Shown: piece by piece, positions 1 through 64,000 of the stretch
Layout of the letters: each line of letters opens with the position of its first letter
How positions within the stretch are numbered: position 1 is the stretch's first letter
Origin: a virus
Lineage: Duplodnaviria; Caudoviricetes
Direction: 5' to 3' (one strand)
DNA: 64,000 bases
IMG/VR virus record: IMGVR_UViG_3300034128_000023
Location: 147-64,146 of that record
The notes under the pieces: model-generated
The model's database searches: none
What the model saw: the letters and a program-made list of their open reading frames with translations, nothing else
What the model was told of the DNA's origin: nothing
Position numbers and translations under genes: made by a program

Positions 1-317
1 TCCGAATCGTCAACCATGACGGAGTCGTTGTTGCCCCACGAATGCCACGTCTCCATCTTCTTGTCGGCTGCCGCTCCGACGAACACATCGTCCGGCCCAA
101 TCTGGAGATACTTTCGGGTCGACGCAAGCCGGGCCGGGGCGTTGTGGGTGGACAGCATTTCGTAGACTGTGGGGGCCAGCTCATTGAACCAGCGGGCCAC
201 GGTCTCGTTATCGAGGCCCGAGCCGTAGAACGAGACCCGCTGGAGAAGCAGGTTCCCGAACGCGAAGAGTACGTGTCCGAAGTCGTTGTCGCCCTTGAAC
301 CGGATAAGAATCTTCAT
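1..317 (-). CDS. hypothetical protein (3' truncated at window edge)
   Basis: Open frame MKILIRFKGDNDFGHV... read manually to base 1; leaderless promoter directly upstream. Confidence 0.7.
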   Translation of the reverse strand, partial: MKILIRFKGDNDFGHVLFAFGNLLLQRVSFYGSGLDNETVARWFNELAPTVYEMLSTHNAPARLASTRKYLQIGPDDVFVGAAADKKMETWHSWGNNDSVMVDDS

Positions 318-353
318 GGGCGACTTATACCCTGTTCTTCGAGAGACTGTCAA
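318..353 (-). promoter_or_regulatory. sigma70-like early promoter, leaderless
   Basis: TTGACA-N18-TATAAG-N6-ATG. Confidence 0.75.
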
Positions 354-426
354 GCTCTCGGTAACGAATTCCATAGGCCCCCGAGCCCTCCTAAGGTTTT
401 CCGCAGGCTCGTAACAGAATCCGCAG

Positions 427-945
427 TCAGTCCTCGGAGTTCAGGTCGTCCATGAGGTCGTGCACGGTGCTGAAAGACTTCAGCTCGCCATACGTTTCCA
501 GTTGCGCCTTCAGGGCCTCCTTCTCGGCCTTCAGGTTCGTGTAGGAGCGCATCTTGCCGATGAACAAAGCCAGGCCTTCCGCGGTGTCGATGTGGTAGGC
601 CGTGACACAGGGCTCGCCATCGACCCATTCGACCCACTCCTCGGGGGGAGGACAGCCACAGTGACCGTCGGCTCGGACCGACTCTTTCCCGATGGGGTCA
701 GCGTACAGCTCACGAGCCACAGAGAGCGGGACCGGCCCGCGAGCCACCCAATAGCGCCAGTAGCGCTCGAACTGCAGGTTGCCGGCCTGACCGTAGACCG
801 CATAGAAACGCTTCGCGCCGGGGTCGTATACTGCGTCGGCCCGGATTTCGGTTCGGGAGCAACCGGCCTCATTGAGTTCTGCTACGGCCGTACTGGCCCG
901 CTCGAGGGTGAAGGGTGGGTCGCCAAGGTTCGGGAAGTAGTTCAT
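427..945 (-). CDS. hypothetical protein
   Basis: ORF MNYFPNLG...; ATG overlaps upstream TGA. Confidence 0.7.
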   Translation of the reverse strand: MNYFPNLGDPPFTLERASTAVAELNEAGCSRTEIRADAVYDPGAKRFYAVYGQAGNLQFERYWRYWVARGPVPLSVARELYADPIGKESVRADGHCGCPPPEEWVEWVDGEPCVTAYHIDTAEGLALFIGKMRSYTNLKAEKEALKAQLETYGELKSFSTVHDLMDDLNSED

Positions 946-1322
946 GGGCCCACTCGGGGGGAATAGTAAAACACGAAGCCGGGGTAGTACTCGTCGGAAA
1001 AGGAGGTCCCCACCTCCAACCACACGTGGCCGTCCACAATCGACACCACCTGGATGCCGTAGAAGTCCCCGGCCGGGGCCATCTGGACCCGGACAGAGTC
1101 AAGGGGCTGACGGAAGAAGAGGTGACCACGCAGCTGCATGCACAAGGCCTCTTCGTCGACCTCGACGATGTCGTCGCAGCAGGACCGCCAGCCGTCCTCG
1201 GGGTTCTCGACGGCCTCGAAGACGTGGTCGCCCAGCTTGAAGAAGTTGCAATCGACCCCGTAAAAATCAAAGGTCTGGGTCATGATGTCGACGGCGTTGC
1301 CACTGAGAAGTTGGAGGTTCAT
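942..1322 (-). CDS. hypothetical protein
   Basis: 126 aa ORF; TTGACA-N17-GATAAG-N6-ATG upstream. Confidence 0.75.
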   Translation of the reverse strand: MNLQLLSGNAVDIMTQTFDFYGVDCNFFKLGDHVFEAVENPEDGWRSCCDDIVEVDEEALCMQLRGHLFFRQPLDSVRVQMAPAGDFYGIQVVSIVDGHVWLEVGTSFSDEYYPGFVFYYSPRVGP

Positions 1323-1362
1323 GGACTACTTATCGCTTTCTTTGGGGGGATTGTCAAGGGGC

Positions 1363-1629
1363 TCAGAGGGTGCCGTGCTCGACCCAGTGCCGCATGCATC
1401 GCCGCAGAGCTGCGCGGACCGCGCTCTCGAACTGGGCACCTGCCCAGTATGTTGCATACATTGGCGTTTGAAACGCCAAGTTGGCGGACTTCTCGGCGAG
1501 GGGGAAATCGAGCGCTGCGGCATAGCGGTAGATATCCATGTACGCCTCCTGCTGCTCGACTGTCGGCGGGCCACGCATCACGCTGCACATCAGGTCGTTC
1601 AGGTACCGCAGTGGGTTATTTTGTGACAT
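1363..1629 (-). CDS. hypothetical protein
   Basis: 88 aa ORF in tightly packed minus-strand run. Confidence 0.6.
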   Translation of the reverse strand: MSQNNPLRYLNDLMCSVMRGPPTVEQQEAYMDIYRYAAALDFPLAEKSANLAFQTPMYATYWAGAQFESAVRAALRRCMRHWVEHGTL

Positions 1630-1672
1630 GTTCAGACCTCAGGTGCTCGGGTTGGTTGTTAACGGCCGGTAG

Positions 1673-2065
1673 CTACCACGCCGTCTTGCCGCAAAACTTG
1701 CAGGTGGCGAAGAACATTCCGCCGTCGTCGACGTGCTTCCCGGCCGCACAGTCAGCTCGGGCCTCGTAAGCCGCGCGGCGCAAGCACCGGTCGCAGGTGT
1801 CCTCGTTAAGAACGAACGGTGTACACCCCGTGCAGGGACTGTCAGCCTGGACCGGTGGCCCCCGCTTGAAGGGGTCGATGTCGCGCACGGACATTGCAGG
1901 ACAGCCCCACGGGGTGGCACCTTCCGTGACGGCGTGCATTCCCGTCAGGCGGTCGTTGGGCAGAAACCGGGCGAAGTATTCGACAGGGGTTCCGTCTGGA
2001 ATGTCCACGATTTCGGTGACGTACAACTTGCCGGACGGCTTGAAGTAATTAACTGTGACGTTCAT
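1673..2065 (-). CDS. hypothetical Cys-rich protein
   Basis: MNVTVNYFKPSGK...; three CxxC pairs and an isolated Cys near C-terminus. Confidence 0.65.
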   Translation of the reverse strand: MNVTVNYFKPSGKLYVTEIVDIPDGTPVEYFARFLPNDRLTGMHAVTEGATPWGCPAMSVRDIDPFKRGPPVQADSPCTGCTPFVLNEDTCDRCLRRAAYEARADCAAGKHVDDGGMFFATCKFCGKTAW

Positions 2066-2078
2066 GTGCGGCTCGCTG

Positions 2079-2465
2079 TCAAGTGCTGAAGGGGAGGACG
2101 CGACGAGCGAGGTCGATGGCCTCTTGGTACGCACCCCCGCGGAACTTGGCGCGAGCGATGGGGGTGTCGAAGGTGCCCAACATCTGGCGGAGGGCCAACT
2201 CAAGCTGCTCCTCGCGGGACTTGCCGCTGAACAACTCGTCGATTTCCTCCTTCGTGATTCGCTCGGCTGGGGGCGGGGCGTACCGGTTGTACGGGGGCGG
2301 GACGTAGTAGACGTCGCACGCACATTTCGCCTCGGCGAGACCGTAGCCGGTACGCGCCCGGTAGAGCTTGATGGCGTCAATCAGCTGGCCATCACGAGCC
2401 AGGGCCTTCTCCTCGTCGTCGGGGGTGGGGTAGTCGGCGGCGTTGTGCTTGGGGTAGTAGGACAT
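2079..2465 (-). CDS. protein with ribosomal bL12 (L7/L12) C-terminal-like motif
   Basis: LIDAIKLYRARTGYGLAEAK resembles the bL12 CTD helix-turn-helix motif. Confidence 0.6.
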   Translation of the reverse strand: MSYYPKHNAADYPTPDDEEKALARDGQLIDAIKLYRARTGYGLAEAKCACDVYYVPPPYNRYAPPPAERITKEEIDELFSGKSREEQLELALRQMLGTFDTPIARAKFRGGAYQEAIDLARRVLPFST

Positions 2466-2641
2466 TTTGAAGCCCTTTCTGGAGTTGGATTACTTATACG
2501 TCGTTCTTGGTTCGGGCGTCAAGGGCTACGGCGCGCGTTCTCTGAAATCATCATGCCGACAAACAGAAGGGCAAAGACCAGGGCGGGGCCAAGGATGAAA
2601 ATCGCGAGCCCGACCCAGATAGATGGATACATCGCAGCCCC

Positions 2642-2995
2642 TCAGCCAACGACAGTCAGGCGCTCGATGAGGCAGGAAATGGGCCAGCCGAGGTGGGACA
2701 CCTGAATCCAGCAAATCAGGCTGCCCGGACGAGCCTCGGTCACCAGCCCAACCGTTCCGACACGGTCGACGCTGGCGCCTTCGGGGTTCGACTCGAACAT
2801 GACAATGTCGCCCACTTCGACCGGGACATGCAGGACCTCAAGCTCGTCGTCGCGATAGAGCTCGACGCCATCACCGTCGCTCACAGTATAGCCCCAGAAC
2901 CACGGCACGCTCTCCACCACCACTCCGATGTCGCCAACGCCCTCGCCGGGGTACTTCTCATTCACCATCACCGCGGTGCCGGGTTTCAGTTTCAT
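2642..2995 (-). CDS. tandem KOW/SH3-like domain protein
   Basis: LKPGTAVMV..G..GVV..and VEVGDIVMF..VG.VG.V units. Confidence 0.65.
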   Translation of the reverse strand: MKLKPGTAVMVNEKYPGEGVGDIGVVVESVPWFWGYTVSDGDGVELYRDDELEVLHVPVEVGDIVMFESNPEGASVDRVGTVGLVTEARPGSLICWIQVSHLGWPISCLIERLTVVG

Positions 2996-3031
2996 GCGAT
3001 TTGTATACCAGGGTTTAGGGTTAGGTGTCAA
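2996..3031 (-). promoter_or_regulatory. early promoter, leaderless
   Basis: TTGACA-N18-TATACA-N6-ATG. Confidence 0.75.
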
Positions 3032-3233
3032 GCATGATGAAGGGGGTGCCGCAGTGCTCGCACTTCTTCAGCTCTGCGTTCCGAGAGACCAAGAAGTAGT
3101 GGGAGCATTTCTCCGGGTCAACAGACCACGGGTGCCGGGGGCAGTCCGAGCAGTGGAAACGGGGGTGCTCGTCGTTGCCCCCGCAGCAGGAGAAATCCTC
3201 GTCGTCATCGTGCTGCGGGGGCTTGAGTTTCAT
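3021..3233 (-). CDS. small Cys/His-rich (Zn-binding) protein
   Basis: HCSDC, CSH, CEHCG motifs. Confidence 0.6.
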   Translation of the reverse strand: MKLKPPQHDDDEDFSCCGGNDEHPRFHCSDCPRHPWSVDPEKCSHYFLVSRNAELKKCEHCGTPFIMLDT

Positions 3234-3242
3234 GGTTTGCCC

Positions 3243-3533
3243 TTATGGTGTTGTCCCCTTCATTGCCTTTTCCAGGTGCTCGATGACCAGTTTTTTAACC
3301 CAGTAGCATGGCGCCGCTGTCCCCGCCGCCCACCGCAAAACCGCCGACGGCGCCACCCCGAAGTTGAAGGCGATATCGTTCTTGTTGACGGCGTAGGTGT
3401 CGAGGGCGGCCTTTACGACCCCCGCGAATCTGTCCCCCGACGTCGCCGCCAGGTCGCACCCACCGCACTGGTTGGGGGTGGCACATCCGCCACAGGGGTC
3501 GGTGTCGCTGAGGTCCTTAATCCAGTAGGTCAC
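3243..3533 (-). CDS. XRE-like HTH protein with Cys-rich N-terminus
   Basis: NDIAFNFGVAPSAVLRWAAGTAAP fits the XRE HTH pattern; CxxC pairs. Confidence 0.55.
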   Translation of the reverse strand: MTYWIKDLSDTDPCGGCATPNQCGGCDLAATSGDRFAGVVKAALDTYAVNKNDIAFNFGVAPSAVLRWAAGTAAPCYWVKKLVIEHLEKAMKGTTP

Positions 3534-3919
3534 TTGGACTCCCTGAGCGCCTTGACGGCGTAGGTCAGCCAGTACAGCTCGTCGAAGGTGAGCATCACGG
3601 ACTCGGCCCGGAAGGCGTACACCCCCTTGATTTTATGAGCCATGCTCTCAGCGTCGCCGAGGGTATCGCCGAGGTTAAGCAGGTGGCGTCCGTCGAACCA
3701 CCAGTAGGACGAACGGCTGCACGTCTCCAGCAGCTCGGCAGTAGGACGCCCCCGCCACCACCGTGCCAGCCGCCCCATCGAGGCGTAGTTCTGCTCGCAC
3801 TCCTCCAGGAACTTCTCCCGGCACTGCTTGCGGTAGTCACCCACACCATCGAGGATTTCGTTCGCCAGCAGCAGAGCATCTTCCCGGTTCAGCGTCACGT
3901 TTGCCATTTTTGTCCTCAC
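3530..3919 (-). CDS. hypothetical protein
   Basis: 129 aa ORF, 4-nt overlaps with both neighbours. Confidence 0.7.
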   Translation of the reverse strand: MRTKMANVTLNREDALLLANEILDGVGDYRKQCREKFLEECEQNYASMGRLARWWRGRPTAELLETCSRSSYWWFDGRHLLNLGDTLGDAESMAHKIKGVYAFRAESVMLTFDELYWLTYAVKALRESK

Positions 3920-4383
3920 TTATCAGACTGCGTCCACGAGGGCGGGGTTGTCGAGGTGGGCGCGAGTTCATCCGCGCTGTAACTGAGCTTGCACCCGTTG
4001 TCCAGGAGTACGTGGTACGGGTGCACGAGATGCTCGTCGATGTCCAACACGCTCCCGCACTCCCCAGGAAACGCGGCGATAGGAACGGTGTGCTTCACCT
4101 GGACTCGCGAGCAAACGCCCAGAAGCTTCGAGGTCCAGTAGTCCACTGGCCTGACGCCTGCCAAGACTGCTGTGCCCCCCACCTTCAGCGGCTCCACCTT
4201 CAGCGGCTCCACCTTCAGCGGAACCGGCCCGGTGAACTTCACCGCATCGTAGCTGAGCAGACAAATCCCCAGCACCACCACGGCGGCACCCAGGGCCTGA
4301 AGGAGGGGGCCGAAAAGGCCCGCCAGCACGAGCCACATGAGAACAGCGACCACACCGTTGAGCACGACTGCAAGAATTTTCAT
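3916..4383 (-). CDS. membrane-anchored protein with SH3-like C-terminal domain
   Basis: Two hydrophobic segments, PLKVE x3 linker, G.V....Y.V.LDNG...YSADEL. Confidence 0.7.
   Translation of the reverse strand: MKILAVVLNGVVAVLMWLVLAGLFGPLLQALGAAVVVLGICLLSYDAVKFTGPVPLKVEPLKVEPLKVGGTAVLAGVRPVDYWTSKLLGVCSRVQVKHTVPIAAFPGECGSVLDIDEHLVHPYHVLLDNGCKLSYSADELAPTSTTPPSWTQSDK
4180..4221. repeat. 15-bp tandem repeat (about 2.8 copies, encodes PLKVE)
   Basis: CACCTTCAGCGGCTC repeated. Confidence 0.9.
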
Positions 4384-4419
4384 GGGGTATTAGTACCAGG
4401 GTTGGGGGTTGGATGTCAA
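4384..4419 (-). promoter_or_regulatory. early promoter, leaderless
   Basis: TTGACA-N18-TACTAA-N6-ATG. Confidence 0.75.
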
Positions 4420-4422
4420 GCT

Positions 4423-4926
4423 TCAGATTCCGAACTCCGCGATGAACTTCGCGCGGGCGCCATACAGCTTCGCGACCCGCGCGTAGAGGACTTCTTCGAC
4501 CGTCATCGGCCGCGGGGCCATGTGCATCGAATCCTTGGTCTCGAACCAGTCCAGCTTCTCGGGCCAGGGCTCGGGGGTCCCGGTGCTGGCCCGGTAGAGC
4601 GCAACGAATTCGTACTGGGACGTAAGGAACTCGCGCTCCATAGTCTCCACCGTCATGCGGCGAAGCTCGACGCCGGTCCACTCTTTTGCGCAATGGGGGC
4701 AATAGAAGGTGGAATTCTCGACGTCGCACATGATGCCGCCACGGCCCTTGCACCTGTGCTCGATGTCGATGAGGTGCTTGCGGCGCATCGAGAAGTCCAC
4801 CAGGCGCGACGGCAGCCACAGGTTCGTACTCAAGACGCAGTTGCTGTCGGCGGTCCACCCCGAAACCGTCGGCAGGAGTCTTGCAACGTCGGCCTGAATC
4901 CTCTTGTGTCGGGCTTGCTCGTCCAT
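4423..4926 (-). CDS. hypothetical protein with CxxC
   Basis: 167 aa ORF; TTGACA-N17-TATATA-N6-ATG upstream. Confidence 0.75.
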   Translation of the reverse strand: MDEQARHKRIQADVARLLPTVSGWTADSNCVLSTNLWLPSRLVDFSMRRKHLIDIEHRCKGRGGIMCDVENSTFYCPHCAKEWTGVELRRMTVETMEREFLTSQYEFVALYRASTGTPEPWPEKLDWFETKDSMHMAPRPMTVEEVLYARVAKLYGARAKFIAEFGI

Positions 4927-4963
4927 GATGTTTATATACCTGAGCTGGGGCTCTCTGTCAAGC

Positions 4964-5272
4964 TCACCGGAGATATACTGCGCCGTACTGCGTCAGGCCG
5001 AACTTCTCGGGGCCCTCAAGGATGTTACCGCGGACGTGCTTGGCGGGGGCCTTCCAGCTGGCCGTCTTCAGGACGTTGCCGGTAGCCCGCTCGATGAAGC
5101 AGTAGGCCGACCCGCCGTCAGCCGGGTTGTGGTAGTGAGCCACGATGCGGATGTATTTGGGGCCGAACTGAGCCGTGAAGACCTGGTAGCCGAAGGGGCG
5201 GACCATGTTCTGGTTGAGGTAGTCCATGAAGACGCAAAAAGCGGGGGACTCAGGGCTGAGAGGGAGGTCCAT
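4964..5272 (-). CDS. hypothetical phage protein
   Basis: AYCFIERATGNVLKTASWKAPAKHVRGNI; TTGACG-N18-TACTAA-N6-ATG upstream. Confidence 0.75.
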   Translation of the reverse strand: MDLPLSPESPAFCVFMDYLNQNMVRPFGYQVFTAQFGPKYIRIVAHYHNPADGGSAYCFIERATGNVLKTASWKAPAKHVRGNILEGPEKFGLTQYGAVYLR

Positions 5273-5296
5273 GTCCATTTAGTACCACAACCCCAT

Positions 5297-5563
5297 TCAG
5301 TGCGTCAAGAGGTATTCGAGTATGGGGTTGAGAAGCTTGGCGGTCTGCCAGTCGATTGGCCTCGCCCCACAGCTCCCGCACACCAGCAATGGGAAGTCGG
5401 GCGGGACCTCAACCTCTTGCCCCCGGTGGGGAATCATACGGCCAGGGCCCTGAGCCAACTCAAGCTCTATCGCACCGCCCACCAGGATTCGAACCTGGAA
5501 CCCGGCGCTTATGAGGCGCTGGCTCCACCATTGAGCTATGGGCCCTTGAGGGAGGCAGAGCAC
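5297..5563 (-). CDS. Zn-ribbon-like protein whose N-terminal part reads through a tRNA-like sequence
   Basis: AAGGAGG 9 nt before GTG; C-terminal GPGR...EVPPDFPLLVCGSCG resembles MqsA/YgiT-type ribbons. Confidence 0.5.
   Translation of the reverse strand: MLCLPQGPIAQWWSQRLISAGFQVRILVGGAIELELAQGPGRMIPHRGQEVEVPPDFPLLVCGSCGARPIDWQTAKLLNPILEYLLTH
5474..5545 (-). tRNA. degenerate tRNA, anticodon CAU (Ile2/Met-like), probable pseudo-tRNA
   Basis: GGGCCCA-TA-GCTC/GAGC D arm, CTCATAA loop, CCAGG-TTCGAAT-CCTGG T arm; acceptor pairs 1-2 mismatched, no CCA. Confidence 0.8.
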
Positions 5564-5829
5564 TTTCGATTGCCTCCTTGATTGCTGTAGGAGGTGAGTA
5601 CCACCACGACCTCCCCGGTGTTCTTGACTTTGACGACCTCTTCGGAGCACTCCCTCCAAGCGGTCGACTTTGCCCACGCCATGAGGACGGCCCTCTGGGC
5701 GCTCTTGGCCTCGAACTCCCAAGGTGCTCCGCCCGTGATATCAAACACGTAGGTGCGCATCCTCTCGGACGGAGGCGGGGGCTCGGGAGGAAAGAAGAAG
5801 TTCTTCAGGCGTTGGAGCACGGACTTCAC
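5536..5829 (-). CDS. hypothetical protein
   Basis: 97 aa ORF; stop TAG falls inside the 5' end of the tRNA-like element. Confidence 0.55.
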   Translation of the reverse strand: MKSVLQRLKNFFFPPEPPPPSERMRTYVFDITGGAPWEFEAKSAQRAVLMAWAKSTAWRECSEEVVKVKNTGEVVVVLTSYSNQGGNRKCSASLKGP

Positions 5830-6338
5830 CAGCCGCCCCTCTCGAGGAAGTCCAGGACGACCGCCTCCACCTTCTTGAAGGGGACCAGAGCGCGAAACTC
5901 ATTGCAAATAGCGACGCAGCGGACCTTGCCGATGCGGTCGATTTCTTTGCTTTCCTGGTCACGGATTCGGTCGATTTCCGCCTGAGTGGAGTCGAAAGCT
6001 TCCGTTTCCTTCAGGCCCTGGAACGGCCGACCGTCGAACCACCTCAGCCCCGTTCGGGCGCGGTAGTCGCGAACGGCCTTCTCCTCGCCGCGGTAGCCCT
6101 CGTCGTAGACCCGCTGGGCGTCGAGGGCGATTGCTCCGCGCCGCCCATAGAGAATAGCGTCCATCGCGTCGAATTCCTCCTGCCCGTCCATCAAGAACAT
6201 GAACCAGCTGGGGACCTCGCACTTGTTCCAGAGGTCCTCGACGGTCCCCGGAGTATTATTGACCCAGCGCGTTGACCAGCCGCAGGCCTTGCGGGCGTCC
6301 AGGTAGGTGTCGAGCCGGTTTCGGGTGAGGGTTTTCAT
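5826..6338 (-). CDS. paralog family member 1 (MKxLTR...AC...W...W.KC...W)
   Basis: Aligns by eye with 6600-7100 and 7116-7619. Confidence 0.8.
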   Translation of the reverse strand: MKTLTRNRLDTYLDARKACGWSTRWVNNTPGTVEDLWNKCEVPSWFMFLMDGQEEFDAMDAILYGRRGAIALDAQRVYDEGYRGEEKAVRDYRARTGLRWFDGRPFQGLKETEAFDSTQAEIDRIRDQESKEIDRIGKVRCVAICNEFRALVPFKKVEAVVLDFLERGGW

Positions 6339-6350
6339 TGTTTCTCCTTG

Positions 6351-6587
6351 TCAGAATTCAACATACCCCGTCGTGGGAGTCCAGAACCCCACCAGCTCGA
6401 GCTTGCGGCCGTCATCGGCCTGAACTCCACGAGGCGGGCCCGAAACGTCACCGTCGTCCTCAGCGTCCTCAGCGTACCGGTACAGCGAGAAGTTGGAGCC
6501 GTTCGCCGCCTTGATGGCTCTTTCTGGACTGGTGAAGTGGGTCCGGCTGAACATCGCGGTGTCACTGTAGAAGATGCGGTAGCCCAT
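6351..6587 (-). CDS. hypothetical protein
   Basis: 78 aa ORF; downstream SD AGGAGA for next gene. Confidence 0.6.
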   Translation of the reverse strand: MGYRIFYSDTAMFSRTHFTSPERAIKAANGSNFSLYRYAEDAEDDGDVSGPPRGVQADDGRKLELVGFWTPTTGYVEF

Positions 6588-6599
6588 GGACCCCTTATG

Positions 6600-7100
6600 T
6601 CACATCTTGCCCAGGTAAGTCAAGATGCCTGCCTTGACGACCTCCCAAGGAAGCGCCTTGCGGATAAAAGCGCACATCTTGACCTCGAACTCCCGGTCTA
6701 TCTTTTGCACTGCCCGGCGCACGCGGTCTTCTGCGAGGTCGAGTTCGTACCGGAGTTCGGCGTGCCCCGGCCCCGGAGTGGAGCCATAGAAGCTGAGGCC
6801 CGTCTTTACGGCGTACGCGTCGGTCTTCGCGTAGCGTTCCGCCCTTGAATGTTCATAAATGCGCTGGACCTGTGCCTCGCGCTCCGCTTCGAGCGCATCG
6901 GTCTCGGAGAAGGGAACGAGGTCCCGGAACCGGACCGTGGAGATTCGGCACATCACGAACTTGAGCCAGTTGGACCTGCCGCATTTGCGCCAAAGCTCTT
7001 TCGGGGAGCCGGGGGTCCTATAGACCCAGGCTCTCGAGCCACGGCAGGCCATAATCAACTGCATGAACTCCAGGAAGTCTTTGCGGGTGAGGGCTTTCAT
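6600..7100 (-). CDS. paralog family member 2
   Basis: MKALTRKDFLEF...ACRGSRAWV...LWRKC. Confidence 0.8.
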   Translation of the reverse strand: MKALTRKDFLEFMQLIMACRGSRAWVYRTPGSPKELWRKCGRSNWLKFVMCRISTVRFRDLVPFSETDALEAEREAQVQRIYEHSRAERYAKTDAYAVKTGLSFYGSTPGPGHAELRYELDLAEDRVRRAVQKIDREFEVKMCAFIRKALPWEVVKAGILTYLGKM

Positions 7101-7115
7101 GGTGTGTCCTTTATG

Positions 7116-7619
7116 TCACTTGCCCAGGGAAGTCAAGATGTGGGCCTGGATTTTCTGCCAGGGGAACGCCTCTCGGATTTTGTCGCAGGCCCTGCAGGCC
7201 GCCGCCTTGGTCAGACGGTTCAGCTTGCGGTTCCGTTTGGCGTCGATGAGCCGGTGGGCCAACTGTGCTCGGTCGTACGCCTTTCGGAGAGCGACGTCGT
7301 CCGGGCTGTCAAGGTAGTAGTTCAGACCTGTCTCGGCACGGTAGGCGTCGAAGACCGCCCGCCGCGCGGCGAAGAACTCCTCGTTGACTTCTCGGTTGAT
7401 GCGGTAGGATTCGGCATCCCACTCCGTGGTGATGGTCCAAGCCGCCCCACCGACGAACGAGAGGTGGTCCGTCACCCACCTGAGCCAGTAGGGCGTGCCG
7501 CACTTGGTCCAGAGGTCCTTCGGGGTTCCAGAGGTTTTGCTGACCCAGCTGAGGCCCTGAGCGCAGGCCCCGGTGCTTTTCAGGAAAGTGATGAACTGCT
7601 TACGGGTGAGGTTTTTCAT
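7116..7619 (-). CDS. paralog family member 3
   Basis: MKNLTRKQFITF...GACAQGLSWV...LWTKC. Confidence 0.8.
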   Translation of the reverse strand: MKNLTRKQFITFLKSTGACAQGLSWVSKTSGTPKDLWTKCGTPYWLRWVTDHLSFVGGAAWTITTEWDAESYRINREVNEEFFAARRAVFDAYRAETGLNYYLDSPDDVALRKAYDRAQLAHRLIDAKRNRKLNRLTKAAACRACDKIREAFPWQKIQAHILTSLGK

Positions 7620-7632
7620 GGCGTTCTTTCTA

Positions 7633-8202
7633 CTACTTCTTGCAGTGGTTCGCAACCTTCTCCGCGCGTTCTTCAATCGTCGGCCCCCAACCGGCCGCGT
7701 ACAGGGCCTCCTTGACGAGCTTGGGGTGGAGCGGGTCCGCGCACGGCGAACCCCCACGCCACACCACGGTTTTGTCGAGGGCGTATTTGTAGAGGTTGGC
7801 GAGGGCGTAGCGGCCGTTGAACTCCCAGTTTTTATGGGAGTCCGCAGGTGCCGGGAAGTAGAGGTTCTGGTTGTCCTGGACATGGAACAGCTCGTGGAGG
7901 ATGGCCAGGCGAGTCCAGTCCACCTCGACCTTCCCCAGCCACGCTAACCCAATGACCCGGGTTCCCTCGTAGTCCCAACCCGTGGTCGGCCTGACCACCA
8001 GCGGAACGCCAGCCTCTGGATTCACCCAGTGCCCAGAGTCTGTCAAGAGCTTGCCTGCCAGGGCGGTCGCGTGTTGGGTCTCGGCGCAGTCCCCCGGGCC
8101 ATCCCCAAAGCGGCTGTCGATGAAAACGGAATCTGAGCAGGTATAGTAGGCTTCCCCACCACACCCACTCAGTAGTACTGCAATCAGGATTGTTCGGACC
8201 AT
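7633..8202 (-). CDS. lipoprotein with zincin HExxH motif
   Basis: Lipobox LLSGC; AILHELFH; TTGACT-N17-TATAAG-N6-ATG upstream. Confidence 0.7.
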   Translation of the reverse strand: MVRTILIAVLLSGCGGEAYYTCSDSVFIDSRFGDGPGDCAETQHATALAGKLLTDSGHWVNPEAGVPLVVRPTTGWDYEGTRVIGLAWLGKVEVDWTRLAILHELFHVQDNQNLYFPAPADSHKNWEFNGRYALANLYKYALDKTVVWRGGSPCADPLHPKLVKEALYAAGWGPTIEERAEKVANHCKK

Positions 8203-8233
8203 GAATTACTTATACGCGGTCCGAGGGTCGAAG

Positions 8234-8854
8234 TCAAGTCGTCGGTTCGAGTCGCCGCTCATCCATGCAGCCGGTCTGGCCGGCATATTCGAGCCTGACG
8301 AGGGGGGAGTTCACCGGGATTTTTGAGCTGTGGAGCAGAGCCTTGCCCCGAGAGTTGAGGTCCACAACGAGGCACAGCTCGTCCCCCAGCTCCACCTGGT
8401 CGTAGGGTCGGACCTCACCGGTCCCGTTTTTCACGCCCCCTTTCACGAAGCAGAAATCGCCGTCGGTGAGGCCGTACTTGAGCCGCCGCTCATCCATGTA
8501 GACCTTCGCGTCAACCGCGGGGTGATGTGTTGGCATCTGCGGGACCCAGAAAATGCCGGTCGGCGTCAGGTGGTTGTGCTTCCGGCTGTCGAGGCGCCCC
8601 GGCATCGCGCTGGGCGCTCGCGCGCAGCTCACCTTGTTGGTGGTGTGGTCCATCACGAGCACGTAGTCGGCGTCGTGCATGTCCCGAGGGTCCTGCTTCC
8701 CCGGGGCCTGGGTGTACGTCTTGAACTTGTACTGTCCGTCCGGGTTCAGAAAGAACACAGTGTAGTTGGCTGGGCCCTCACCCTGCGTGTCGGGCCAGCG
8801 GCTGAGAAGCTGGGCCTCGGGCAATTCCGCGGGTTCGGCCTTCTGGGTCTTCAT
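8234..8854 (-). CDS. hypothetical protein
   Basis: Long ORF with GC3-rich codons; start uncertain. Confidence 0.65.
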   Translation of the reverse strand: MKTQKAEPAELPEAQLLSRWPDTQGEGPANYTVFFLNPDGQYKFKTYTQAPGKQDPRDMHDADYVLVMDHTTNKVSCARAPSAMPGRLDSRKHNHLTPTGIFWVPQMPTHHPAVDAKVYMDERRLKYGLTDGDFCFVKGGVKNGTGEVRPYDQVELGDELCLVVDLNSRGKALLHSSKIPVNSPLVRLEYAGQTGCMDERRLEPTT

Positions 8855-8884
8855 GTCGCGCTCGGTTTGCTGCGTCTGCAACAA

Positions 8885-9157
8885 TCAGTCCACGAAGTAG
8901 TGGGGTGACTCGAACGGGCCGGTCATGTAGTCCGCCAACTCGTCGGCGGTGATTTCCCACCCGTGGGGGCCCATCTCGACAAGAAGCTCATACTCGCCCT
9001 CATAAAAGACCTCTGCGTCGGCCGGCGCGAAACCATCAGGCTGGACCTCAACCGAGGTGACGAGGCCTGTTGGGTCGACATAAATGACGTTGCCGGAACA
9101 CCCCGTGTAGAGAGTGTCGACATCGGTGGTAATTCGAACTCGGTCGCCGATTTTCAT
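8885..9157 (-). CDS. KOW/SH3-like protein
   Basis: MKIGDRVRIT...YTGCSGNV. Confidence 0.7.
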   Translation of the reverse strand: MKIGDRVRITTDVDTLYTGCSGNVIYVDPTGLVTSVEVQPDGFAPADAEVFYEGEYELLVEMGPHGWEITADELADYMTGPFESPHYFVD

Positions 9158-9158
9158 G

Positions 9159-9401
9159 TCAGACCCCCTCTGGCGCTACGTCACCGTACGAGGCGGACAG
9201 CCAGGCAACCAGCGCGTCCCCGAAGGTGGTGACCGGCTCGATTTCGTCCAGGCGGAACCAGAGCTTGACGCCGTTGTAGAAATCCACCACCACGCCAGCG
9301 TGGGGACTGGGGGATTCCAGTCGGGAGACCGTGCCGACAGCTCCCGTGTACCGGGTCTCATACGAGGTGGTTACTCGAACCGTGTCGCCGATGCCAATCA
9401 T
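9159..9401 (-). CDS. KOW/SH3-like protein
   Basis: IGDTVRVT...YTGAVGTV...WFRLDEIEPV. Confidence 0.7.
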   Translation of the reverse strand: MIGIGDTVRVTTSYETRYTGAVGTVSRLESPSPHAGVVVDFYNGVKLWFRLDEIEPVTTFGDALVAWLSASYGDVAPEGV

Positions 9402-9439
9402 TTTGCGTCCTTTGTGGGGTTGTTTAGCTGCGTGTGTAT

Positions 9440-9673
9440 TTACTCGGGGTCAGCCAGAATGTCAAGGCACTCACTGTCGAAGTTGCAGACGGTGCCTTCG
9501 AGCGCGGGGTTGCTCTCAAATCGAATCCTCACACCGTAGAACCGGACCTGGACCACCACACCGCGCTCGCCGTGGTAGTTCGTACGTCCAGGAGCATTGA
9601 CACGGACCCTGTCGCCGACCTTAAACGGCTGTGGGGCGTTGTGCATTTCCTCCCAGGTCCGAGTGAAGCTCAC
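9440..9673 (-). CDS. KOW/SH3-like protein
   Basis: FKVGDRVRV...YHGERGVV. Confidence 0.7.
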   Translation of the reverse strand: MSFTRTWEEMHNAPQPFKVGDRVRVNAPGRTNYHGERGVVVQVRFYGVRIRFESNPALEGTVCNFDSECLDILADPE

Positions 9674-9885
9674 TTGACGTCATCCGCCCGTGCGACCCAG
9701 GCCGAAAGCGTCATGTCCTTGGCGGGACGGACCAGCTCGAACTCGCTAGGAGCAAACCAGTGTCGGTGCTCTGACCCGCCAAACTCAACCAGCGCCCAAC
9801 CATGGTCGTCTCCCACAGCCCGGCCGATGGCGTCCTTGTGCTCGGTCATGTAGTCTGTCAGAATCCTGACATCAAACCCATTCAT
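9670..9885 (-). CDS. SH3-like small protein
   Basis: WALVEFGG...HWFAPSEFELV. Confidence 0.6.
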   Translation of the reverse strand: MNGFDVRILTDYMTEHKDAIGRAVGDDHGWALVEFGGSEHRHWFAPSEFELVRPAKDMTLSAWVARADDVK

Positions 9886-9940
9886 TTGTTTTCTCCTCGT
9901 AGAAAATCAGTTACCAGCAAATACGGCCACATCCACACGA

Positions 9941-10162
9941 CTACCGCGATGTCCACGTGGGCGTTCCAGACGTGCAACGCCCAGCGCCGGTAGTTCGGTT
10001 GTTGTGGATGTTCAGATTGTAAGCTTTCCATACGAACCCCCAAGCCTTGATGATTTCATCGACCATCTCGGCGCTGATGCGGTAGTGCTCAGCCAGCTCG
10101 GCCTCGGTGTGGCGGTCCGTGTAGAACAGCGCTGCGATTTCGTGCTCAGCTCTTGGTGACAT
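9941..10162 (-). CDS. HTH-like small protein
   Basis: TEAELAEHYRISAEMVDEII. Confidence 0.5.
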   Translation of the reverse strand: MSPRAEHEIAALFYTDRHTEAELAEHYRISAEMVDEIIKAWGFVWKAYNLNIHNNRTTGAGRCTSGTPTWTSR

Positions 10163-10171
10163 GGTGATGTT

Positions 10172-10477
10172 TTACTCCTTTGCGTCCCGTCGGTCAAGGG
10201 CCTCAATCCAAGCCACCGCCACGGCGGCCACTTGAACAAGCTCCGTGCGCAAGGCCTCGCGGTCGGATTCCGCCAGTACTTCGGCGACTTCCTCCTGGAG
10301 GACCAGAGCCCAGGTGCCCCTGCCGGCCGCGAATGCCTCCTGGCACTCCCGCTTGGCCGCCGCGGCGGTGATACCCCGCCATCGGCCACCGGTCCCGTCC
10401 GGGTGGTCCTGTGGGCCCCACTTCTCGTCCTGCCGCGTTCGTTCAGCTGCGACGTCTCCCAGCACGGTCTTAGTCAT
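10172..10477 (-). CDS. MazG-like NTP pyrophosphohydrolase
   Basis: ERTRQDEKWG...LQEEVAE...ELVQVAAVAVAW. Confidence 0.7.
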   Translation of the reverse strand: MTKTVLGDVAAERTRQDEKWGPQDHPDGTGGRWRGITAAAAKRECQEAFAAGRGTWALVLQEEVAEVLAESDREALRTELVQVAAVAVAWIEALDRRDAKE

Positions 10478-10721
10478 TCTCGACCTCTTCCACGAGTTCT
10501 ACACCTGTCGGAATCGCCTCAAACACCCGCATACATTCGTCCGAACAAATATGGGACCCCGGGCAATCAGGGCCGCCCTCCGTGACCCACTGGGTGCGCT
10601 TGCCGCAGATGGTGCAGGGGAACACTCGTCCGGTGGCCTCCATCCCGCCCATGATGGGGTTGGGGGCCGGCTCGAACCGGATTGCGATGTTATTCTGTCC
10701 TGGGTACTTGATGTCGAACAT
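10470..10721 (-). CDS. Zn-finger small protein
   Basis: CTICG...CSDEC. Confidence 0.6.
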   Translation of the reverse strand: MFDIKYPGQNNIAIRFEPAPNPIMGGMEATGRVFPCTICGKRTQWVTEGGPDCPGSHICSDECMRVFEAIPTGVELVEEVEND

Positions 10722-11380
10722 CACTTGACACCATCCAGTCGTGCGACCCAGTTCTTCAAGGAATGCCGCGAATTGGCATCGCGCACGCACAGAGGGCACG
10801 GCGGGGTGGCGGGGATTGGCCATGTGTACGTAAAGAACGGCAGGACCTCGTACCGTCGCCCACTCACCGGGTCCATGTACACATACTGGATGGGGGGCAC
10901 GGGCTTCGGCTCGTAGAAGCACTCGACGGGCTTCTTGGGCTCGACCTTCTTCAGGTTTTGGGGACGATACCAAAACAAAGAGGACGGATAATCATGGAGC
11001 GAGATGTTCACGAGACTCTCACCCAGGCGCTCGACCGTACCCTCTTTGCCGTGGTAGTTTGAGGTGCGGTAGTTGACGACGACCTTGTCGCCCGCTTTGA
11101 AGTCGCTGAGGATTGGCGCCGGTGGCACTTCGACGTGGGCGGTCGGGCCTCTGTATTCGCCGCTCGCGTCGAAGACGGTAGCGGTCTTCGGAGGCGCCGC
11201 GACCTTCTTCAGGATTGATGGCGGATACCACAGAGGGTACGGGTCCCCTTCGACCTCGATACATATATCCCAAATGCCAAAGCGTACGATAGTCGCCAAC
11301 TTGCTGTGCCGGCTTGTGCCGGGATGGTCGATGATGACCTTGTCGCCCACTTCAAATCCGTGCTTGTTGCCAAGAAACAT
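10721..11380 (-). CDS. tandem KOW/SH3-like protein with CxxC tail
   Basis: FEVGDKV...LWYPPSILKKV and FKAGDKV...FWYRPQNLKKV. Confidence 0.75.
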   Translation of the reverse strand: MFLGNKHGFEVGDKVIIDHPGTSRHSKLATIVRFGIWDICIEVEGDPYPLWYPPSILKKVAAPPKTATVFDASGEYRGPTAHVEVPPAPILSDFKAGDKVVVNYRTSNYHGKEGTVERLGESLVNISLHDYPSSLFWYRPQNLKKVEPKKPVECFYEPKPVPPIQYVYMDPVSGRRYEVLPFFTYTWPIPATPPCPLCVRDANSRHSLKNWVARLDGVK

Positions 11381-11398
11381 TGGTTTTTCCTTTTGTTG

Positions 11399-11584
11399 TT
11401 ACGGGACCTGCTCGATTTCCTGCTCAGAAAAGGCCACGGAAACCCCGTCCGAGAAAAGGACGCTGAATGGGTACTTGGACTTTGAAGAGGGGTTGACGAT
11501 GACCACTGTGCCGGCGGTCAAGTAGCGCTCGCCGACCATGTCGCTTGTGACCAGAACCTTGTCTCCGACCTTGGGCTTGCTCAC
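11399..11584 (-). CDS. KOW/SH3-like protein
   Basis: GTG start; PKVGDKVLV...FSEQEIEQV. Confidence 0.65.
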   Translation of the reverse strand: MSKPKVGDKVLVTSDMVGERYLTAGTVVIVNPSSKSKYPFSVLFSDGVSVAFSEQEIEQVP

Positions 11585-11808
11585 GGCCGGTACCAGAGAA
11601 AAATCGCCCGGCCAATTGCTTCGGCTTGGGTCTCGCCGACCGACAGAACCTTCTTGAGGTCGCCCGTCATGACGGCGTAGTTGTCGTCGTCGCCCCACGG
11701 CCAGACATCTCGGCCCCACGGGTTGGCGGGGTCGTACTCACCATCGGTCTTGACCAGCTTCGCGTCCGGGAGCTTTCGGAGTTCCTTGACGTATCCGAAG
11801 TCGTACAT
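11581..11808 (-). CDS. hypothetical protein
   Basis: 75 aa ORF overlapping both neighbours. Confidence 0.6.
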   Translation of the reverse strand: MYDFGYVKELRKLPDAKLVKTDGEYDPANPWGRDVWPWGDDDNYAVMTGDLKKVLSVGETQAEAIGRAIFLWYRP

Positions 11809-12218
11809 TACTTACCTTCCTTGGGCATGAGGTCGTCGAGGAGGGCTGTGAGGACCCCGGCCTGCTGGTGGATGGTCAAGAGACGGTCAGTGGGGGCCTG
11901 GGCCAACTGACGGACTTCCAGCTTGCGGAGGGCGAGGTGGAGGGCATCCAACGAGCCATGGGCGTGGTGAAGGGCCGTATCATGATTGTGTCGCTCGACG
12001 AAGTCCTCTGGGACCTGGCTGAAGTCGTACGACCGGCACTTCACGGCCTCGCCGAGCTTGACCAGGGTGAAGGTGTTGCGCTGGGCGCTGATTTTGGTGA
12101 TGGTCCACAGCTCGGGTCCCGTACGGCCGCCGAAGCCCCAAGTAACTTGCCGGGTGTTCCGGCAGACCGTATCGCCTACTTTGAGTGCGTCACGCCAGTT
12201 TTCGTTGTGGGTGTCCAT
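11808..12218 (-). CDS. hypothetical protein (KOW-like N-terminus)
   Basis: LKVGDTV; TTGACA-N18-TACAAC-N6-ATG upstream. Confidence 0.7.
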   Translation of the reverse strand: MDTHNENWRDALKVGDTVCRNTRQVTWGFGGRTGPELWTITKISAQRNTFTLVKLGEAVKCRSYDFSQVPEDFVERHNHDTALHHAHGSLDALHLALRKLEVRQLAQAPTDRLLTIHQQAGVLTALLDDLMPKEGK

Positions 12219-12271
12219 GGGGGTGTTGTACCTTGTTGGGGTGGGGGTTGTCAAGGGGCTTCGAGGGGTGG

Positions 12272-12754
12272 CTATTCTGGTACGGGAACCCCCCGGCAAA
12301 AATACCACCCACAAGGTAGTAAATTGCCGGCTAATTCTACGTCCGGCCCCTCTGGGCGCACGCTCAGATACGCGACCCCTTCTACATAAACAAGGTAGTT
12401 GTCGGAGGACGGTTCGTTATGGTACGCCCCATTAGGGGAAATTGGCGTGTTGCTCATCCTCGGTATCGATATGCGGTGCTCGGCGACGGAACCGTATTCG
12501 AATTTTTTACCGTCCTGGCTATGTAGGCGGATACTGAACTTACGTCTCTCGGGGTCGTGCAGAATTTGCAAAAACGACTGCTCCGCTTCGGCCTCACGGC
12601 GCCGGTTCTCGGCCTCGTCCCCGGCACTCTTTAGTCGGCGAACGTACTCTTCAACCATGTCGGAGCCCTTTTTGTTAAAATGGCTCCAGAACATGTAGCT
12701 GGCGGCATAGCTGGCGAAGAATCCGCCCACTATTCCAATCACAGTGGGCAACAT
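12272..12754 (-). CDS. membrane-anchored hypothetical protein
   Basis: N-terminal hydrophobic helix followed by coiled coil. Confidence 0.65.
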   Translation of the reverse strand: MLPTVIGIVGGFFASYAASYMFWSHFNKKGSDMVEEYVRRLKSAGDEAENRRREAEAEQSFLQILHDPERRKFSIRLHSQDGKKFEYGSVAEHRISIPRMSNTPISPNGAYHNEPSSDNYLVYVEGVAYLSVRPEGPDVELAGNLLPCGWYFCRGVPVPE

Positions 12755-12756
12755 AC

Positions 12757-13020
12757 TTACCGCCCCGCCGCAAGCATGTTCATGGCCCGGACCTGGTTCG
12801 CTGCCCGGACCTGGGGGTCTCGGTCCTTGTTGATGCGATAGCTTACCTTAGTGAGAAGCTCAATCCGCTCCGTCAGGGCTCCGGCTGCAGGGCCCTTTAG
12901 GTTTAGGTCTTGGAGTTGTTTCAGGTACACATCAAGGGCAAGGTCGAGGGCTCGCGCTTCGACCTTAGAAAGAGAAAAGACCACTTCGGGTGGCGGAACT
13001 ACAACGGGTACGTCGGACAT
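12757..13020 (-). CDS. hypothetical protein
   Basis: 87 aa ORF. Confidence 0.6.
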   Translation of the reverse strand: MSDVPVVVPPPEVVFSLSKVEARALDLALDVYLKQLQDLNLKGPAAGALTERIELLTKVSYRINKDRDPQVRAANQVRAMNMLAAGR

Positions 13021-13103
13021 GTTTGGAACTCCTTGGTCGGCCTGTGGAAACTACGCCGGCAGTATCGCACAAATCCGCCCAGGCCGCAAGTCGAAATCGA
13101 CAA

Positions 13104-13754
13104 CTAGGCGCCCTTCGCCATAAGCGCGGCACTTATTTTTGCCCGGACTTCGGGTGGGACCAGATGGCCCTTGAGCGAGGCTGCAATCTTGGCTCGGGCT
13201 TCTGGGGACATGGGGTGCCCCTTCTGTGCTCGGCCCTTTTTAGCTGCGCTCATCTTGGCTATGGCCTCGGGCGAATGGACGCGCCCCTTGGCCGACCGGC
13301 TCATCCTGGCTCTGGTTTCGGGCGAATGGGTCCGTCCCCTACTTGTGGCACCGATTTTAGCTTTGTGTTCTGGCGAAAGCGCTTTTCCTTTGTGGGCGGC
13401 GGCGAGTTTAGCTCTGTGCTCTGGGGTGCGAACCAGACCCTTGGTTCCCTCTCCCCCGTCGGTCGCATTTGTCAGGTCGCACCCAAGCCAACGGTAGTTT
13501 TCAATCCAGAACCGTTCGGCACTGCTAAGGCGCTCGGCGCCGCAGTCTTCGGGAAACTCCTCGATGACCTGAATTTCGACCGTACGTCCCGCCGCCAGGA
13601 CCTTCTTGAGCCAACTATTCTTGTGCGTGTTGGCCCTGAGGGACCACCTGCTGAAGTGTTGCCTGGGCCTGGCTAGGCCTTGAGTGCTCTTGCCGATGTA
13701 ACGCGGAGCTTCGGTGTCGGGGTCGATGAGGGCGTAGATGAGGTGGGTGGACAT
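13104..13754 (-). CDS. GIY-YIG homing endonuclease with NUMOD3 repeats
   Basis: LIYALID...RYIGKS, ERFWI, CDLTN; repeated HSPE.RAK(M/I)S. Confidence 0.9.
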   Translation of the reverse strand: MSTHLIYALIDPDTEAPRYIGKSTQGLARPRQHFSRWSLRANTHKNSWLKKVLAAGRTVEIQVIEEFPEDCGAERLSSAERFWIENYRWLGCDLTNATDGGEGTKGLVRTPEHRAKLAAAHKGKALSPEHKAKIGATSRGRTHSPETRARMSRSAKGRVHSPEAIAKMSAAKKGRAQKGHPMSPEARAKIAASLKGHLVPPEVRAKISAALMAKGA

Positions 13755-13795
13755 GGGGTCAATTGTACCACACCGTCATTGAGGCCGCGCTGCCG

Positions 13796-15820
13796 TCACT
13801 TTTTGGCGGGGAAGAATTCGTCGAGCCAGCCGTTTTTGGTGGCGACGTGGTAGGCCCCGCTAGAACCTTTTGCGAATTCCGTCCTGGTCTTATACTTTGC
13901 CGCTTCCGCTCGGACGCTTTTAGGGCCCCAAGGCCGCTGCACCCGGGTAATATGTGCGCAAACTTTATCTAACCAACCGTTTTTGGCGGCGGCCTGGTAG
14001 GCCCCGCTAGAACCTTTTGCGAATTCCCCACGTGTTTTGTACTTCAGCGCCTCCGCTTGGCATGAGCCGATATCCCAATAGGTGAGTACCCGGGGCATGT
14101 GGGCGCAAACCTTATCGTGCAAGCCTCTGAGCTTGGCCGCGTTGTAGGCTGATTGAGAGCCTTGCTGGAAGGCCCTACGGGTCTTGTACTTCAGCGCCTC
14201 GGCTTGGATAGACTCAAGGTCCCACGACCGATGCTGCATAGCCATGTGCAAACACACGTCATCGCGCCAGTCGTTATACATGGCCGCCCTGTAGGCGTTG
14301 GGGGACCCTTTTGCAAATTCCCCACGTGTTTTGTACTTCAAGGCCTCTGCCCGGACAGCTTCGAGGGTCCAAGCCTTCCACTCCCTCAGCACCGTCCCGC
14401 CCAGCACCTCAATCGCGTACGCAATCGACCCGTGGGCGTATGAGGCCGCAGGCGCGGTGTCAAGGTGGGCCAAGTCCTTCAGGGTCAAGAACTCTGGCAG
14501 GTCGATGTTGGGGATTTTGTTCGGGTTCTTCTTGGTCTCTGCCCGGATGCGCTCGCCGATTTCACGGTGCTTGCGGTGCACGGGGAAGTCCTCGCGGGGA
14601 ATCTTGCCGTGGGGCAGCGAATAGACTTCGGGGGTCGACATGGCCAGCACGTAAGCCATGACGGTGTGCGTCACGAAGGCCACCTTGCGGGGCGTCACCT
14701 TCAAGAAGAGCTTCGGGGTCGTATCGGCCTTGTCAAAGCGCACGACGCGCGACATCAACTGGAAGGTCATGTCGACGTTGTGCGAACCCGTCATATCAAC
14801 CACGTTCTTCAGCTCGGGAATGTCGGTCCCCAGGACGCCGCGGTCGACCACCACCAAAATCCCGTTCGGCTTCTCGCGGAACTCGCTAAAGAACAAAGAG
14901 TCTGGGTCCGTGTCGGACGTCGAGACGCGCACTTCGAGACCCAGGTCGGTCAGCTTCTGCCCGACCAGCTTGGCCTGCTTCTGGTCGTGGCACGCCCAAA
15001 TCGTCGGGGCGATTTTGGTCTTGAGGAGCCACTTGGCGATACCAAACCCCTTCAGGAACTGTGCCCACCACGCCGCGTAGACTGCTGGGTCACGGAGCCG
15101 CGAAGTGCATCGCTGCACCAGGAGCCCCACGACTTCTTGCAGGGCCTCCAAGGTGTCTGCGTCGACCGATTCTGGCTTGAGCCTCTGGTTCGCATCCCAG
15201 TCGGCCAGAGACAGGTTCGCCCCGGTCTGGACCAGCTCGACATTGAGGTCAGCGTAAACGCCCGGATTCTCTCGGATGATTTCGGCCATCGAGACCGTGA
15301 CGACTGGCGCCTCTTTTGAAATCAGGTACTTGTTGGGGGTACCAGTGAGGAGCAGCACCTTCGCCTTGGGGTTGGCGGCCCGGATGCCCTTGACCATCGA
15401 GCCCTCGACGAAGTGATGAGCTTCATCGACGACAATCATGGTGTAGCCCTTGGCCGAATTCTTCTTGACAAAGGCGTGAGGCAGCGAAAGGTGGAGGTTG
15501 GCAGACGGATTCGGACCAGCCGTGGGGGTCGTAGTCCATGGCTCGACGTGGCGAGACCCCGGGCCGAGAGTCGCATAGCTGAACTCTCGAGGGTCTTCGA
15601 GGAAGCGGTCGAAGGTCTGGTCCAGCAGGTTGTTCTGCCCGTGGGCCAGCCACAGGACCTTGGCGTTCGGGGTCGACTTGATGTGGGCGGTGGCGACCGT
15701 CTGCCCCATCAGCGTCTTACCTGACCCAGGGGGGCCCGCCATAACGACGATGCCGTCTTGGCGGAGCGCCTCCTGGGCGTCCTCTACGAGTCTCTTCTGG
15801 AATTCGTACAGGGTCTTCAT
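13796..15820 (-). CDS. SF2 helicase with four C-terminal ~49-aa repeats
   Basis: GPPGSGKT, VVDEAHH, LLTGTP, QLMSRVVR; TTGACG-N18-TACTAA-N6-ATG upstream. Confidence 0.85.
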   Translation of the reverse strand: MKTLYEFQKRLVEDAQEALRQDGIVVMAGPPGSGKTLMGQTVATAHIKSTPNAKVLWLAHGQNNLLDQTFDRFLEDPREFSYATLGPGSRHVEPWTTTPTAGPNPSANLHLSLPHAFVKKNSAKGYTMIVVDEAHHFVEGSMVKGIRAANPKAKVLLLTGTPNKYLISKEAPVVTVSMAEIIRENPGVYADLNVELVQTGANLSLADWDANQRLKPESVDADTLEALQEVVGLLVQRCTSRLRDPAVYAAWWAQFLKGFGIAKWLLKTKIAPTIWACHDQKQAKLVGQKLTDLGLEVRVSTSDTDPDSLFFSEFREKPNGILVVVDRGVLGTDIPELKNVVDMTGSHNVDMTFQLMSRVVRFDKADTTPKLFLKVTPRKVAFVTHTVMAYVLAMSTPEVYSLPHGKIPREDFPVHRKHREIGERIRAETKKNPNKIPNIDLPEFLTLKDLAHLDTAPAASYAHGSIAYAIEVLGGTVLREWKAWTLEAVRAEALKYKTRGEFAKGSPNAYRAAMYNDWRDDVCLHMAMQHRSWDLESIQAEALKYKTRRAFQQGSQSAYNAAKLRGLHDKVCAHMPRVLTYWDIGSCQAEALKYKTRGEFAKGSSGAYQAAAKNGWLDKVCAHITRVQRPWGPKSVRAEAAKYKTRTEFAKGSSGAYHVATKNGWLDEFFPAKK
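13799..14371 (-). repeat. four ~147-nt coding repeats (W.....AEA.KYKTR.EF..GS..AY)
   Basis: 33-bp exact duplicate at 13848-13880 and 13995-14027. Confidence 0.9.
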
Positions 15821-15852
15821 GCCCCTTTAGTACCACCTTCGGGGCGGAGACG

Positions 15853-16194
15853 TCAACCCCTACTTGCAGCCCTAGACCGCCGAATCATCCCCGCCAAGAT
15901 GTCCCGCTCCTCGCGAGGCGCTCGTCCGTGCTGGTCGATTTCGTCCGTCAGGAATTCAATAGCCCAGCTCGGACTCGGGGCCGACCCGTTACGCCTCAGC
16001 AACTGCCACAGGCCGAAAGCGCAAGCGAAGCAGCAAGCCTCGTCCGACGCGGAACCGTCTTGCACCATGCTGTGGCGCTGGTATTGGGCCCCGACCGGAA
16101 TCATGTAGCAGCAGCACTGACACCGGTGTGGCTTACGGGCCACATGCCAATGGGTCTGGTAGACTTCGCAAATGTCATCGACTTCGAATGACAT
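15853..16194 (-). CDS. Cys-rich hypothetical protein
   Basis: ARKPHRCQCC..IPVG.QY...CFAC. Confidence 0.65.
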   Translation of the reverse strand: MSFEVDDICEVYQTHWHVARKPHRCQCCCYMIPVGAQYQRHSMVQDGSASDEACCFACAFGLWQLLRRNGSAPSPSWAIEFLTDEIDQHGRAPREERDILAGMIRRSRAASRG

Positions 16195-16195
16195 T

Positions 16196-16417
16196 TTACC
16201 CTCCAGACAACATCAGGACCAGCGTGTTCCAGTCGGCGCTACCGTACGAAGGAGCCTTGGCGTCCTCCACTTTCGCTGCCCGTACGCCTTCGACCAGTTT
16301 TCGCTCCCAGTCCGTGAGTGGCCGGTCTATGTAATCGTCATACGCCGTGGCGCGTCCTTCGGCCCGGCGCTTCGCTCGTTGCAAAAAAGCTTGACGCTCT
16401 GCTTCGCCCCTTGTCAT
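16196..16417 (-). CDS. hypothetical protein
   Basis: MTRGEAERQ... ORF. Confidence 0.55.
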   Translation of the reverse strand: MTRGEAERQAFLQRAKRRAEGRATAYDDYIDRPLTDWERKLVEGVRAAKVEDAKAPSYGSADWNTLVLMLSGG

Positions 16418-16418
16418 T

Positions 16419-16601
16419 TTACAACCCCTTTCCGGGCAGCGACCCGTCAACGACGGCGTGGGCCTTCTCACTGAGGTCATGTAGCCAGCCCCAGGCTTGC
16501 ATAGACACCGACTCGCCGGCCTCCACGCACGCAGCGTCGATGAGGGCCAGCAAGTCTTGGGCCTGTCTGCGGAGCTTCTGGGTTTCGTCTTCAGTGCACA
16601 T
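16419..16601 (-). CDS. hypothetical protein
   Basis: 60 aa ORF after SD AAGGA. Confidence 0.5.
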   Translation of the reverse strand: MCTEDETQKLRRQAQDLLALIDAACVEAGESVSMQAWGWLHDLSEKAHAVVDGSLPGKGL

Positions 16602-16612
16602 TTAATGTCCTT

Positions 16613-16813
16613 TCACAGCGGCATGTCGTCAAGCAGCCGCAAGAAGTCGACGGAGCTGGCGGTCTTCAGTGCACGGAACAATGCCAGCTTATCACGCCCC
16701 GTAACCCAGCTCCGTCGGGCTTCCGCCCACAGGTCGGCGGCCCCCCGGCGAGCGTTGCGCCGGCACTCCAGCTCCACCTGCAGCATCGCGTCTTCAATCA
16801 TCTGGACGTTCAT
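16613..16813 (-). CDS. hypothetical protein
   Basis: 66 aa ORF; ATG overlaps upstream TAA. Confidence 0.55.
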   Translation of the reverse strand: MNVQMIEDAMLQVELECRRNARRGAADLWAEARRSWVTGRDKLALFRALKTASSVDFLRLLDDMPL

Positions 16814-17058
16814 TATTCCCCTCCGAGGTCCTCGTCCGCGTCAGGCTTGCCGCCGACCTCGTCCTCCTCTTCCTCTTCCTCTTCGACGCTGTCGACGAAG
16901 ATGTTGCCGCCCAAAAAGTCCTCGTCCCAATCAGTGCTGAACATGTCCTCGGACTCCTCCACGGCCAGCTCCTCGGCCTCGTCCTTCGAGTCGGCCTCGA
17001 CGGTCAGGGTGGTCTCGTATTCAACAGTCTTGGTCAGATGCACGGTGTAAGTCTTCAT
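16813..17058 (-). CDS. very acidic small protein (DpnD/PcfM-like N-terminus)
   Basis: MKTYTVHLTKTVEYETTLTVEADSKDEAEE; about 31 D/E in 81 aa; SD GAGGAG. Confidence 0.7.
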   Translation of the reverse strand: MKTYTVHLTKTVEYETTLTVEADSKDEAEELAVEESEDMFSTDWDEDFLGGNIFVDSVEEEEEEEDEVGGKPDADEDLGGE

Positions 17059-17068
17059 TTTATTCTCC

Positions 17069-17824
17069 TCAGATTTCAACGCAAAGTCGGTTCCAGAATC
17101 TGCTGTTCATCCCTTCACCCGGGTAGCCCAGCGGGTTGCAATAAACCCTCATTCCGCTACGCTTGTAGTCCAGCCCAAGGTGGGTGTGGCCGTGAATCCA
17201 CAGGCTCGGCTTGCGACCCTTGACCAGGAACCTCGACATGTCGGCCATGAAGAACGCGTTGGAGCTGTCGCCCTTGTACATGGCCCCAATCGACTGGGGG
17301 AGGGGCAGGTGGTGGGTGACGACGACATCGCCCTTCTGGAGCCCGCCCAGGACCTCACAGAAGACCTCGTGCTTGGCGTACACGTCGGGCTCGTGGTTCG
17401 CGATGCGGTAAAAATCGCACATCCGGGTCCGTGCTTCGTACTCGGGGGAACCGTCGGGGTACCGCGGGTACCAGAGGGTGTCCCCGATGAACCGTCGGCC
17501 TCCGTGGACGTGGGGGCCGTCAGGCAAGTAGAACAGGTTCGCGAAAGCCGGCCCCATCATGTGGCGCTTCATCGCCGTGGCGAAAATGCCGTGGGTCACG
17601 CCAAAGAACTCGTGGTTGCCCGGCACGTACAGGACCTTCTTGTACATGGAGCACAGCTGCGCCATCGGCGCCCCCCACCACTTCAGGGTGGAAATGTCGC
17701 CCGCCAGCACGGCGAGTTCTGGCTGGTCCTCGTCGACCTTGCGTTGGAGCGTCTGGAAGAAAGATTCGCGGTCCTCGTTCTTGAGGAACTCAAAATGCGT
17801 GTCGCTCAGGGCATGAATTTTCAT
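17069..17824 (-). CDS. calcineurin-like metallophosphoesterase
   Basis: SDTH, AGDI, PGNHE, THHLP, WIHGHTH. Confidence 0.9.
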   Translation of the reverse strand: MKIHALSDTHFEFLKNEDRESFFQTLQRKVDEDQPELAVLAGDISTLKWWGAPMAQLCSMYKKVLYVPGNHEFFGVTHGIFATAMKRHMMGPAFANLFYLPDGPHVHGGRRFIGDTLWYPRYPDGSPEYEARTRMCDFYRIANHEPDVYAKHEVFCEVLGGLQKGDVVVTHHLPLPQSIGAMYKGDSSNAFFMADMSRFLVKGRKPSLWIHGHTHLGLDYKRSGMRVYCNPLGYPGEGMNSRFWNRLCVEI

Positions 17825-18084
17825 GAGATGGACTCCAGGCGGGGCAGGTCGCCCTGGGGCTCGGCCTCGTACAGGACCTCTCCTGCGGAGACAAAAGTCT
17901 GGAAATCCCTGAAGCACCAGCACCAGCTCCAGAATGCCCTGCAGTGACTTTTCGACCTCCATTGCGGGTCGCAGACCTGAACGTAGCCGTCGCGGACCTG
18001 GATGACACGGAAGACCTTGCCCCAATCGCTACTGCAGAGGGGAGCAAGACAAATCACGCTCTGACCTTGCTGCAGCGCGTTCAT
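17821..18084 (-). CDS. SH3-like hypothetical protein
   Basis: GQSVICLAP...GKVFRV; resembles N-terminus of 18081-18449. Confidence 0.6.
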   Translation of the reverse strand: MNALQQGQSVICLAPLCSSDWGKVFRVIQVRDGYVQVCDPQWRSKSHCRAFWSWCWCFRDFQTFVSAGEVLYEAEPQGDLPRLESIS

Positions 18085-18449
18085 GAGCCCTGCTTCCAGT
18101 TGGGGAGGTCGACCGTGCCCTCGAGACACGTCCGACACGGCTCGAACTCGCCGGAATCGTTCGAGTGCGCACATGTGCTACACGCACGCTTGACGGGCTC
18201 GGGGGTCGGCTTGATGCGCACCGCGACGTCCGCGAAGAATGTCGGCTTGATGTAGTCCGCGAAGTCCGTGAACGCGAACCGCGAGCCCCAGACGAGTACG
18301 GTGTCCGCCCTCAGCGTACAACCGAGCCATTCCGGCTGGCAGACCAGGAGGTTCACATGGTTCTGGTCGAACTCGACGATGCGGTAGACCTTGCCTTCGA
18401 TGAGCCCCCGCACTGGGGCGATGCAAATAACAGAATCTCCGAGATTCAT
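18081..18449 (-). CDS. SH3-like protein with C-terminal CxxC pairs
   Basis: MNLGDSVICIAP...GKVYRIV; CSTC...CRTC. Confidence 0.65.
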   Translation of the reverse strand: MNLGDSVICIAPVRGLIEGKVYRIVEFDQNHVNLLVCQPEWLGCTLRADTVLVWGSRFAFTDFADYIKPTFFADVAVRIKPTPEPVKRACSTCAHSNDSGEFEPCRTCLEGTVDLPNWKQGS

Positions 18450-18527
18450 TTACTTACCTTTCTGTTCTCGTGGGGGTACTTCCTGTGCCCCCTTTGTACC
18501 TCACCGAGCCAGCACCTGTCAAGCGCA

Positions 18528-18533
18528 TAATCT
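18528..18533 (+). promoter_or_regulatory. putative late promoter TAATCT
   Basis: TAATCT-N7-ATG; back-to-back with minus-strand TTGACA-N18-TACAAA promoter. Confidence 0.7.
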
Positions 18534-18540
18534 ATTCGTC

Positions 18541-18840
18541 ATGAAAGTTCCAACGTCAGAGATTGAGACAAAGAAAAAAGTCGGTAAGCTCGGCTCGAAG
18601 GGCGTGTGGATGGTCAAGACCCGCGGCGGGCTCTTCCTCATCGCGACCGACGGCGGGGGCGAGGTCATCGGCTCTGGCCCTCACCGCGCCGTGGCCAAGG
18701 CCATTGCCCAGCGCAGGAACCCAGACCTCGAGTGGACCGAACTCTCGAAGTCAGAATGGGTTGACCCAGAGACCTTCGCCCACCTCATGCCCAAATATGA
18801 GTCCATGACGGACGACCTGCGCCGACTCCAGGGGCGCTAA
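18541..18840 (+). CDS. putative virion protein
   Basis: First gene after TAATCT; contains LSKSE motif. Confidence 0.7.
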   Translation: MKVPTSEIETKKKVGKLGSKGVWMVKTRGGLFLIATDGGGEVIGSGPHRAVAKAIAQRRNPDLEWTELSKSEWVDPETFAHLMPKYESMTDDLRRLQGR

Positions 18841-18841
18841 T

Positions 18842-19732
18842 ATGACCTGCGGCCCCGAATTTGTCGAGGACATCGACACCGAAATCCAGGACAGCCGCGT
18901 CAGTTTTGACACGGACGCCTTCGACAACGCCATCCGTGCACACGGCGTGCCGCTAATCCACTACGTGGCCCTGCCTTGCCCGGTAGGTCTCGTTGACCTG
19001 AGCGACAATCGCAAGCCCCACCCGGACCACGAGGGCTGCACCAATGGCTTCATCTACGAAGAAGCCGGCAAAATCACTGGCCTTTTCATCGGGAACTCGA
19101 AGCACAAGAACCTGTCCGATGCTGGGTTCTGGGACGATTCCACAGTCCAGGCCTCGTTCCCTCGCGAATACGACGGGACCTGCACGCCCCTTTTTGTGGC
19201 CCCGTTCGACCGGTTCTACTTGGCCGAGCCCACCTTGACGGTCGTCACCTGGCAGCGGTACATCCACTCTGAGACCGGAATTGACCGCCTGAAATTCCCG
19301 GTCGAGCAGGTAATGGCCTTCAAGGACTCCAACGGGGGCGTCTACAAGCAGGACGACGACTTCGTGGTGCAGCACGGCCTCATCCGTTGGGTCGGTCGTC
19401 AGCCGGCCCCTTTGCTGGACGTCGGGCCCGGGTATGGTGGCCGTTCCACCGTCAAGGGCGCGGTGTGCGCGGTCCGTTACACCTACCGTCCCTGGTTCTA
19501 CGTGGGCCAGATGATGCACGAACTGCGCGTGGCTCAGGTCACCGAGACTACAAAAGGTAACAGGTCCATCGAAAAAATGCCACAATCGGTGCTACTGCAT
19601 CGCGAGTACGTGACCACCAACAAGGACCAGCAAACCCCCGGTTCTGTTGGGCCTGGGGTCGATGCTGACATGATGCGCACTGTGATGGGGCCTATGTATG
19701 GCGGGGGTGGCGGTCGTTTTGGGGCGAAATAA
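18842..19732 (+). CDS. putative neck/head-tail connector protein
   Basis: F...I...G..L.HY.A.PCP...CTNGFIY pattern resembles SPO1/K-like neck proteins. Confidence 0.55.
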   Translation: MTCGPEFVEDIDTEIQDSRVSFDTDAFDNAIRAHGVPLIHYVALPCPVGLVDLSDNRKPHPDHEGCTNGFIYEEAGKITGLFIGNSKHKNLSDAGFWDDSTVQASFPREYDGTCTPLFVAPFDRFYLAEPTLTVVTWQRYIHSETGIDRLKFPVEQVMAFKDSNGGVYKQDDDFVVQHGLIRWVGRQPAPLLDVGPGYGGRSTVKGAVCAVRYTYRPWFYVGQMMHELRVAQVTETTKGNRSIEKMPQSVLLHREYVTTNKDQQTPGSVGPGVDADMMRTVMGPMYGGGGGRFGAK

Positions 19733-19788
19733 CCTCTCAGAATGACTTGACGCAAACCGTGCGGGGCGGGGCTTGTAAACTGTAGAGT

Positions 19789-20715
19789 ATGGGCCTCTCC
19801 GACGCGACGCATAAGTGCCTGAGCTTTCATATCGGACAAGTGCCAGCTCAAGAGTTGGCAGATTGCTTGGGCGCTGGCGGCGTTCCGGGCCCGCAAGGTC
19901 CCCAAGGCGAAACCGGGGCTCGAGGCCCACAGGGCATGCGGGGGCTTCAGGGCATCCCAGGCCCCACCCTGGAGGAAATGGCGGTCGAGCGCAGCGTCAC
20001 GATTCCCAGCGTCGCCGGCCAGCAAACCTACCATGTGCCGCTCGGGTTCTACTTCCGCCCACTCGCCAGCGAAATCAAGGTGGAGGTCTCTTCGTTGCCG
20101 GACGTCTGGAACGAGCTGCAGTTCGGCGTTGATTTCGTGTGTCGGCATCGCAACGGGGACTGGGTCCCCACCGTCGCCGACGCGGCCTTTGGGGTGACCC
20201 TCACCGAAGGCACTGTCCCCGCGGGGTGGCTCATTCGGCTGACCTGGCAGGACCGACGCCTGCTCTTCGGGCCCACCGTCGTGACCGCCGTTAAGGTGGG
20301 GGACGCCTACACCAACACGTGGGGGCAGATGTCTCCCACCATGCACCCCGACGGCGTTACGGTGCCCGCCATCGCCGGCATGTGCGTCGAGTTCTGGCGC
20401 TGGACCCCGAAGTCTGGTGGCAACCACGCTCCGGCCCACCCCGAAATTCCGCGCGACGGACGCCGTTTCATCCCGTACTACAGGGCCCCGGTGGGCCAAT
20501 TCACGGTCCTTGCGGCAGAGTTCGGCTCGACACTGCAGTCGCGCAGGAAGCAGTACCGGGTGTGCTACTACAACCCCCTCACAGGAGCCAGAAGTCCCCT
20601 GAGCGCTGACGTGGTCGTGGTAGGCAATTCACAGGGCTCGCTGCCTGGAGATTGGGCTGGAGGCAAAGAGGGTCTCGGCCAGAAAAAGTGGGCCGGAAGC
20701 GTCTGGATTAAGTAA
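19789..20715 (+). CDS. virion fibre/decoration protein with short collagen-like stretch
   Basis: GPQ/GxY repeats; N-terminus paralogous to 20838 gene; TAAACT-N7-ATG upstream. Confidence 0.7.
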   Translation: MGLSDATHKCLSFHIGQVPAQELADCLGAGGVPGPQGPQGETGARGPQGMRGLQGIPGPTLEEMAVERSVTIPSVAGQQTYHVPLGFYFRPLASEIKVEVSSLPDVWNELQFGVDFVCRHRNGDWVPTVADAAFGVTLTEGTVPAGWLIRLTWQDRRLLFGPTVVTAVKVGDAYTNTWGQMSPTMHPDGVTVPAIAGMCVEFWRWTPKSGGNHAPAHPEIPRDGRRFIPYYRAPVGQFTVLAAEFGSTLQSRRKQYRVCYYNPLTGARSPLSADVVVVGNSQGSLPGDWAGGKEGLGQKKWAGSVWIK

Positions 20716-20817
20716 CCGCTGGAGCGTTCGAACGGGAGTCTTTAGGTCCCCCTTCGGGTGCTTTTATTCCCCTGCCCTCCGGTGGGAATAAGGCTCCCCT
20801 TCGAGCGCTTCAGCGGT
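20715..20817 (+). ncRNA. candidate structured RNA / RNA element
   Basis: 28-bp closing stem with 3 G.U pairs and 1 C.C mismatch, plus internal hairpin TTATTCCC/GGGAATAA. Confidence 0.55.
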
Positions 20818-20824
20818 CCAGGTA

Positions 20825-20830
20825 TAATCT
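20825..20830 (+). promoter_or_regulatory. putative late promoter TAATCT
   Basis: TAATCT-ATGGCGT-ATG. Confidence 0.7.
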
Positions 20831-20837
20831 ATGGCGT

Positions 20838-22334
20838 ATGGCACTTTCTGACATCACGCACAAGACCTTGAGTTTTCATATCGGAGCAGAGCCAGCACAG
20901 GAGCTGACAGAGTGTTTCAGTTCGAGTGCTACTTGGGGCGGTATTTCGGGCACCCTCTCGAACCAGACCGACCTCCAGAACGCGCTGACCAACAAGGTCG
21001 ACAAGAACGCCCCCGTCGTTGGAGCCGCCAAGACGAAGGTTACCTACGATGCGAAAGGGCTCGTCACCGCGGGAGCCGACGCCACCACGGCAGATATTGC
21101 CCCGTCAACTAACAGGAATTACGTCAGCGACGCCCAGCTCGCCGTCATCGGCAACACCAGCGGTGTCAACACTGGTGACCAGGACCTGTCGGGCATCATC
21201 ACCCCCGGTCACTCCCTGTACGTGGACGGTGCCAGAACCGACATCTACACACCGAACGGCTCGGTCTCGCGCCCGTTCAAGACGATTCAGTCGGCAATCG
21301 ACAGCGTCTCAGGGTCTGGCGCAGCTGCCCCCTATACCATCCACATCACGGCCGGCTCGTACACGGAAAACGTGACCGTCGCCAAGCCCTACGTCAGCCT
21401 TCAGGGTGAAGGGGAGTGGGCCACATTCATCAACGGGAATTTCGTGCTTGCCCCCGACGGGTCGGCCTGGAATGCCTCTATCTCCGACATCGGTTTCCCC
21501 TCAGGGTCCTTCAGCGTCCACGGCAACAACACGATGGGGGTGGGCATTCCCCGCATCTATCTGCGCGACCTTCGAATCGGGGTGCCCTGCACGCTGACAG
21601 AGGATTCCCCCACCGGCTCGCTGATTGTGTACGTGTTCGACTGCCTGTTTGCCAACACGATGTCGATTAGTAATGGCACGTCAGCGTGGCTCTACGACTG
21701 CCACGGGACCTCCGCGGCGACCACCATCGACTCCGCATCAGCGGTAGAGTACTTCGGCGGCTCCACCCAGTCAGCCATTACGGTGCTCGGTGCGGCCACC
21801 TACATCTCGATGAGCGCGGTCGGTACCAAGGCCCCAGAGACCCGATTCACCCTCACCGCCACCGAGGCCACCCAGCAGGTGACCTTGGACTCGGTTTCGC
21901 TGGGGAACTGCACCCTGGTCGCTGGGCCCGCCATCGTCACCTTGACGGGCCAGGCCGACGCTACCCACGCAGGTTCGGTGTCTACCACCGCCCAGACGTT
22001 CGGGGGAGCCAAGGCTGTCGCTGAGGTGGCTCTGACGTCCGCGGCTGGTTCGATTGCTGTCGACCTCGCCCTTGCCAACGACTTCCGCCACACCACGACC
22101 GAAAACACCACCCTGGCCGCACCGACGCATCCGGTCGCTGCGCAGGCTGGGTCTTTTGTGTTCACCCAAGGCGCCACGCCACGCACGCTGGCCTTTGATG
22201 CGTTCTGGAAGTTCCCAGGAGGCACCGTGCCGACATTGACCGCCACCGCGGGAGCTGTCGACATGCTGGTCTACCGCGTGTTGCCCGGGGCCACCTCTGC
22301 GGTGTTGCAGGCCGCCCTGAAGGACATTAAGTAA
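20838..22334 (+). CDS. tail fibre / tailspike-like protein
   Basis: PFKTIQSAID...GSYTENV beta-helix-type start; C-terminal WKFPGGTVPTLTATAGAVD motif. Confidence 0.75.
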   Translation: MALSDITHKTLSFHIGAEPAQELTECFSSSATWGGISGTLSNQTDLQNALTNKVDKNAPVVGAAKTKVTYDAKGLVTAGADATTADIAPSTNRNYVSDAQLAVIGNTSGVNTGDQDLSGIITPGHSLYVDGARTDIYTPNGSVSRPFKTIQSAIDSVSGSGAAAPYTIHITAGSYTENVTVAKPYVSLQGEGEWATFINGNFVLAPDGSAWNASISDIGFPSGSFSVHGNNTMGVGIPRIYLRDLRIGVPCTLTEDSPTGSLIVYVFDCLFANTMSISNGTSAWLYDCHGTSAATTIDSASAVEYFGGSTQSAITVLGAATYISMSAVGTKAPETRFTLTATEATQQVTLDSVSLGNCTLVAGPAIVTLTGQADATHAGSVSTTAQTFGGAKAVAEVALTSAAGSIAVDLALANDFRHTTTENTTLAAPTHPVAAQAGSFVFTQGATPRTLAFDAFWKFPGGTVPTLTATAGAVDMLVYRVLPGATSAVLQAALKDIK

Positions 22335-23044
22335 TGTTCAGCTCCATTCTCTGCATGGCGACCCCCAGCGACCCGACCAACCCCTTGTGGCTGGGGCTGA
22401 CTCATTACTGGAAGCTGGATGATGCCGTTGATGCCGTCACCTCGACCGTCGGGACCGTGGTCTCGACCGTGACCTTCGGGGCACCGTACGGGAAAATCGG
22501 CAATGGGGCTTTGGGGGGTGCCAGCGGCCTCATCGACACCAACTGCCCGGGCCCCGTCGGGAACGAAGCTTTCACGGTGGCCTACTGGGTTTACCACCCC
22601 ACGACGGCTACCGGTCCCGGCGTCATTGGCCTGTCCCACTTCGTGGGGCTGTACGGCCAGAAGGACGGCTTCCCGCCGATTCCGCCGTGGGACCGGGCGT
22701 ACGTGACGAGCTATCTTCTGGTGGCACCTTCGGGGTCGCAGCAGCTCGGGGGAGACACGGCTCCGTTCCGAGTCACGCTCGACGCCTGGCACCACGTGGC
22801 GTTTTCCTACGACGGCGCCGCACAGAGGCTTTACATTGACGGCGTTAAGGTGGCTACTGGGGCCCTCACGACCGCCAACGGGCAGGGAACCGACATCTCG
22901 ATTGGCAACTACGTTCCCGGCGGTCCACCGCCCCACTTCGAGGGGGTTCGGCTCGACGAGGTCGGTACCTGGTCACGGGCTCTTGCTGATGCCCAGGTGG
23001 CGGAGCTGTTCAATGCGGGGGCAGGCAAGCAACCCCCGGCGTGA
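22334..23044 (+). CDS. LamG/concanavalin A-like jelly-roll protein
   Basis: HYWKLDD, FTVAYWV, WHHVAFSYDG...LYIDG, LDEVGTWSRAL. Confidence 0.85.
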   Translation: MFSSILCMATPSDPTNPLWLGLTHYWKLDDAVDAVTSTVGTVVSTVTFGAPYGKIGNGALGGASGLIDTNCPGPVGNEAFTVAYWVYHPTTATGPGVIGLSHFVGLYGQKDGFPPIPPWDRAYVTSYLLVAPSGSQQLGGDTAPFRVTLDAWHHVAFSYDGAAQRLYIDGVKVATGALTTANGQGTDISIGNYVPGGPPPHFEGVRLDEVGTWSRALADAQVAELFNAGAGKQPPA

Positions 23045-23047
23045 GCC

Positions 23048-23554
23048 TCAGCGGTACGTCACCGTACCCTTCAGGACCTTCACCTTGTTGTCCGCCACCT
23101 TGATTTTGCCGAGGTCGGGGTTATCCTCCCCCTCCCAGCAGATTTCCCCGTTCAAGTTGTACCCCCACGGGCCCAGAAAGTGCTCGATGAGGTACTCGAG
23201 CCACTCGACGTAGCCGTAGTTCTTGCCGTCCTGGGCGTAGTATTCGGCCCCATCCTCGGAGGGGCTCCACCCGCACCAAAGCTCTGGCTGGCCGATGGGC
23301 GGGTGGTTGTAGTCGATGATGTCGTCGGTGTGGGTCTGGCCACAGAAGCCCTGCTGGTCGCCGACGAAGTACGCCCCTTCGACGCCAACTGGCAGGCCAA
23401 CCGCGGTGCGCAGCTCGTCGCTCATCTTCTCGGTGCGTTCGGCGTCTCGCTTCATGCGGCGAGTGCTCCCGAATGCGTCCAGGTACTTCAGATGCTTCGT
23501 CTCGAGCGCCGGAGTGATGGCGAATGAACCGTGGAATGTCGTTTCGTAACCCAT
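23048..23554 (-). CDS. hypothetical phage protein
   Basis: MGYETTFHG...YVEWLEYLIEHFL; SD AAGGA. Confidence 0.75.
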   Translation of the reverse strand: MGYETTFHGSFAITPALETKHLKYLDAFGSTRRMKRDAERTEKMSDELRTAVGLPVGVEGAYFVGDQQGFCGQTHTDDIIDYNHPPIGQPELWCGWSPSEDGAEYYAQDGKNYGYVEWLEYLIEHFLGPWGYNLNGEICWEGEDNPDLGKIKVADNKVKVLKGTVTYR

Positions 23555-23586
23555 GGTGTGTTCCTTACTTGGTGTTGAGGTTGATG

Positions 23587-24084
23587 TCAAGGCTTGGGGC
23601 CTGGACGGTGCCGCCGCCGCGAGATTCCACGCCTCCGCAAAATGCTTTTTACGGACGAATAATGAATCCCAAAACGGTCAGCGGCGGCCTGGAGTGTGCA
23701 GCCGGTATCTCTGATGTACGCCAAAAGCTCCGCCACTCGAGCGGGTCGGAGTTTCCTGTAGGTCTTATTGTGGTTCGTCCCCCGCGCGAACCCAGCCTTG
23801 GCCGCCTCCGACCGAGTCATCGCCTTGAGGTGCTGTGGGGCGATGCATTCTGGACGGTCGCACGTCCTGCCCACCACCTGTCCCGGACCCAGCACGCCGC
23901 CGGCCAACACGAAGGCGACCCGCCGCATCGTGTAGAGCTTGCCCCCGATTCGGATTTGGGCGGAACCGGAACCATCGTAGGGCGCCTTGGTGGGGATGAG
24001 GCACCCCGTAGCCTCATCGACCTGGGTCTGCATCAGCAGGCGTTCCGCCGCAGCGATGTCGGTCCGGCCCTGGATAGAATCCAT
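23587..24084 (-). CDS. degenerate HNH domain plus C-terminal HTH
   Basis: RRVAF...RTCDRPECIAPQHL; TLQAAADRFGIHYSSVKSILR. Confidence 0.7.
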   Translation of the reverse strand: MDSIQGRTDIAAAERLLMQTQVDEATGCLIPTKAPYDGSGSAQIRIGGKLYTMRRVAFVLAGGVLGPGQVVGRTCDRPECIAPQHLKAMTRSEAAKAGFARGTNHNKTYRKLRPARVAELLAYIRDTGCTLQAAADRFGIHYSSVKSILRRRGISRRRHRPGPKP

Positions 24085-24093
24085 CTCTTCTCC

Positions 24094-24324
24094 TTAGTAA
24101 AATCGGACCTGGACGTGCCACGAGCCGTCCCGGTGCCGGTCTAGCCGGTTGCTACAGAACCCCTCGTCCACCCAGCGCGCGCCAAGCCTCCCCGCCGTGA
24201 GCCCCGGGTTGTCCAAGGAGTTGACTCCGCAGGCGTCCATGGCGCGTCGAATCAGCTCTGCATCGAACCAGCGCCCATGGGCCAATTCCCGGCAGACAAT
24301 CTTTGTTTCGGTGATGGCTTTCAC
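24094..24324 (-). CDS. hypothetical protein
   Basis: 76 aa ORF overlapping upstream stop. Confidence 0.55.
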   Translation of the reverse strand: MKAITETKIVCRELAHGRWFDAELIRRAMDACGVNSLDNPGLTAGRLGARWVDEGFCSNRLDRHRDGSWHVQVRFY

Positions 24325-25472
24325 GGCGCAAACCCCATGCCGCGCGAACCGGCCGACTTGACCGCCTCTTGGCCACTCTCCGCTGCGGCGGCCTCTTGGT
24401 AGATTTCAGCCAGGCTGTAGCGACCCTTCCCGTTCTCGCGCAGGTACCCTCGGCCCGGCGCCAGAGCTGCATAGACCTCCTGGGCCTGGCAGTACTCGAG
24501 CTGGCCGACCTCGACGGAGACGCTCAGCCGGCCAGGTCGCAGAATTGCCTTGTCGATGTCGGTGTGGTCTGCGTTGGTCGTGGCGACGATGCGCACGTCG
24601 AGCAGGCGCCCGACGATGCCGTCCCCCAGGTTCAGCAGGGTGGCGACCGACGTCATGTTGTCGGCCATGCGGGCCGCCAAGCACTCGTCTGCGTCCTCGA
24701 TGATGAAAATCAACCGCCCCTTCTTCTCCTCCGTCTGGTTGTTCGCGGCGAACTCCAGCAGGGCCGGCATGAAGTTTGGCCCGGTCAGCTGCGGCACCAT
24801 CGCGGGAGGCACAATCACGCAGGTCCCGCCGACGACATCGTTCAGCAGGGCCCGGGTCAAGAAGGTCTTGCCCGTACCTGGAGCCCCGCTAAAAATCGCG
24901 ATTCGTCCCCGGGGCTTGTCTGAATTCAGGTCGCTGATTGCGCGGTCGTATCCGGTAAGGACCTGGGGGGTGTAGTTGCGTCGCTCGAGAGGTTCACCCC
25001 CGATGCCGATTGCTTTGAATTCTGGCCCGTTCTGCGTGGTCACCACAACGTAGACCCGCCCTTTGGGCTCGGTCCGGGTCGTGTACTCTGCTACCCACTG
25101 CGCCACCTTCGCGGCCAGCTCCGCATCGGCCAGTGCCGTACCGATGAAAAAATTGTCTACGGAAAAACTCACAACTCCAAAATCGTGGGCGAAGACGCGG
25201 GATTTGGGGCTGGCGGTCACCAGCCAGAACTCGGGGAAAGTCTCCTTAAAGGCGCAGGTTAGCGCGGTCAGCGTCATCCCCGGCAGCATATGGCACCCTT
25301 CGGGCTCCGAATAATAGTGCATCTCTACCGGGCGACCTCCGGCCGCAGCGAGAGCGCTCAGGCAGTTCTCGGCGTGGTGGAAGACCCCCGCGTTGTACAC
25401 GTCTGGTTTCACCGTCCACCACGGCTGGTGTGGGTTCAGGACGAAGGTGTTCGGCGCGGGCATCTTGTTCAT
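24321..25472 (-). CDS. AAA+ ATPase
   Basis: GAPGTGKT, IIEDAD, TTN..DKAILRPGR; SD AAAGGA. Confidence 0.9.
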   Translation of the reverse strand: MNKMPAPNTFVLNPHQPWWTVKPDVYNAGVFHHAENCLSALAAAGGRPVEMHYYSEPEGCHMLPGMTLTALTCAFKETFPEFWLVTASPKSRVFAHDFGVVSFSVDNFFIGTALADAELAAKVAQWVAEYTTRTEPKGRVYVVVTTQNGPEFKAIGIGGEPLERRNYTPQVLTGYDRAISDLNSDKPRGRIAIFSGAPGTGKTFLTRALLNDVVGGTCVIVPPAMVPQLTGPNFMPALLEFAANNQTEEKKGRLIFIIEDADECLAARMADNMTSVATLLNLGDGIVGRLLDVRIVATTNADHTDIDKAILRPGRLSVSVEVGQLEYCQAQEVYAALAPGRGYLRENGKGRYSLAEIYQEAAAAESGQEAVKSAGSRGMGFAP

Positions 25473-25482
25473 GTGCTTTCCT

Positions 25483-25824
25483 TTACTGGTTCTCGGGGCC
25501 GTCGTCAAGTGGGGGCCAAACTCCGTCGACCTCTTGTCCGCGCCCCCGGATGAAATCCCACGCCCGGCGATAGTCAATCTCGGACATGCCCTTCTTGGGG
25601 ACCGGCCTGAAATTCACCACACTGCCGTTGACGGTGACGTCGAAATCCAGGACGTCCACCTCCCATACCCCTCGGGCCTGTAGGTCCTTCAGGACGGAGC
25701 GCAGGGCCCCCTTGAGGGCGTTCACCGCGACGTCGCTCATTGGGCGGCCGACGAACTTGAGCGTCTGCTCGGAAATGAGCCGGGACATCTCCACCTTCAC
25801 TGCGTCAATTTCTTCAGAAGTCAT
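25483..25824 (-). CDS. hypothetical protein
   Basis: MTSEEIDAV...; ATGA overlap. Confidence 0.6.
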   Translation of the reverse strand: MTSEEIDAVKVEMSRLISEQTLKFVGRPMSDVAVNALKGALRSVLKDLQARGVWEVDVLDFDVTVNGSVVNFRPVPKKGMSEIDYRRAWDFIRGRGQEVDGVWPPLDDGPENQ

Positions 25825-26411
25825 GGGATTTCCATTTTGGCCGCGGGATTGGCCAGGCCGTCGGCGCGCCAGTAGGTAATCGGGCCCTTGGTGTTCTGGC
25901 TCAGCCGGATGTGCCCCGCCCCCATGTTGACAAAGGTCATCCATTTTTGGTCCGCAGGCACGTAGCGGCTCGTACTGTTGGGCTTGCGGTAGAAGTGCAA
26001 GCCGTTCTGGGTCCGAAGAATCCGGTACGACTGCAACCACCGCAGGTTCACTTCGGTGACGCCCGGTTTGCCATCAAGGATGTCCAGCCTCACCGTACTG
26101 AGAACCCCGTTGCTCCACCCCACGACCACCTCCGTATTGACGGCCAATTCGTGGTCGCAGTCCAGCAGGACCGCCATCTCTGCCAGAAGCCCCGGCAGGC
26201 GCGCGACGTCCTGGGCAGAGTAGAGAACGATGGGGGCGAACGGCTTGTTGCGCAGGTCGTAGGCGACATGCGCGTTCGGCACGTAGGCCGAGGGCGCGAC
26301 CAGGACCCACAGCGGGGTCTCCCGCGCGGAGCGGGTCACCACCGCCCGGTCAAAAACCTCGCCGACCATACGCGTGAATTCGGTTACAGCGTCGTCCGAG
26401 AGAAATACCAT
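25821..26411 (-). CDS. hypothetical protein
   Basis: 196 aa ORF. Confidence 0.7.
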   Translation of the reverse strand: MVFLSDDAVTEFTRMVGEVFDRAVVTRSARETPLWVLVAPSAYVPNAHVAYDLRNKPFAPIVLYSAQDVARLPGLLAEMAVLLDCDHELAVNTEVVVGWSNGVLSTVRLDILDGKPGVTEVNLRWLQSYRILRTQNGLHFYRKPNSTSRYVPADQKWMTFVNMGAGHIRLSQNTKGPITYWRADGLANPAAKMEIP

Positions 26412-26415
26412 TGTG

Positions 26416-26706
26416 TCAGTCCTTTCCTGCGGTTACGATGTACCGCTTGTTTGCCTCGATGCTCCAGATGAACTCAAGGGCAGCTCCCGTAAGAGTCCCA
26501 ACAGGCACGACGAAGTCGCTCTGGTAGCGGGGCATCGGAGGAACCTCGCCGTGGTCCAGGAGGGACTCGAGCCAGACGTTGAGGGCCTCAGTCGCAGCGG
26601 CGAGAAAGTCCTCGCCGACCTCAACGAATGTCTGGCAGCCCGGACAGTCGGGAAACTCCGCCAGAACAAAGCGGCCTTCGTAGGTAATTTCTGCGCAGTA
26701 GTTCAT
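26416..26706 (-). CDS. HicB-like antitoxin domain protein
   Basis: AEFPDCPGCQTF...ATEALNVWLESLLDHGEVPPMP. Confidence 0.75.
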   Translation of the reverse strand: MNYCAEITYEGRFVLAEFPDCPGCQTFVEVGEDFLAAATEALNVWLESLLDHGEVPPMPRYQSDFVVPVGTLTGAALEFIWSIEANKRYIVTAGKD

Positions 26707-26716
26707 GTGTTTGTCC

Positions 26717-26938
26717 TTAAGCTGTCCGGCTCAGATGTTCGCCCATTTGGTCGTTGAATTCCCGTACGGCCTCGAGACGGGTCTTGAATACCATTGAACT
26801 TGCGACGAGAACCTTGCCCCCTCGCGCCCTGCTCAGGCGAGACATTCCGCCACTTCGCAGGTTCAGTCGGCCCTTGACGACCGTAAGATGCGGGGCTCCA
26901 GGCCCCCAAACGCCCCAACAAACGTCGCCAAATTTCAT
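26717..26938 (-). CDS. hypothetical protein
   Basis: MKFGDV...; SD AGGAGAAGG. Confidence 0.55.
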   Translation of the reverse strand: MKFGDVCWGVWGPGAPHLTVVKGRLNLRSGGMSRLSRARGGKVLVASSMVFKTRLEAVREFNDQMGEHLSRTA

Positions 26939-26948
26939 GACCTTCTCC

Positions 26949-27323
26949 TCAGGTGCTCTTTGACCCGTCAATAACATTCTGGACCGCCATCAGGAGCCCG
27001 CACCAGGCCTCGTGCCATTTATCGGTCGCGGCTTGCAGCCGGTCGACGTCGGAAGAGAGCCAGTCCGGCGATGCCCCCGCCTCGGCGAGCCGCGTGTCAA
27101 TTAAAAAGGTCACAAACGGCAGGTCCACACTCCTGTTCACCTGAGCGTTGTTATCCTTCCAAACGCGCTCAATTACGGCAAGAGCCGCATTGCGGTACTG
27201 ATACGCAGGCGGCCCCGCCTCATCGACGAAAGCGCTGTCCGCCCCGAATTTGGCCCGGTACGATTCGGCACCGCCGATGTCACCCAAAGCGTCGAGAATA
27301 TCGTTCTCTTCTTGCTGCGTCAC
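26949..27323 (-). CDS. hypothetical protein
   Basis: GTG start overlapping upstream TGA. Confidence 0.6.
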   Translation of the reverse strand: MTQQEENDILDALGDIGGAESYRAKFGADSAFVDEAGPPAYQYRNAALAVIERVWKDNNAQVNRSVDLPFVTFLIDTRLAEAGASPDWLSSDVDRLQAATDKWHEAWCGLLMAVQNVIDGSKST

Positions 27324-27715
27324 GGGGTCCCCTTGGGGTGGCACTTGCCACAGCAGGTCTTTGGGGTCGTCACTGCCGGGGCGTACTCCAGCAGCCCGGC
27401 CCAGTACGCCAAACGGTAGTTCTCCTTGGTGTGGGGGATTTTGTCGGCCCGCCAGTCCGCGAGCCACTCGTCGACACCGACGGCCGTCTCACGGGTGAAT
27501 TCGCGAGAGTCCTGCACCGGCTCGGCCTTGCTGTCGAGGATTTCCTGGCGCAGCTTGCTGATGGTGCCGAGCAGCTCCGTGACCATGTCCTGTGTCCCTT
27601 CCAAGGCCTCGGCCGTGGCCAGCGCACGGAGACGGGACAGCGCGGTCGCTGACGGCATGAGCTTGAGTTCAGTGGTGCTGTACGGCTTGATTCGCGGCGG
27701 AGCATGGTCGGTCAT
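27320..27715 (-). CDS. hypothetical protein
   Basis: TTGACA-N18-TATTGT-N6-ATG upstream. Confidence 0.65.
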   Translation of the reverse strand: MTDHAPPRIKPYSTTELKLMPSATALSRLRALATAEALEGTQDMVTELLGTISKLRQEILDSKAEPVQDSREFTRETAVGVDEWLADWRADKIPHTKENYRLAYWAGLLEYAPAVTTPKTCCGKCHPKGTP

Positions 27716-27802
27716 AAAGGCACAATACATCGCCGGGGCTGCAGATGTCAAGCGCCCGCTGGGGCTTGACGGTTCCGATTTAGGTGTGGTACTATCCTTG
27801 GC
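27716..27802. promoter_or_regulatory. divergent pair of leaderless early promoters
   Basis: minus: TTGACA 27751-27746, TATTGT; plus: TTGACG 27766, TACTAT 27790, N7, ATG. Confidence 0.75.
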
Positions 27803-28195
27803 ATGCGAATCAAAGTACTTAGCTTCGACGCGGTGCCAGATTCCTCTGGGGACATCTTTGACCCCGAGGGGTGTTCTTTTGCTCCCGAAGTCCCCGTGTA
27901 TTTTGGCTTTAACGAGAACGGAGACCCGAGCAAGATGGCCGGAATAGCCCGTCTCGAAAAAACCGCAGACGGCCTGTACGCCACATTCGACCTCGTTGGG
28001 GATGAGGGGCTTGGTGGGTACCTGACCCCCTACGTCTGTGGTTCCTGTCTCGCCACAGAGACCACCCCGCTCGACGGAAAGACCGTCATCACCGAGTGCA
28101 GAATTAATACAATCAGCCTGGGCACCCTGCCAAACCGGGACAGCCGAATTCTCTCTATCGGCTGCCAGCTCGCGGAGCAAGTCTATGGGAAGTGA
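27803..28195 (+). CDS. HK97 prohead-protease-like protein, apparently inactive
   Basis: DSSGDIF, VPVYF, DGLYATFDL, INTISLGTLP echo the family pattern; catalytic His/Ser positions not conserved. Confidence 0.5.
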   Translation: MRIKVLSFDAVPDSSGDIFDPEGCSFAPEVPVYFGFNENGDPSKMAGIARLEKTADGLYATFDLVGDEGLGGYLTPYVCGSCLATETTPLDGKTVITECRINTISLGTLPNRDSRILSIGCQLAEQVYGK

Positions 28196-28658
28196 AATCG
28201 AGCGCAAGTTCCTGGTGTGGGAGGACCTCGTCGAGCGCGTGACCCAGAACGGGGACGTCGACTGCTCCTATATCGTCCAAGGGTACCTGGTCTCAGAAAA
28301 AGGCCACCAGGTCCGGGTGCGCCGCAAGGGCGACAACGGGTACCTCACCATCAAGGGGGCCCGCAAGGGGGCGACTCGCCAAGAGTTCGAGTACGAAATC
28401 CCGCTCGAGGACGCCACGGCGATGCTGAAGCTCTGTTCGGGGCTCATCGAGAAGTACCGCTACGCTGTCCTTGTCGGCGGGCGCACCTGGGAGGTGGACG
28501 TCTTCGGTGGGGACAATCTGGGTCTTGTCTTGGCCGAGGTCGAGCTGCAGAACGAGCATGACCGGCTCGTTCTTCCCGACTGGGTCCACGCCGAAGTGAC
28601 CAACGACAAGCGCTATTACAACGAATACTTGGTCAAACTCCCTTACCGAAACTGGTGA
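28185..28658 (+). CDS. CYTH domain protein (triphosphatase/adenylate cyclase-like)
   Basis: EIERKFLV, QGYL, RVR, LTIKG, EFEYEI, EKYRY, WEVDVF, LAEVEL. Confidence 0.92.
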   Translation: MGSEIERKFLVWEDLVERVTQNGDVDCSYIVQGYLVSEKGHQVRVRRKGDNGYLTIKGARKGATRQEFEYEIPLEDATAMLKLCSGLIEKYRYAVLVGGRTWEVDVFGGDNLGLVLAEVELQNEHDRLVLPDWVHAEVTNDKRYYNEYLVKLPYRNW

Positions 28659-28661
28659 CCT

Positions 28662-29408
28662 ATGTTTTTTCTTCCTGGTGATAAAGTCCAAGTTGTACCT
28701 GGCGGCCTCTTCGGCCCAGGCCTGCCGTCGGATGGTATAGTGACGTCCGCAGTGGGAACGACCCCGTTGGGGTCCACCATCTACCGGGTAGGTTTCGGCC
28801 CCACGGTCGCCCCCACCGACGTCGGCGAGAACTACCTCGTGCTGGTCTTGGCGGAGGCGTACGGTGCCGCTGCTCCGGCCCCTGTCCGTACTGTCCGGCC
28901 CCTGCCTCTCGACGACCCCTACTGGCACGGGCACAATATGGCCGGGTACATCGTGCAGTGCGTGTGCGCCACCCCCTTTCACGTCCCCCACCAGTTTTAC
29001 CGGCTTACTGGCGTATTTTCGGCGTCTCCGGCCCAAAACGACTGCGAAGTCGAGGACGCGAGCCGTGCGCTCTCTGTCGGTGACTCCAAATTCTTTCGGT
29101 GCTGGGGACCACCCACCCCCTTCCCGGGAGCGGTTGTTCCGCCCGACATGGCCGCACTAATCCAAGCCCTGCAGACGCCTCAGCTCGCGCCTCCCCCGCT
29201 GGTCCAGGTCCCGGCAGCACAGGCCGCCGCCATAAAGCAGCAATTCAACGCCTCCATCGGGGGCGTGGGCCCCTTATGGCGCATGCCGATAGTGCCGGAC
29301 GAGACCTTCGTGAACGTCTACATTGCGCCCCCGGCCGCCCCCAAGTGCACGTGTGGTGCCGCCAAGTGCAACTCTCAAATCCACTCGAGCTGGTGCGACT
29401 TGGCTTGA
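28662..29408 (+). CDS. hypothetical protein (KOW-like N-terminus, Cys/His C-terminus)
   Basis: FLPGDKVQV; CTCGAAKC...HSSWC. Confidence 0.7.
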   Translation: MFFLPGDKVQVVPGGLFGPGLPSDGIVTSAVGTTPLGSTIYRVGFGPTVAPTDVGENYLVLVLAEAYGAAAPAPVRTVRPLPLDDPYWHGHNMAGYIVQCVCATPFHVPHQFYRLTGVFSASPAQNDCEVEDASRALSVGDSKFFRCWGPPTPFPGAVVPPDMAALIQALQTPQLAPPPLVQVPAAQAAAIKQQFNASIGGVGPLWRMPIVPDETFVNVYIAPPAAPKCTCGAAKCNSQIHSSWCDLA

Positions 29409-29441
29409 CAGTCCCCGTTCCGCAGATGTAGAGTGCGCGCC
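29405..29441 (+). promoter_or_regulatory. early promoter of rtcB, leaderless
   Basis: TTGACA-N18-TAGAGT-N7-ATG. Confidence 0.75.
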
Positions 29442-30641
29442 ATGAACTTCCAAGTGATGCACGGCAAGTCGGGTCTCGTCAAGCACTGGACCGCAGGCGT
29501 CGAGTTCGAGGAGGAGGCCCAGAAGCAGGTCCTCAATGTGGCCGACCTCCCCTTCATCTTCAAGCATGTGGCCGTCATGCCCGACACCCACGCTGGGCTT
29601 GGTGCGACCATCGGCTCGGTCATCCCCACCATGGGGGCCGTTATCCCCGCAGCCTGTGGAGTCGACATCGGTTGTGGAATTAGTTGCGTCAAGCTTGATG
29701 GGGTCGCCACCAAGGACCTCGTCAAGAACGCAGGTTACCTGCGAGAGAAAATCGAGCACGTGGTTCCCCACGGCCGCACCGCCAACGGTGGGGTAGGCGA
29801 TGTGGGCGCCCACAAGGCCATCCCCGAAGCTGTCGAAAACTGCTGGAAGAGCGAGCTGGTCGAGGGGTACAACGACATGGTGTACGTCGACCCCGAACTC
29901 GCCCACAAGGGCGTGCTGAGCCAGCTCGGCACCCTCGGCACCGGCAACCATTTCTTCGAGTTGTCCACAGACGAGAATGACGGCGTGTGGGCCATTGTCC
30001 ACAGCGGCTCGCGGGGCATCGGGAACAAGATTGGACAGACCTTCATCAACAAGGCTAAGGCCGCCATGCAGACCTGGCACATCACGCTGGCAGACCCCAA
30101 CCTGGCCTACCTCCCCACGGGCACTCTCGACTTCGCGGCGTACATGCGGGCCGTCGAGTGGGCTCAGAGGTACGCTCGGCTCAGCCGTGAGCTGATGATG
30201 CGGGCCGCGGTCCAGGCCCTCGGTCTGAGGGGCTCGGGGCACATCGACTGCCATCACAATTTCGTGGCGTGGGAGCAGCATTTCGGCAAGTCCATTTTGG
30301 TGACCCGCAAGGGGGCCGTTCGTGCCCGCGTGGGCGACAAGGGCATCATTCCGGGGTCGATGGGGGCGCGCTCCTACATCGTGGAGGGCCTCGGCAACCC
30401 AGAGTCCTTCATGTCCTGCTCTCACGGCGCAGGCCGCCGCATGTCCCGCACCGAAGCGAAGCGGACCTTCTCGCTCGAGGACCACGCCAAGGCAACCGCG
30501 GGTGTGGATTGCCGCCAGGACGCCGACGTACTCGACGAAACTCCGGGCGCTTACAAGAGCATCGATTCCGTCATGGCGGCCCAGGCCGACCTCGTCAAAA
30601 TCAAGCATACCTTGAAGGCCTTTTTGTGCATCAAGGGTTGA
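29442..30641 (+). CDS. rtcB: RNA 3'-phosphate ligase RtcB
   Basis: MPDTHAG, GVDIGCG, GTGNHF, HSGSRG, CHHN, RKGA, PGSMG, SHGAGR. Confidence 0.95.
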   Translation: MNFQVMHGKSGLVKHWTAGVEFEEEAQKQVLNVADLPFIFKHVAVMPDTHAGLGATIGSVIPTMGAVIPAACGVDIGCGISCVKLDGVATKDLVKNAGYLREKIEHVVPHGRTANGGVGDVGAHKAIPEAVENCWKSELVEGYNDMVYVDPELAHKGVLSQLGTLGTGNHFFELSTDENDGVWAIVHSGSRGIGNKIGQTFINKAKAAMQTWHITLADPNLAYLPTGTLDFAAYMRAVEWAQRYARLSRELMMRAAVQALGLRGSGHIDCHHNFVAWEQHFGKSILVTRKGAVRARVGDKGIIPGSMGARSYIVEGLGNPESFMSCSHGAGRRMSRTEAKRTFSLEDHAKATAGVDCRQDADVLDETPGAYKSIDSVMAAQADLVKIKHTLKAFLCIKG

Positions 30642-30643
30642 CG

Positions 30644-30649
30644 TAATCT
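30644..30649 (+). promoter_or_regulatory. putative late promoter TAATCT
   Basis: G-TAATCT 10 nt before ATG 30660. Confidence 0.6.
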
Positions 30650-30659
30650 ACCTGGGTGA

Positions 30660-31679
30660 ATGGTGGGTAACTCGCACGATTTTCTCGTCAGCATCCTAGG
30701 CTCAGCCGGCGCAGAAGCCTTGCGGCGCGCAGCCCAGCGCCAACCGTCGTTGGGGTCGTTGCTTGTCCCGCGGGCGGCCCTGGCCTGGGTCCAGACACAA
30801 AAGAGCTTCGACGGTGTCGTTCCAGGTAACCCAGGACGTCTGGCGTTCGCGAAATCCGAGTCGGGCCTGACCGGCCAGGTGCTGGTCGGAGACAACCTCT
30901 ACGAGTTCGCGAACGCCACTCCCGAGCACGTAGCTGCAGCCCTTTCGGTCTCGGTCGGCGCCGGTGAGACCACCGACCAAATCTCACGCCAAGTCCTTGT
31001 GAGGCTCGGCAAGTCAATCGACACCTTGGTGCAGGCCCAAACGGCCCGTCTCGCCAAGAGAACTCTCGACCCCGCTCTCGGGTACCGCCTCTCAGAAGAG
31101 CACCTCCCCGACGGCATCAGGATTCACGCCCACGACAAGCAGGGCGGCCATGTGGGGACCGCATGGTTCCAGAACGACGGCAGCGGCCTGAAGCCCGTCA
31201 CCATCGCCGTGGATGAAGACCACCAGCGTCGAGGCATCGCCGGTGCCATGTACGAGCACGCCAAGAAGCTCACCAATAAGCCCATCACGGCCCCCGACCT
31301 TCTGACGGATGAGGGCGCAGCTTTCCACGCCACCATCAAGACAGAGCTTCCAGGAATGACCGCGAAGCCCAGGGCTCAGCAGGGCCCGGAAGCCGCTGAA
31401 CCCCCGAAGATGCAGCCCCGAATGGCGCGACCCAAGCTTCCCAAGCCCCCGAAGCTCCCGGCACTGAAGGTGGAGAAGTCCGAAATGGCGCGCCTGTGCC
31501 CGATGTGCGGCCGGGGTCATTTTGAGGGCCAGCGCTACCGCGGATGCCTGTGCACGCGAGACCTGGCCAAATCTATTCGTACCCAGATTTTTAATGATGG
31601 CGTAGTGTTGGAGTTCGGTGGCGACTCGACTCGCGACGTGTTCCACCTAATCAGGAAGGCGCTCAAAAATGGCACCTAA
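30660..31679 (+). CDS. putative head protein with GNAT domain and C-terminal Cys cluster
   Basis: IAVDEDHQRRGIAGAMY acetyl-CoA motif; FAKSE/VEKSE/LAKS motifs; CPMC...CLC. Confidence 0.7.
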   Translation: MVGNSHDFLVSILGSAGAEALRRAAQRQPSLGSLLVPRAALAWVQTQKSFDGVVPGNPGRLAFAKSESGLTGQVLVGDNLYEFANATPEHVAAALSVSVGAGETTDQISRQVLVRLGKSIDTLVQAQTARLAKRTLDPALGYRLSEEHLPDGIRIHAHDKQGGHVGTAWFQNDGSGLKPVTIAVDEDHQRRGIAGAMYEHAKKLTNKPITAPDLLTDEGAAFHATIKTELPGMTAKPRAQQGPEAAEPPKMQPRMARPKLPKPPKLPALKVEKSEMARLCPMCGRGHFEGQRYRGCLCTRDLAKSIRTQIFNDGVVLEFGGDSTRDVFHLIRKALKNGT

Positions 31680-31810
31680 CTTTTCTGGAGACAGCCTGAC
31701 AGGTTCGTGGTAAAGTACGTACTGATGAATCTGACCTACCACTACCGCGTTAAGAACGCCGCAAAGAATATTCTCGCGGTATCGGGCATGATACTCCTGC
31801 AGAGGAAGCC

Positions 31811-32212
31811 ATGATTCAAGGAAAGGCCAAAGACTGGTACGGTAAGCCCGTCCTCAACGATACTGACGTTGATGGTCTCGAGACAGCCGCCGCATGGAAG
31901 GAGTTTGGGGAAGGCACGCCACGCAAGCAGGCCGAGCAAGAGGCCTACGACGAGTACGCCAAAACCCAGCACCAGAAGGCCGCAGCTCATCACCTTCGAG
32001 GTATGAGGGCTGCCCAGGCATCTGGCGACCTCGACGAGTCCAGGCTGCACGGCGAAGCGTACCACCATCATATGCTGAGCCTCGGGCATGACCCGACCGA
32101 CCAGGTTCCTGACGAAATCAAGGCGCTGGTCGAGGACGAGGGCAAGGCTCGCCATTACAAATTCAAGTCCCACCCCGCCGATGGACTCTTGGGCAGCGCT
32201 CCGGCACCTTAA
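31811..32212 (+). CDS. hypothetical late protein
   Basis: 133 aa ORF; SD GAGGA. Confidence 0.7.
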   Translation: MIQGKAKDWYGKPVLNDTDVDGLETAAAWKEFGEGTPRKQAEQEAYDEYAKTQHQKAAAHHLRGMRAAQASGDLDESRLHGEAYHHHMLSLGHDPTDQVPDEIKALVEDEGKARHYKFKSHPADGLLGSAPAP

Positions 32213-32233
32213 TCCTGCCCGGGACCGCCGCCG

Positions 32234-32239
32234 TAATCT
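32234..32239 (+). promoter_or_regulatory. putative late promoter TAATCT
   Basis: GTAATCT then CAGGAG SD before ATG 32262. Confidence 0.7.
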
Positions 32240-32261
32240 GACTGTTCAGGAGACTCACTGA

Positions 32262-34001
32262 ATGGCCAGGACCACACTTATTTTTCCGGGTGCCTTCCCT
32301 GAGATTCACATCTCGGACAATAGTGGCGGCAAGTCTGCGGCGGGTACTGGTCGTGGCCCCCCGGGCCCCGCCGGCCCCCAGGGCCCCGCCGGCCCCCAGG
32401 GCCCAGTTGGCCCTCCGGGAAGTCAGGGCCCCGCCGGAATTCAAGGTCCCGCTGGCCCCCAGGGCCCTGCAGGCACGGGCCTCTCCGGCTGGATTGTCAT
32501 CAACGACATCGCAATCACCGGTGGTGGAGTTGCCTCCGACAAGACCTGGGAAGATGCCCCGGGCAACACCGTGCTCCAGAGCTGCACGATTTCGGGGCTG
32601 AACCTCGACGTGTCCGTCAGGGCCAGCTACCCCCGCGTTGTGGTGGGCGGAGTTCCCGCCCTGCTGGCTCGCGACGCCTCGGGCGGATTCTATTCTGGAA
32701 CCGTACCCGTATCGGTACTTGGTTCGGGTGACTTGATTGCTCAGGTGGTCTCGCCAGACGGTGACCTCGGCAGCCTGGACACCGCCGTACTGACCTACGA
32801 TGCTCCTCCCACGATTCTGACCCTTGCCTTCACGGGCGGGTACCCAGGCAGCCAGACTGAACTCAAGGCTGGCGACACGTTCCAGATTTCCGGCACGACC
32901 GACGTCGCGGCAACAGGTGTTGAGGTCCAGGACTTCGGCGCGTGCGTCCTCCAGACGATTTCGTTCCCGTCGACCACTTCGTTCGTCATTATCGTCACTA
33001 TCGCAAACCGCGGCACCGCGTCACTGCCCTACTTCGCCCAGGTGAGGGCCCACAACGCGGCCAACGCTTACGGTGCTGTCGTTCCGACCAGCAACAGCGT
33101 CGTGCTCTGCAACCTTTACCCGACCGTTTCCTTCGGAGCGAAGACCTACCCCGCATCACAGCTCGCCCTGAAGAATGTCGAGTCGGCAACGGTAGCCGTC
33201 ACGCTTGCGAATCTCGATGTGGTGTCGTTTGATTCCCCGAACGGTGAAGTCTCAATCGCCAATCCTGCACTGATTGAAGCGACCAAGACGGTCTCCCGTA
33301 TCGGGGGTTCGTATAATATCTCCACCAACAACCTGAGGGCGACGGCGACCAGGTCTGCCAACGCAGCTCTCACCACGGCCCAGACGGTGGTCTCGATTGC
33401 CAACGTCGCACCAACCGTCGCTGTAGCCACCCCTGCAGCACGCCTGAGGTCGGGCGGAAATAACGGCACCGCAGCACAGGGCCACACGATTACCATCACC
33501 GCGAACCAGCAGCTCCTCAACGCCCCTCTGATGGATGGTGGGGCTGGCGGGGGAACCTTCGCTGGAGTGTGGGCGGGTGGTCCTTCGGTCTGGACTCGGA
33601 GTCTTTCCGTCCACGACAACGACGTCAAGGGGCCATACGCTTTCGGAGGCCTCGTCGCTACAGGCCTGGCCGGCTTGGTCCAAAACGCAATCGGGTCTGG
33701 CTCCGCATACGTCCTCGGTGGTTTTGTCCAGCGCTCTCTGACTTTTGGAGCCTTCAATCAGAACACGGCCCTGAACGTCGCGGTCGTGACCTACACGAAG
33801 CTTCAGGCCGGAAAAATGAGCGCTACCGACCAGCCGGCGCTTCGCAACGCCACCCAGGGGGACCATTCCAACATTGCCAACACCTACACGGTCGACGCCC
33901 TGACGGCAAACCCGGTAAACTTGTTCTGGAACGATGCCGTCGCCGCCGCTACCAATGCGTCCGGCACAGCAGCCATCCTGGATGTCGAGGAAGTGGCGTA
34001 A
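32262..34001 (+). CDS. virion fibre/decoration protein with collagen-like repeat and beta-rich domains
   Basis: (GPP/GPA/GPQ)n; Thr/Ala/Val-rich Ig-like pattern. Confidence 0.8.
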
Positions 34002-34717
34002 TGGAAACAAGAACTTGCTCCACCTGCAAGAACACCAAACCTCTGGACCGTTTTTCTTCGGGGCGTGGCCAGTGCAAGGAGTGCAGAGGCGCCGCTTTTA
34101 GGATTGTGGCGGCGCCGGCTGAGGGTCCTCCAAAAACGTGTTCCAAGTGCGGCGCCCTAAAGGCAGCAGCTATGTTCAGTCCGATGCGGGGGGACTGCAA
34201 GGCGTGCCGGGCCGAGTATCTTCGCAGGTACACCCTCGAACACGCAGATGAGCTGGCTGCCAAACAGACGATTCGGTCTAAACGGAATTATTGGGAGGAC
34301 CCAGAGGCCGCCAAGGCTCGTTCCAAGAAGTGGGCCCAAAGCAACAAGCAAAAGGTCACCGCCAAGGCGCAAAGATATCAGGACCGGCACCCCGACCTGC
34401 TCGCCGCAAAGGCCGCAGAGCGCAAAACATATTACGCCACGCACCCCGTGGAGGCAAGGAACCGTTCTCTGCGCAAGAAGTACGGCATGGCTCCAGAGGA
34501 ATACGACACGTTGTTCCGCGCACAGGAGGGGGTCTGCGCGATTTGCGGCTCTACGCCTGGGGTTCGTCGTCTCGCGGTGGACCACGACCACGTAACCGGC
34601 AAAATTAGAGGGCTTCTTTGCGGGACCTGCAACACCGGCCTGGGGGCCTTCAAGGACCGCCCCCACCTCCTTCTTTCCGCCGCCACATACCTTCTGACCC
34701 AAAAGGCGGAACAATGA
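34001..34717 (+). CDS. endonuclease VII-type HNH (homing) endonuclease with Zn fingers
   Basis: KKYG...Q.GVCAICG...LAVDHDH.TGKIRGLLCGTCNTGLG. Confidence 0.92.
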   Translation: METRTCSTCKNTKPLDRFSSGRGQCKECRGAAFRIVAAPAEGPPKTCSKCGALKAAAMFSPMRGDCKACRAEYLRRYTLEHADELAAKQTIRSKRNYWEDPEAAKARSKKWAQSNKQKVTAKAQRYQDRHPDLLAAKAAERKTYYATHPVEARNRSLRKKYGMAPEEYDTLFRAQEGVCAICGSTPGVRRLAVDHDHVTGKIRGLLCGTCNTGLGAFKDRPHLLLSAATYLLTQKAEQ

Positions 34718-35244
34718 GTGCCTTTACCGATTTTGTCACAATCGAGCTTCCCCTTCGCCCCGTACTTCTCACGTCAGGGAATACGGGCTACGACGGTGAC
34801 CCGAACGACGGCGGCGTTCCGCCCGTCCTCTCCAATTCGCCTCTCGGGACCCTCTACCTGCGGGCCTCGACGGGCGTGCTGTACCAGAAGCAGTCCGCTA
34901 CGCCTGGGACCTGGCTCATGGTGGGTGGCGGCGGCGGTACGGGGCTTTCCGCAGACAACCGCGCCATGGCCGCATCTGTCACGGTGGCCGACGGAGACCT
35001 CGCTGTTTCGACCCCGCTCGCTTCGACCTTGTCTGGTTGGGTCGCTGTGGTCGCTGGCGGGCAGGGATGCCATCTGGGGAACGGCACCAAAGTAGGATGC
35101 GACTGCTACTTCAGCGCCGACGGCGGCGTGACGCCCCGTGCCTCGGGCGCTCTCCAGGGCGGCGACCTGCTCTACTGGAACGGCTCTGTTGCCGGCTTTC
35201 AGTTGGCCACGACCGACCTGATTGATTTTATTTACAGCGCGTAA
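34714..35244 (+). CDS. virion protein with DCYFSADGG module
   Basis: C-terminal module shared with 35294 and 39167 genes. Confidence 0.8.
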   Translation: MSAFTDFVTIELPLRPVLLTSGNTGYDGDPNDGGVPPVLSNSPLGTLYLRASTGVLYQKQSATPGTWLMVGGGGGTGLSADNRAMAASVTVADGDLAVSTPLASTLSGWVAVVAGGQGCHLGNGTKVGCDCYFSADGGVTPRASGALQGGDLLYWNGSVAGFQLATTDLIDFIYSA

Positions 35245-35256
35245 CGAAATTGGCTG

Positions 35257-35262
35257 TAATCT
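35257..35262 (+). promoter_or_regulatory. putative late promoter TAATCT
   Basis: GTAATCT-CAACGT-A, then AAGGAG SD. Confidence 0.7.
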
Positions 35263-35293
35263 CAACGTAGCACCCTAGCAAGGAGTAACAAAA

Positions 35294-36460
35294 ATGGCTC
35301 AGATGGACGGCAAGATGATTAAGAACGGTACGGTTACTTCGGCTAAGGTCGACAGTACCGTCCTGGTGACCGACGCGGCTCGCTCCCTCGTCGCGACTTT
35401 GACTGTCGGCACTGGCGGGGACATCATCGTTCCTTCCGTACCGGCCGGCGACACTTCGGCCGTCAACAAGGCTTACGTTGACGCCAAGGCCCAGGGCCTC
35501 GACCTGAAGAACTCGGTCAATGCCGTCACCGCGGTGGCCCTGCCGGCCTACACGCGTACTGGCAATGTCATCACGGCCAGCTCCCTCGGTGCCCTGCCAG
35601 CAATCGACGGCGTGACCCTTGACGCAGTCAACAAGAACCGCCTCCTCCTCAAGAACGGCGCGGCCGGTGCAGACAACGGCATTTACGTTGTGACCAACGC
35701 TGGCTCGGCTGGCGCCGCGTTCGTGTTGACCCGTGCCGATGACGCCGACACCGACGCCAAGGTAACGAGCGGCATGTTCACCTGGGGCATTGAGGGGACC
35801 CTCAACGGCCTCAAGGGCTGGGCTCTCACCACCCCTGACCCCATCACCCTGAACACGACCGCGCTTTCGTTCACGCAGGTCTCGCAGGCCACTGCTCCCA
35901 CGTGGGGCGGCATCACCGGCACCCTGAGTGCACAGACCGACCTCCAGACCGCACTGGACGGCAAGGTTGATGAGAACGCCGCTATCACTGGCGCGACCCA
36001 CACCAAAATCACGTACGACGCAAAGGGCCTCGTTACCTCCGGCTCGGACGCGACGACCGCAGATATCGCCAGCAGCACTGACCGCCGGTACGTGACCGAC
36101 GCACAGCTCGTTGTTGTCGGTAACACCAGCGGAACCAACACCGGCGACCAGTCCTTCCGCGCCGACATGCGGAGCCTGACGGCTTCGGTTACCACGGCAG
36201 ACCACGACCAGGCGATGGTGGCCACGGTGTCTGCATCCAACACCCACGGCGGCGAAGTTGCCGTGTTCGTGGACGGTCAGAAGCAGTTTGTCGCGGTCGA
36301 CGGCGCAACCCGCAACGGCGATTGCTACTTCAGCGCCGACGGCGCGGCGGCTCGTGCATTCGCGGCAATCGTCAGCGGTGACAAGCTCTACTGGAACGGC
36401 TCGATTGCCGGTTTCCAGCTCGCTGCCACCGACAAGATTGACGTTCTGTTCATGCCGTAA
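35294..36460 (+). CDS. modular fibre/decoration protein
   Basis: AVNKAYVD..AQGLD.K.SV fibre-type motif; TWGG.TGTLS.QTDLQ module; CYFSADG module. Confidence 0.85.
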   Translation: MAQMDGKMIKNGTVTSAKVDSTVLVTDAARSLVATLTVGTGGDIIVPSVPAGDTSAVNKAYVDAKAQGLDLKNSVNAVTAVALPAYTRTGNVITASSLGALPAIDGVTLDAVNKNRLLLKNGAAGADNGIYVVTNAGSAGAAFVLTRADDADTDAKVTSGMFTWGIEGTLNGLKGWALTTPDPITLNTTALSFTQVSQATAPTWGGITGTLSAQTDLQTALDGKVDENAAITGATHTKITYDAKGLVTSGSDATTADIASSTDRRYVTDAQLVVVGNTSGTNTGDQSFRADMRSLTASVTTADHDQAMVATVSASNTHGGEVAVFVDGQKQFVAVDGATRNGDCYFSADGAAARAFAAIVSGDKLYWNGSIAGFQLAATDKIDVLFMP

Positions 36461-36551
36461 GCTGTAAAACCACACATCCCCTGGTTGGCGCCACCCGACA
36501 GACGAGGTGGCGGGCGGTCCGATTCCGCCGGTGTGTTAGGATGGGACACTA

Positions 36552-38678
36552 ATGCGAACTCCTCTTAAGCAGATTGCTCCCGACGGCGCCACCAATGGCC
36601 AAGCCCCGGTCTTCAACGCCACGTCCGGCCACTGGGAGCCCGGCACCGTAGGCTCGCCGACTGTCGGAGCGTTTTCTGGCATGGGGACCGCCGAGGGCGC
36701 TTCCATCTCGGCTGGCGTGCTGCACATCACTCCGGCGACCGACCTCCTCCCCGGAGCCGTAAGTACTGGGGTGCAGTCCTTTGCGGGCGACAAGACCTTT
36801 ACCGGTAGCGTCGCTGTTGTTGGCAACATTACCGCCGATTCGGTTACTGCAGCCAACGCGAACTCCTTCCTGAATTTGGGGAGCGGTCCTGCGCAACTGT
36901 TCCATTACGGTACGAACGGGGTGAATTCTTACGTCGCGATTAGTGACACGGCACTGGAACTCTCCATCTACGACGACCTCAACGGGCAGTGGGGGTCCAC
37001 GTTCAGCATGAGCGAGGCTTCGACAATCCTGAATGCGAGCGGTTCGGTGTACCTGCACGCAGCCTCGGCCGCTCGGCTGAGCGGCGGTGTTGGCATTCAG
37101 TCCACGGACGTAGTTGTCCGCGTGGGCTCTATGGTAGGCGACGCTTCCGTCCACGCAGACGCGAAGCTCTTGTCGGTCGGCACCAACCTGGCGGCGACCC
37201 CCGTCGAATACTTTGGCGTCACCAAAAGCTACACCCTCATGCAGGACGCCAGGTTCAACCCCAAGGCGGTCTCTGCGTCTCCCGTTGAGGGCATGGTTTA
37301 CTACGACCAGACAGCGCACGTTCTGAAGTTCCGTAACGCGTCAGCATGGGTCGACTGTGGCGGCGGCGGCGGTAGTTTCAGCATGGGAGCGTTTGGGAGC
37401 ACCCCAAACGCGAACGGCGGAACTGCCTCTGCGGGCGTTCTGACTCTTCAGCCCGCTGACGGAACTCATCCGGGTGGGGTGAGCACTGGAACGCAGACGT
37501 TCGTGGGAGCGAAAACTTTCTCGAATGGTGTGTTCGCCGGAGGCTCGGGTCTGACCGCCACCGGAGAGGTTTTCTGTTCCTCTGGCGGTTTTTACACGAA
37601 CAACGCCGCGGGCGCCCAGCTCTACGTCAATCTGGGCACGGTTGGCGCGGGAACGACATGCGCAAAGGTAGGGACGACCAAAGCGGCGGCCGACCTGCTC
37701 GACGACACCAGACTTCTCTCTGTGCAGAGCGGTCTGGGGAACGTCACGGAGGTCGAGCATTTCTTTATTACGAAGAACAGCGCGTCCTTTTCTGGCAGCG
37801 TCACCATGACCGGAGACGTGTATTCGGGCAGCGGCGTTTTTTGGGGCGGCGGGGCTGCTATCAATGGTGTGAAGCTGTATTGCGTACCAGAGTTTGGCGG
37901 CGGGGCAACTGACGTATGTGTGACGGCGGGGACCGCCAGGGCTACCGCAAGCGTCGACGCCGGCGCCGCCCTGCTCTCTGTCCGTACAGGCGTCCACGGG
38001 ACCGAAAGCGAGCACTTCAAAGTCACCAAGACCGGCATCACAGCGGCAGAGCTGACCGGCAACGCGGCAACGGCCACCAAGCTCGCAACGGCCCGCACAA
38101 TCAACGGCATTTCATTCGATGGTACGGCGGACATCAACCTACCTGTGATTGGCGCTCTGCTGAGCCGAGGCAACACCTATATCTGCGGACAGAATTCGTG
38201 CGGGAACGTCGGTGGCGCCAACAACACAGCTCTCAGGCAATATTTTGTCCCGTTCGTCCTTGCACGCACGGTCAGCGTCACCCAGCTGGGGGGCGCCAAC
38301 GGCGCTGGCGGGAGCGGCACAGCCCAGGCGGGCATCTACGGCAACACGACAGTTGGGGGGCTCGACCACCCCGGCACTCTTCTTGCGTCGGTTTCCCTGC
38401 CCAACATGGCCCTCTCGGGCTTTTTGAGCGGCACTGTATCTCTGACGCTCCAGGCTGGCACTATTTACTGGGCCAGCTTTGTGTCTACCAATATCGCCAC
38501 CTGGCTTCAGGCAAATGCGAACGAGATGACCTGTCTCTTGGGTTGGGCCGGCACCAATAGGAACATAGCTCAGACCCACCTCTACGATACTCTGGCTTCT
38601 GCTGTCCTGCCCGGCACCGCGAACACCACCTTGACGTCCAACATCGGCGCCGCATGTACGGTCGCCTTCGTATATTAA
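36552..38678 (+). CDS. long tail fibre-like protein
   Basis: Internal repeats (PGAVSTG.Q.F.G.KTF; LLSV.T.); ATATKLATARTING.SFDGTADI motif. Confidence 0.85.
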   Translation: MRTPLKQIAPDGATNGQAPVFNATSGHWEPGTVGSPTVGAFSGMGTAEGASISAGVLHITPATDLLPGAVSTGVQSFAGDKTFTGSVAVVGNITADSVTAANANSFLNLGSGPAQLFHYGTNGVNSYVAISDTALELSIYDDLNGQWGSTFSMSEASTILNASGSVYLHAASAARLSGGVGIQSTDVVVRVGSMVGDASVHADAKLLSVGTNLAATPVEYFGVTKSYTLMQDARFNPKAVSASPVEGMVYYDQTAHVLKFRNASAWVDCGGGGGSFSMGAFGSTPNANGGTASAGVLTLQPADGTHPGGVSTGTQTFVGAKTFSNGVFAGGSGLTATGEVFCSSGGFYTNNAAGAQLYVNLGTVGAGTTCAKVGTTKAAADLLDDTRLLSVQSGLGNVTEVEHFFITKNSASFSGSVTMTGDVYSGSGVFWGGGAAINGVKLYCVPEFGGGATDVCVTAGTARATASVDAGAALLSVRTGVHGTESEHFKVTKTGITAAELTGNAATATKLATARTINGISFDGTADINLPVIGALLSRGNTYICGQNSCGNVGGANNTALRQYFVPFVLARTVSVTQLGGANGAGGSGTAQAGIYGNTTVGGLDHPGTLLASVSLPNMALSGFLSGTVSLTLQAGTIYWASFVSTNIATWLQANANEMTCLLGWAGTNRNIAQTHLYDTLASAVLPGTANTTLTSNIGAACTVAFVY

Positions 38679-38685
38679 GGAAAGT

Positions 38686-39126
38686 ATGTCTATCAACTAC
38701 ACAGAAAAGGGCGTTGGGCTGCACGAGGCCGTGAGCGCGGCTGGCCACACCCTTTGGTGCTTGGATGGCGTGTGGCGCGCCGACGATGAAGCCGCAGTGC
38801 AAAAAATCATCGACGGCTTCAACCCGTATTCCGTCTCCGAGCTGGAGAGGCAAGCAGAGAAGGCGGTTCTGTTTGGCCGAGACCTCGCGGACAAAGTGGC
38901 GAAGAAGGTTTGGGCGATGAACACCTATTTGGCCAACATGGAGTTCCCTCTGACCGCAGAGGAAATCCTGGACCTCTTGAAGTCCACCTCCGCCGTCGAC
39001 CTCGCATTGCGCAACGGGGCCCTTCATACGGCTCGTGGCCTTCTGGCTGATATCAAGACGGCCCGTCCCGAATACACGGACGCAATCCTTTTTGCTACCG
39101 CGTCGATTGATTCGTTTCTGAAGTAA
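38686..39126 (+). CDS. putative tail-fibre assembly/chaperone protein
   Basis: Follows long fibre gene; helical 146 aa; SD AAGGAAAG. Confidence 0.55.
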   Translation: MSINYTEKGVGLHEAVSAAGHTLWCLDGVWRADDEAAVQKIIDGFNPYSVSELERQAEKAVLFGRDLADKVAKKVWAMNTYLANMEFPLTAEEILDLLKSTSAVDLALRNGALHTARGLLADIKTARPEYTDAILFATASIDSFLK

Positions 39127-39138
39127 CCCGGTTGAGCG

Positions 39139-39144
39139 TAATCT
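39139..39144 (+). promoter_or_regulatory. putative late promoter TAATCT
   Basis: GTAATCT then AGGAGA SD. Confidence 0.7.
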
Positions 39145-39166
39145 TAGCACGTAGGAGAATACATAA

Positions 39167-40102
39167 ATGCGTACACCCCTCAAGCTGATTGCCCCCTCCG
39201 GGGCTACCCAGGGCCAAGCCCCCATCTTCAATGCGACCTCTGGGGCATGGGAGGCCGGCGACGTCAACCAGGCTGGCGGCTTCGCCAACAACAACCGCAA
39301 TATGACCGCGTCGGCCACCACGGCTGACGGTCAGGTTGCGACCGCAACGGGGCTTGCAATCGACCTGAGCGCTTGGGTTGCTGTTCTCGTGGACGGCCGC
39401 GGGGTGAACGTCGGCGACGGCGTCAAGACGGTGGACTGCTACTTCAGCGCCGACGGCGGAACGACCGCCCGCGCTTTCGGCGAACTCCAGAGCGGCGACC
39501 TGCTCTACTGGAACGGCTCGGTTGCAGGCTACCAGCTTGCGACGACGGACCGCATCGACTTCCTCTTCGACCTCGAGAACGGTACTGGGTCCGGCGGTGG
39601 CGGCGGCAGCGGTCTCCCCCCTGGAACGGAAGGTGATGTGCTGATGTATCTTTCTGGCGCCTGGGTCGGCACGCCGGCAGGCAACGTGCTGCCCACCTCG
39701 TCGGTCAACAACATCCTGCTCCCCAACGGCTCCGGTGGGTGGATTTCCGGCACGTCGATGGCCGGGTGGCCCATCGTCGACAGCAGCTCGTCGTTTGGCC
39801 CCGCGGCCCTCTCACTTGTGAGTCAGACCACGCAGCTGGCGCTCGATTCCGGCGTCATTGCCGACGTAACACTGGCATCTACCCCCACGATAACAGATGG
39901 CGGCGACATCGGCTCGCAGCTTACTGTGTACTCGGCCCTCGACAACCTGTACAATATCACCCTGCAGTCAGAGGATACCCTGCCGGGTTCGAGGATTGAA
40001 TTGGTGGGCGGCGGAACCGTAACGCTTGCTCCTGGCGACGCCGTCCAGTTCGCCTTTCATGTCGGTCGTGGATGGGTGGAAATCTACAGGCTGCTGGCTT
40101 AA
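39167..40102 (+). CDS. modular fibre/decoration protein
   Basis: MRTPLK.IAP.GA..GQAP.FNATSG.WE N-terminus shared with 36552; DCYFSADGG module. Confidence 0.85.
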   Translation: MRTPLKLIAPSGATQGQAPIFNATSGAWEAGDVNQAGGFANNNRNMTASATTADGQVATATGLAIDLSAWVAVLVDGRGVNVGDGVKTVDCYFSADGGTTARAFGELQSGDLLYWNGSVAGYQLATTDRIDFLFDLENGTGSGGGGGSGLPPGTEGDVLMYLSGAWVGTPAGNVLPTSSVNNILLPNGSGGWISGTSMAGWPIVDSSSSFGPAALSLVSQTTQLALDSGVIADVTLASTPTITDGGDIGSQLTVYSALDNLYNITLQSEDTLPGSRIELVGGGTVTLAPGDAVQFAFHVGRGWVEIYRLLA

Positions 40103-40329
40103 TCCCCGCCGTTCAGGACCACCTCGACCTCGCCCTTGTGAGTAGCAAGAGCGAGAGCCCCCATGGTGCACATTTGCGTGTTTGGACTACGGAGGCGGCC
40201 GAAAAGGACCGCCTCTTTTGCGTCCGAGTCTGCAACGACCACCCCGGCGGACCGCAAAGCGTCCAAGATGATTCCAAGGACGGTGAGGTTGCCAACGCCG
40301 GTGACCGTCACGACGATTTTGTCTGCCAT
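40099..40329 (-). CDS. hypothetical protein
   Basis: MADKIVV... ORF. Confidence 0.55.
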   Translation of the reverse strand: MADKIVVTVTGVGNLTVLGIILDALRSAGVVVADSDAKEAVLFGRLRSPNTQMCTMGALALATHKGEVEVVLNGGD

Positions 40330-40339
40330 TTTGTTTTGT

Positions 40340-40555
40340 TCACTCCGCTGGGGTTTGGTAGTTGAGCTGCGAAAGAAGGTCGGCGTTTTGCTTCTGAAGG
40401 AGGGCGATTGAGCCACGGGCACTTCGTTTGTCCAGCTCGTGGCGCTCGACCAGCTTCACGTGGATTTCGCGCTCGCGAATCAGCATCGAACGCAGAGTGA
40501 GAATTTCCAGAATCGCGTCGTCAAGCGTCGTCGGAAGCGGTGACTCGTCTGCCAT
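40340..40555 (-). CDS. coiled-coil hypothetical protein
   Basis: MADESPL... ORF. Confidence 0.55.
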   Translation of the reverse strand: MADESPLPTTLDDAILEILTLRSMLIREREIHVKLVERHELDKRSARGSIALLQKQNADLLSQLNYQTPAE

Positions 40556-40566
40556 GGGGTGGATGT

Positions 40567-40752
40567 TCACTTGGTCTCCTTGACCACATCTTCTACCACT
40601 GTGTCTTCCGCGAAGCAACCGTGCTTGATGGCTTTTTCTGTTGCGGGGTTCTTCAGGTGCAGCAGGCCGCACCGCCAGCAAAACCGGAGCCACGGCTGGC
40701 GCTTCGGAGTGAACCAGCGGTGAGGCACCCGTTCTGAAACGCCCCGTTTCAT
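40567..40752 (-). CDS. small Cys/His protein
   Basis: PHRW...FCWRCGLL...C. Confidence 0.6.
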   Translation of the reverse strand: MKRGVSERVPHRWFTPKRQPWLRFCWRCGLLHLKNPATEKAIKHGCFAEDTVVEDVVKETK

Positions 40753-41393
40753 TCCAGCGTTACCGCCGGCCGGCAGCGGGGCTCAGACTTCCACTTCCGA
40801 TACAGGTCTGCGGTCCGCACGAAGCCCGCCATAAGCGTATCGGGGCCGAACCCGCCGGACAGCCACAGGTTGAAGTCCACGTAGATTTCCGACACAGCGT
40901 CCGAGTAGGTGTCGGGGACAATCTCGACTCGGACCTCATCGAGGTCGTTGGGGGCGTCGTTGACGGCGCAAAGAAGCCGGTCGTCGGTCCCCAGCTTCCG
41001 GGTCTGGAAGCACCACAACGTGATAAAGTGCCACATCACGGGCGCCAGATGGCAGGCTCCCGCCGTCGGGTCGGGCGGCTCCCCCTCCGGGGCCGGCGGT
41101 ACCAGGTCCTGACCAGAAGCGAACAGGAACAGGTGGCGAAGAAGGGCGTCCGCGCTCAGGCTCCAACTGTAGCCGCGTATGAAATTCCCGCGAGCATATT
41201 TTTTGGCACCAAGACCGTAATGCTTCGAGAGGGCCCACAGGGCCTCGACGGGCACCCGCTCAAAACCGCCCACTTCGGCCAGGAGCTGACTCATGAAGTC
41301 TGCGGGAATCAGACTCGGCTGGATGTCCTTGGAGCACTTTTCTCCCCCAGTTTTGGGGTCGACCTTTCGGACCTCGTGTGGGGTGTCACTCAT
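40749..41393 (-). CDS. dATP/dGTP diphosphohydrolase-domain protein (DUF5664-like)
   Basis: TGGEK, GAKKYARGNF.RGYSWS...DALLRHL. Confidence 0.75.
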   Translation of the reverse strand: MSDTPHEVRKVDPKTGGEKCSKDIQPSLIPADFMSQLLAEVGGFERVPVEALWALSKHYGLGAKKYARGNFIRGYSWSLSADALLRHLFLFASGQDLVPPAPEGEPPDPTAGACHLAPVMWHFITLWCFQTRKLGTDDRLLCAVNDAPNDLDEVRVEIVPDTYSDAVSEIYVDFNLWLSGGFGPDTLMAGFVRTADLYRKWKSEPRCRPAVTLE

Positions 41394-41580
41394 CTGCCGA
41401 CTCCTCGAGGTCAAAAATGCGGTCGTACACCATCATCGCGGCCTCGAAAGAGGGCACGGCTCCCACGCACAGGGCTGCCTCCCGACAAGCGATGTTCCAC
41501 CGAATGACGAAGCGTCGGTGGGCCTCCTGTGCCTTGGCGTAGTCCTCTGCGTTTACCATGTCCTTGTCCTTCTTGTCCAT
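41386..41580 (-). CDS. hypothetical protein
   Basis: MDKKDKD...; SD GGAGG. Confidence 0.55.
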   Translation of the reverse strand: MDKKDKDMVNAEDYAKAQEAHRRFVIRWNIACREAALCVGAVPSFEAAMMVYDRIFDLEESADE

Positions 41581-41581
41581 G

Positions 41582-42478
41582 TTATGCCTCCGAATCCATC
41601 TTCCTGAACAGCTTGCCTGCTGCGGACCGAATCGCCTTGCGGGTGACCGGGGCGTCCTCGAACTCGCCTGCACCCTCTCGGACGACGTCCTCTACCATAG
41701 CATCCAGGAAAGCTGGAGTGTCGCTCATGGTGAGGGTCCTGCCCAGCGTCCCCTTCAGCTTGTCGGCCACATGTCGACCGCGCTCCTCGGTCACGAACTC
41801 GGCCGCAACCGCCTCGGCGCTGGTGAGAGCCGCTGCGACCGCTGGGTCAAGCTGGGTGTCCTTCTTGGAGGCGCGCTCCGAGAAGTCGTCCCTCTTGTGC
41901 TTGGCGATGATGCGGTCACCGCCCGGGTAGACCAGCTCTACGACGGGGCGAATGACAATGCCCTCCGCCGGCCGGGGCACGTAGTCGACGACCCCATCCT
42001 TGAGGGCGTTCGCGACCCCCACCCGAGAGGGGATGTCCCGCTCCGCGTCCAGAGCCTCGCGGGTGCAGTCCACGAGGTTGAAGGGGACGAACTCGAGCCC
42101 CAGGTTCTCGACGAGCCGCTTCGCTTGCTCCGCCTGGAGCCACTTGCCCGAAATCATGACGTCGAAGGCAATGAAGCGCGCCTTGGTGCCGTACGTGGCC
42201 GACATCTTCTGCATCTTACCACCGTAGGCCTCGCCGTAGACGGTCACCTCGGATGGGGGCTCGTGGAAAATCTCCTTCATCTTGGCGAGCAGGACCTCCT
42301 CATCGAAGCACTTGACGAAGGTCTGGTGGTTCTCGCCGCCCGAAAAGTAGACGACCTTGCCTTCCTTGAACGTCAGGTGACTTGAGGTGCCGTGCAGCTT
42401 TTCGAGCGCGTAAACCCGCTTAAACAGGTCGAGAATCCGTCGGTCTTTGGACAAATTATTAATGTGTAAATATCCCAT
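41582..42478 (-). CDS. ATP-dependent RNA ligase, Rnl2 family
   Basis: EKLHGTS (motif I), YGEAYG, AFDV, EGIVIRP, IAKHK. Confidence 0.85.
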   Translation of the reverse strand: MGYLHINNLSKDRRILDLFKRVYALEKLHGTSSHLTFKEGKVVYFSGGENHQTFVKCFDEEVLLAKMKEIFHEPPSEVTVYGEAYGGKMQKMSATYGTKARFIAFDVMISGKWLQAEQAKRLVENLGLEFVPFNLVDCTREALDAERDIPSRVGVANALKDGVVDYVPRPAEGIVIRPVVELVYPGGDRIIAKHKRDDFSERASKKDTQLDPAVAAALTSAEAVAAEFVTEERGRHVADKLKGTLGRTLTMSDTPAFLDAMVEDVVREGAGEFEDAPVTRKAIRSAAGKLFRKMDSEA

Positions 42479-42480
42479 TA

Positions 42481-42780
42481 TTATCCCTCTTCGTTGAAGA
42501 TGCACGGCGGCGTCACACCGCGGTTCCACTTGGCCAGAAGGTCTCGGAGACCGGCCGCCTCAGACTCGGCCTTTACGGCCGCGCGTCGCACCGCTTCGTT
42601 GGCACGGTCAAGGGCCATCGACCAAAACTGGGTGAAGTTTTCGGGGGCAACGTAGCGGTCGGGGCCGTGGCCGCGAATCCGCAGATACCCTCGGCCGAAC
42701 TCGGACACGGAACAGTCCTCGTCGCGGAATGTCTCGATGCCGCCCACCTTCGCTGCTCGGTCGGTAATATAGTAGCTCAT
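42481..42780 (-). CDS. hypothetical protein
   Basis: TTGACG-N18-TATGGT-N7-ATG upstream. Confidence 0.7.
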   Translation of the reverse strand: MSYYITDRAAKVGGIETFRDEDCSVSEFGRGYLRIRGHGPDRYVAPENFTQFWSMALDRANEAVRRAAVKAESEAAGLRDLLAKWNRGVTPPCIFNEEG

Positions 42781-42843
42781 GGTCGGCACCATACCTGACC
42801 CGGACCCTTGCCGTCAAGGGCAAATTGGTGTAATCTTCTGGGC
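42781..42843. promoter_or_regulatory. back-to-back early (minus) and late (plus) promoters
   Basis: minus TTGACG/TATGGT; plus GTAATCT 42830-42836, N7, ATG 42844. Confidence 0.7.
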
Positions 42844-45429
42844 ATGCAAAATGTTTATCTGTCAGGCGGGGCCGACCAGCCACTTCGGGAAATCGAAGTC
42901 GCGAGCCAGGCAGATGATTTTGAGCGACTCCAGAGGTACTCCCAGGCCCTTGAAGGTGCCATGGATGGCTGGAAGTCTTGGGTGCTGGCGTGCGGCGGCA
43001 CCGTATTCGCCATGGGGCCAGAGTCCTTCCGGGCCCGCATTGGGGCCGACCGCCTTCAGGAACTCCCCCACCTCCGCACCCAGTTCGCTACCGCCGTCGG
43101 CGCCACGATTTCCATTGGGGTTGGAGCCAAGCTGTCGGAGGCCGACCGCGCACTCGAGGCAGCCAAGAAGGTCGGCGGTGACCAGATTCGGCTGTATGAT
43201 GGGTCGGTCGAAGAAGACCTCCGTCACGAAAACGACGAAGAGGGCCTGAGCAAGAACCAGGCCGCCTTCCATGACCCCCGCGATGGCAAGGTGTACCCCA
43301 CCGGGTCAATCCACGACCTCGAAGGTCTCCCCGAACACCTCCAGGACGATGCCGTCAACGGCGTTCTGCAGTCTGGCTTTGTCGACACCCAGGGCCAATT
43401 CTTCCAGCGCAAACCGCGCCTCCCTCACACGGACGTCCAGAAGGCCGAAGACCCCCTGAACACGCCAGCGGCCGGCGGCGGAATGACTGGCCCCTCACAG
43501 CCCAGCCCGGAAGCGCCCCAGGCTCCCCTCACTGAGGCGTCCGAGCACTCCGAGAACGAGGCTCTGGCCAACATGCTGCGCAGCGCCCCCAGTAGCGCCC
43601 CGATGGACGTTGGGCAGCTCCATGACTCCTTCGACATGGCAGCCTCAGCCCAGGGCCAGCAGGACGAGAAAGAGGCCCAGATGCAGGGCCAGCAGGCAGA
43701 CAGCCAGGCCCAGACCTCCGACATCAAGTCGCGGGTCGCCGCTATCCTCAAGGTCTTCAAGGCGCGCGCTCCCGAACTCGAGCAGCTCCAGGACCAAGAC
43801 CCCGAGCTGTACCAGACCATCGTAGGAATGCTCAAGGCCATGACCGACATGGCTCGCGAGGCCAGTCAGGCCCCCGTGCAGAAGTCGGAAATCCTCCTGA
43901 AGATGGAAAACTGGAACCAGATGGCCCTCGTGTCCCCTGAGGGTGTGCTCCACGACACCGAAGGTCAGTCGCACCCCGACTGGGCCCACGAGAATCGCCA
44001 TCTGGTGGGATTCGTGCCCACCCACGATAGTGACTACAAGCCCGCGGCGGAGAGCGACGGCCAGGCCACCCAGGACAGCGAAGGACGCATCGCCCTCGAC
44101 CACTTCCTCGACGCAGGATGGACGCGAATCAAGCCCAACATGGGGGTCCAGGTGTCGGGATTGCACTCGGGCAATATCCGTACCGTGCATAAAATCATCC
44201 GAGCCATGGCCAAGCAGAACCCTGGCCGGCCCCTTTCGGTCGACGACGGCAACGGCAGCGCCCACGTGACCGTCAGCGGCTCGGGGCGACCGGACCTGTC
44301 CGTCCTGAATAGCCGAATTCAGAAGTCGGAGCTTATCAAGGGTTACCCCAAGGACGAAGACGAGAACCGAGCCAACGAGGCAGCCCACCAAATCCTCCAG
44401 GATTCTCTTGAAGAGAAGGGCGGCCAGGTCGTCCACGGCGCTGGTCCCTTGCTCCCCACAGGGGGTCGCACCGGCAAGACAGGCAAGCCCCTGAAGGACT
44501 CCCCCGTCTCGAGGTCTAGGATTCGCGGCGCAGCTGCGGCGAACCGTGGCGAAAACGAGCCAATTTACGCGGAGATGGACCCCGCCGCCCCCTATTATGA
44601 CGCCGGAATGCCCGCGGTGACTTCGAAGCCGACGGGGTTCACAGGTGGGGGCACGTCGGTGTCTGCCGGCCTCGGGTTCTCCAACGCCACCCCCCAGCGC
44701 ATCGCCGAGGGGGCCGACAAGCGATGGTGGGAAGATGTGGACCGCGGGTCCTGGGACCAGGTCAGTGACTCCTTCAATCGGCAGCATCCGTTTCCGGGCC
44801 ACCTTGTCGCGTTCTACGGAGGCAAGGACAGGCATCCGGGAATTGCCGTAGCGGCTCGTGCTCAGCCCGGCCGTCTCCTCGGCCGCTACCCCATTCATCC
44901 CGACACAGGCCAGCTCGGCTCCCCCGTCTCAGCGAACGGACTGACAGAGGTCCGCGACCTGCCCCCGGAAACCAAAGCGGCACTCCAGGCCCACTTGACC
45001 CAGCATTGGCCCACCTTCTTCAAGAAGCCTGCGGTTCTCAAGGCGGACCTCATGCCCGGCGGAAAGGCCGACGACAAGACCGACGACGACTTCGACCCCG
45101 ACGACCTGGCAGAAGGTGCCCGCATCGAGGCCGAAGAGCACGGGCTCGACGAGGCTCGCGCCAAGGAAATCGCCCGGGACCACCTGACCGAAAACTCGCA
45201 ATATTACAAAACCGCCAAGGCTGCCCTGGTTCCGCGGAAGACGGGCGTCCATCAGGTCCACTATCCTGTTGGGTCCCAGAAGGATGCCGGAGCCCAGGGC
45301 ACCCGTGACGTGGGGAAGATTAAGGTGCAAAGCAGTGCTGACGGGAAAACCAAGTGGCGGTCGGTTAGGGCCGGTCTCGTGATGGACAAAGAGGGGAACC
45401 CCATCTCCTCACGAAACCCAGGAGGGTGA
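42844..45429 (+). CDS. putative head polyprotein: degenerate mCpol-like domain, several small domains, DUF5661-like domain
   Basis: N-terminal palm pattern (TISIGVG..L.EA..AL..AKK.GG..I..Y); K[SA][ED] linkers; E.EH....A.EIA.DHL.E...YY. Confidence 0.75.
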   Translation: MQNVYLSGGADQPLREIEVASQADDFERLQRYSQALEGAMDGWKSWVLACGGTVFAMGPESFRARIGADRLQELPHLRTQFATAVGATISIGVGAKLSEADRALEAAKKVGGDQIRLYDGSVEEDLRHENDEEGLSKNQAAFHDPRDGKVYPTGSIHDLEGLPEHLQDDAVNGVLQSGFVDTQGQFFQRKPRLPHTDVQKAEDPLNTPAAGGGMTGPSQPSPEAPQAPLTEASEHSENEALANMLRSAPSSAPMDVGQLHDSFDMAASAQGQQDEKEAQMQGQQADSQAQTSDIKSRVAAILKVFKARAPELEQLQDQDPELYQTIVGMLKAMTDMAREASQAPVQKSEILLKMENWNQMALVSPEGVLHDTEGQSHPDWAHENRHLVGFVPTHDSDYKPAAESDGQATQDSEGRIALDHFLDAGWTRIKPNMGVQVSGLHSGNIRTVHKIIRAMAKQNPGRPLSVDDGNGSAHVTVSGSGRPDLSVLNSRIQKSELIKGYPKDEDENRANEAAHQILQDSLEEKGGQVVHGAGPLLPTGGRTGKTGKPLKDSPVSRSRIRGAAAANRGENEPIYAEMDPAAPYYDAGMPAVTSKPTGFTGGGTSVSAGLGFSNATPQRIAEGADKRWWEDVDRGSWDQVSDSFNRQHPFPGHLVAFYGGKDRHPGIAVAARAQPGRLLGRYPIHPDTGQLGSPVSANGLTEVRDLPPETKAALQAHLTQHWPTFFKKPAVLKADLMPGGKADDKTDDDFDPDDLAEGARIEAEEHGLDEARAKEIARDHLTENSQYYKTAKAALVPRKTGVHQVHYPVGSQKDAGAQGTRDVGKIKVQSSADGKTKWRSVRAGLVMDKEGNPISSRNPGG

Positions 45430-45587
45430 CATCACCCGGTACGAAGGTACCGACCACTCTCGCCAATTCGCCCACGGAACCATCGCCCAAACCAGGAGCT
45501 GGGCCAGATTGGGGGTCTCCGCGTCGACGACCAACTCGAAGTCCAACCCCGCCTGCTTGCGGGGCACCACGTAGACGGTGAAGAGGC

Positions 45588-45830
45588 TCACTGACGCACC
45601 CAGCCAAGCTTTTCCATGGCCGAAGCCCAGCTCTCCGGGTTCGCGTCCTTCTTCAGACTGCCCCGAACCGTCCAGCCGAACTTCATGTCCCCGACCGAGA
45701 ACTTGTGCAGGATTTTCCGGTCCGACATCAGGGCGCGGGTCTCGAGGCGGGTAGCGCCGTCGACGCCGTGGGGAAGAGTCTTGGTGAAGCGGTAGAGTTC
45801 GGTCCGTCCATTCGCGCTCAGCTTGGCCAC
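45588..45830 (-). CDS. hypothetical protein
   Basis: GTG start, SD AAAGGAG, TTGACG-N17-TATATA upstream. Confidence 0.7.
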   Translation of the reverse strand: MAKLSANGRTELYRFTKTLPHGVDGATRLETRALMSDRKILHKFSVGDMKFGWTVRGSLKKDANPESWASAMEKLGWVRQ

Positions 45831-45901
45831 GGTGTAGCTCCTTTGTAGGAACGTATATAGAATACCCCACGAAGGTCGTCAAGTGGGTAATCTTCATTAT
45901 T

Positions 45902-46729
45902 GTGATTAATCTCAACGTCGACCTGACCGCGATACTGGAACTGGGGAAAGACCTGGAGCCAACGGTCAAGAAGGCCCTTTCCGAGGCCGCGGGCAACCTG
46001 GCCCTGCAAACCCACGCCCACATCGTCGAGAAGGTCCAGAAAGAACTCCACTCGTCGCGAGAGAAGTATCTGGGCGCCCTCGAATTCAAGCAGGTGAGCG
46101 CCGACACATGGGTCATCAATCTTGACAAAGCCGCCATGTGGATTGAGCAAGGTCAGCCGGAGCATAGTATGCTGGACGACTTGCTGTCAAGCCCCAAAGC
46201 AAAAATGTCAGCTGATGGTTCAAGATACGTCGTCGTTCCGTTCGAGCACAACAAGGGCCCGACCCGCCAGACCCAGGCCCAGAACGACCTGACCAATACC
46301 ATCAAGGCGGAAATGAAGAAGCGCCAAATTCCTTATGGGAAACTTGAGTTTGCTGCGGATGGGGCTCCCAAGGTCGGCAAGCTGCACACCTTCAACATCA
46401 ATGCCCCCAACAAGACCGCAGAAGGTCCAGGTCAGGGGCACGGGCAGATTGGCCAAGCCCGCCAGGGCCCGACGGGGATTCCTTTCTTGCGGGGCGTCTC
46501 GGTCTACCAGAAGCAAATCAAGGACCAGTCCACCGGCAAGACCAAGGTCAAGAAGGCCATCATGACCTTCCGCGTCGCCTCCTCCAAGCACCAGGGGACC
46601 GAGCGCTGGCATCACCCCGGGACCGAAGCCAAGGAGTTCTTCGAGGACGCTCAGAAGTGGGCCCTCGAGCAGTGGGAGCGCAAAATCGTCCCCGACATCA
46701 TGCGGCGCCTTAGCTCCGCTAACTTCTGA
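45902..46729 (+). CDS. putative neck / tail-completion protein
   Basis: GTAATCT 45887-45893 upstream; YVVVPF, FRVASSK, W.HPG motifs; structural context. Confidence 0.65.
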   Translation: MINLNVDLTAILELGKDLEPTVKKALSEAAGNLALQTHAHIVEKVQKELHSSREKYLGALEFKQVSADTWVINLDKAAMWIEQGQPEHSMLDDLLSSPKAKMSADGSRYVVVPFEHNKGPTRQTQAQNDLTNTIKAEMKKRQIPYGKLEFAADGAPKVGKLHTFNINAPNKTAEGPGQGHGQIGQARQGPTGIPFLRGVSVYQKQIKDQSTGKTKVKKAIMTFRVASSKHQGTERWHHPGTEAKEFFEDAQKWALEQWERKIVPDIMRRLSSANF

Positions 46730-46943
46730 TTTTAGACTTGTGGGGTGTGGGGGCGTCGCGGTGTAGAATCATCGACGAAACCAGATACGAAAAAACCGTA
46801 CCGGCGTCCAGGACCGCAGTCAAGGCCTTCGATGCTGAAGCGCGGGTGATGAACGGCCCGAGAATCACGGGTTCATCCGTCTCGAGCACGCGATACGTAA
46901 CCCTGAACTCCTCGGTGTCAAGGAGCATGTGGGGTCTTGGCAA
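46719..46943 (-). CDS. hypothetical protein
   Basis: 74 aa ORF. Confidence 0.5.
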   Translation of the reverse strand: MPRPHMLLDTEEFRVTYRVLETDEPVILGPFITRASASKALTAVLDAGTVFSYLVSSMILHRDAPTPHKSKIRS

Positions 46944-47163
46944 TCAGGCGGGTCAACTCCTGCTTCTCCTGGGCGGATGGCGGGGGGTAAATCATCTTCT
47001 CGAGAGCCTTCACTGCGTTGACCTCGTGGAGCAGGAAGGGCAGGTCAGAGTTCCCCGAGTACAGCGTGAAGAGCCGGTTCTTGTAGGACTGCAAGCCCCT
47101 GACGAGTGTCGCCACCTGCTCCTCGGTCAAAACAGCGTCTCCGATGGTGATTTCTGAGGTCAT
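46918..47163 (-). CDS. hypothetical protein
   Basis: TTGACA-N17-TAGAGT-N7-ATG upstream. Confidence 0.7.
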   Translation of the reverse strand: MTSEITIGDAVLTEEQVATLVRGLQSYKNRLFTLYSGNSDLPFLLHEVNAVKALEKMIYPPPSAQEKQELTRLIAKTPHAP

Positions 47164-47195
47164 GCTACAGACTCTACCATCTCGAAGCGCCGCTG

Positions 47196-47507
47196 TCAAC
47201 GCTTGCTGCCGAACCGCAAGAGGGTGGTCTCGAGGGCGTCAAGCATGTCGACGTGCGAAATACGGTCGAATTTGTATTTCTCGTTGAACTTAGCTGCCTC
47301 TTCGGCTAGGAGGGCAGCAATCTTGGCCTTGGTCGAGAGAAGCCACTCGGTCCTGTACGTGTTGGGCATTATCCCCTTTTTGAGGGAGGCTTGAATCGCA
47401 GCCCTCTGCTGCAGCCCGAAGGCGATTTTGGCGTCTACGTCGGTCACCAAGCTGTGGAGAAATTCGCAGATGGCAGTCAGTTGCTGGGAAGAGAGCTTGT
47501 CGTCCAT
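47196..47507 (-). CDS. hypothetical protein
   Basis: Extended -10 TGCTACAAT-N6-ATG upstream. Confidence 0.7.
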   Translation of the reverse strand: MDDKLSSQQLTAICEFLHSLVTDVDAKIAFGLQQRAAIQASLKKGIMPNTYRTEWLLSTKAKIAALLAEEAAKFNEKYKFDRISHVDMLDALETTLLRFGSKR

Positions 47508-47544
47508 GGGTCCATTGTAGCACGTTTGGCGTAATCTCTGTCGT
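47508..47544. promoter_or_regulatory. compact divergent early/late promoters
   Basis: minus TGcTACAAT; plus GTAATCT-N7-ATG. Confidence 0.7.
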
Positions 47545-48558
47545 ATGCCCCTCATCCGAGCCCTCGAGCTTCCTCTTCCAGACCATCAGAACACCAAGGT
47601 CTTGGGGGTTCATCAGGGAGACCTGATTATTAAATCAGCTCTGGACATGGCCATTGCCGACATCAGGGCCAACCCGTGGCTACTCGACTACGTGTGGGCC
47701 TCTGTGGTCCAGGACGCACTGACCGCCCGTACGTACGGGATGGCAGACCTGGAGAGAAGCAAGGAGTGGTTCCTGAACACGGACTTCCCCGTCAAGGTGG
47801 GGCCCGTGATGGACGAGACCGCGGTTCCGGTCATCGTTGTTTCGCTGGGCAATTCAGAAGAGCAGACCGCGGAGGCGACGATTGGGGACATCAACCCGGA
47901 CGGTGCGACGGAGGATAACACCTCCGCGGAATGGCCTCCGATGACGACCCCTCTGATTCCCGTGTCGTACGACCAGGCAACGGGCGTTCTTGTTCTGAGG
48001 GAGAAAGACATCCCGTCGGACTTTTCGGTCGCTGAGGGCATGTACGTAATTGACCGGTTCGGTGCGCCTCACGAAATCAAGAAGACCTACGGACGAGCAG
48101 CTGTCGGAGTTGCTCCAGGCACGGTTGCCGACTTCCGCGGGGGCACCATCAAGACGGCCCGCCCCACTTGGCTGACTTTTGTTGAATCCTCCAGCTTCCG
48201 CGAGTCGTACCAGCTCGCCGTCAAAGTGGGTGGGGAGCCAGTCAACACCGTCCTTCTGCACTCCGTCGTTGTGTTTTGTTTGCTCCGCTACAAGGAAGTT
48301 CTCTTGGAGGCCAGAGGGTTCGAGCGCTCGACGTTCACCTCCAGCGACCTGAAGCTCGACACCGAGATGTCGGAGACCCAACCAGTGTTCGCCCGATACA
48401 TCAGCTTGAGCGGATATATCAGGCAGTACTGGCCCAAGCTCGTGACCCCCAAAATCGCCGTGGCTTATACGCAAGGGCGCGTCATCGCGGCGGGTCCGAC
48501 GGGGACACAGGACTGGAGCCTCGACGACGACTCAATTGTACTCACCGGGCGGGGGTAA
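47545..48558 (+). CDS. putative tail terminator/completion protein
   Basis: 337 aa late gene upstream of sheath; beta-rich C-terminus. Confidence 0.55.
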   Translation: MPLIRALELPLPDHQNTKVLGVHQGDLIIKSALDMAIADIRANPWLLDYVWASVVQDALTARTYGMADLERSKEWFLNTDFPVKVGPVMDETAVPVIVVSLGNSEEQTAEATIGDINPDGATEDNTSAEWPPMTTPLIPVSYDQATGVLVLREKDIPSDFSVAEGMYVIDRFGAPHEIKKTYGRAAVGVAPGTVADFRGGTIKTARPTWLTFVESSSFRESYQLAVKVGGEPVNTVLLHSVVVFCLLRYKEVLLEARGFERSTFTSSDLKLDTEMSETQPVFARYISLSGYIRQYWPKLVTPKIAVAYTQGRVIAAGPTGTQDWSLDDDSIVLTGRG

Positions 48559-48568
48559 TCTCGACCGT

Positions 48569-51496
48569 ATGCCGGTACCTGAGCATCTCAAAAATCACCC
48601 CGTGTTTTCTGGGAAGGGCTCGTTCGGCATCATGTCGGCCGAAGACCCATACTTCCCGGCCGAGACCGCCTCCACCTCAGAGAACCTTGGCGCGCACCTG
48701 AAGGCTCTCGGCCTCCACCACGAGCCCGTCGTCGGGCAGTACGAGAACGCCCGTGAAAATTCATCTCTAATTCACAACCCGACCCGCGAACAGATGATGG
48801 ACCTCGGGCGCAGGTTCGGCCAGGAGTCGGTCGTCTTTTCGCAGAACGGCAACCATGAAATCCTGTACACCAACGGTCCCCACAAAGGCAAGTCCAGGGT
48901 TCAGCACCCCGAACTCCCCACCTCCGAGTTCCTGACCGAGCCTCCGCAGCACGGTGGCTACACGCAGTTGCCCGGCGGCGAGATGTTCCGCCTGAATTTT
49001 GACTGGGGCCGCCAGCCGGCCGTTGTTCGCGACACCCAGTCTCACCCCCACGATTATTCCTGGCACGACACCAACACGTACCACAGCAGGTTCGACAAAG
49101 GCTATTCTGGGAACTCGCTGAAGAAGAGTGAGCAGCCCCTGGACATGAAGCTGCTGACCCCGTTCGGAACGGTTGGCGGTCCCCAGTCCCCCACCGACTT
49201 CAGCCACCTGCTCGGCCACAAGCTGGCCGACACCGAGGAGCTGGCAGCCAAGTACGGCTACAAGACCTTTTTGCATAGTGGGCGCTACGGAGCCCCCGAC
49301 TTCGAGGCGCACAACTACAGCACTGGGTTCTTGCCTATTTCTGACCCCGGCGCAACCGACCACGCAACGGAATCTGGAGTGCGAGCGTACCGTACTCTTC
49401 ACGAGCTGGCCCACGCCCTGACGTACCCCGAAATCAACAAGCTCTACGGCGAGTCGAGACGTAGTGGTGCGATGGGTGAGCGAACCCCCCACGAGACGAT
49501 GCGCTCCGTGCACTGGGAAGACCTCGCATCGAAGCGCCAGCGTGCTCTTGCCAGCGAAATTGGCGTGGCCGTGTCGGACCCCGACTTCAACAAGGACCGC
49601 AACTCTGTGATGGCAGACGCTGTCCATCGCGCCGTCACCGGTCGGGAATCAACCCCGCTGTCCCAGCTCGGCTTCGTTCCCCACTCTCACGAAGTCCCCC
49701 TGTCTACCGCTCTCGACTCCGTTCGTGCAGCTGCCGAGGAGAGGGGAATCCCAGGCCTCCACGACCACGCCGCACCGAAGGTTTCGGTCGCTAAGTCTCT
49801 GGCCAAGTCGGACACAGTCAAGGCGGCCTTCCGCCACAAGAAGACGGGCGCGGTCGTGACAGCCGAACACTTCCACGACCCCTCCGTACTGCCGGAAGGT
49901 CACTCGAAGACCGACTACGACGAAGGCTTCGTCGAGCGCGGAGCGTTCCATACCCGCGACGAATACAAAAAGAAGTACCCCCGCAAGATGAAAATCAAGA
50001 AAGCGGAGCTGCCGGCCCCGGTAATCCACACCAGCGTCGAGGGCTTCCTGAAGGGCCTCCAGGCCATCCCGAAAGGAACGCCCGAACGAGGCAAGTTCAT
50101 CACTCGGCACATGGGGCACGCTGGCTTTATTGGTGCGCTCCGCGCCCACGCGCAGGGGCCGCAGATTTTTAAAATGCTGACCGCACATCTGAACAGCCCG
50201 GCCAATGCTGGTCCGGGTAGGGCGGTTGTGACAGCGAAATCAGAAGACGGCGTAATCTTGCTGGACGGGAGTAAACACGTGGCTACAGACCCTATTGCAG
50301 CGCTCGAGCGAATTCAGGTGTTGTCGGCGAAGCTCTATGAGCTGCACAAGAAGGAGCTGGAGAAGCAGCTCATTCCTCCCCACGACCACAACGTGGGCGT
50401 GACTGTCGGAGCAGGAATGGAAGACGTCGCTCCTGGCCGTCTCGACCACCGAGGTCAGATTGGCGGCACTGCCACCCGCAACCTTCCCCGCAAGCCGCAG
50501 GGCGTAGTTAAGGCGGCCCCGACCGAGACCTCCGCTGAGGCCTCCGCTGAGGCCTCCGCTGAAGAGTCCACCAAAGGTCGCGAAGAGTCGACGGTCGCCG
50601 CCCTCTGCAAGCTCTGCAAGAAGGGTCCGTGCGCGTGCGCCGCAAAGGGCGAGATGTCCGCAACCGGAGTTCTTCCGGGCGACAAGCCAGTCAAGGAAAG
50701 CTCTGTGGACGGGACCGGTGGCAAAATCAAGTCGGTCTCCGCCATCCGCAAGTCCGCGATGGAGAGCATGCAGAAGGCGGAGATTGCTCCGGGCGTGCAT
50801 TCCGACGCCGTGGCCAAGCCGACCCCCACCGTTTTTCCCGCGGCTCCCGCGAACGCGCCCCACTCGACCCGCCTGACGGAGGCGCTCAAGCTGGGCCAGC
50901 CTGTGCACGCGATGGCGCACCCCAACGGCATGCTCGAGTTCGTCCCCCCAGGGATGGTCCGCAACATCAGTGTCACCCAGAAGAGGCCGGTGTTTATGGT
51001 GCACCCAGCCCCCGTCGCGAAAGCTGAGCCCCCGATGGCAAAGCCGCCCGGCGGGAAGAACATGGCGACCCACACCCCGACTTCCAAGCCGGCCGCAGTA
51101 GCGCCCCCGAAGACGAAGATTCCGAAGCCCAAGGCCAAGATTGCAGTCGCCACGATGACCTCTGGCAACGTAGGCAATGCAGGAGCAGCGATGGGTACCG
51201 CCGCAGGTGGCGGTCTTGGCAAGGGCGTTATGTCCGACATCGCCCAGCGCGAGTCCCAGTCGATGGGCGGACCTACCGCAGTAGCCCCCGCCCCCAAAGC
51301 AGCCCTGCCGAGCCCGAGCCAGCAAGAGGACCGAGCCGCGATGTTCGCTGGCGCCATGGCTGGCGACTACACGCCCCCGGCCGCAGCTCCCAAGCCGAGG
51401 GTCGTAGCGGTAAATCCTGTTGGTGCAATCCCAGCAACAAAACTCACGAAGCGGCCTGGCATTTTTGGTCGTCTTCCTCTCAACAATCCCAAGTAA
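48569..51496 (+). CDS. putative head polyprotein with HExxH peptidase domain and Ala/Pro/Lys-rich tail
   Basis: GTAATCT-N7-ATG; LHELAH; many K[SA][ED] linkers. Confidence 0.8.
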   Translation: MPVPEHLKNHPVFSGKGSFGIMSAEDPYFPAETASTSENLGAHLKALGLHHEPVVGQYENARENSSLIHNPTREQMMDLGRRFGQESVVFSQNGNHEILYTNGPHKGKSRVQHPELPTSEFLTEPPQHGGYTQLPGGEMFRLNFDWGRQPAVVRDTQSHPHDYSWHDTNTYHSRFDKGYSGNSLKKSEQPLDMKLLTPFGTVGGPQSPTDFSHLLGHKLADTEELAAKYGYKTFLHSGRYGAPDFEAHNYSTGFLPISDPGATDHATESGVRAYRTLHELAHALTYPEINKLYGESRRSGAMGERTPHETMRSVHWEDLASKRQRALASEIGVAVSDPDFNKDRNSVMADAVHRAVTGRESTPLSQLGFVPHSHEVPLSTALDSVRAAAEERGIPGLHDHAAPKVSVAKSLAKSDTVKAAFRHKKTGAVVTAEHFHDPSVLPEGHSKTDYDEGFVERGAFHTRDEYKKKYPRKMKIKKAELPAPVIHTSVEGFLKGLQAIPKGTPERGKFITRHMGHAGFIGALRAHAQGPQIFKMLTAHLNSPANAGPGRAVVTAKSEDGVILLDGSKHVATDPIAALERIQVLSAKLYELHKKELEKQLIPPHDHNVGVTVGAGMEDVAPGRLDHRGQIGGTATRNLPRKPQGVVKAAPTETSAEASAEASAEESTKGREESTVAALCKLCKKGPCACAAKGEMSATGVLPGDKPVKESSVDGTGGKIKSVSAIRKSAMESMQKAEIAPGVHSDAVAKPTPTVFPAAPANAPHSTRLTEALKLGQPVHAMAHPNGMLEFVPPGMVRNISVTQKRPVFMVHPAPVAKAEPPMAKPPGGKNMATHTPTSKPAAVAPPKTKIPKPKAKIAVATMTSGNVGNAGAAMGTAAGGGLGKGVMSDIAQRESQSMGGPTAVAPAPKAALPSPSQQEDRAAMFAGAMAGDYTPPAAAPKPRVVAVNPVGAIPATKLTKRPGIFGRLPLNNPK

Positions 51497-51499
51497 TCT
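51494..51499 (+). promoter_or_regulatory. putative late promoter TAATCT of sheath gene
   Basis: GTAATCT-CCCCGT-A then CAGGAG SD. Confidence 0.7.
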
Positions 51500-51520
51500 C
51501 CCCGTACAGGAGTCACGCTA

Positions 51521-54055
51521 ATGGCAAAGTCGATTTCGCTGGATTCAGGAACCCTGTACACCCCCGGGGGCTACGGGCAGTATAACGTCCAGAGCGCACA
51601 GTCCGGCCTCGCGACCACGGGTGTCTTGATGCTGGTCGGCGAAGCTGACAGCGGCCCCGACTTCACCCAGGAAGAGGACCTCGAGAAGAACGCCTTCGGT
51701 CCTGACCAGAAGGCCGAGGTCATGCTCAAGTACGGCTCGGGGGCTCTCGTAGATGCCTTCTGCGCCGCGGTTGTTGCCGCGAACGACCCAGACATCACCG
51801 GCAGTTTCTCGAGCTGCGTGCTGGTGAAGACCAACAAGAGCGAGCGCGCCACCGGAACCCTGCCCAAGATTGGCGGCGGGACCTATTCTGCCCTCGTGGC
51901 CAAGTCGGTTGGCGTCACCGGCAACGCGGTCTCGTTCCGCACCATCCAGGCCCAGGGCGAGACTCTCCCGACCACTGGCCCCTTCACCTTCATCTCGCCC
52001 GTCGGCAACCTCGACTACCGCATCCGTGCGAACGGCGGGGCCGCTGTCGGTGCCACGATTCCTGCCGGCTCCACGCCTGCCGGGTTTGTGAGTGCTGTCG
52101 ACGCACTGGTCGGCGTAGTTGCCACCGGTGGAGCGAACCGCAACCTTCTGACCTCCGCGGGTGGACGTTCCGTGGCTCTGACCGCCGCAGGCAACGTGGT
52201 CACCTTCGCAATCTCTGGCGGGGCCTGGGATAACATCCCGACCGTAGGCGACACCTTCCTGCTTCCTTTCGCGGCTCCTGCAGCTCTTCGTGGCGCTGGC
52301 GATGGGAACGTGGGCTCGTACGTGGTTGTCGCGGCCTCGTCGGCGAGCATTACCGCCACCAAGCTGAGCGACTACGACAGGGCCCTCGCGGTACCGGGCA
52401 CCATCACTCCTCCCGTGACCGTTCCTTTGACGGCGCTGGCTGTGACGGCCTCCACCGACCTTGTGGTGTACGGCTCGGTCACCGTGTCTGTCGATGCTGG
52501 CCCCGTGAATGACGGCGCAGGCAAGGCTCTCGAAATCGCCGAGCTGGTGAACGCCACCCCGGGTTCCGACCTTCTGTCTCGCACCGCATACGTCCTCGGA
52601 ACCACCACTCCGGTAACCTGGATGAGCAGGCCGCAGTCCGCCAAGCTCCTGACCTCGGCCACCGAGTACCAGGTGACTCTGAACGTCGCGAACTCCACGA
52701 CTCTCGCAACCGAGACCTTCACTGAGGGCGGCGAGATTGTCCTCAAGATGGGCTACGCTGGCGATACCGGCACCCTGACTGTCACAGACGACCTCCTCAC
52801 CACGACCGTCACTGGCGGCATTGGCGGGGACCTGACCCTCGACCTGAATACGTTCGGGTCCCTGCAGGCCCTGGCCGACTACATCAACTCGCGCCCCGGA
52901 TACACCTGCTCTGTGGGTACCGCAGCTCTTGGCCAGCTCCAGGCGTACGCTCTGGACGATGTCACCGTTGGCATCGCGGACCAGTGGGGCTCGCAGCCTG
53001 GCCGAGTGAAGGCGGACGGGTACCGATTCTTCAACGCAATCGACCAGGGCTCTGGCCTCGTGCAGCTTGGCGACCCCGCTTCGCCGAACGGCGCCGGGCT
53101 CCCCGACCTCATGGCGGGCGAAGAGTTCCTCGCTGGCGGCCTGCTGGGCGCAACGACCGACGCGGATGTCACTGCAGCGTACACCGCACTCGAAGAGGTC
53201 CGCGGGAACTTCCTGGTTCCTCTGTTCTCCCGTGACGCGAGTGCAGACGTCCTGGACGGCCTGACCGACACCTCGTCGACCTACACCATCACCGGAATCC
53301 ACACCGGTGCGAAGTCCCACGCCATTGCGATGTCGTCCATTAAGCGACGCCGCAACCGTCAGGCCTTCCTGAGCGTCGCGGACACTTTCGCAGCTTCGCA
53401 AGAGGTTGCGGCGAACATCGCGAGCTTCCGTAGCGCGATGGCGTTCGAGGACATTCGCGAGCCCAACGCCTTCGGCACCATCGAGCAGTTCCTGCCCTGG
53501 ATGGCGGCAGTGAAGGCAGCTTCGATGCAGGCTGCCGGGTTCTACAGAAACATCGAGTTCAAGGGCGTCAACATCGTGGGCTGTCTGCACCGCGACGGCA
53601 GCTTCCGACCCAAGAACGACACCCAGGTCGAGCAGGCCCTCAAGGCCGGACTCCTCATTCTCCGCCCCTCGCTTGATGGCGGGTATGTATTCGTGAGTGA
53701 CCAGACGACTTACGGTAAGGACTCGAACTTCGTCTTCAACTCCATCCAGGCCGTCTACGCTGCCGACACCATCACCTTGACGATGGCGATGCGGATGGAG
53801 AAGGCCATCGTCGGGCAGAGCGTCGCCGACATCAGCGCGCCAGCAGCCAAGGCCATCGCCGAAGGCGTCCTCGCTGACATGCTCAAGCTGAAGCTAATTG
53901 CGCCTTCGGACGATGGCGCCCCCAAGGGCTACAAGGACCTCTCCATCAAAATTGTCGGCAATGCACTGCTTGTTAATTGTGCCATCAAGCTTGCTACCGC
54001 AATCGACTTCGTAATTATTCAGTTCCAGGTCTCGCCGGTTCAGCAGTCGGCGTAA
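51521..54055 (+). CDS. contractile tail sheath protein
   Basis: TPGGY N-terminus, LVGEADSGP, GLLIL..., V.D.TTY, SIQAVYAAD, C-terminal IDFV.I. Confidence 0.9.
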   Translation: MAKSISLDSGTLYTPGGYGQYNVQSAQSGLATTGVLMLVGEADSGPDFTQEEDLEKNAFGPDQKAEVMLKYGSGALVDAFCAAVVAANDPDITGSFSSCVLVKTNKSERATGTLPKIGGGTYSALVAKSVGVTGNAVSFRTIQAQGETLPTTGPFTFISPVGNLDYRIRANGGAAVGATIPAGSTPAGFVSAVDALVGVVATGGANRNLLTSAGGRSVALTAAGNVVTFAISGGAWDNIPTVGDTFLLPFAAPAALRGAGDGNVGSYVVVAASSASITATKLSDYDRALAVPGTITPPVTVPLTALAVTASTDLVVYGSVTVSVDAGPVNDGAGKALEIAELVNATPGSDLLSRTAYVLGTTTPVTWMSRPQSAKLLTSATEYQVTLNVANSTTLATETFTEGGEIVLKMGYAGDTGTLTVTDDLLTTTVTGGIGGDLTLDLNTFGSLQALADYINSRPGYTCSVGTAALGQLQAYALDDVTVGIADQWGSQPGRVKADGYRFFNAIDQGSGLVQLGDPASPNGAGLPDLMAGEEFLAGGLLGATTDADVTAAYTALEEVRGNFLVPLFSRDASADVLDGLTDTSSTYTITGIHTGAKSHAIAMSSIKRRRNRQAFLSVADTFAASQEVAANIASFRSAMAFEDIREPNAFGTIEQFLPWMAAVKAASMQAAGFYRNIEFKGVNIVGCLHRDGSFRPKNDTQVEQALKAGLLILRPSLDGGYVFVSDQTTYGKDSNFVFNSIQAVYAADTITLTMAMRMEKAIVGQSVADISAPAAKAIAEGVLADMLKLKLIAPSDDGAPKGYKDLSIKIVGNALLVNCAIKLATAIDFVIIQFQVSPVQQSA

Positions 54056-55547
54056 TGGCTAGCTCCCAACGGATGGAGCCGCAATCCCAGATGCGGTCCC
54101 ATCCGTTGTCTTTCATAATGTCCCACTCTGTAGATTCCGGGGCTCCCCCGAACGTCGCAAGGGCTACGGACTTACGCCATCTAAAGCGATGCACGCGCTT
54201 TGCTGTGTTTTTTTCAAAATACCAGTACGACGGAGGGTTCTCGCGTGTCTGGGAAAACCCCAGCGCGCGATAAAGATTCCCGTTGGACCACCTGTTGTCG
54301 CTGTAGGAAACAAGAGACCGTGCCTCTGGGTGCAGCCTGCGCCACGCGGATATCAGCTTTCCTGCTCCTCCGGACACCGTAACCCCAGGCCGAACGCAGT
54401 ATCTCGCCAACTCCCAAACCCCCTCCTTGTTTTTGGACCCCCGACTGGCGTTTGGACGAGCAAAAATCGCCGCCGCAAGCGTGGCACCTTCTGAGTCCGC
54501 CAAGGAAAACACCTCACCTCCCACCGAGCCTTGCAGGTGGTATTGGGCCACAAAGTCTCTACCAGCCGAGACGGCGACGGTGAGTGTCCTAGCGCCAACG
54601 CGCCGATGCGTCACACCCAGGATTGCCCCCAAATACCCGAGTACGACCTCCTTGCGACATACCCATTCGTCCTCGAATATTGTGATGAGCCGGACGTTTC
54701 GTGCCCTAGCCTCTTGGAGCTTAAGCAAATGCTTGCGGCGCGCATCTGGGCCGTTCCAGACTTCACCATGCCACCACAGACCGCAGTATTCTATGCCGAC
54801 ACGCAGGGAGGGAATCCATAGGTCCATCTCCAGACCGTCAAGCTCGGTCCTGTCGTTCCGCGCGATGGCGATGCCCGGGATTAGGTCTTGAAGGGCCGCG
54901 CACAGCTCGCCCTCTGCGAAGCTCTTGACGCACCCGCACGAGCGGGTTCTATAAAAAAGCAGGTTGTTGATGGATGTACTAAAAACGGTGCCGCACCTGC
55001 ATTCGAAATTCCATACTCCGCGGGCAGTGGTGTCGAATACGAAACCCTCCCCTGCGGGAATATTAAGTGCCTTGATATTGTTCTGGGCACAAACTTCAAG
55101 TACGTTTTTCCAGGTGTGCGTCGCGCATCCGTTAGGCTTCCCCCGGCGAGCAAGTCCAGCTTTCTGTCGTAACTCTTTTATGTCGGCGACGTCACACAGG
55201 GGCTCTTTTCCGGCCCTGAACCTGGCGGCCGAAACCTCCCTCTCTACCCCATTCCTCACGTTCTTCGCCAAGATAAAATGGTGACCGTCCCGTATTCCTA
55301 CAGACCGCACCCACACGACATCGCCTATCTGCATCCCCTCTCCGACAAACGACGGTTTTTTCCTGGGATTGCGAGAAAGCTCGCACCGACGACAGAAATG
55401 GCCACCAAGCACATTGTAGACGTAAAAACGGGACCGATGTCCGCCGGGGCAGGTCGCGGAGATATAGTGCCCCTCTAGGCCCTGTACGGAATATCCAAGC
55501 CCCGATAGCACCTCCAGGGCCTCTTGGGTCTTGCGCGGACTAGCCAT
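54015..55547 (-). CDS. free-standing Hef-like endonuclease: Zn fingers, PD-(D/E)xK core, GNAT/Mom-like C-terminal domain
   Basis: ELDGLEMDLWIP...GIEYCGLWWH; ELARYC...GGAGKL...SYSDNRWSNGNLY..LGF; IWDCG. Confidence 0.8.
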   Translation of the reverse strand: MASPRKTQEALEVLSGLGYSVQGLEGHYISATCPGGHRSRFYVYNVLGGHFCRRCELSRNPRKKPSFVGEGMQIGDVVWVRSVGIRDGHHFILAKNVRNGVEREVSAARFRAGKEPLCDVADIKELRQKAGLARRGKPNGCATHTWKNVLEVCAQNNIKALNIPAGEGFVFDTTARGVWNFECRCGTVFSTSINNLLFYRTRSCGCVKSFAEGELCAALQDLIPGIAIARNDRTELDGLEMDLWIPSLRVGIEYCGLWWHGEVWNGPDARRKHLLKLQEARARNVRLITIFEDEWVCRKEVVLGYLGAILGVTHRRVGARTLTVAVSAGRDFVAQYHLQGSVGGEVFSLADSEGATLAAAIFARPNASRGSKNKEGVWELARYCVRPGVTVSGGAGKLISAWRRLHPEARSLVSYSDNRWSNGNLYRALGFSQTRENPPSYWYFEKNTAKRVHRFRWRKSVALATFGGAPESTEWDIMKDNGWDRIWDCGSIRWELAITPTAEPARPGTE

Positions 55548-55600
55548 GGTTCGATTGTACCACAAAGCAGGGTAATCTGACAGACCAAAGGAGATTTTTG
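55548..55600. promoter_or_regulatory. divergent early (minus) and late (plus) promoters
   Basis: minus TGGTACAAT-N6-ATG; plus GTAATCT 55572-55578 and AAGGAG SD. Confidence 0.7.
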
Positions 55601-56071
55601 ATGGCTTCCAAAATTATGACCGGGGCGAGAGGTAAGGTGTATATTGCCGACCCGAATACTGGCAAGCCCGAGCTGGTTGGGGTCTTCCATACTATCAGTT
55701 GGGGCTTGACTTTCGACGTTCAGCCAGCTTTCATTCTGGGCCGATTCAGCCCAGACGAGCTGGTCTACACGGCACAGGAGCCAATCGGCGTTCAGTGCGC
55801 CGGCTTCAAGGTCGTCGGCGCTGGCGTGCACAAGCTGATGAAGATGGCCAACACCCGGGACCTGCTCACCCACGAGTACCTCTCGCTTGTCATCGTTGAC
55901 CGTCAGACCGGCCGCGACATCGCCAAGATTCACAGCGTGCGCCCTGTGAGCTACAACACGACCCTGAACGCCCGGCAGATGGAAGAGATTTCCGTCAACT
56001 ACATGGGCCTCCTGGTCGACGACGAAGACACGCAAAATTCCGAGCGAGCAGACGCAGCAACCATGCCGTAA
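55601..56071 (+). CDS. tail tube protein
   Basis: MASKIMTGARGKV...LG...P.E; size and position after sheath. Confidence 0.8.
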   Translation: MASKIMTGARGKVYIADPNTGKPELVGVFHTISWGLTFDVQPAFILGRFSPDELVYTAQEPIGVQCAGFKVVGAGVHKLMKMANTRDLLTHEYLSLVIVDRQTGRDIAKIHSVRPVSYNTTLNARQMEEISVNYMGLLVDDEDTQNSERADAATMP

Positions 56072-56091
56072 CTGTCAGCTCCCAGTCTCCA

Positions 56092-56120
56092 AGCCCCGGC
56101 CTAACCCGCCGGGGCTTTTT
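56092..56120 (+). terminator. intrinsic terminator
   Basis: AGCCCCGGC-CTAACCC-GCCGGGGCT-TTTT. Confidence 0.9.
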
Positions 56121-56125
56121 GTATT

Positions 56126-56428
56126 TCAGCGGAGATAGCCGAGTTCGACCAGCTTCGAAATCATCGTGTCGCCATTCAGCAGGAACTGGCCTTTCTGCGG
56201 CTCCACAACAACCCCCTGCTCGACCATGCTTCGCAGCATGGCTGCCTGGCGCCTGGAAGACACACCGACAGCGGCGGCGAAATCCTTCCGCGACATCGGG
56301 ACCTCGGTAGACATCATAGAGAAGAAGGCTCTTCGGACGTCATCGACCGGCATCTTGCGAGGCTTCTTGATGCCCAGAGCCTTGCGGATTTGCGTTGCTG
56401 TTCGCGGCTTAATCGTGACCGTTCTCAT
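56126..56428 (-). CDS. winged-HTH-like protein
   Basis: SRKDFAAAVGVS...MLRSMVEQGVV. Confidence 0.6.
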   Translation of the reverse strand: MRTVTIKPRTATQIRKALGIKKPRKMPVDDVRRAFFSMMSTEVPMSRKDFAAAVGVSSRRQAAMLRSMVEQGVVVEPQKGQFLLNGDTMISKLVELGYLR

Positions 56429-56610
56429 GGAATCACCACCACCTTCATCACAGCGTAGAGGTCCCTCTCCTGCTTCGCGAGGGCCCGAATCGAGGACTCG
56501 ATGACGGACGGGGCGCAGGGGCCGAGCACGTTTCCCAGGACCTCGAGAAGGTGCCTAACATCGACCGAGGTCTTGATGGCTGACTCGAGTTGCTCCACTT
56601 GCTCGCTCAT
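56425..56610 (-). CDS. hypothetical protein
   Basis: ATGA-coupled ORF. Confidence 0.6.
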   Translation of the reverse strand: MSEQVEQLESAIKTSVDVRHLLEVLGNVLGPCAPSVIESSIRALAKQERDLYAVMKVVVIP

Positions 56611-56939
56611 CGGACGGCCGCCAGGTCCTCGGGGGAAAGCCCGAACGCGGACGCAAGAGCGCGAGCGTTGCCGTCGAGAATCGCCTGGAACTCGGCGGTC
56701 CGACCGTCCATGGTGAGTCGGGGGAACAGCGAGGCCCCGCCGTGCACGTACACGGTGCCGTGGCGACCGGTCGGGTCCTTGACCTCCTTGTTGCCCTCCT
56801 GGAGGGTGTCGACGAACCAGAACTTGACCAGGTCCGAATAGCCACGGTGGGTGACCTCGTCGTGGCGGAAGTTGATTGCCCGCGAGAGGGTCAGGAAACG
56901 GCGAGGGGGGAAAGCGTTGGAGTGCAGCTCGATTGCCAT
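56607..56939 (-). CDS. hypothetical protein
   Basis: SD AAGGAG; 110 aa. Confidence 0.7.
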   Translation of the reverse strand: MAIELHSNAFPPRRFLTLSRAINFRHDEVTHRGYSDLVKFWFVDTLQEGNKEVKDPTGRHGTVYVHGGASLFPRLTMDGRTAEFQAILDGNARALASAFGLSPEDLAAVR

Positions 56940-56963
56940 GGTGTTGCTCCTTGGGGTGATGCG

Positions 56964-57251
56964 TTATTCTTCGTTGGGGGTCGGGGAGTAGGGGTGGACA
57001 TCGGCGCCAAAATCGAGGAGTGCCTCGAGGCGCTCGAGCTGCTCCTTGTTCGCGTCAATCTTGGCCAGAGCGAGTCGGCTCACGCGGTTCTGGGCCTCAA
57101 TGGGTGTTCGGAACCAGTCCTTTTTGCCAATCATCTGCCCGAGACCGTTCGTTTCGGGCCGGATGAAGAGACGTCCGTCTCTGACCTCGCAGATTTCGTC
57201 AGGGACCGCTACAATTCCAGTCGTCAGGGCGCATTTCGTATGGTAGTACAT
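56964..57251 (-). CDS. hypothetical protein
   Basis: MYYHTKCALT.GI...DWFRT..EA. Confidence 0.7.
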   Translation of the reverse strand: MYYHTKCALTTGIVAVPDEICEVRDGRLFIRPETNGLGQMIGKKDWFRTPIEAQNRVSRLALAKIDANKEQLERLEALLDFGADVHPYSPTPNEE

Positions 57252-57446
57252 TTATAATCCGATTGCGAGACAGGTAATGTAGCATCCGACGGCGTGGGGC
57301 TCAGCGAGACCGCCCTTGGCGAGCTTGCAGTAGTCCACCCAGAGGGGTTTGTTGTGCGCGGTCTGGGCCCAGGCCTGAATGGACTTCGACTCGACGAACT
57401 TGAGGGCTGACTCGAAGAGGGCCACTGCTTCTTTGTCGCTTTTCAT
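57252..57446 (-). CDS. hypothetical protein
   Basis: TTGACA-N17-CATATT-N6-ATG upstream. Confidence 0.6.
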   Translation of the reverse strand: MKSDKEAVALFESALKFVESKSIQAWAQTAHNKPLWVDYCKLAKGGLAEPHAVGCYITCLAIGL

Positions 57447-57477
57447 GGTGGGAATATGCTCGCTTTCTTCTTTGCTG

Positions 57478-57669
57478 TCAAGCCCACCACTTGAGGTCGG
57501 CTGGGGTGGTGCCGCGGGGGATACGGATGGGACGGCCGGATGACCAGGGCTGACAGATGGGGCAGTAGGGCCTGCCCCCGGAAGTCGCCCACATCAAGGT
57601 CTCGGGATGGGGAGTCTTCTTCCCCGCGCAGGTCTTAGGGAAGAAAACGACCTCGACGCGGTCACTCAC
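57478..57669 (-). CDS. small Cys/His protein
   Basis: CAGKKTPH...YCPIC. Confidence 0.55.
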   Translation of the reverse strand: MSDRVEVVFFPKTCAGKKTPHPETLMWATSGGRPYCPICQPWSSGRPIRIPRGTTPADLKWWA

Positions 57670-57916
57670 AGAACACCACGAAGCCCTTCACGGTCCAACG
57701 GGTGAAGGTGGCGGCGCTCAGGTGCCCCACCTCCATCTTCACGGGCACGCCAGCCGCGCGCAAAACCTCGGCCGCTGCCTCCTTCCCCGTGGCATGCATG
57801 GTGTCGATGGCCTGCCGACACGTCTCGAGGCCGACCTTGAACCCCTTGCGGGCCAGCTCGAGCTGCGTCTCGGAGGCCTCGTTCGTGTGGTGCTTCTCCA
57901 ACGGATTGGCTGTCAT
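57662..57916 (-). CDS. hypothetical protein
   Basis: TTGACA-N18-TATAGG, SD AGGAGG. Confidence 0.65.
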   Translation of the reverse strand: MTANPLEKHHTNEASETQLELARKGFKVGLETCRQAIDTMHATGKEAAAEVLRAAGVPVKMEVGHLSAATFTRWTVKGFVVFCE

Positions 57917-57957
57917 GGTGGTCCTCCTATACAGCGGTCTTGGGTGCCTTGTCAAGC

Positions 57958-58494
57958 TCAGTGGGTCGCGATGAGGGCTGCCGTAAGGGCCACAATCGGG
58001 ATGGCGATGGCACCGACGGGGACCATGACCTCGCCGTACCGGTGGGCATCCCCGTTCGGCGACCAGGCCGAGAAGAGCCACTTGGTCATGTCCACCAGCG
58101 AGGCCAGCATTTCCGTCAGAAACATCCCCTTGAGAATCTCGCTGTCGGTGTTGCGGTAAGCAATCGCCGCGCCAATCATCCAGACAGCCTCGGTGATGGC
58201 GGGGGCTGCATGGATGAGGGGAGCTGCCCGGTCGGCCAGGTCGCCAGACCGGAACTGGCTCACGGTGTAGCCAAAGGTGAGGTTCCCGTGCTGCGTCGAC
58301 GGCCAGACCTCGAAGTTCGTCACCTGCCCACCGTATGCGACCGCGGCCAGGGCGTGGGACCCCTCGTGGATGGTGGTGTGCAGGAAGAAGGAAGGAATCG
58401 CCCAGACACCGGCGGCGATGAGCTGCTTGGCGGGGGACGGCGAGGGGCTGGAGGGGGTCGCGACGAGGAGGAGGGCGAGAGCGGTGGAGAGCAT
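57958..58494 (-). CDS. membrane metallopeptidase, M50-like
   Basis: IHEGSHALAA..YGG, AAP; hydrophobic segments; TTGACC-N17-TATTAA-N6-ATG upstream. Confidence 0.75.
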   Translation of the reverse strand: MLSTALALLLVATPSSPSPSPAKQLIAAGVWAIPSFFLHTTIHEGSHALAAVAYGGQVTNFEVWPSTQHGNLTFGYTVSQFRSGDLADRAAPLIHAAPAITEAVWMIGAAIAYRNTDSEILKGMFLTEMLASLVDMTKWLFSAWSPNGDAHRYGEVMVPVGAIAIPIVALTAALIATH

Positions 58495-58542
58495 GTTGAA
58501 TTAATACTCCGACCAGGCAGGTAGGTCAAGGGCCCCTTCACG

Positions 58543-58548
58543 TAATCT
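58543..58548 (+). promoter_or_regulatory. putative late promoter TAATCT
   Basis: GTAATCT-GAATTGT-ATG. Confidence 0.7.
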
Positions 58549-58555
58549 GAATTGT

Positions 58556-58897
58556 ATGTCGAATGACGATTTTTCCCTCTTTTTGCAGGCGTTGAACGAC
58601 CGCCTCCAATCCCTAGATGAAAAAATGGACAGCAAGTTTGAAAAAGTAGGAGACAAACTCGACGGAATTGAGCGCCGGGTCGACTCAATCGACACGACAT
58701 TGGTCAAGCAGGCCGAGCAGCTTGAGCATCACATCAAGAGGACAGACCTTCTTGAGGGGATGATTAAACCCGTCACCACGGCATGGACTGTTGTTCGTTG
58801 GGGCGGCCTTCCTTTGCTGGTGGTAGCTGTCGTGCTGTTCGCTCTGTTGGGGGTCGAAGTCGCCCCGCTGCTGAAACTCCTGTTGACGCTTTTCTGA
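58556..58897 (+). CDS. coiled-coil plus TM protein (holin/XhlA-like)
   Basis: Heptad N-terminus, C-terminal hydrophobic helix. Confidence 0.55.
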   Translation: MSNDDFSLFLQALNDRLQSLDEKMDSKFEKVGDKLDGIERRVDSIDTTLVKQAEQLEHHIKRTDLLEGMIKPVTTAWTVVRWGGLPLLVVAVVLFALLGVEVAPLLKLLLTLF

Positions 58898-58904
58898 GGT
58901 TCGT

Positions 58905-59183
58905 ATGCAGTCAATCACTACCGATGGCGGCTTCAGGTCCCGCAAGCTGTGGCTTGCGATTTTCTGTATCGGTGTGATTTCCGTAGGTTACGGAGTCGCT
59001 GGCGTCTGGGCAACCCTCGCTGCCGTGTACGGCGAGTTCGTGATGGGTGTGCTTGCAGCGGCCGGTATCTACAGCGGCAGCAACGTGGTAGCCAAGCACC
59101 TGTTCATGAAGGCCGCCAAGAAGGTCAAGAAGAAGGTCGCCGCACCGCCCGCCGACCCGCCGGTCGAGCCTGCTCCCCAATAA
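58905..59183 (+). CDS. holin-like protein
   Basis: SRKLWLA, two TM segments, basic C-terminus. Confidence 0.65.
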   Translation: MQSITTDGGFRSRKLWLAIFCIGVISVGYGVAGVWATLAAVYGEFVMGVLAAAGIYSGSNVVAKHLFMKAAKKVKKKVAAPPADPPVEPAPQ

Positions 59184-59349
59184 GCTCGGTGGCCCGGTAG
59201 AGCTTCTCGGTGAGGTCTGCGAAGACTTTTTCGATGCTCGGCGTGAGAGTGCCCCTAGCTGAGGCGTACCCGTAGTCGACCGCAAGGTCGAGGACGTCGT
59301 CGACCATCTCCCGAACGAACTCCTGACGCAGGTCTTGTTCTGTCTTCAT
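59125..59349 (-). CDS. hypothetical protein
   Basis: 74 aa ORF, ATGA-coupled. Confidence 0.55.
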   Translation of the reverse strand: MKTEQDLRQEFVREMVDDVLDLAVDYGYASARGTLTPSIEKVFADLTEKLYRATELIGEQARPAGRRAVRRPSS

Positions 59350-59534
59350 GGGATGAGCCCGTACTTCATCATGACCACGACCAGCGGCAGGATGGAGGCA
59401 GCCAGGATGGTCGCCCCGAGAGCGAGGATAAGGACGGCCGCCCCCGCCTTCTTGGCGATGGGGAACGAGGGATGGGAAAGGATGATGGCGACGGGAAGAA
59501 TGATGCCGAGGGCGACGGACTTCTTGATGGACAC
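59346..59534 (-). CDS. small membrane protein
   Basis: GTG after AGGAG; two hydrophobic helices. Confidence 0.55.
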   Translation of the reverse strand: MSIKKSVALGIILPVAIILSHPSFPIAKKAGAAVLILALGATILAASILPLVVVMMKYGLIP

Positions 59535-59535
59535 G

Positions 59536-59727
59536 TTAGGACTCCTTCTTGGGGGTGGGGACGGCCAGGTGATACTCGCCCCGGTCAGCGCATTCGGGGC
59601 AGCTGTACCCCTCAGAGAGCTTCCTTCCGCACTCGGGGCAGCAGTAGCTGCGGGGCGCGCTGCGTCCGACCGGCTCGTAGCCGGCATTGAGGGGAGGGAA
59701 ACGACGAGCCGCGGTGAGGGAGGGCAT
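59536..59727 (-). CDS. double Zn-ribbon small protein
   Basis: CPECG...CPEC; TTGACA-N18-TACTAA-N7-ATG upstream. Confidence 0.7.
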   Translation of the reverse strand: MPSLTAARRFPPLNAGYEPVGRSAPRSYCCPECGRKLSEGYSCPECADRGEYHLAVPTPKKES

Positions 59728-59747
59728 GGACAAATTAGTACCACGCC

Positions 59748-60200
59748 TCAGCTCTGCCTGTCAAGCGACCTCAAGGCCTCGTCGAGAACTCTGGCCTCAC
59801 GGTCACCGGCCAGACGGAGCCCCCGCTGGTAGGCGGCGTCCCTAAGCCCGGACCAGTCGGCGGTGGGGTCCATCTCATCGTAGAACCCCAGCCCCTGCTC
59901 TAGAGCGGGGAACCCGTCAAGCTCTCGCTGTATCTGCGAAAAAAGGTCGTCTGTCTGACCCGCCCTCACCCACATTTCCAGCCCCACCCGGTCCCGGGTG
60001 CGGTAGGTCACCCAGTCCAGTTGGCGCGCTCGCCTTCTGCCCCACGCAGGAGCCACGGTCATGCCGTTAATCTTGCCCCGAATCCCCAGAACCCACAGAC
60101 GGAGAGCGTCCGCGGGGGCGACAAGCTGCAGAGCGAAGCCGGCCTCCATCAGCAAGTCGACCGCCACGGCGTCGTGGTCCGAGAAGTAGGTGAGCTGCAC
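59748..60200 (-). CDS. hypothetical protein
   Basis: Extended -10 TGCTATACT-N7-GTG upstream. Confidence 0.6.
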   Translation of the reverse strand: MQLTYFSDHDAVAVDLLMEAGFALQLVAPADALRLWVLGIRGKINGMTVAPAWGRRRARQLDWVTYRTRDRVGLEMWVRAGQTDDLFSQIQRELDGFPALEQGLGFYDEMDPTADWSGLRDAAYQRGLRLAGDREARVLDEALRSLDRQS

Positions 60201-60217
60201 GGAGACGAGTATAGCAC

Positions 60218-60751
60218 CTACGGCTCGTACCTCTCCGCTTCCCGTCGCGTCCGAAAAAAGTGGATGCCGGGCGCGCACTCGGTCCTGGGGTCGGGATTGT
60301 AGTCGGAGCACGCCACCTCTTCGCCCACCGCATACAGGAAGTCCGGGGAATAGAGGGACCGGAAAGGTCCTGGGGAGCCGCAGGTCGCCCTCAGAACGCA
60401 GGCGCGGTCACACCGGCATTTGTTGCTGGTGAGCGTCGCGGTCCGGTTGCCGGTGATTAGTAATTCGAGGACCACGCCGTTTCGTACCTTTTTCCACCCA
60501 GGCAGGTCTCCGGGCGGGAGCTGGAAGTCGGGCAGCTTTGCGTTGTGGAGGTTGACCCCCTCCATGTCGGCATTTTGGAGATTCGTCTCTCGGAGGTCGG
60601 CTCCCTCCAAGTCTGCCTCTTCCAAGTCTGCCTCTTCCAGGTTGGCCCCGTAGAGGTCCGTCCCTCTAAGGTCCGCTCCGAACAAATCCGCCCTGTACAG
60701 GTCTGCGCCAGGTCCAATTTCAAACTCTACCCCGTCGATTGTTTGCAGCAT
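60218..60751 (-). CDS. pentapeptide-repeat protein with DUF5758-like C-terminus
   Basis: A(D/N)Lxx repeats; KCRC..A.V...ECAPGIHFF.TR.EA..Y. Confidence 0.85.
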   Translation of the reverse strand: MLQTIDGVEFEIGPGADLYRADLFGADLRGTDLYGANLEEADLEEADLEGADLRETNLQNADMEGVNLHNAKLPDFQLPPGDLPGWKKVRNGVVLELLITGNRTATLTSNKCRCDRACVLRATCGSPGPFRSLYSPDFLYAVGEEVACSDYNPDPRTECAPGIHFFRTRREAERYEP

Positions 60752-61000
60752 GGGGACCCCCCGGTATGTTGGGGTTTGATTGCCCCAGTACGAAGAGAGT
60801 ACACTCCCCCACCCTGCGCTGTCAATCAGGTAGACGCACTTTCTGTACGTCACTTTGATGGACTGTACCCGACCGCGCATCGCCCGTCAACCGGATTCAA
60901 CCATTGCTGTTAGCGCTAGAACTAATGGGAGGCAGAAGATTCTTTTGGGCGTATGGTGTCGTTTCGTACCCAATGAGTCATACGCGACCACAATCCCGCG

Positions 61001-61006
61001 TAATCT
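61001..61006 (+). promoter_or_regulatory. putative late promoter TAATCT
   Basis: GTAATCT upstream of AAAGGA SD and ATG 61052. Confidence 0.6.
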
Positions 61007-61051
61007 TCTAGATGCGCGGATGAACCGCGTCAAAAACAAAGGATAATTCCC

Positions 61052-61675
61052 ATGGTTTCAGTGATTCCCCCAGACAACAAGAGCGTACTTGTGGACGATG
61101 ACCGCCGAGGTGACCGCGGCGACCGGCACGGTGATGATTGGTACCGGCCCGCAGAGCGAATCAAGGACGAGGTCAACTCGTCCATGCTCCAGGTCCTCGA
61201 GCGCATCAGCCAGACCGTTGTGGCTGTCGAGCGCAACGGCCGCAGCGCTGAGCTTGCGACCGAGAAGACCGGCGCCGCCGGCCAGCTGACGACCGAGAAG
61301 GTTGGTGCGGCCGTAGCGACCGCGAATGCGTCCAACTTCGCAAACACCCAGAACCTCATGATTACGGGGTTCAAGGACGGCCGTTATGACTCCGCCACCA
61401 GCACCGCCAGCATTCTGGCCGGTTCTGCCGCTGGTTTCTCGGCCGCAGCGCTTGAGAGCTGTAAGCAGCACGCAGACCTCGCAGCCAAGATGGCGGCCTG
61501 TTGCTGCGAACTGAAGGAAGCCATCCATGGCGAGGGAACGGATACCCGCGACCTGATTAACGCCATCGACGGTCGTCGGGCCGACCGGGACCTCGTTGAC
61601 GCCAAAAATGAGGTGACCATGCTCAAGCTGCAGCTGAGCACCCTCAACGGCATCCCCGTAGCGCGCCAGGGTTGA
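61052..61675 (+). CDS. helical late protein with ACCCELKEAI motif
   Basis: Ala-rich coiled-coil pattern; KMAACCCELKEAI...TRDLI. Confidence 0.75.
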   Translation: MVSVIPPDNKSVLVDDDRRGDRGDRHGDDWYRPAERIKDEVNSSMLQVLERISQTVVAVERNGRSAELATEKTGAAGQLTTEKVGAAVATANASNFANTQNLMITGFKDGRYDSATSTASILAGSAAGFSAAALESCKQHADLAAKMAACCCELKEAIHGEGTDTRDLINAIDGRRADRDLVDAKNEVTMLKLQLSTLNGIPVARQG

Positions 61676-61763
61676 GGGTCGTCGGCGGTCACCGTCGACG
61701 AGTTCGTCGAACCGCCGCCAAAGCCCTTGAGGAACGGTCTAGTGTTCCTTAAGTAAGCCAAAG

Positions 61764-61802
61764 AGTACCCCCACCAGGGCCCATCTGGTGGGGGTGCTTT
61801 TG
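61764..61802 (+). terminator. intrinsic terminator
   Basis: AGTACCCCCACCAG-loop-CTGGTGGGGGTGCT-TTTG. Confidence 0.85.
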
Positions 61803-61844
61803 TTGGGGCTTGACCGGTCAGGTCCTGTCCGGTATAAAAGTCCC

Positions 61845-62210
61845 ATGGCACCAAACCTCGTAGCGAAGACCTTCCGGCCCGGCTTCGACGCGCCGAGCAT
61901 GCGCAGTGAATTCGAGCTGGACACGGAAGAAGACGACGTCGACATCGTGGTGGGCGAGCTGGTGGAGACAGTAGAGGCGACCGTGGAGCGCGACCGACAG
62001 ATTCAGCGCCTGAATGCCGAGGTGGCCGACTGGGAGCCTCCCCCGTTCTGCGCCCCCGACATCCCGGTCTTCACCCACCAGGAGGCTCTAGCTGCCGTCT
62101 TTAAGGCCGAGCAGGAGCTGCTGGCAGCTGTGGAAATCGCCAAGGCCGCTTCCGAGAAGGTCAAGAGGGCCCGTGCGGCTGCGGCTTGCTTCGGCGGGTC
62201 AGTAATCTGA
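61845..62210 (+). CDS. hypothetical protein
   Basis: TTGACC-N17-TATAAA-N6-ATG upstream. Confidence 0.7.
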   Translation: MAPNLVAKTFRPGFDAPSMRSEFELDTEEDDVDIVVGELVETVEATVERDRQIQRLNAEVADWEPPPFCAPDIPVFTHQEALAAVFKAEQELLAAVEIAKAASEKVKRARAAAACFGGSVI

Positions 62211-62236
62211 AAAAACGAGGGGAAAAGGAAAAAACA

Positions 62237-62908
62237 ATGTTTCGTTCGTGTGCTCAGCTGCTCCCCTTGTTCCTCATTGCCTCTTGCGTCCACACCCCCG
62301 CCCCTACGGTGCAGGACAACCTGGCGTCGACTGTCAGGCTGCATATCACCACCACGATTAAATTGGGGGACGAGATAGTCGCCGCCTCAGGTTGGTGCTC
62401 TGGGGTCGTCTTGGGGTCTGCCAGTGGGGGCAGCACGATTCTGAGCGCGGCCCACTGCGTGACAGAAGACCTTCCAGTCGTTCGCGTAGGAGCGGTCATC
62501 ACAGGCGTAGACCTCGCCGTGTTCGACATGTATGGGGAAGAGAAATGTGGAGCAAGCGTGGTGAAGATGGACGCCCAGAAGGACCTGAGTCTGCTTCTCG
62601 CTTCGTGTTCGCTTCCTCCCGCCCAGCTCTCAAAAACCCCCGCCCAGCCGGGTGATAAGGTCATTGCGACGGGGTACCCCCTCGGTTCGCCTTTTGTGAT
62701 TGCAACCGACGGCTACGTCTCCACCCTCATGGATATGCCAGAGGGCGACCGACTCCTGGCCTTCTCTGCACCGATTGCCAGCGGCAACTCTGGGGGCCCG
62801 CTGTGGCTGAACGGACAGGTGGTCGGCATTGTCGTGCAGGGCCACGTGACGTACCACCACATCTCCCTGGCGACGCCCCTCGAGGCCATCCTGGAGTTCC
62901 TTAAGTAA
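62237..62908 (+). CDS. trypsin-like serine protease, predicted lipoprotein
   Basis: SAAHC, DLSLL, GNSGGP; lipobox LIASC; GTAATCT at 62202-62208. Confidence 0.9.
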   Translation: MFRSCAQLLPLFLIASCVHTPAPTVQDNLASTVRLHITTTIKLGDEIVAASGWCSGVVLGSASGGSTILSAAHCVTEDLPVVRVGAVITGVDLAVFDMYGEEKCGASVVKMDAQKDLSLLLASCSLPPAQLSKTPAQPGDKVIATGYPLGSPFVIATDGYVSTLMDMPEGDRLLAFSAPIASGNSGGPLWLNGQVVGIVVQGHVTYHHISLATPLEAILEFLK

Positions 62909-63326
62909 GGAAAATGCCGTAGAACTTCCCGGTGGGGCTCAGCCAGCGCCGGCAGAACTCGGCGCAGCCGTACACCATCAAGCCTACGGTCGGATTGGGG
63001 TCCCACACGACAACTCGGTGCCCCACGCCTGAAACCAGGACGACCCAGTGCTCATCGAGGTCTACGGGCAGTATTACAGGGCGGTTGGTTCGCGTTAAGC
63101 GACGCCAACTGCGTCTCTTGTCGGCAGAAGAAGACTGGGTGTACTTGATTCGGAGCCAATCTAGGGCTCGCATCATTCCCGCGGCCGAGGTCCCCTTTTC
63201 GGGGGACGCGCCCACCCATCGGACCGCACTTGACCACTCTGTGGCACGCCCCCTCAGAGCCAGAGCGTTGACGAGAGATGTGGGACCGCAGTCCCACTCA
63301 TCCTGCTGGTAGATGAGCTTGTGCAC
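62901..63326 (-). CDS. C39-like cysteine peptidase
   Basis: QQDEWDCGPTSL, HWVVL, VWDP. Confidence 0.85.
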   Translation of the reverse strand: MHKLIYQQDEWDCGPTSLVNALALRGRATEWSSAVRWVGASPEKGTSAAGMMRALDWLRIKYTQSSSADKRRSWRRLTRTNRPVILPVDLDEHWVVLVSGVGHRVVVWDPNPTVGLMVYGCAEFCRRWLSPTGKFYGIFLT

Positions 63327-63348
63327 GGCCCCATCTTACCACGGACAG

Positions 63349-63567
63349 CTAGACTCTCGCTAGCCCGTCGGCGGTCACATCGTACGTGGCCGGAGCGGGG
63401 CCCTGAGCGACAGAGACTGCCCACACCCACTTGCTGTCGGTTTGCGAGGCGATGGTGTCGGCGTCAATCTCGGGAAGGTTGTTGAGAGCGGCCACCACAG
63501 AGGCCCTGTCGGGCGCCTCTACGATGATGTCGATGGTCCTCTCGAGCTGCACATGGAATTTCGGCAT
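63349..63567 (-). CDS. small DpnD/PcfM-like protein
   Basis: MPKFHVQLERTIDIIVEA; TTGACT-N18-TATAAC promoter and AAGGAG SD. Confidence 0.6.
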   Translation of the reverse strand: MPKFHVQLERTIDIIVEAPDRASVVAALNNLPEIDADTIASQTDSKWVWAVSVAQGPAPATYDVTADGLARV

Positions 63568-63619
63568 TTGCGTTCTCCTTTATGGAGGTAGTTATACCGA
63601 AGCCCCATGCCACAGTCAA

Positions 63620-64000
63620 CTACCGCTTGCCCTTTTTCTTCCCGCCACCGCCGATTTTGACCTCGAAGCCCTCAACAGGCTTGATGATGGGCACGCCGAC
63701 GTGGTCTGCGATGCCGAACGCGACCGCCTCAGTTGCCGACATGTAGTAGTCGCGGCGCTTCAGCCACAGAGCCCTCAGCTCTTTGATGGTCTTGCCACAG
63801 TCGTGGGCCAGAAGCTTGACGTTGGCCTTGTCCATCCTCGCCACTTCCTTGGCGTCCACCTTGAAATCCTCGATGTGTCCACCGGCACCGCCCGACAAGG
63901 CATGAATCATGACTCGCGCGTGCGGTCCGACACACCTGACGTCGCCGTGGGCGAGCAGCGTGGCGCCCGCGGACATTGCGACCCCCGTACAGGCGGTAAC
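63620..64000 (-). CDS. clpP: ClpP-like protease (5' truncated at window edge)
   Basis: GVAMSAG (Ser), VMIH (His), RDYYMSA.EA..FGIAD (Asp). Confidence 0.88.
   Translation of the reverse strand, partial: VTACTGVAMSAGATLLAHGDVRCVGPHARVMIHALSGGAGGHIEDFKVDAKEVARMDKANVKLLAHDCGKTIKELRALWLKRRDYYMSATEAVAFGIADHVGVPIIKPVEGFEVKIGGGGKKKGKR

Follow-up and report, generated by a model that had tools for sequence, protein, structure and literature searches.

The question posed by positions 5297 to 5563 (minus strand) of this stretch of viral DNA is how a tRNA with mismatched acceptor pairs came to lie, stop-free, inside an open frame with a zinc-ribbon-like end, and whether RNA and protein can both be functional products of the same letters. 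Sequence comparison favors, with a probability of roughly 0.6, a rearrangement scar joining a 3'-clipped tRNA to a 5'-clipped gene, as opposed to a designed dual-coding element; such a scar is most likely a one-off.

The window (i.e., the whole stretch of DNA analyzed, 64,000 nucleotides at 61% G+C) comes from a 64,146-bp IMG/VR record, which it covers almost completely and whose completeness is rated at 38%. Judged by its tail sheath, which shares 44% identity with the counterpart in Myxococcus phage Mx1, the window phage is an uncultured, Myxococcus-type relative of Mx1, itself the sole cultured relative found. Queries of IMG/VR with the 88-aa product of the open frame, its 170-aa neighbour, and the tail sheath recovered no relatives, and word-indexed protein searches with the 58-aa, 170-aa, and 97-aa products hit nothing beyond proteins of the window itself. 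Mx1 (with approximately 38 tRNAs) has a counterpart of neither the window tRNA(CAU) nor the zinc-ribbon gene. The join described below is known from one phage genome, no relative having been found that would display the state before it. A second public assembly, a 13,844-bp Logan contig built from reads that are possibly of the same sample, encodes an identical 88-aa product, including the Val-Gly-Gly over the junction, making an assembly slip unlikely. The tRNA(CAU) lies within a run of small minus-strand genes, most of which are without known relatives by Pfam and PHROG matching. Feature coordinates are collected in Table 1.

Table 1. Features at and around the tRNA(CAU) locus, in window coordinates
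Feature	Position	Strand	Basis
tRNA(CAU) body, nucleotides 1-70: 5' acceptor strand GGGCCCA, D arm, CUCAUAA anticodon loop, T arm, 3' acceptor strand to C70	5477..5545	-	ARAGORN, Rfam, 74-86% identity to Myxococcota tRNA(CAU), alignment A6
GGT in place of tRNA nucleotides 71-73; also the Gly30 codon, aligned to the Gly of the family CxxCG	5474..5476	-	Sequence reading, alignments
Candidate junction zone; approximately 6 nt fit both partners	5474..5482	-	End of Rfam match (5477), start of profile A4 match (5482)
5'-clipped MqsA-like zinc-ribbon domain; keeps GPGR, second knuckle, and ARPIDW	5300..5482	-	phmmer, alignments A1 and A4, codon GC
Whole open frame, 88 codons from GTG 5563; residues 7-30 tRNA-encoded	5297..5563	-	ORF reading, gene calls
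AAGGAGG, Shine-Dalgarno-like, 9 nt before GTG 5563-5561, within the 3' end of the upstream ORF	5573..5579	-	Sequence
Predicted hairpin: GGAGGCA (5577-5571) pairs with TGCCTCC (5557-5551), 7 bp, 13-nt loop holding the GTG	5551..5577	-	Minimum-free-energy fold of 5420-5600
Upstream 97-aa gene; stop TAG 5538-5536 = tRNA U8-A9-G10; start overlaps the stop of gene 5826-6338	5536..5829	-	ORF reading
Promoter-like element: TTGACG (5308-5303), 18 nt, TACTAA (5284-5279); runs over the final codons and stop of the zinc-ribbon remnant	5279..5308	-	Sequence, upstream-region listing

An earlier note on this DNA had described 5545-5474 (minus strand) as a decayed tRNA, with intact D and T arms and G.G mismatches at acceptor pairs 1 and 2. 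The fold is borne out: ARAGORN calls a tRNA-Met(CAT) at 5472-5546 (minus strand), and the Rfam tRNA model RF00005 matches with 46.9 bits against a gathering threshold of 29, the match being local and covering model positions 3-68 only, since 1:72 and 2:71 are G.G. Between the acceptor strands GGGCCCA and TGGGCGG, pairs 3:70 to 7:66 are good, with the result falling short of a seven-pair stem closed at 1:72 and followed by a discriminator. The D, anticodon, and T arms are intact, and U8, A14, G18, G19, U54, U55, C56, A58, and G53-C61 are all present, as read from the sequence and the Rfam alignment; A27.C43 is present, and no CCA is encoded. Minimum-free-energy folding commonly fails to recover the cloverleaf of tRNAs and does so here (-29.1 versus -24.7 kcal/mol; z-score -0.7), thus carrying no weight.

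As to identity (tRNA-Ile2, with its CAU changed to lysidine, as opposed to elongator tRNA-Met), the elements recognized by TilS and IleRS in Escherichia coli are C4-G69, C5-G68, U12-A23, C29-G41, a wobble pair at 27:43, and A73. The window tRNA has the first four, with A.C at 27:43 and A73 missing; a T5-type tRNA-Lys also possesses C4-G69, C5-G68, and U12-A23. The three consecutive G-C pairs (29-31 with 39-41) and the C1.A72 mismatch of a bacterial initiator tRNA were not found, with the anticodon stem being C29-G41, G30-C40, C31-G39 and position 1:72 being G.G, not C1.A72.

By BLAST, tRNA(CAU) genes 74-86% identical to the window tRNA are present in 47 of 61 Archangium-order genomes, and 23 Myxococcota copies were extracted for position-by-position comparison. 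Every one of these has a GG 5' end, and at positions 67-73 the sequence is GGGCCCA for 21 copies and GGGCCTA for the other 2, versus GGGCGGT in the phage. Pair 27:43 is G.U or A.C in the host tRNA(CAU), and CCA is encoded in 4/23 copies and absent in 19/23, such that the host must add CCA post-transcriptionally. The non-Watson-Crick 27:43 pair and the usually unencoded CCA are thus held in common with the window tRNA; as both traits are common to host and other phage tRNAs of this type, A27.C43 and the missing CCA do not indicate decay, contrary to how the earlier note had read them, and the molecule is better described as clipped at one end and otherwise intact. In a representative case from an Archangium metagenome-assembled genome (MAG; L042, 1497-1570), the GGGCCCA 5' strand, D arm, T arm, and 3' strand to C70 are shared with the phage. 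Beyond this nucleotide the Myxococcota tRNAs continue with C71-C72-A73 (C(C/T)A across the 23-copy set), whereas the window tRNA has GGT followed by coding sequence. The anticodon stem of the window tRNA differs from that of the host yet stays paired; these pairing-preserving differences mean that it evolved as a tRNA until it was clipped.

The same 21-nt anticodon arm, A27.C43 included, is found in tRNA(CAU) genes of two unrelated, lower-G+C IMG/VR phage contigs (L002, 3107-3181; L003, 5430-5504), both with normal acceptor stems and an encoded CCA. From these sequences, the arm looks like a shared identity feature of the phage and host tRNA(CAU) type. Longer exact tRNA patterns had no match in genome or metagenome contigs, and no tRNA(CAU) lies within 1.5 kb of an MqsA-like gene in six host genomes.

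The protein half of the locus is recognizable through a family that eludes word-indexed searches. The 88-aa ORF matches nothing in Pfam, PHROGs, or NCBIfam, and word-indexed searches yielded zero homologues of the open frame; an exhaustive phmmer search of 1.84 billion representatives returned 11 homologues, with E values from 9e-15 (P0003, which together with P0004 is closest, both being on Logan contigs) to 3e-4. These are distant MqsA-like zinc-ribbon proteins, mostly from metagenome assemblies and also from Myxococcota genomes. The family occurs in 8 of the 61 sampled Archangium-order genomes, as well as in an Archangium MAG (L037) and a JGI metagenome contig (L038); across IMG/VR and GenBank phages (50,697 phage records), the domain was not found. 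Homologues share a layout of Met, 4-7 residues, CPVCG, approximately 9 residues, GPGR, approximately 19 residues, a second CxxCG, and ARPID, with long members carrying an extra helical domain. Of note, the family as such passes no Pfam or NCBIfam model.

Likeness to E. coli MqsA (YgiT; PDB 3gn5, 3ga8, 3hi2) lies in the CxxCG...CxxCG zinc ribbon followed by a helix-turn-helix. The MqsA model TIGR03830 aligns to the homologues over its full length (E 4e-7 to 1e-3), at 18-30 bits and hence below its cut-off of 61.8, and an AlphaFold2 model of the long homologue P0010 (pLDDT 86.6) has E. coli MqsA as its top Foldseek match (E 5.7e-5, probability 1.0). The resemblance is bounded by an identity of 16-18% and the absence of a PDB match by sequence. 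Unlike MqsA, the window copy is without the first knuckle and without the helix-turn-helix domain, its ORF ending before the latter. No toxin partner of the MqsR type was identified adjoining the zinc-ribbon remnant; the upstream ORF was considered for this role and rejected, having no likeness to the ORF upstream of the homologue on L038. On that contig, an ORF encoding at least 108 aa (2-328) precedes the MqsA-like gene (325-870), which overlaps its stop through an ATGA, in a toxin-antitoxin-like arrangement. On L037, the homologue (3001-3438) follows an Hsp70-like gene (1152-2891), with a convergent tRNA-Leu (3454-3536) 16 nt beyond it.

All four Cys are invariant among the 11 to 16 homologues of alignments A1, A2, and A4. 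The window frame retains only those of the second knuckle, Cys62 (5380-5378) and Cys65 (5371-5369), with Ile26 (5488-5486) and Gly29 (5479-5477) occupying the first two Cys columns. The Zn-ribbon-like C-terminus claimed earlier therefore holds as to zinc-ribbon homology, but as half a ribbon with a single CxxC. Alignment to the family proceeds gap-free onward from the Val inside the first CxxC (5482), and profile A4 matches 5288-5482 through its positions 8-72 only (E 5e-21); GC by codon position over the clipped domain is.66/.44/.75. In 9 of the 11 homologues and the L037 and L038 proteins, the start lies 4-7 residues before the first Cys, which corresponds to a point inside the T arm of the phage tRNA, and Ile-Leu-Val-Gly-Gly (codons 26-30) is encoded by the 3' half of the T stem together with the 3' acceptor strand. 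The tRNA thus occupies exactly the place expected for the zinc-ribbon start codon and first knuckle. The earlier note had proposed aligning homologues to see whether the tRNA-encoded segment is an insertion of 23 aa; the homologues are indeed without tRNA-encoded residues, but a clean 23-aa insertion is not what the alignment displays. Similarly, its suggestion of a tRNA inserted into or captured by a gene is sustained insofar as the tRNA sits in the footprint of a protein gene, but the tRNA replaces the N-terminus, with loss of two of the four zinc ligands and of its own nucleotides 71-73.

Likeness to tRNA ends at C70 (5477), and likeness to the gene starts at 5482. In the proposed event, a Myxococcota-type tRNA(CAU), from G1 to C70, would have been joined directly and in frame to an MqsA-like gene, which would now begin at the Val between its first two Cys. 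The join would have removed tRNA nucleotides 71-73 (C-C-A in the host homologues) as well as the ribosome-binding site, start codon, and first CxxC knuckle of the gene. A short deletion or illegitimate recombination between the tRNA and the gene just downstream may have brought this about, with crossing at the approximately six nucleotides that would fit both (GTGGGC in the tRNA versus GTNTGY for the Val-Cys codons); we think that a short deletion between the two is the most economical event. The microhomology with real homologue DNA is weak, however (7/15 matches to L037 and 7/15 to L038), so we can only infer the deletion mechanism. One junction would nonetheless explain (i) the G.G mismatches, (ii) the missing discriminator, (iii) the uninterrupted frame, and (iv) a downstream gene without its own start signal, as neither TTG 5458 nor ATG 5437 is preceded by a Shine-Dalgarno or -10 element. 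As both halves are otherwise intact, the event would be recent or tolerated. Counting against a scar is this very lack of further decay in either half, since the halves could still be working. A Shine-Dalgarno motif 9 nt before an in-frame GTG also counts against it, as this would arise by chance, on a rough estimate, well under 1% of the time for any given tRNA, with the caveat that the locus was picked for the feature.

Further ideas were tried and rejected. An attP at the tRNA is not in keeping with the lack of a tyrosine integrase (PF00589) in the contig or Mx1 (the search covered the tyrosine type) or with the presence of the whole cloverleaf minus its last 3 nt. Avoidance of GGGCCC as a restriction site is not in evidence, as the site is not depleted (49 versus 44 expected). 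The flanking direct repeat CTCA(A)GGGCCC, considered as a target-site duplication, is not significant, its score being equaled by 412 of 3000 random genomic pairs.

The earlier note was correct that AAGGAGG precedes GTG 5563 by 9 nt and that the frame runs stop-free across the tRNA, to a TGA at 5299-5297. An open frame through a tRNA is by itself not meaningful: among 46 phage tRNAs, 55 of 138 sense frames are open (40%). The frame of GTG 5563 also stays open for 53 codons further upstream, over a region clearly coding in another frame, and long spurious ORFs abound in the window DNA. One such ORF, of 440 codons (3763-5085, plus strand), is antisense to at least 4 real minus-strand genes, meaning that the length of an ORF says little here about whether it is real. 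Gene callers disagree, with that of the Logan contig picking the 88-aa form and IMG calling 53 aa from TTG 5458, and a promoter and terminator scan detected nothing around the tRNA. Real genes of the window phage use AAGGA(G) at similar spacing, making the motif with its in-frame GTG suggestive as a translation signal. Translation from GTG 5563 is possible, and ribosomes starting there and reading through unprocessed RNA may yield a by-product.

The alternative to be taken most seriously, though we hold it unlikely, is that the locus is a working chimeric gene, in which a 3'-clipped tRNA fragment was inserted in the first knuckle, the gene kept its own Shine-Dalgarno sequence and GTG, and the 88-aa protein is made and useful. 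It would read Met-Leu-Cys-Leu-Pro, approximately 24 tRNA-encoded residues, then Gly-Ala-Ile-Glu. Such a gene would explain the in-frame start much better than would a deletion, since retention of its own start would entail a Shine-Dalgarno motif and in-frame GTG; the 9-nt spacing is within the range of real phage starts, and the tRNA segment is exactly 24 codons and open. Cys3-Leu-Pro stands before the tRNA and Gly30 after it, such that one lost Cys codon would restore CxxCG, every other conserved family residue is kept in the remnant, and the 88-aa form is the one chosen in the Logan contig. However, the product is without two of four invariant zinc ligands, and its Met-Leu-Cys N-terminus is shorter than the 4-7 residues of the 11 homologues and the L037 and L038 proteins. 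The predicted 7-bp hairpin would sequester the Shine-Dalgarno-like motif, and the window has 12 copies of AAGGAGG, most of them remote from starts, with 4/12 preceding a start codon that opens an ORF longer than 50 codons. Moreover, an RNase P cut at the tRNA 5' end would split the start from the remaining frame, no relatives were found that could display conservation, and we know of no mechanism for precise tRNA insertion. Equally a matter of gene structure, and very improbable, is the notion of two unrelated features, namely a tRNA with three adjacent 3' point changes and a separate gene of 47-53 aa starting at TTG 5458 or ATG 5437, the shared frame being a coincidence of 61% G+C. The 40% of tRNA sense frames that are open, the plentiful spurious ORFs, and the IMG call would suit it, but the family profile aligns gap-free to 5482, inside the tRNA and well upstream of TTG 5458; a start at either codon would drop conserved residues and, as above, be without a Shine-Dalgarno or -10 element. 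That a tRNA otherwise intact should have changed at precisely its three final positions, one after the other, is also less economical than the one junction of a scar.

With respect to the RNA, the tRNA may instead still work, its end being rebuilt either through trimming to C70 and two rounds of CCA addition or through refolding after one, to give G1-C72, G2-C71, A73, and CCA; a variant would have a host Thg1-like protein rewrite G1G2 to match G71G72. We consider a functional rebuilt tRNA improbable, and marginally more so the compound case in which the clipped tRNA is rebuilt by tandem CCA addition or refolding while the unprocessed transcript is translated from GTG 5563. The tRNA has lost precisely C-C-A, which two successive rounds of CCA addition could in principle restore, and the host homologues, with GGGCC(C/T)A at 67-73 and 19/23 without CCA, are themselves completed by host CCA addition; G1G2 is present, the core is intact, and the differences in the anticodon stem keep pairing. 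A G1G2 requirement for CCACCA tagging was reportedly described by Wilusz et al. in 2011. When an acceptor stem is unstable, bacterial CCA-adding enzymes append CCA twice, and the resulting CCACCA tags the tRNA for decay (PMC5824355), and a Thg1-like protein is present in Myxococcus xanthus (PMC6471195). The published CCACCA cases mark decay, however, not rescue, and G71, G72, and U73 would first need to be removed or bulged out. No described case of bacterial or phage 3' or 5' acceptor editing was found, a search of the contig and of Mx1 for a Thg1 or CCA-adding enzyme gave none, and the phage seldom uses AUA (21 of 16,538 codons). Least credible of all, to the point of being far-fetched, is the earlier idea of an unchargeable decoy soaking up an anticodon nuclease or TilS/IleRS. 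An intact anticodon arm would be in keeping with it, and the two RNA ligases it invoked both exist, namely RtcB (29433-30641, plus strand; Pfam E 4e-113) and an Rnl-type ligase (PF09414; 41582-42529, minus strand; E 4e-14), which could repair cut tRNAs. They lie 24-36 kb away, though, with nothing found to link them to the locus; nothing in the sequence singles out one nuclease, the searches yielded no related phage by which to judge whether the defect is kept, and a junction with a clipped gene suffices to explain the defect without selection.

If the locus is a scar, the tRNA and the protein are probably both impaired. Given what is established about tRNAs, maturation and charging would be expected to work poorly on an RNA whose acceptor stem has 5 bp, whose 5' end is G1G2, and which is without a proper discriminator. 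The clipped tRNA would be of the kind with an unstable acceptor that is tagged CCACCA for decay; it shares with the targets of this surveillance the G1G2 end and weakened acceptor stem, the outcome here being predicted. The zinc ribbon, for its part, is left with two of four ligands and is unlikely to fold like its relatives.

Parallels to the locus exist in mitochondria. Human mitochondrial tRNA-Tyr and tRNA-Cys overlap, with 3' completion after transcription, and 3' acceptor editing occurs in molluscs and centipedes. In overlapping mitochondrial tRNA genes, the last tRNA nucleotides are taken over by the downstream gene, as at the window tRNA, and the missing letters could here in principle be supplied by a CCA-adding enzyme, akin to mitochondrial 3' completion. 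Whereas the mitochondrial cases are conserved, demonstrated organelle systems, the present case comprises one phage contig and a protein-gene neighbour. Should the tRNA be rebuilt and its unprocessed transcript translated, this would represent the first tRNA gene of a bacterial virus to be overlapped by a protein gene and completed post-transcriptionally in the manner of animal mitochondria.

The main value of the locus is as a worked example, in which an odd tRNA is resolved to a junction located within about six bases through two comparisons, with host tRNAs on one side and, on the other, with a protein family missed by fast word-indexed searches. An Mx1-related phage also carries two host-type pieces, one a tRNA(CAU) of Myxococcota-like sequence and the other a zinc-ribbon domain of MqsA-like type. 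Were the tRNA rebuilt by CCA addition, or the fusion translated, nature would have provided a system in which to examine the repair of tRNA ends and the emergence of new coding sequence from a tRNA.

The immediate neighbours add further detail. The upstream gene ends inside the 5' end of the tRNA, as had been noted earlier, and its 97-aa product had no homologue in a word-indexed search of 5.8 billion proteins. Downstream, the next gene is of the leaderless type, starting at ATG 5278 or 5272, and encodes a DUF7717 protein (Pfam and PHROG matches); the TTGACG/TACTAA element preceding it was not flagged by a strict consensus promoter scan. Elsewhere in the window, RtcB and the Rnl-type ligase could form a tRNA-repair tool kit.

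Inspection of Mx1 (OR576727.2; L035) yielded observations of its own, the first two concerning 3647-4024, 2170-2298, and 13916-15565. A tmRNA is unannotated in the record (Rfam 117.7 bits; tag peptide by ARAGORN). Between two tRNA-Pro genes, a stretch resembling the YrlA-like Y-RNA scores weakly (32 bits, below threshold), in a region that also has an annotated Ro/TROVE protein and a peptidyl-tRNA hydrolase. Finally, in the annotated Mx1 tRNA-Phe (3088-3160), the acceptor strands GCCAGGA and UCCUGUG-C attain full pairing only with one 3'-strand U bulged, indicating that odd acceptor stems are not unique to the window tRNA in this phage group.

Follow-up and report, generated by a model that had tools for sequence, protein, structure and literature searches.

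Late polyvalent proteins of an Mx1-like myxophage carry a putative head-maturation protease site in their interdomain linkers

Phage head proteases process packaged, DNA-coejected proteins at short repeated motifs, and the propeptides of such proteins can be multiply cut (PMC10052503, PMC9026906). Examples of this processing of ejected proteins are provided by gp21 of T4 (acting on IPI-III and Alt), gp175 of phiKZ and gp245 of SPN3US, which mostly remove N-terminal propeptides. The T4 and phiKZ enzymes cut after Glu (L/I-x-E and S/A/G-x-E, respectively). A cut after Lys is found in HK97 gp5, whose mature chain begins at S104, following F-N-K103 (hydrophobic P3, Ser P1'); the delta domain, which is removed, contains all but one of its six psi-x-K-[SA] strings. 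Separately, polyvalent proteins have been described (PMC5512222): late virion genes encode shuffled mosaics of several unrelated effector-type domains, zincins included, in one polypeptide. That paper proposes autoprocessing by an MPTase or none; a head-protease site at domain junctions is not described in it, and “Myxococcus” was not found in its main text. The concept explored below is not new, being that of polyvalent proteins (PMC5512222) together with internal-protein processing of the T4/phiKZ/SPN3US type (PMC10052503).

The window, a contig of 64,000 nucleotides, covers 38% of the genome of an Mx1-like myxophage. This phage is uncultured and related to Myxococcus phage Mx1, whose genome note (PMC10720576) reports no proteomic or biochemical results. 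Genes for capsid, scaffold, portal and protease were not found on this 64-kb contig. The checks on protease and capsid genes were thus made on relatives, namely Mx1 and four complete genomes (G001, G002, G003 and G005). The link to the head accordingly depends on phages whose sheath is 44–53% identical to the one encoded here, a circumstance that counts against assigning the proteins below to the head. These proteins are T1 (30660–31679), T2 (42844–45429) and the T3 protein (48569–51496); their genes and all motif sites given below lie on the plus strand.

Does a short motif recur in these three proteins beyond what composition predicts? Counting [VILMFA]-x-K-[SA]-[ED] (also written [LVIMFAT]-x-K-[SA]-[ED]), we obtained 11 matches in the 2,175 residues of T1–T3 and four in the window's remaining 17,427 residues (~105 called ORFs; binomial p = 3e-8). 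Shuffling whole proteins gave a mean of 0.92 matches for T1–T3, shuffling in 40-residue blocks 0.95, and none of 20,000 shuffles attained 11. Every motif string listed in the original prediction was found in its gene. Among 54 non-redundant homologues from related phages, 99 matches were counted against 16 expected; because the homologues are not independent, kinship inflates the number of separate events, and this too weighs against the case for head cargo. G001 (168.6 kb) served as a genome-wide control: about 24 of its 36 matches fall within the block from portal to T3, while the remaining ~35,000 residues carry the motif at the expected frequency.

The motif is selective. Lysine is 8-fold over-represented at the centre, where R reaches only 0.4-fold. 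Position +1 favors S and A (8-fold), then T (4.5-fold) and G (2-fold), position +2 favors E (9.7-fold) and D (5.8-fold), and position -2 prefers L, V, M, T and I. It had been claimed that the motif does not recur in sheath, tube or fibre proteins, and this was borne out. Across relatives, there was no enrichment in the sheath (11 matches vs. 16.6 expected), the tube (0 vs. 1.7) or the conserved virion proteins p275 (4 vs. 3.5) and p337 (0 vs. 3.8). The window's sheath has three K[SA][ED] strings, all of which lack a hydrophobic residue at -2; K[SA][ED] was not found in the window's fibre proteins.

AlphaFold models of T2 and the T3 protein place the sites in disordered linkers: all four T2 sites and all six sites of the T3 protein lie in segments with pLDDT<50, which make up 50% and 47% of the respective residues (p ~7e-4 for this placement). 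Several are within five residues of a confident domain edge, in keeping with the predicted location at domain borders.

T1 (339 aa) is a homologue of Mx1 31850-32788 (tblastn E 5e-39) and comprises an N-terminal module, a GNAT-like segment (~158–204), a Pro/Lys-rich linker and a Cys-rich C-terminal module. Its site FAKSE (K65; 30846–30860) aligns with FQKSD of the G001 homologue. The second, VEKSE (K273; 31470–31484), marks the end of the Pro-rich linker just 5' of the Cys-rich module; its equivalents are VVKSE in Mx1 and VGKSE in G001, and it is degenerate in some other homologues of the alignment. The looser strings LAKS and IKTE are also present.

T2 (861 aa; model mfbfffb242aff) is homologous to Mx1 33963-35369. 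It is composed of an mCpol-fold domain (1–141), a helical domain (261–343), a weakly modelled beta region (650–726), a DUF5661-like helical domain (734–795) and a beta module (805–861). The mCpol domain superimposes on that of OptS (9mnr_A; Foldseek E 9e-7, TMt 0.89, rmsd 1.4, 116 columns). Its DGD/GGDEG motifs, intact in relatives, are degenerate in T2; judged from its sequence, the domain is catalytically degenerate, which counts against a head-delivered enzyme. VQKAE (K200; 43435–43449) sits in a disordered linker. VQKSE (K347; 43876–43890) follows the helical domain by four residues, in an alignment hot spot for the motif (reference positions 345–369, 10 homologues). IQKSE (K494; 44317–44331) is in register with VQKSE/VQKAE of three homologues, and VLKAD (K733; 45034–45048) directly precedes the DUF5661-like domain, at the very position where relatives' BLAST matches to this module start. 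Of the domains originally proposed, the mCpol fold was thus recovered in degenerate form; the GNAT and DUF5661 assignments had only Pfam matches under the cut-off (Acetyltransf_7 in T1, E 6.5e-5; DUF5661 in T2, E 0.003), as did mCpol at the profile level (E 4.4e-5).

The T3 protein (975 aa; model mb9f0a84b9753), encoded directly upstream of the sheath gene, has a SAM-lyase-fold domain (1–153), a zincin-like HExxH domain (189–400), a helical domain (483–548), a long helix (574–603) and a low-complexity, Pro/Ala/Lys-rich tail. Its modelled residues 1–150 share the fold of the phage T3 SAM lyase, the product of gene 0.3 (8bb1_E, Foldseek E 6.6e-5; 7ock_L, VIA-align Z 10.5 over 130 aligned residues), at 12–18% identity; Pfam returned DUF3293 at the cut-off (E 2.8e-5) and S-AdoMet_lyase (E 1.3e-3). 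This leading fold had been missed in the original prediction. A zincin had been called, and its HELxHAL is indeed kept in an alignment of 28 sequences; the fold similarity to ArdC (6sna_A, Z 4.5), 6cyj_A (Z 5.8) and Peptidase_M78 clusters is weak, such that we tentatively predict residues 189–400 of the model to be an ArdC/ImmA-like zincin.

The six sites of this protein punctuate its domains. LKKSE (K186; 49118–49132) is three residues 5' of the zincin domain and in register with nine homologues; LAKSD (K413; 49799–49813), directly preceded by a relaxed VAKS, lies past that domain, in register with eight. IKKAE (K478; 49994–50008) is five residues ahead of the helical domain, which TAKSE (K557; 50231–50245) separates from the long helix. 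MQKAE (K736; 50768–50782) and VAKAE (K818; 51014–51028), the latter in register with three homologues, follow. Sites in register among homologues of this type occur at positions 152, 186, 413, 548/557, 691, 728, 818 and 855, and modules of the T3 protein occur as stand-alone genes in relatives.

In relatives, the motif goes with the proteins of head assembly. Immediately before the capsid gene lies a scaffold-like ORF with five sites in Mx1, four in G001, five in G002, six in G005 and four in G003 (expectation ~0.9), one of them conserved ~25 residues from the C-terminus. In Mx1, the portal carries sites close to its two termini; in G001, a C-terminal site is conserved. The motif is also present in the protease-bearing protein. 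Four genomes have L-x-K-A-[LM]-E-A-G at the N-terminus of the capsid protein, a relaxed site: E/D at +2 is missing, which counts against head cargo. A profile of 56 N-terminal Mx1-like prohead-protease domains, all of which retain His (EH) and Ser (S.EG), matches SPO1 gp3.2 (hhalign Prob 98%, E 2.7e-13, 131 columns). Between the capsid proteins of Mx1 and SPO1 (gp6.1), identity is 25% (E 4e-24). The phi812 capsid protein has 463 aa in 5lii_P, and the 439-aa chain 9row_B begins at S25, following V-V-K24; these chains are consistent with the K-S cleavage originally noted for K/SPO1-like phages. The V-V-K24 site is homologous to SPO1 L-N-K23|A-L-E and to Mx1-like L-L-K|A-L-E. Because the mature capsid chains of phi812 and HK97 both start after psi-x-K, the cut in the present motif probably falls, by analogy, at K|S/A. 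All of this supports the idea that the motif acts as a head-maturation protease site.

The Mx1-like phages thus resemble the Herelleviridae (SPO1, phage K/phi812) in their homologous protease domain and capsid protein, in psi-x-K|[S/A] at the same capsid position and in a motif-packed scaffold (12 psi-x-K-S strings within the 244 aa of SPO1 gp3.3). They differ in a strong preference of the site for E/D at P2', in a protease domain that heads a ~1,250-aa protein with cargo domains and in the reappearance of the site at enzyme-module junctions in several large late proteins. We know of no cargo polyproteins of this kind from Herelleviridae. HK97 gp4/gp5 shares the Lys-directed cut and the psi-x-K-[SA] strings of the delta domain; however, the profile match between gp4 and the Mx1-like protease domain is weak (E 0.021, Prob 2%), and HK97 is without a separate scaffold and without known enzyme cargo. 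In contrast to T4, phiKZ and SPN3US, the predicted cut here is after Lys, and the sites fall between one enzyme module and the next, as in a polyprotein.

We therefore favor, with moderate confidence, the prediction that T1–T3 are late, capsid-targeted polyvalent cargo, cut by the head-maturation protease and co-delivered with the DNA. Since sites resembling a protease signal occupy their interdomain linkers, it is probable that these proteins are packaged into the head, split into separate enzymes and delivered. Under this scheme, psi-x-K-[S/A]-[E/D] would be recognized by an SPO1/HK97-type serine protease, encoded on the missing part of the genome, that would cut between K and S/A in the prohead, handling cargo like scaffold, portal ends and the N-terminal peptide of the capsid protein. 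Fragments of 7–25 kDa would result: 1–65, 66–273 and 274–339 from T1; 1–200, 201–347, 348–494, 495–733 and 734–861 from T2; and 1–186, 187–413, 414–478, 479–557, 558–736, 737–818 and 819–975 from the T3 protein. They would be retained in the head and accompany the DNA into the cell, where some might act ahead of any phage gene expression. We infer cleavage, capsid location, ejection and anti-defence function. The domain content is compatible with polyvalent proteins; ART-PolyVal, NUDIX, GNAT and kinase domains occur in paralogues from Mx1, a hallmark of those polyvalent proteins that are predicted to be packaged (PMC5512222). Phage T3 makes its SAM lyase early, as a small protein, whereas the fold seen here leads a 975-aa protein encoded by a late virion-module gene, a setting in which it would be most useful if delivered as protein.

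Could the MPTase-like zincin of T3-type proteins cut the motif instead, before or after delivery? Its conserved HELxH and weak similarity to ArdC and ImmA/IrrE metallopeptidases would allow this, and Iyer et al. proposed autoproteolysis of polyvalent proteins such as P1 DdrB (PMC5512222). We consider it improbable: the motif is equally enriched in Mx1, which lacks a tblastn homologue of residues 189–400 at E<=1e-5, it fills the scaffold, portal and capsid N-terminus (classical head-protease substrates), and it agrees with the K|S specificity documented for proteases of the SPO1/HK97 type. A somewhat less remote, albeit still unlikely, explanation is that the motif stays uncut, either as a linear signal docking cargo to scaffold, capsid interior or protease, or as a favored linker sequence. 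Its disordered setting suits docking, which also fits better in the several homologues with the motif 3–12 residues from the C-terminus, where cleavage would remove almost nothing. Yet the homologous capsid position is the mature N-terminus in phi812 and the maturation cut in HK97, and a hydrophobic P3 combined with strict K, small and acidic positions is a typical protease subsite pattern; docking and cutting are, moreover, compatible.

The location of the genes raises another question. T1–T3 are encoded among neck, tail and fibre genes, not beside the capsid gene, which counts against head cargo; lying between fibre and sheath genes and interleaved with p275 and p337, they could encode neck, tail or baseplate accessory proteins whose motif is unrelated to head maturation. 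This we judge to be improbable: p275, p337, sheath and tube show no enrichment, the motif tracks head-assembly proteins in relatives, and tails are not built from SAM-lyase, mCpol or zincin folds. Finally, the motif was defined after inspection of the sequence, and some of the relatives' matches fall in K/A/E-rich low-complexity stretches (AKKAE, EKKAE), as a chance product of Lys/Ala/Glu-rich linkers would. Such an origin is highly implausible, given that R does not substitute for K and that sites are in register across homologues of 30–45% identity; the composition-controlled shuffles, block-wise ones included, led us to reject a compositional artefact.

In favor of head cargo, late expression of T1–T3 is indicated by a TAATCT box that they have in common with the sheath, tube and fibre genes. 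The box lies upstream of T1 (30644–30649, plus strand) and ahead of the T2 and T3-protein genes (42831–42836 and 48556–48561), and it also precedes the p275 and p337 genes. It has 19 matches against 7.5 expected, a number that none of 100 shuffles attained, and 18 of the 19 are on the plus strand. A 99-aa late protein (18541–18840) contains the LSKSE site that had been reported for it (18742–18756), a site that is unchanged in the Mx1 homologue and reads LSKSD in G001; this protein is a possible further substrate.

Three late multi-domain proteins encoded on the plus strand, T1 (30660-31679, 339 aa), T2 (42844-45429, 861 aa) and T3 (48569-51496, 975 aa), repeat the motif psi-x-K-[SA]-[ED], where psi is a hydrophobic residue. 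Every string that the original prediction had listed for them and for the 99-aa protein at 18541-18840 (LSKSE) was found in the translations. With the pattern [VILMFA]-x-K-[SA]-[ED], 11 of the 15 matches in the window fall in T1-T3, which account for 11% of the coding residues (binomial p = 3e-8). Could such a number arise by chance? Shuffling each of the three proteins gave a mean of 0.92 matches (0.95 when shuffling was confined to 40-residue blocks), and none of 20,000 shuffles attained the observed 11; a chance origin is thus excluded. The motif in T1-T3 is real and strong. One further string, GGKAD at K741 of T2, lies in a block with a pLDDT of 95 and was therefore left out of the site count.

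The window is nearly all of a 64,146-base IMG/VR contig with an estimated completeness of 38% (CheckV). Myxococcus phage Mx1 (OR576727.2, 169.6 kb) has a sheath protein with 44% identity to the one encoded at 51521-54055, and its genes are syntenic with those around T1-T3. The genes at 18541-18840 and 18842-19732 have their Mx1 counterpart at 30724-31846, T1 at 31850-32788 and T2 at 33963-35369; 31811-32212 corresponds to the beginning of Mx1 32791-33705. The counterparts of 45902-46729 and 47545-48558 are at 35369-36247 and 36563-37561, and T3 corresponds to part of Mx1 37603-39282, with the sheath and tube genes coming next. No counterpart was found on the contig for the terminase, portal or capsid protein of Mx1, for its “putative prohead protease” or for its large NUDIX and kinase proteins. 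Because this head module is absent from the fragment, the head proteins were checked for the motif in relatives. An alignment-based scan of IMG/VR with a two-sequence sheath alignment returned 164 stretches; 80 of them were retained, some being complete genomes of 168-182 kb. The single sheath protein as a query found no related loci in IMG/VR, and megablast of 42844-51496 against GenBank phages gave no match.

The relatives allowed the specificity of the motif to be assessed. The related loci supplied 54 non-redundant T1-T3 homologues with 99 matches in total, against an expectation of 16. A position analysis of the homologues showed that lysine is enriched eightfold at the center of the motif and arginine is at 0.4-fold; S and A are both enriched eightfold at the following residue (T, 4.5-fold), and E (9.7-fold) and D (5.8-fold) at the next. 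Position -2 favors L, T, V and M, and +3 has a weaker preference for L. As had been claimed, the motif does not recur in the sheath (11 matches vs. 16.6 expected in the related loci) or the tube (0 vs. 1.7), nor is it enriched there in two other virion-protein controls, p275 (4 vs. 3.5) and p337 (0 vs. 3.8). A role for T1-T3 in the tail or neck is not supported, as these four controls are unenriched. The proposed per-protein count over a full genome was carried out on a complete relative, G001 (168.6 kb), with GC3-based gene calls made for this analysis: about 24 of its 36 matches lie in the block from the portal to the T3 homologue, and the remainder of the genome is at expectation.

To place the sites relative to folded modules, AlphaFold2 models were calculated from homologue alignments of 28 (T3) and 22 (T2) sequences. 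Confident domains span residues 1-153, 189-400, 483-548 and 574-603 of T3 and 1-141, 261-343 and 734-795 of T2, with weaker ones at 650-726 and 805-861 of the latter. The models bear out the claim that the motif marks domain borders. The 11 sites match psi-x-K-[SA], and in the two modeled proteins they lie in predicted accessible segments: each of the ten sites there (six in T3, four in T2) is in a segment with pLDDT<50 (p about 7e-4), and such segments comprise 47% and 50% of the residues of T3 and T2. K186 and K478 of T3 and K347 and K733 of T2 are no more than five residues from a domain edge. Across T3 homologues of only 30-45% identity, aligned sites are in register at 152, 186, 413, 548/557, 691, 728, 818 and 855, and among reliably aligned homologues none lies within either large folded module. 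Hot spots in T2 homologues occur behind the mCpol domain, behind the helical domain, and at 494, 733-742 and 791-796. The modules are shuffled among the relatives: some encode the equivalent of T3 residues 3-148 as separate genes of 181-207 aa, others have residues 194-399 in a 271-aa gene, and BLAST matches frequently begin or end at the motif.

What do these modules resemble? Residues 1-150 of T3 adopt in the model the fold of the SAM lyase of phage T3 (the gene 0.3 product of that phage, distinct from our protein T3; Foldseek 8bb1_E, E 6.6e-5, TMt 0.62), and VIA-align gave a Z of 10.5 over 130 aligned residues against 7ock_L. Pfam offered weak sequence hints, with DUF3293 at the cut-off and S-AdoMet_lyase (E 1.3e-3) below it. 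By predicted fold, the front module is SAM-lyase-like, with a putative activity. A zincin had also been proposed: residues 189-400 of T3 do contain a conserved HELxHAL; their fold similarity to the metalloprotease half of ArdC and to ImmA/IrrE-type domains is weak. The mCpol-like assignment holds for the fold of T2 residues 1-120 (9mnr_A, TMt 0.89, rmsd 1.4, 24% identity) but not for the catalytic motifs, as SGGA and AMGPE stand in place of DGD and GGDEG. Most relatives retain both motifs in their homologues of this region (42844-43266 in the window), and the possibility that such phages carry an active mCpol in their virions would merit separate attention. The GNAT domain ascribed to T1 gave a sub-threshold Pfam match; this protein also has a conserved Cys-rich C-terminal module. 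A DUF5661-like module in T2 and helical modules in T3 complete the inventory. Other large late proteins of Mx1 have ART-PolyVal, NUDIX, GNAT, PI3/4-kinase or HipA-like domains.

Such architectures, in T1-T3 and in Mx1, are in keeping with the “polyvalent proteins” described by Iyer et al. (2017; PMC5512222), for which capsid packaging was predicted and autoprocessing by a zincin discussed. Each of T1, T2 and T3 has at least two unrelated effector-type domains in one polypeptide, and all three have the same orientation as the neighboring sheath, tube and fiber genes, a late, virion-gene setting; packaging in the virion and delivery to the host are predicted. Pfam searches of T1-T3 gave no match to the hallmark MPTase-PolyVal, ART-PolyVal, MuF and other polyvalent models; ART-PolyVal is in a different Mx1 protein. 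The internal (ejection) proteins of T4 and phiKZ have an N-terminal capsid-targeting propeptide that ends in a Glu-type site (L/I-x-E or S/A/G-x-E). T1-T3 differ from these in both respects: the center of their motif is Lys rather than Glu, and their first sites, at residues 65 (T1), 200 (T2) and 186 (T3), are located behind whole folded domains.

In relatives from the same lineage (Mx1 and the complete genomes G001, G002, G003 and G005), the site recurs in the head-assembly proteins, namely scaffold, portal and capsid. The ORF immediately before the capsid gene, presumably the scaffold given its acidic, Pro/Ala-rich middle and helical C-terminus, has five sites in Mx1, four in G001, five in G002, six in G005 and four in G003 (about 0.9 expected), one of them conserved some 25 residues from the C-terminus. 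In the 686-residue portal of Mx1, sites lie at residues 47 and 639, and that of G001 has the matching C-terminal one. At the capsid N-terminus, where the same motif had been anticipated, four related genomes lack its full form but have a relaxed one, L-x-K-A-[LM]-E-A-G-N. The SPO1 capsid protein gp6.1, to which that of Mx1 is homologous, has L-N-K23-A-L-E-A-G at this position. Two K-[SA]-[ED] strings in the capsid-protein body (G.KAE near 135 and RGKAD near 160) lack the hydrophobic residue at -2 and lie in conserved folded sequence; they were not counted.

The SPO1-type protease itself was found in Mx1 and 56 relatives and not on the window’s contig. The “putative prohead protease” of Mx1 (13002-16721) has 1,239 aa, of which about residues 1-215 form the protease domain. 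Its protease domain had no Pfam match even at E<=10 and a weak one in PHROGs (phrog_1028, E 1e-4), and searching PDB sequences with a profile of two sequences returned low-complexity noise only. When 56 homologous N-terminal domains were combined, the resulting profile, in which a His and a Ser are invariant, matched SPO1 gp3.2, a procapsid maturation protease and the closest of those compared (hhalign Prob 98%, E 2.7e-13, 131 columns). Against HK97 gp4, the E was 0.32 with two sequences and 0.021 (Prob 2%) with 56; given this weak match, we call the protease SPO1-type only and claim no membership in the HK97 family. A 130-aa protein at 27803-28195 was rejected as a candidate protease, its match to the profile spanning only 16 residues (Prob 8%). 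In SPO1, the 244 residues of the scaffold gp3.3 (7928-8662) include twelve psi-x-K-S strings; gp3.2 has six, and the portal two near its N-terminus. A psi-x-K-S rule seems to extend across Herelleviridae head modules. In the relatives, the cargo fused to the SPO1-type domain differs from protein to protein (PI3/PI4-kinase, GGDEF or DUF5661; homologues P0006, P0021, P0028, P0033, P0035, P0042, P0047 and others), so the protease itself heads a polyvalent protein. This giant protein contains a second copy of the peptide at the capsid N-terminus, A-[LM]-E-A-G-N-[YF]-N...G-G-S-A-L-Q (G001 7054-7146; Mx1 about 13700-13800; both outside the window). A psi-x-K precedes both copies, and cleavage would expose the same N-terminus on the capsid and protease-bearing proteins.

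The position of the cut was approached through PDB chain boundaries, as literature searches yielded nothing usable on Mx1 virion proteomics or on a written K/SPO1 capsid cleavage site. The phi812 capsid protein has 463 aa at full length (5lii_P), and its 439-aa chain (9row_B) begins at S25, after V-V-K24, at the homologous position. The mature chain of HK97 gp5 (1ohg) begins at S104 after F-N-K103, and five of the six psi-x-K-[SA] strings of gp5 are inside the removed delta domain. From these mature N-termini, we infer a cut between K and S/A, which would make the hydrophobic residue P3 and E/D P2'.

Anchored by this homology and precedent, it is plausible that T1-T3 are enzyme polyproteins punctuated by the site of the capsid protease. 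Autoprocessing at the motif by the T3 zincin would be a rival source of cleavage. It is unlikely as a general mechanism: Mx1 is equally enriched in the motif without a detectable homologue of the zincin module, and the scaffold, portal and capsid proteins that share the site are clients of the head protease. The motif may instead be a docking signal that is not cleaved, as copies very close to some C-termini suggest; docking and cutting may also coexist. Cleavage by the head protease can be carried further. It is possible, if somewhat doubtful, that in the Mx1-like myxophages (at least 80 related contigs in IMG/VR) an SPO1-type head protease is a general loading and release device that turns any enzyme module flanked by psi-x-K-[SA]-[ED] linkers into an effector released on its own and delivered from the capsid. 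The motif might then serve as a bar code for the full set of weapons that a phage has at time zero; in this phage the set would include an acetyltransferase, a zincin, a module derived from mCpol and a SAM lyase supplied as protein. Cassettes would be swapped between phages at these linkers. SPO1/HK97-type maturation cleavage, polyvalent proteins and processed ejection proteins are all known ideas; the novelty is their union in one scheme.

If the cuts are real, the motif would provide a sequence-only rule for capsid-carried proteins injected at time zero across a clade of large soil phages, and it would also predict the mature pieces delivered, which are hard to learn without proteomics. The polyvalent-protein idea would gain a concrete processing mechanism, by the capsid protease instead of autoproteolysis. 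Proteases of the SPO1/HK97 type are known for trimming capsid and scaffold; they would acquire a role in maturing enzyme cargo. In other phages, anti-defense activity of the SAM-lyase type is expressed as an early gene, and real cuts would point to such activities, the SAM-lyase fold for example, being delivered as protein. As Mx1 can be cultivated, the cleavage prediction is directly testable.

Several features of the late block deserve mention. A 516-aa homing/HNH endonuclease gene (54015-55565, minus strand; phrog_3339, E 8e-67) sits between the sheath and tube genes on the opposite strand; with a third-position GC of 0.63 vs. ~0.78 in its neighbors, it looks like a mobile insertion. Another ORF, at 34172-34717 (+) among the tail-fiber genes, appears HNH/endonuclease-VII-like by eye, with Cys pairs, D-H-D-H...N and a lower coding score. 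Directly ahead of T2, the block is broken by two opposite-strand genes (40749-42529, minus strand), encoding an RNA ligase (PF09414, E 4e-14) and a dATP/dGTP diphosphohydrolase N-terminal domain (PF18909, E 1.4e-16). Finally, TAATCT occurs 19 times (7.5 expected). On the plus strand of 18528-62208 the box, a candidate late promoter or translation-initiation element, ends 8-22 nt ahead of the start codons of almost every virion gene, among them T1, T2, T3, the 99-aa protein, p275, p337, sheath, tube and several fiber genes; being common to T1-T3 and virion genes, it supports their co-expression and the start codons used.

Follow-up and report, generated by a model that had tools for sequence, protein, structure and literature searches.

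A probably inactive mCpol-family palm domain at the head of a multi-module late protein of an uncultured phage related to Myxococcus phage Mx1

Work of 2025-2026 characterised mCpol as an enzyme of the host that holds a suicide effector in check by producing its nucleotide continuously. The closest described system to the locus presented here is OptS of Panoptes, a free bacterial mCpol enzyme of about 125 residues (PF18182; structures 9mnr, 9pd0 and 9nwn; PMC12657218, PMC12657230, PMC13577387). The operon partners of mCpol, by which the nucleotide is sensed, are S-2TMbeta/Cap15-like, CARF-TM or SAVED-TM proteins; mCpol systems are relatively rare, and only cellular operon partners are given for them (PMC12657218). 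In KpOptS, D6 and D57 are each essential, the single substitution D6N abolishing activity (PMC12657218). A phage-borne form is not listed in the published mCpol surveys (PMC12657218, PMC12657230, PMC13577387).

The domain described here is fused to the front of a phage late protein, and several other known systems bear comparison with it. The T4 Alt and internal proteins and the phiKZ inner-body proteins are packaged in the capsid, cut by the prohead protease and ejected with the DNA. Degenerate GGDEF receptors of c-di-GMP, of the PelD/PopA type, are catalytically dead palm domains retained under selection, which bind their ligand via an RxxD I-site located five residues before the hairpin. 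Polyvalent proteins join unrelated modules into one phage polypeptide encoded among the late genes (Iyer, Burroughs, Anand, de Souza and Aravind 2017, PMC5512222). They include rare GGDEF-bearing members, whose delivered cyclase has been proposed to interfere with host nucleotide signalling, as well as a head protein, Mu MuF, whose retained effector domain, PBECR, is inactive; mCpol is absent from the domains reported (PMC5512222).

The window, that is the whole stretch of 64,000 nucleotides analysed here, comes from an uncultured myovirus related to Myxococcus phage Mx1 (Mx1-like). It encodes an 861-aa protein (Table 1) whose initiating ATG at 42844 agrees with where the Mx1 protein and other homologues begin. 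The N-terminal, coiled-coil and C-terminal blocks are the same in the Mx1 orthologue; between the two proteins the mCpol domain and the C-terminus are best conserved, while the middle is unrecognisable. In the window, the L003 record and Mx1, the gene adjoins neck-position and sheath genes in one and the same order (mCpol protein, 275-aa protein, 337-aa protein, DUF3293 polyprotein, sheath), lying upstream of the sheath gene; the head block of Mx1 also contains a GGDEF gene. A first-pass annotation, made from the sequence alone, had placed the gene behind a late promoter, and a recurrent motif, GTAATCT, is indeed found at 42830. This putative promoter occurs 14 times in the window, always on the + strand, against 2.1 copies expected (a count that none of 100 shuffles attained); almost all copies lie 7-31 nt 5' of the starts of virion-type genes, and the mCpol gene has it in common with the sheath and fibre-like genes. 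Little or no match was returned by megablast of the gene against phages, by a PHROGs search of the 861-aa protein, by an NCBIfam search of this protein and its neighbours, or by a related-locus search of viral contigs with the window protein. Panoptes-type partners (PF18153/PF18145; Cap15_CD_rec, SAVED) gave no hit in the window record (38% of the genome), the L003 record or Mx1, control genomes being silent too.

Table 1. Features of the gene for the 861-aa protein and of its 5' flank, with their positions in the window.
Feature	Position	Strand	Basis or remark
GTAATCT, late-gene (promoter-like) motif	42830-42836	+	7 nt before ATG
Whole gene, 861-aa multi-module late protein	42844-45429	+	ORF and translation; orthologue of Mx1 WNM70340
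mCpol palm domain, residues 1-125	42844-43218	+	matched to mCpol/OptS by sequence, profile and fold
G9-A10-D11, family D-G-D (KpOptS D6-G7-D8)	42868-42876	+	HMM alignment to OptS; catalytic first Asp lost
G58-P59-E60-S61, family G-G-D-E hairpin (KpOptS D57 = E60)	43015-43026	+	
LSKNQ linker (K137), degenerate counterpart of phi-x-K-[SA]-[ED]	43246-43260	+	pLDDT minimum of 63, flanked by blocks at 90 and 96
Beta-rich domain of ~50 aa, residues 139-190	43258-43413	+	pLDDT 89-96; found in P0007
VQKAE junction motif, putative head-protease site	43435-43449	+	segment pLDDT < 50
Long-helix/coiled-coil block, residues 259-340	43618-43863	+	pLDDT up to 94; kept in Mx1 and family consensus
VQKSE junction motif	43876-43890	+	same motif in Mx1
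Putative cargo module, residues 346-494	43879-44325	+	common to P0027, P0157, P0110
IQKSE junction motif	44317-44331	+	in pLDDT dip
VLKAD junction motif	45034-45048	+	KADLMPGG also in P0004 and P0005
Helical DUF5661-like module, residues 741-794	45064-45225	+	Pfam PF18905 E 0.0034; pLDDT 89-97
Constant C-terminal module ending ...SSRNPGG	45256-45426	+	43% identical to Mx1; sole copy in window

The N-terminal domain is a genuine palm domain of the mCpol family, its resemblance to mCpol being far beyond chance. Taken alone, it matches Pfam PF18182 with an E-value of 1e-6 and 29.5 bits, above the cut-off of 26.4, as does the six-frame search (28.8 bits); the whole 861-aa protein scores slightly under this cut-off (24.2 bits), and the Mx1 copy of the domain likewise falls short of it with 24.4 bits. 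Among solved structures, a profile built from 41 homologues matched only the OptS/mCpol chains 9nwn and 9mnr, over the whole domain (E 1.1e-9); phmmer of the single domain against the PDB gave little or no match. The AlphaFold2 model of the domain has a pLDDT of 93.6, and OptS/mCpol structures fill the top six places of its Foldseek search (E 9e-9, target TM 0.83, rmsd 2.0-2.3 Å). VIA-align superposes it on 9mnr_A with a Z-score of 17.4 and an rmsd of 1.7 Å over 118 of 119 residues, ahead of the best GGDEF (Z 12.5) and the best Cas10/Cmr2 (Z 12.0); a VIA search with the whole model was filled by the mCpol domain and barely covered the other parts of the protein. The profile, Foldseek and VIA-align results bear out the homology to mCpol and the palm fold proposed in the first-pass annotation. 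Its placing of the domain right at the start of a late protein with several modules holds as well, and the peptides quoted there are all found in the translation of 42844-43200. The domain thus has the minimal RRM-like palm fold of OptS over its whole length at 24% identity, while the phage family differs by a W43/W46 helix and a GGD strand of its own.

The active site departs from that of OptS. By HMM alignment, KpOptS D6 falls on Gly9, D8 on D11, which is kept, and D57 on Glu60, a conservative change. The degeneracy of the metal-binding motifs was correctly perceived from the outset, Gly9 standing for the catalytic Asp and GPES for GGDE, but the reading of DGD as GGA and of GGD as GPE was off by one residue in register: the second Asp survives, in GAD, and E60 is the counterpart of D57. 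The glycine-rich beta1-alpha1 loop DGDxxGR reads GADQPLR and the GG hairpin reads GP, at glycine columns that are 97-100% Gly in intact relatives. With the further changes G14L, G18E, R19V and N40M, none of the residues Gly14, Gly18, Gly59 and Asn40, whose conservation in intact members is 93-100%, is left; S33, which aligns with the base-contact residue S30 of OptS, and K108 are kept. No RxxD I-site precedes the hairpin in the window, where GGTVFAM stands before GPES, and RxxD is also missing from the family consensus GGSxISxGGDE; the analogy with the degenerate GGDEF receptors was rejected on these grounds, the place of RxxD being taken by TVFAM. Having lost the catalytic Asp, the GG hairpin and the glycine-rich loop for the triphosphate, the window domain is probably a pseudoenzyme that neither makes nor canonically binds nucleotides; D11 and E60 remain and may allow residual or altered catalysis.

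This domain belongs to a phage-borne family of about 650 representative clusters (50% identity; E ≤ 1e-3), nearly all from uncultured Mx1-like phages, in which mCpol occupies the N-terminus of proteins of 300-1500 aa. Mx1 is the only cultured member, and the sole match of an intact domain by tblastn among 50,697 phage records; a pattern search from the second homologue alignment found one viral locus and none in genome contigs. The survey of active and dead homologues that the first-pass annotation had called for reveals both: 98 of 153 relatives (about two thirds) have retained every one of the three acidic positions, and the remaining 55 lack at least one of them, including 17 with the pattern of the window (D9 lost, D11 and an acidic residue at 60 kept). 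By column, 103 of 152 relatives have Asp in position 9, and 135 have it in position 11. As in OptS, D-G-D and the hairpin acidic residues are thus kept by most phage relatives, whose mCpol module looks like a working cyclic-nucleotide synthase. On the tree, the catalytic state changes at least 7 times with good support and 17 times by parsimony. The window sits in a set of 14 representatives, supported at 99%, that are all degenerate; as they are only 40-59% identical to the window, the loss is old and was followed by long retention, and no member of this clade has deleted the domain. Column entropy in the 49 degenerate relatives is relaxed exactly at positions 9-19, 36, 40, 58-61 and 108, while D24, Q34, W43, W46, G52, Y81, S90-G94, E99, A103, L104, G111-D113 and Y118 are as conserved as in the intact members; the residues conserved in both groups may be the fold core alone.

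Retention of a folded domain over such a long time makes a non-catalytic role most likely, and three other accounts of the domain have to be set against it. It might still be an enzyme in which metal is bound by D11 and E60, possibly helped by a further residue, and which yields a nucleotide product, possibly through altered chemistry: D11 is nearly invariant, Glu is conservative for the hairpin Asp, and exactly this pattern is seen in 17 relatives. This seems very unlikely in view of the complete effect of D6N on KpOptS (PMC12657218) and of the replacement of all four conserved glycine and asparagine residues, and the persistence of D11 even in members devoid of all the other residues points to a structural role. 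The domain could also be a decaying relic without function of its own, carried along in an otherwise needed protein, as the frequency and recurrence of catalytic loss (at least 7 times) and the sub-threshold Pfam score of the Mx1 copy might indicate; we hold this to be distinctly unlikely, since outside the active site the degenerate members are as conserved as the intact ones, the divergent all-degenerate clade has kept the domain throughout, and the domain is, with the C-terminus, what the window protein and its Mx1 orthologue have best preserved. The first-pass annotation had favoured a virion-delivered pseudo-cyclase, which would soak up cyclic nucleotides like a sponge or interfere, as a dominant-negative partner, with the mCpol, Cas10 or GGDEF enzymes of the host through a preserved nucleotide-binding surface. 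The fold is retained in the long term, S33 and K108 would still be available to a sponge, and mixed oligomers are conceivable given that OptS active sites form between protomers (PMC12657218). Preservation of the surface is not supported, however: the whole active-site set relaxes together in the degenerate members, and the window has an altered triphosphate loop, Met in place of N40 and no I-site. An identity of 24% to OptS is poor for hetero-oligomerisation. Panoptes also makes a poor target, because its effector fires upon loss of the mCpol product or of the synthase, so that blocking OptS or sequestering its product would trigger the defence and harm the phage (PMC12657218, PMC12657230). 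Such an interfering pseudo-cyclase is therefore highly improbable.

The rest of the 861-aa protein has the layout of a polyvalent protein: besides mCpol, it comprises the 50-aa beta domain, the DUF5661-like module, the C-terminal module and two unassigned modules. The beta-rich domain has a second copy in a 975-aa polyprotein at about 49817-49966 (pairwise E 2e-7). In the module of residues 346-494, the conserved block is SHPDWAH.NR.LVGF; its HDT and HVT strings recall an Acb1-like 2H phosphodiesterase, a candidate that was rejected upon alignment with P0027, P0157 and P0110, where neither of the two Thr nor the second His is conserved. DUF5661 is present in 10 of 49 relatives (best E 8e-9), and an atlas search of the C-terminal part returned viral DUF5661 clusters as its only neighbours. 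An SSRNP-like ending is found in 120 of 146 relatives; no known relative was found for the constant C-terminal module, all matches to it also carrying mCpol or being known family members. What lies between head and tail is swapped among the homologues (GNAT in 13 of 49, DUF5661 in 10, ART-PolyVal in 2 and ParB_N in 1), and ART-PolyVal, GNAT and ParB_N are modules of the described polyvalent proteins as well (PMC5512222). In contrast to the latter, the family combines a constant mCpol head with a constant ...SSRNPGG tail, Pfam finds no MuF or portal fusion in the 861-aa protein or in 49 relatives, and a lysine motif is located at the junctions instead of an embedded peptidase.

This motif, phi-x-K-[SA]-[ED], occurs four times in its strict form in the 861-aa protein against 0.35 expected, and 262 times against 50.8 expected in 150 homologues outside the set that defined it. 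All five junction sites, LSKNQ included, sit in pLDDT dips between folded blocks. The LSK linker noted after the mCpol domain by the first-pass annotation is indeed a junction, but it lacks the strict motif, being a degenerate counterpart of the LQKAE (e.g. P0006) or LQKTQ found there in relatives; in 65 of 146 of these (45%) a strict motif follows the domain at a distance of up to 60 residues, most often at +27 to +31. In Mx1, five copies are concentrated in the 290-aa gene that immediately precedes the one for the major capsid protein, i.e. in scaffold position, two are in the portal, and four border the GNAT and ART+NUDIX blocks in a protein of 1479 aa; the strict motif is missing from the Mx1 major capsid protein and protease, as well as from replication, sheath and fibre proteins. 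A Lys with Ser or Ala behind it resembles the Lys-Ser cut of HK97, while T4 and phiKZ cut after Glu. The chemistry of the site thus differs from that of T4 Alt and the phiKZ inner body, with which the present protein would otherwise have in common late expression, a short recurrent site found also in scaffold- or portal-type proteins and enzyme cargo, ART being present in relatives of the window protein.

Homology, fold, residue losses, the pattern of loss across the family, motif statistics and synteny are direct results; inactivity, packaging, cleavage and a structural role are what we infer. The 861-aa protein would be a late polyvalent protein loaded into the head of the Mx1-like myovirus and cut there by the head protease at its lysine-containing linkers, and the inactive mCpol domain at its front would serve a non-catalytic role common to all family members, for example self-association or incorporation into the prohead; we give this account about an even chance of being right. 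Packaging in the head is probable in itself, as it fits the late-gene motif, the linker motif common with the scaffold-position and portal proteins of Mx1, and the swapped GNAT and ART cargo. The protein could instead stay out of the capsid, as a late multi-domain protein of the cytoplasm or a neck or tail assembly factor in which the lysine motif serves for binding or as a linker: neither a MuF nor a portal fusion is detected, the gene is nearer to the sheath than to the capsid genes, and the strict motif is missing from the capsid protein and protease of Mx1. We regard this as unlikely given the concentration of the motif in the scaffold-position protein, the portal and the enzyme-bearing giants, its absence from sheath, fibre and replication proteins, and the ART-PolyVal and GNAT modules of homologues, which are typical of capsid-delivered polyvalent proteins (PMC5512222).

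Beyond the packaged and protease-cut protein with a structural mCpol head that we prefer for the window, a wider and more doubtful scheme would join the intact and dead copies. Intact mCpol, in two thirds of lineages, would be injected or released as a capsid-delivered maker of decoy cyclic nucleotides that hold effectors of the Panoptes type in check, or block other defences based on nucleotide sensing, while nucleotide-degrading cargo of the phage itself is at work; the recurrent dead copies would betray a second role of this domain, as the module by which the cargo is assembled into the head or targeted there. As the window domain itself is probably a pseudoenzyme, the immediate interest of this particular window is lower than that of the family. 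The latter is a large group of phage-borne mCpol domains that head probable capsid cargo and mostly look active, and its several independent dead lineages provide a natural active-versus-dead series separating catalysis from a structural role; Mx1 being cultivable, proteomics and genetics are feasible. Phages may thus carry a Panoptes-type immune enzyme themselves, which raises the testable idea that they make the guard's own signal.

The 861-codon gene at window 42844-45429 (+), carried by a 64,146-bp viral contig from IMG/VR with a completeness estimate of 38%, opens with an mCpol domain. In the ORF listing the gene starts at a TTG lying 12 codons before the ATG at 42844; as the N-termini of the Myxococcus phage Mx1 (169.6 kb) orthologue and of about 150 homologues (MNIF..., MKVF...) coincide with this ATG, it is taken as the start codon. 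The sheath, neck-position and polyprotein genes show synteny and 34-49% identity with Mx1 and with L003, a second uncultured related contig. In terms of identity, the domain alone scores 29.5 bits against PF18182 (Pfam; cut-off 26.4), and a six-frame search gives 28.8 bits; a profile of 41 homologues matches, among solved chains, only KpOptS (9mnr/9pd0), the synthase of bacterial Panoptes defence, and mCpol 9nwn (E 1.1e-9), over residues 2-118 of the 125-residue enzyme. The AlphaFold2 model of residues 1-139 (mean pLDDT 93.6) has OptS/mCpol structures as its six best Foldseek matches in the PDB (E 9e-9 to 1e-7, target TM 0.81-0.84, rmsd 2.0-2.3 A), with GGDEF and Cas10 palms ranking below (E 1e-5 and weaker), and VIA-align places the full-length model on 9mnr_A with Z 17.4 and an rmsd of 1.7 A over 118/119 residues, compared with Z 12.5 for the best GGDEF and Z 12.0 for Cmr2. 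The mCpol resemblance reported in the first-pass annotation, whose quoted peptides are all found in the translation, is thus upheld by Pfam score, homologue profile and both structural comparisons.

KpOptS requires D6 and D57; either D6N or D57N by itself leaves the enzyme unable to make product (PMC12657218). The HMM alignment puts D6-G7-D8 on window G9-A10-D11 and D57 on E60 within G58-P59-E60-S61, so the metal sites are degenerate, as first proposed; the register given then needs a shift by one residue, and one Asp plus an acidic residue of the hairpin remain. The base-contact residue S30 aligns with S33. Further replacements (Gly14 to Leu, Gly18 to Glu, Arg19 to Val, Asn40 to Met and Gly59 to Pro) fall in columns that are 71-100% conserved among relatives with intact catalytic residues.

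An exhaustive HMMER search over 1.84 billion representatives returned 650 clusters at E <= 1e-3, of which 292 pass E <= 1e-10, with a consensus that includes WDGDHIGR and GGDEGR. Among the 150 best homologues, the domain nearly always starts within a few residues of the N-terminus, in proteins of 300-1500 aa, and an SSRNPGG-like C-terminal tail is present in 120 of 146. A survey of phage homologues for active and dead versions, as envisaged at first pass, found both apparently intact and degenerate copies: all three acidic positions are kept in 98 of 153 sequences and at least one is lost, in many different ways, in 55. On a tree built without the trait columns, the degenerate state entails 17 changes by parsimony, at least 7 of them forced by well-supported branches. 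The window's copy belongs to a group of 14 representatives (99% support) that are without exception degenerate and share only 40-59% identity with it; the L003 orthologue is intact (TWDGDHIGR, GGDEG; 43.5 bits with PF18182) and that of Mx1 has decayed further (SWSID, LGAVG; 24.4 bits).

Modules of the 861-aa protein, with boundaries from the full-length predicted model (pLDDT) unless another basis is named, and example sites of the GTAATCT motif
Feature	Residues	Window position	Strand	Basis or remark
mCpol and C-terminal helix	1-133
LSKNQ linker	135-139
~50-aa beta domain	139-190	43258-43413		confident, pLDDT 89-96
Disordered Pro/Gln-rich stretch with VQKAE and conserved EASEHS block	191-258
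Long helices, conserved	259-340
VQKSE	345-349
Cargo module common to three relatives	346-494	43879-44325		alignment with relatives
IQKSE	492-496
Poorly modelled module	497-730
VLKAD	731-735
DUF5661-like helical module	741-794
Constant beta-rich tail	805-861
GTAATCT example sites		42830, 45887, 47531, 51493	+	motif count in window

The ~50-aa beta-rich domain (AAF...G.V...HD..LPE...GF) has a second copy in a 975-aa polyprotein, at about 49817-49966 (pairwise E 2e-7). The cargo module, with its conserved SHPDWAH.NR.LVGF block, is shared with the homologues P0027, P0157 and P0110; no family match was found for it, and its assignment as a 2H phosphoesterase was rejected. The motif phi-x-K-[SA]-[ED] occurs four times in the 861-aa protein (0.35 expected; four reached in 0/300 shuffles), five times in the 975-aa protein (48569-51496) and twice in a GNAT-bearing 339-aa protein (30660-31679), with no copies in the window sheath, fibre and replication proteins; the 150 homologues, independent of the motif definition, hold 262 copies against 50.8 expected. 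In the Mx1 record (L004), five copies lie in a 290-aa gene in the usual scaffold position, immediately before the major capsid gene (L004:18798-19670), two in the portal (L004:8615-10675) and four in a 1479-aa protein (L004:24404-28843), flanking its GNAT and ART+NUDIX blocks. All five junction sites of the 861-aa protein, the degenerate LSKNQ included, are pLDDT dips between confident blocks of the full-length model. The motif is likely a head-protease site; Lys-Ser is the cut site of HK97-type proteases, and the annotated Mx1 protease, unclassified by Pfam, has an N-terminus of the general HK97 type. Middle modules vary among 49 relatives (GNAT in 13, DUF5661 in 10, ART-PolyVal in 2, ParB_N in 1), and such swapping is a hallmark of polyvalent proteins, for which capsid delivery has been argued in a paper that names GGDEF, not mCpol (Iyer et al. 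2017, PMC5512222). We infer that the protein is cleaved and packaged, being probably a late product carried in the head.

The 975-aa polyprotein, just upstream of the sheath gene, has an N-terminal DUF3293 domain; its Mx1 counterpart (L004:37603-39282) also gives, in this region, a weak match (E 7.6e-5) to the S-adenosylmethionine lyase family, possibly an anti-restriction module. The protein annotated in Mx1 as a 1479-aa "NUDIX hydrolase" strings together GNAT, ART-PolyVal and NUDIX, and is followed by a gene with a PI3/4-kinase or HipA-like kinase region (L004:28851-30710); part of this giant shares 44% identity with the middle of the homologue P0025, which shows module exchange. Mx1 also has a separate 243-aa GGDEF gene (L004:17173-17904; intact motif, PF00990, 39 bits) between its giant prohead-protease and major capsid genes; the corresponding head block lies outside the window.

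GTAATCT has 14 copies between window 30643 and 62208, all on the + strand (2.1 expected), and precedes the starts of sheath, fibre-like and polyprotein genes by 7-31 nt; the copy at 42830 lies 7 nt before the mCpol ATG. Of the "late promoter" proposed earlier, a shared regulatory motif before late genes stands; its promoter function is putative, and L003 shows no enrichment. A spacing of 7-10 nt between motif and ATG, where it occurs, may leave the mRNA with almost no leader. Small opposite-strand genes break the late block on either side of the mCpol gene, and an HNH/homing-endonuclease-like gene (54015-55565 (-), 516 aa; phrog_3339, E 8e-67) directly follows the sheath gene on the opposite strand. 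RNA-repair and nucleotide genes near the virion genes (29433-30641 (+), 41582-42529 (-), 17069-18025 (-) and 40749-41414 (-)) comprise an RtcB ligase, an RNA ligase, a metallophosphoesterase and a MazG-like pyrophosphohydrolase-type protein.

When column entropy is compared across 98 intact and 49 degenerate domains, relaxation is limited to positions 9-19, 22, 36, 40, 58-61, 85 and 108, which take in the metal ligands, the two glycine loops, the beginning of helix 1 and the pocket Asn and Lys; D24, Q34, W43, W46, G52, A68, L71, Y81, S90-G94, E99, A103, L104, A107, G111-D113 and Y118 are equally conserved in both. The whole substrate site has thus been freed jointly while the folded domain is retained, which contradicts the earlier claim of a kept nucleotide-binding surface. 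Judged from its residues, the window domain would be catalytically inactive, and residual catalysis with what is left of the metal sites appears very improbable. A neutral relic is improbable too, since the old degenerate clade contains no domain deletion, which disfavours simple decay. Dead GGDEF domains bind c-di-GMP via an RxxD I-site, whereas this mCpol domain lacks one. The cyclic-nucleotide sponge or dominant-negative pseudo-cyclase first proposed is the least probable reading: the entire substrate site is released from selection and, as the Panoptes effector fires once the mCpol product vanishes (PMC12657218, PMC12657230, PMC13577387), turning either a sponge or a poison subunit against host OptS would set the defence off rather than block it.

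With about as much for as against it, we favour a head-cargo polyprotein headed by an mCpol pseudoenzyme, a module that would be kept for a non-catalytic role common to the family, such as self-association or prohead incorporation; whether it is packaged at all is a separate matter, and an unpackaged late protein is unlikely. The mCpol contexts described in the surveys consulted are all cellular (S-2TMbeta, CARF-TM, SAVED-TM and HEPN; PMC12657218, PMC13577387), and a literature search combining mCpol with phage and capsid gave nothing relevant, only one unrelated preprint. The intact phage mCpol domains, the majority of the family, could, if active, keep Panoptes silent.
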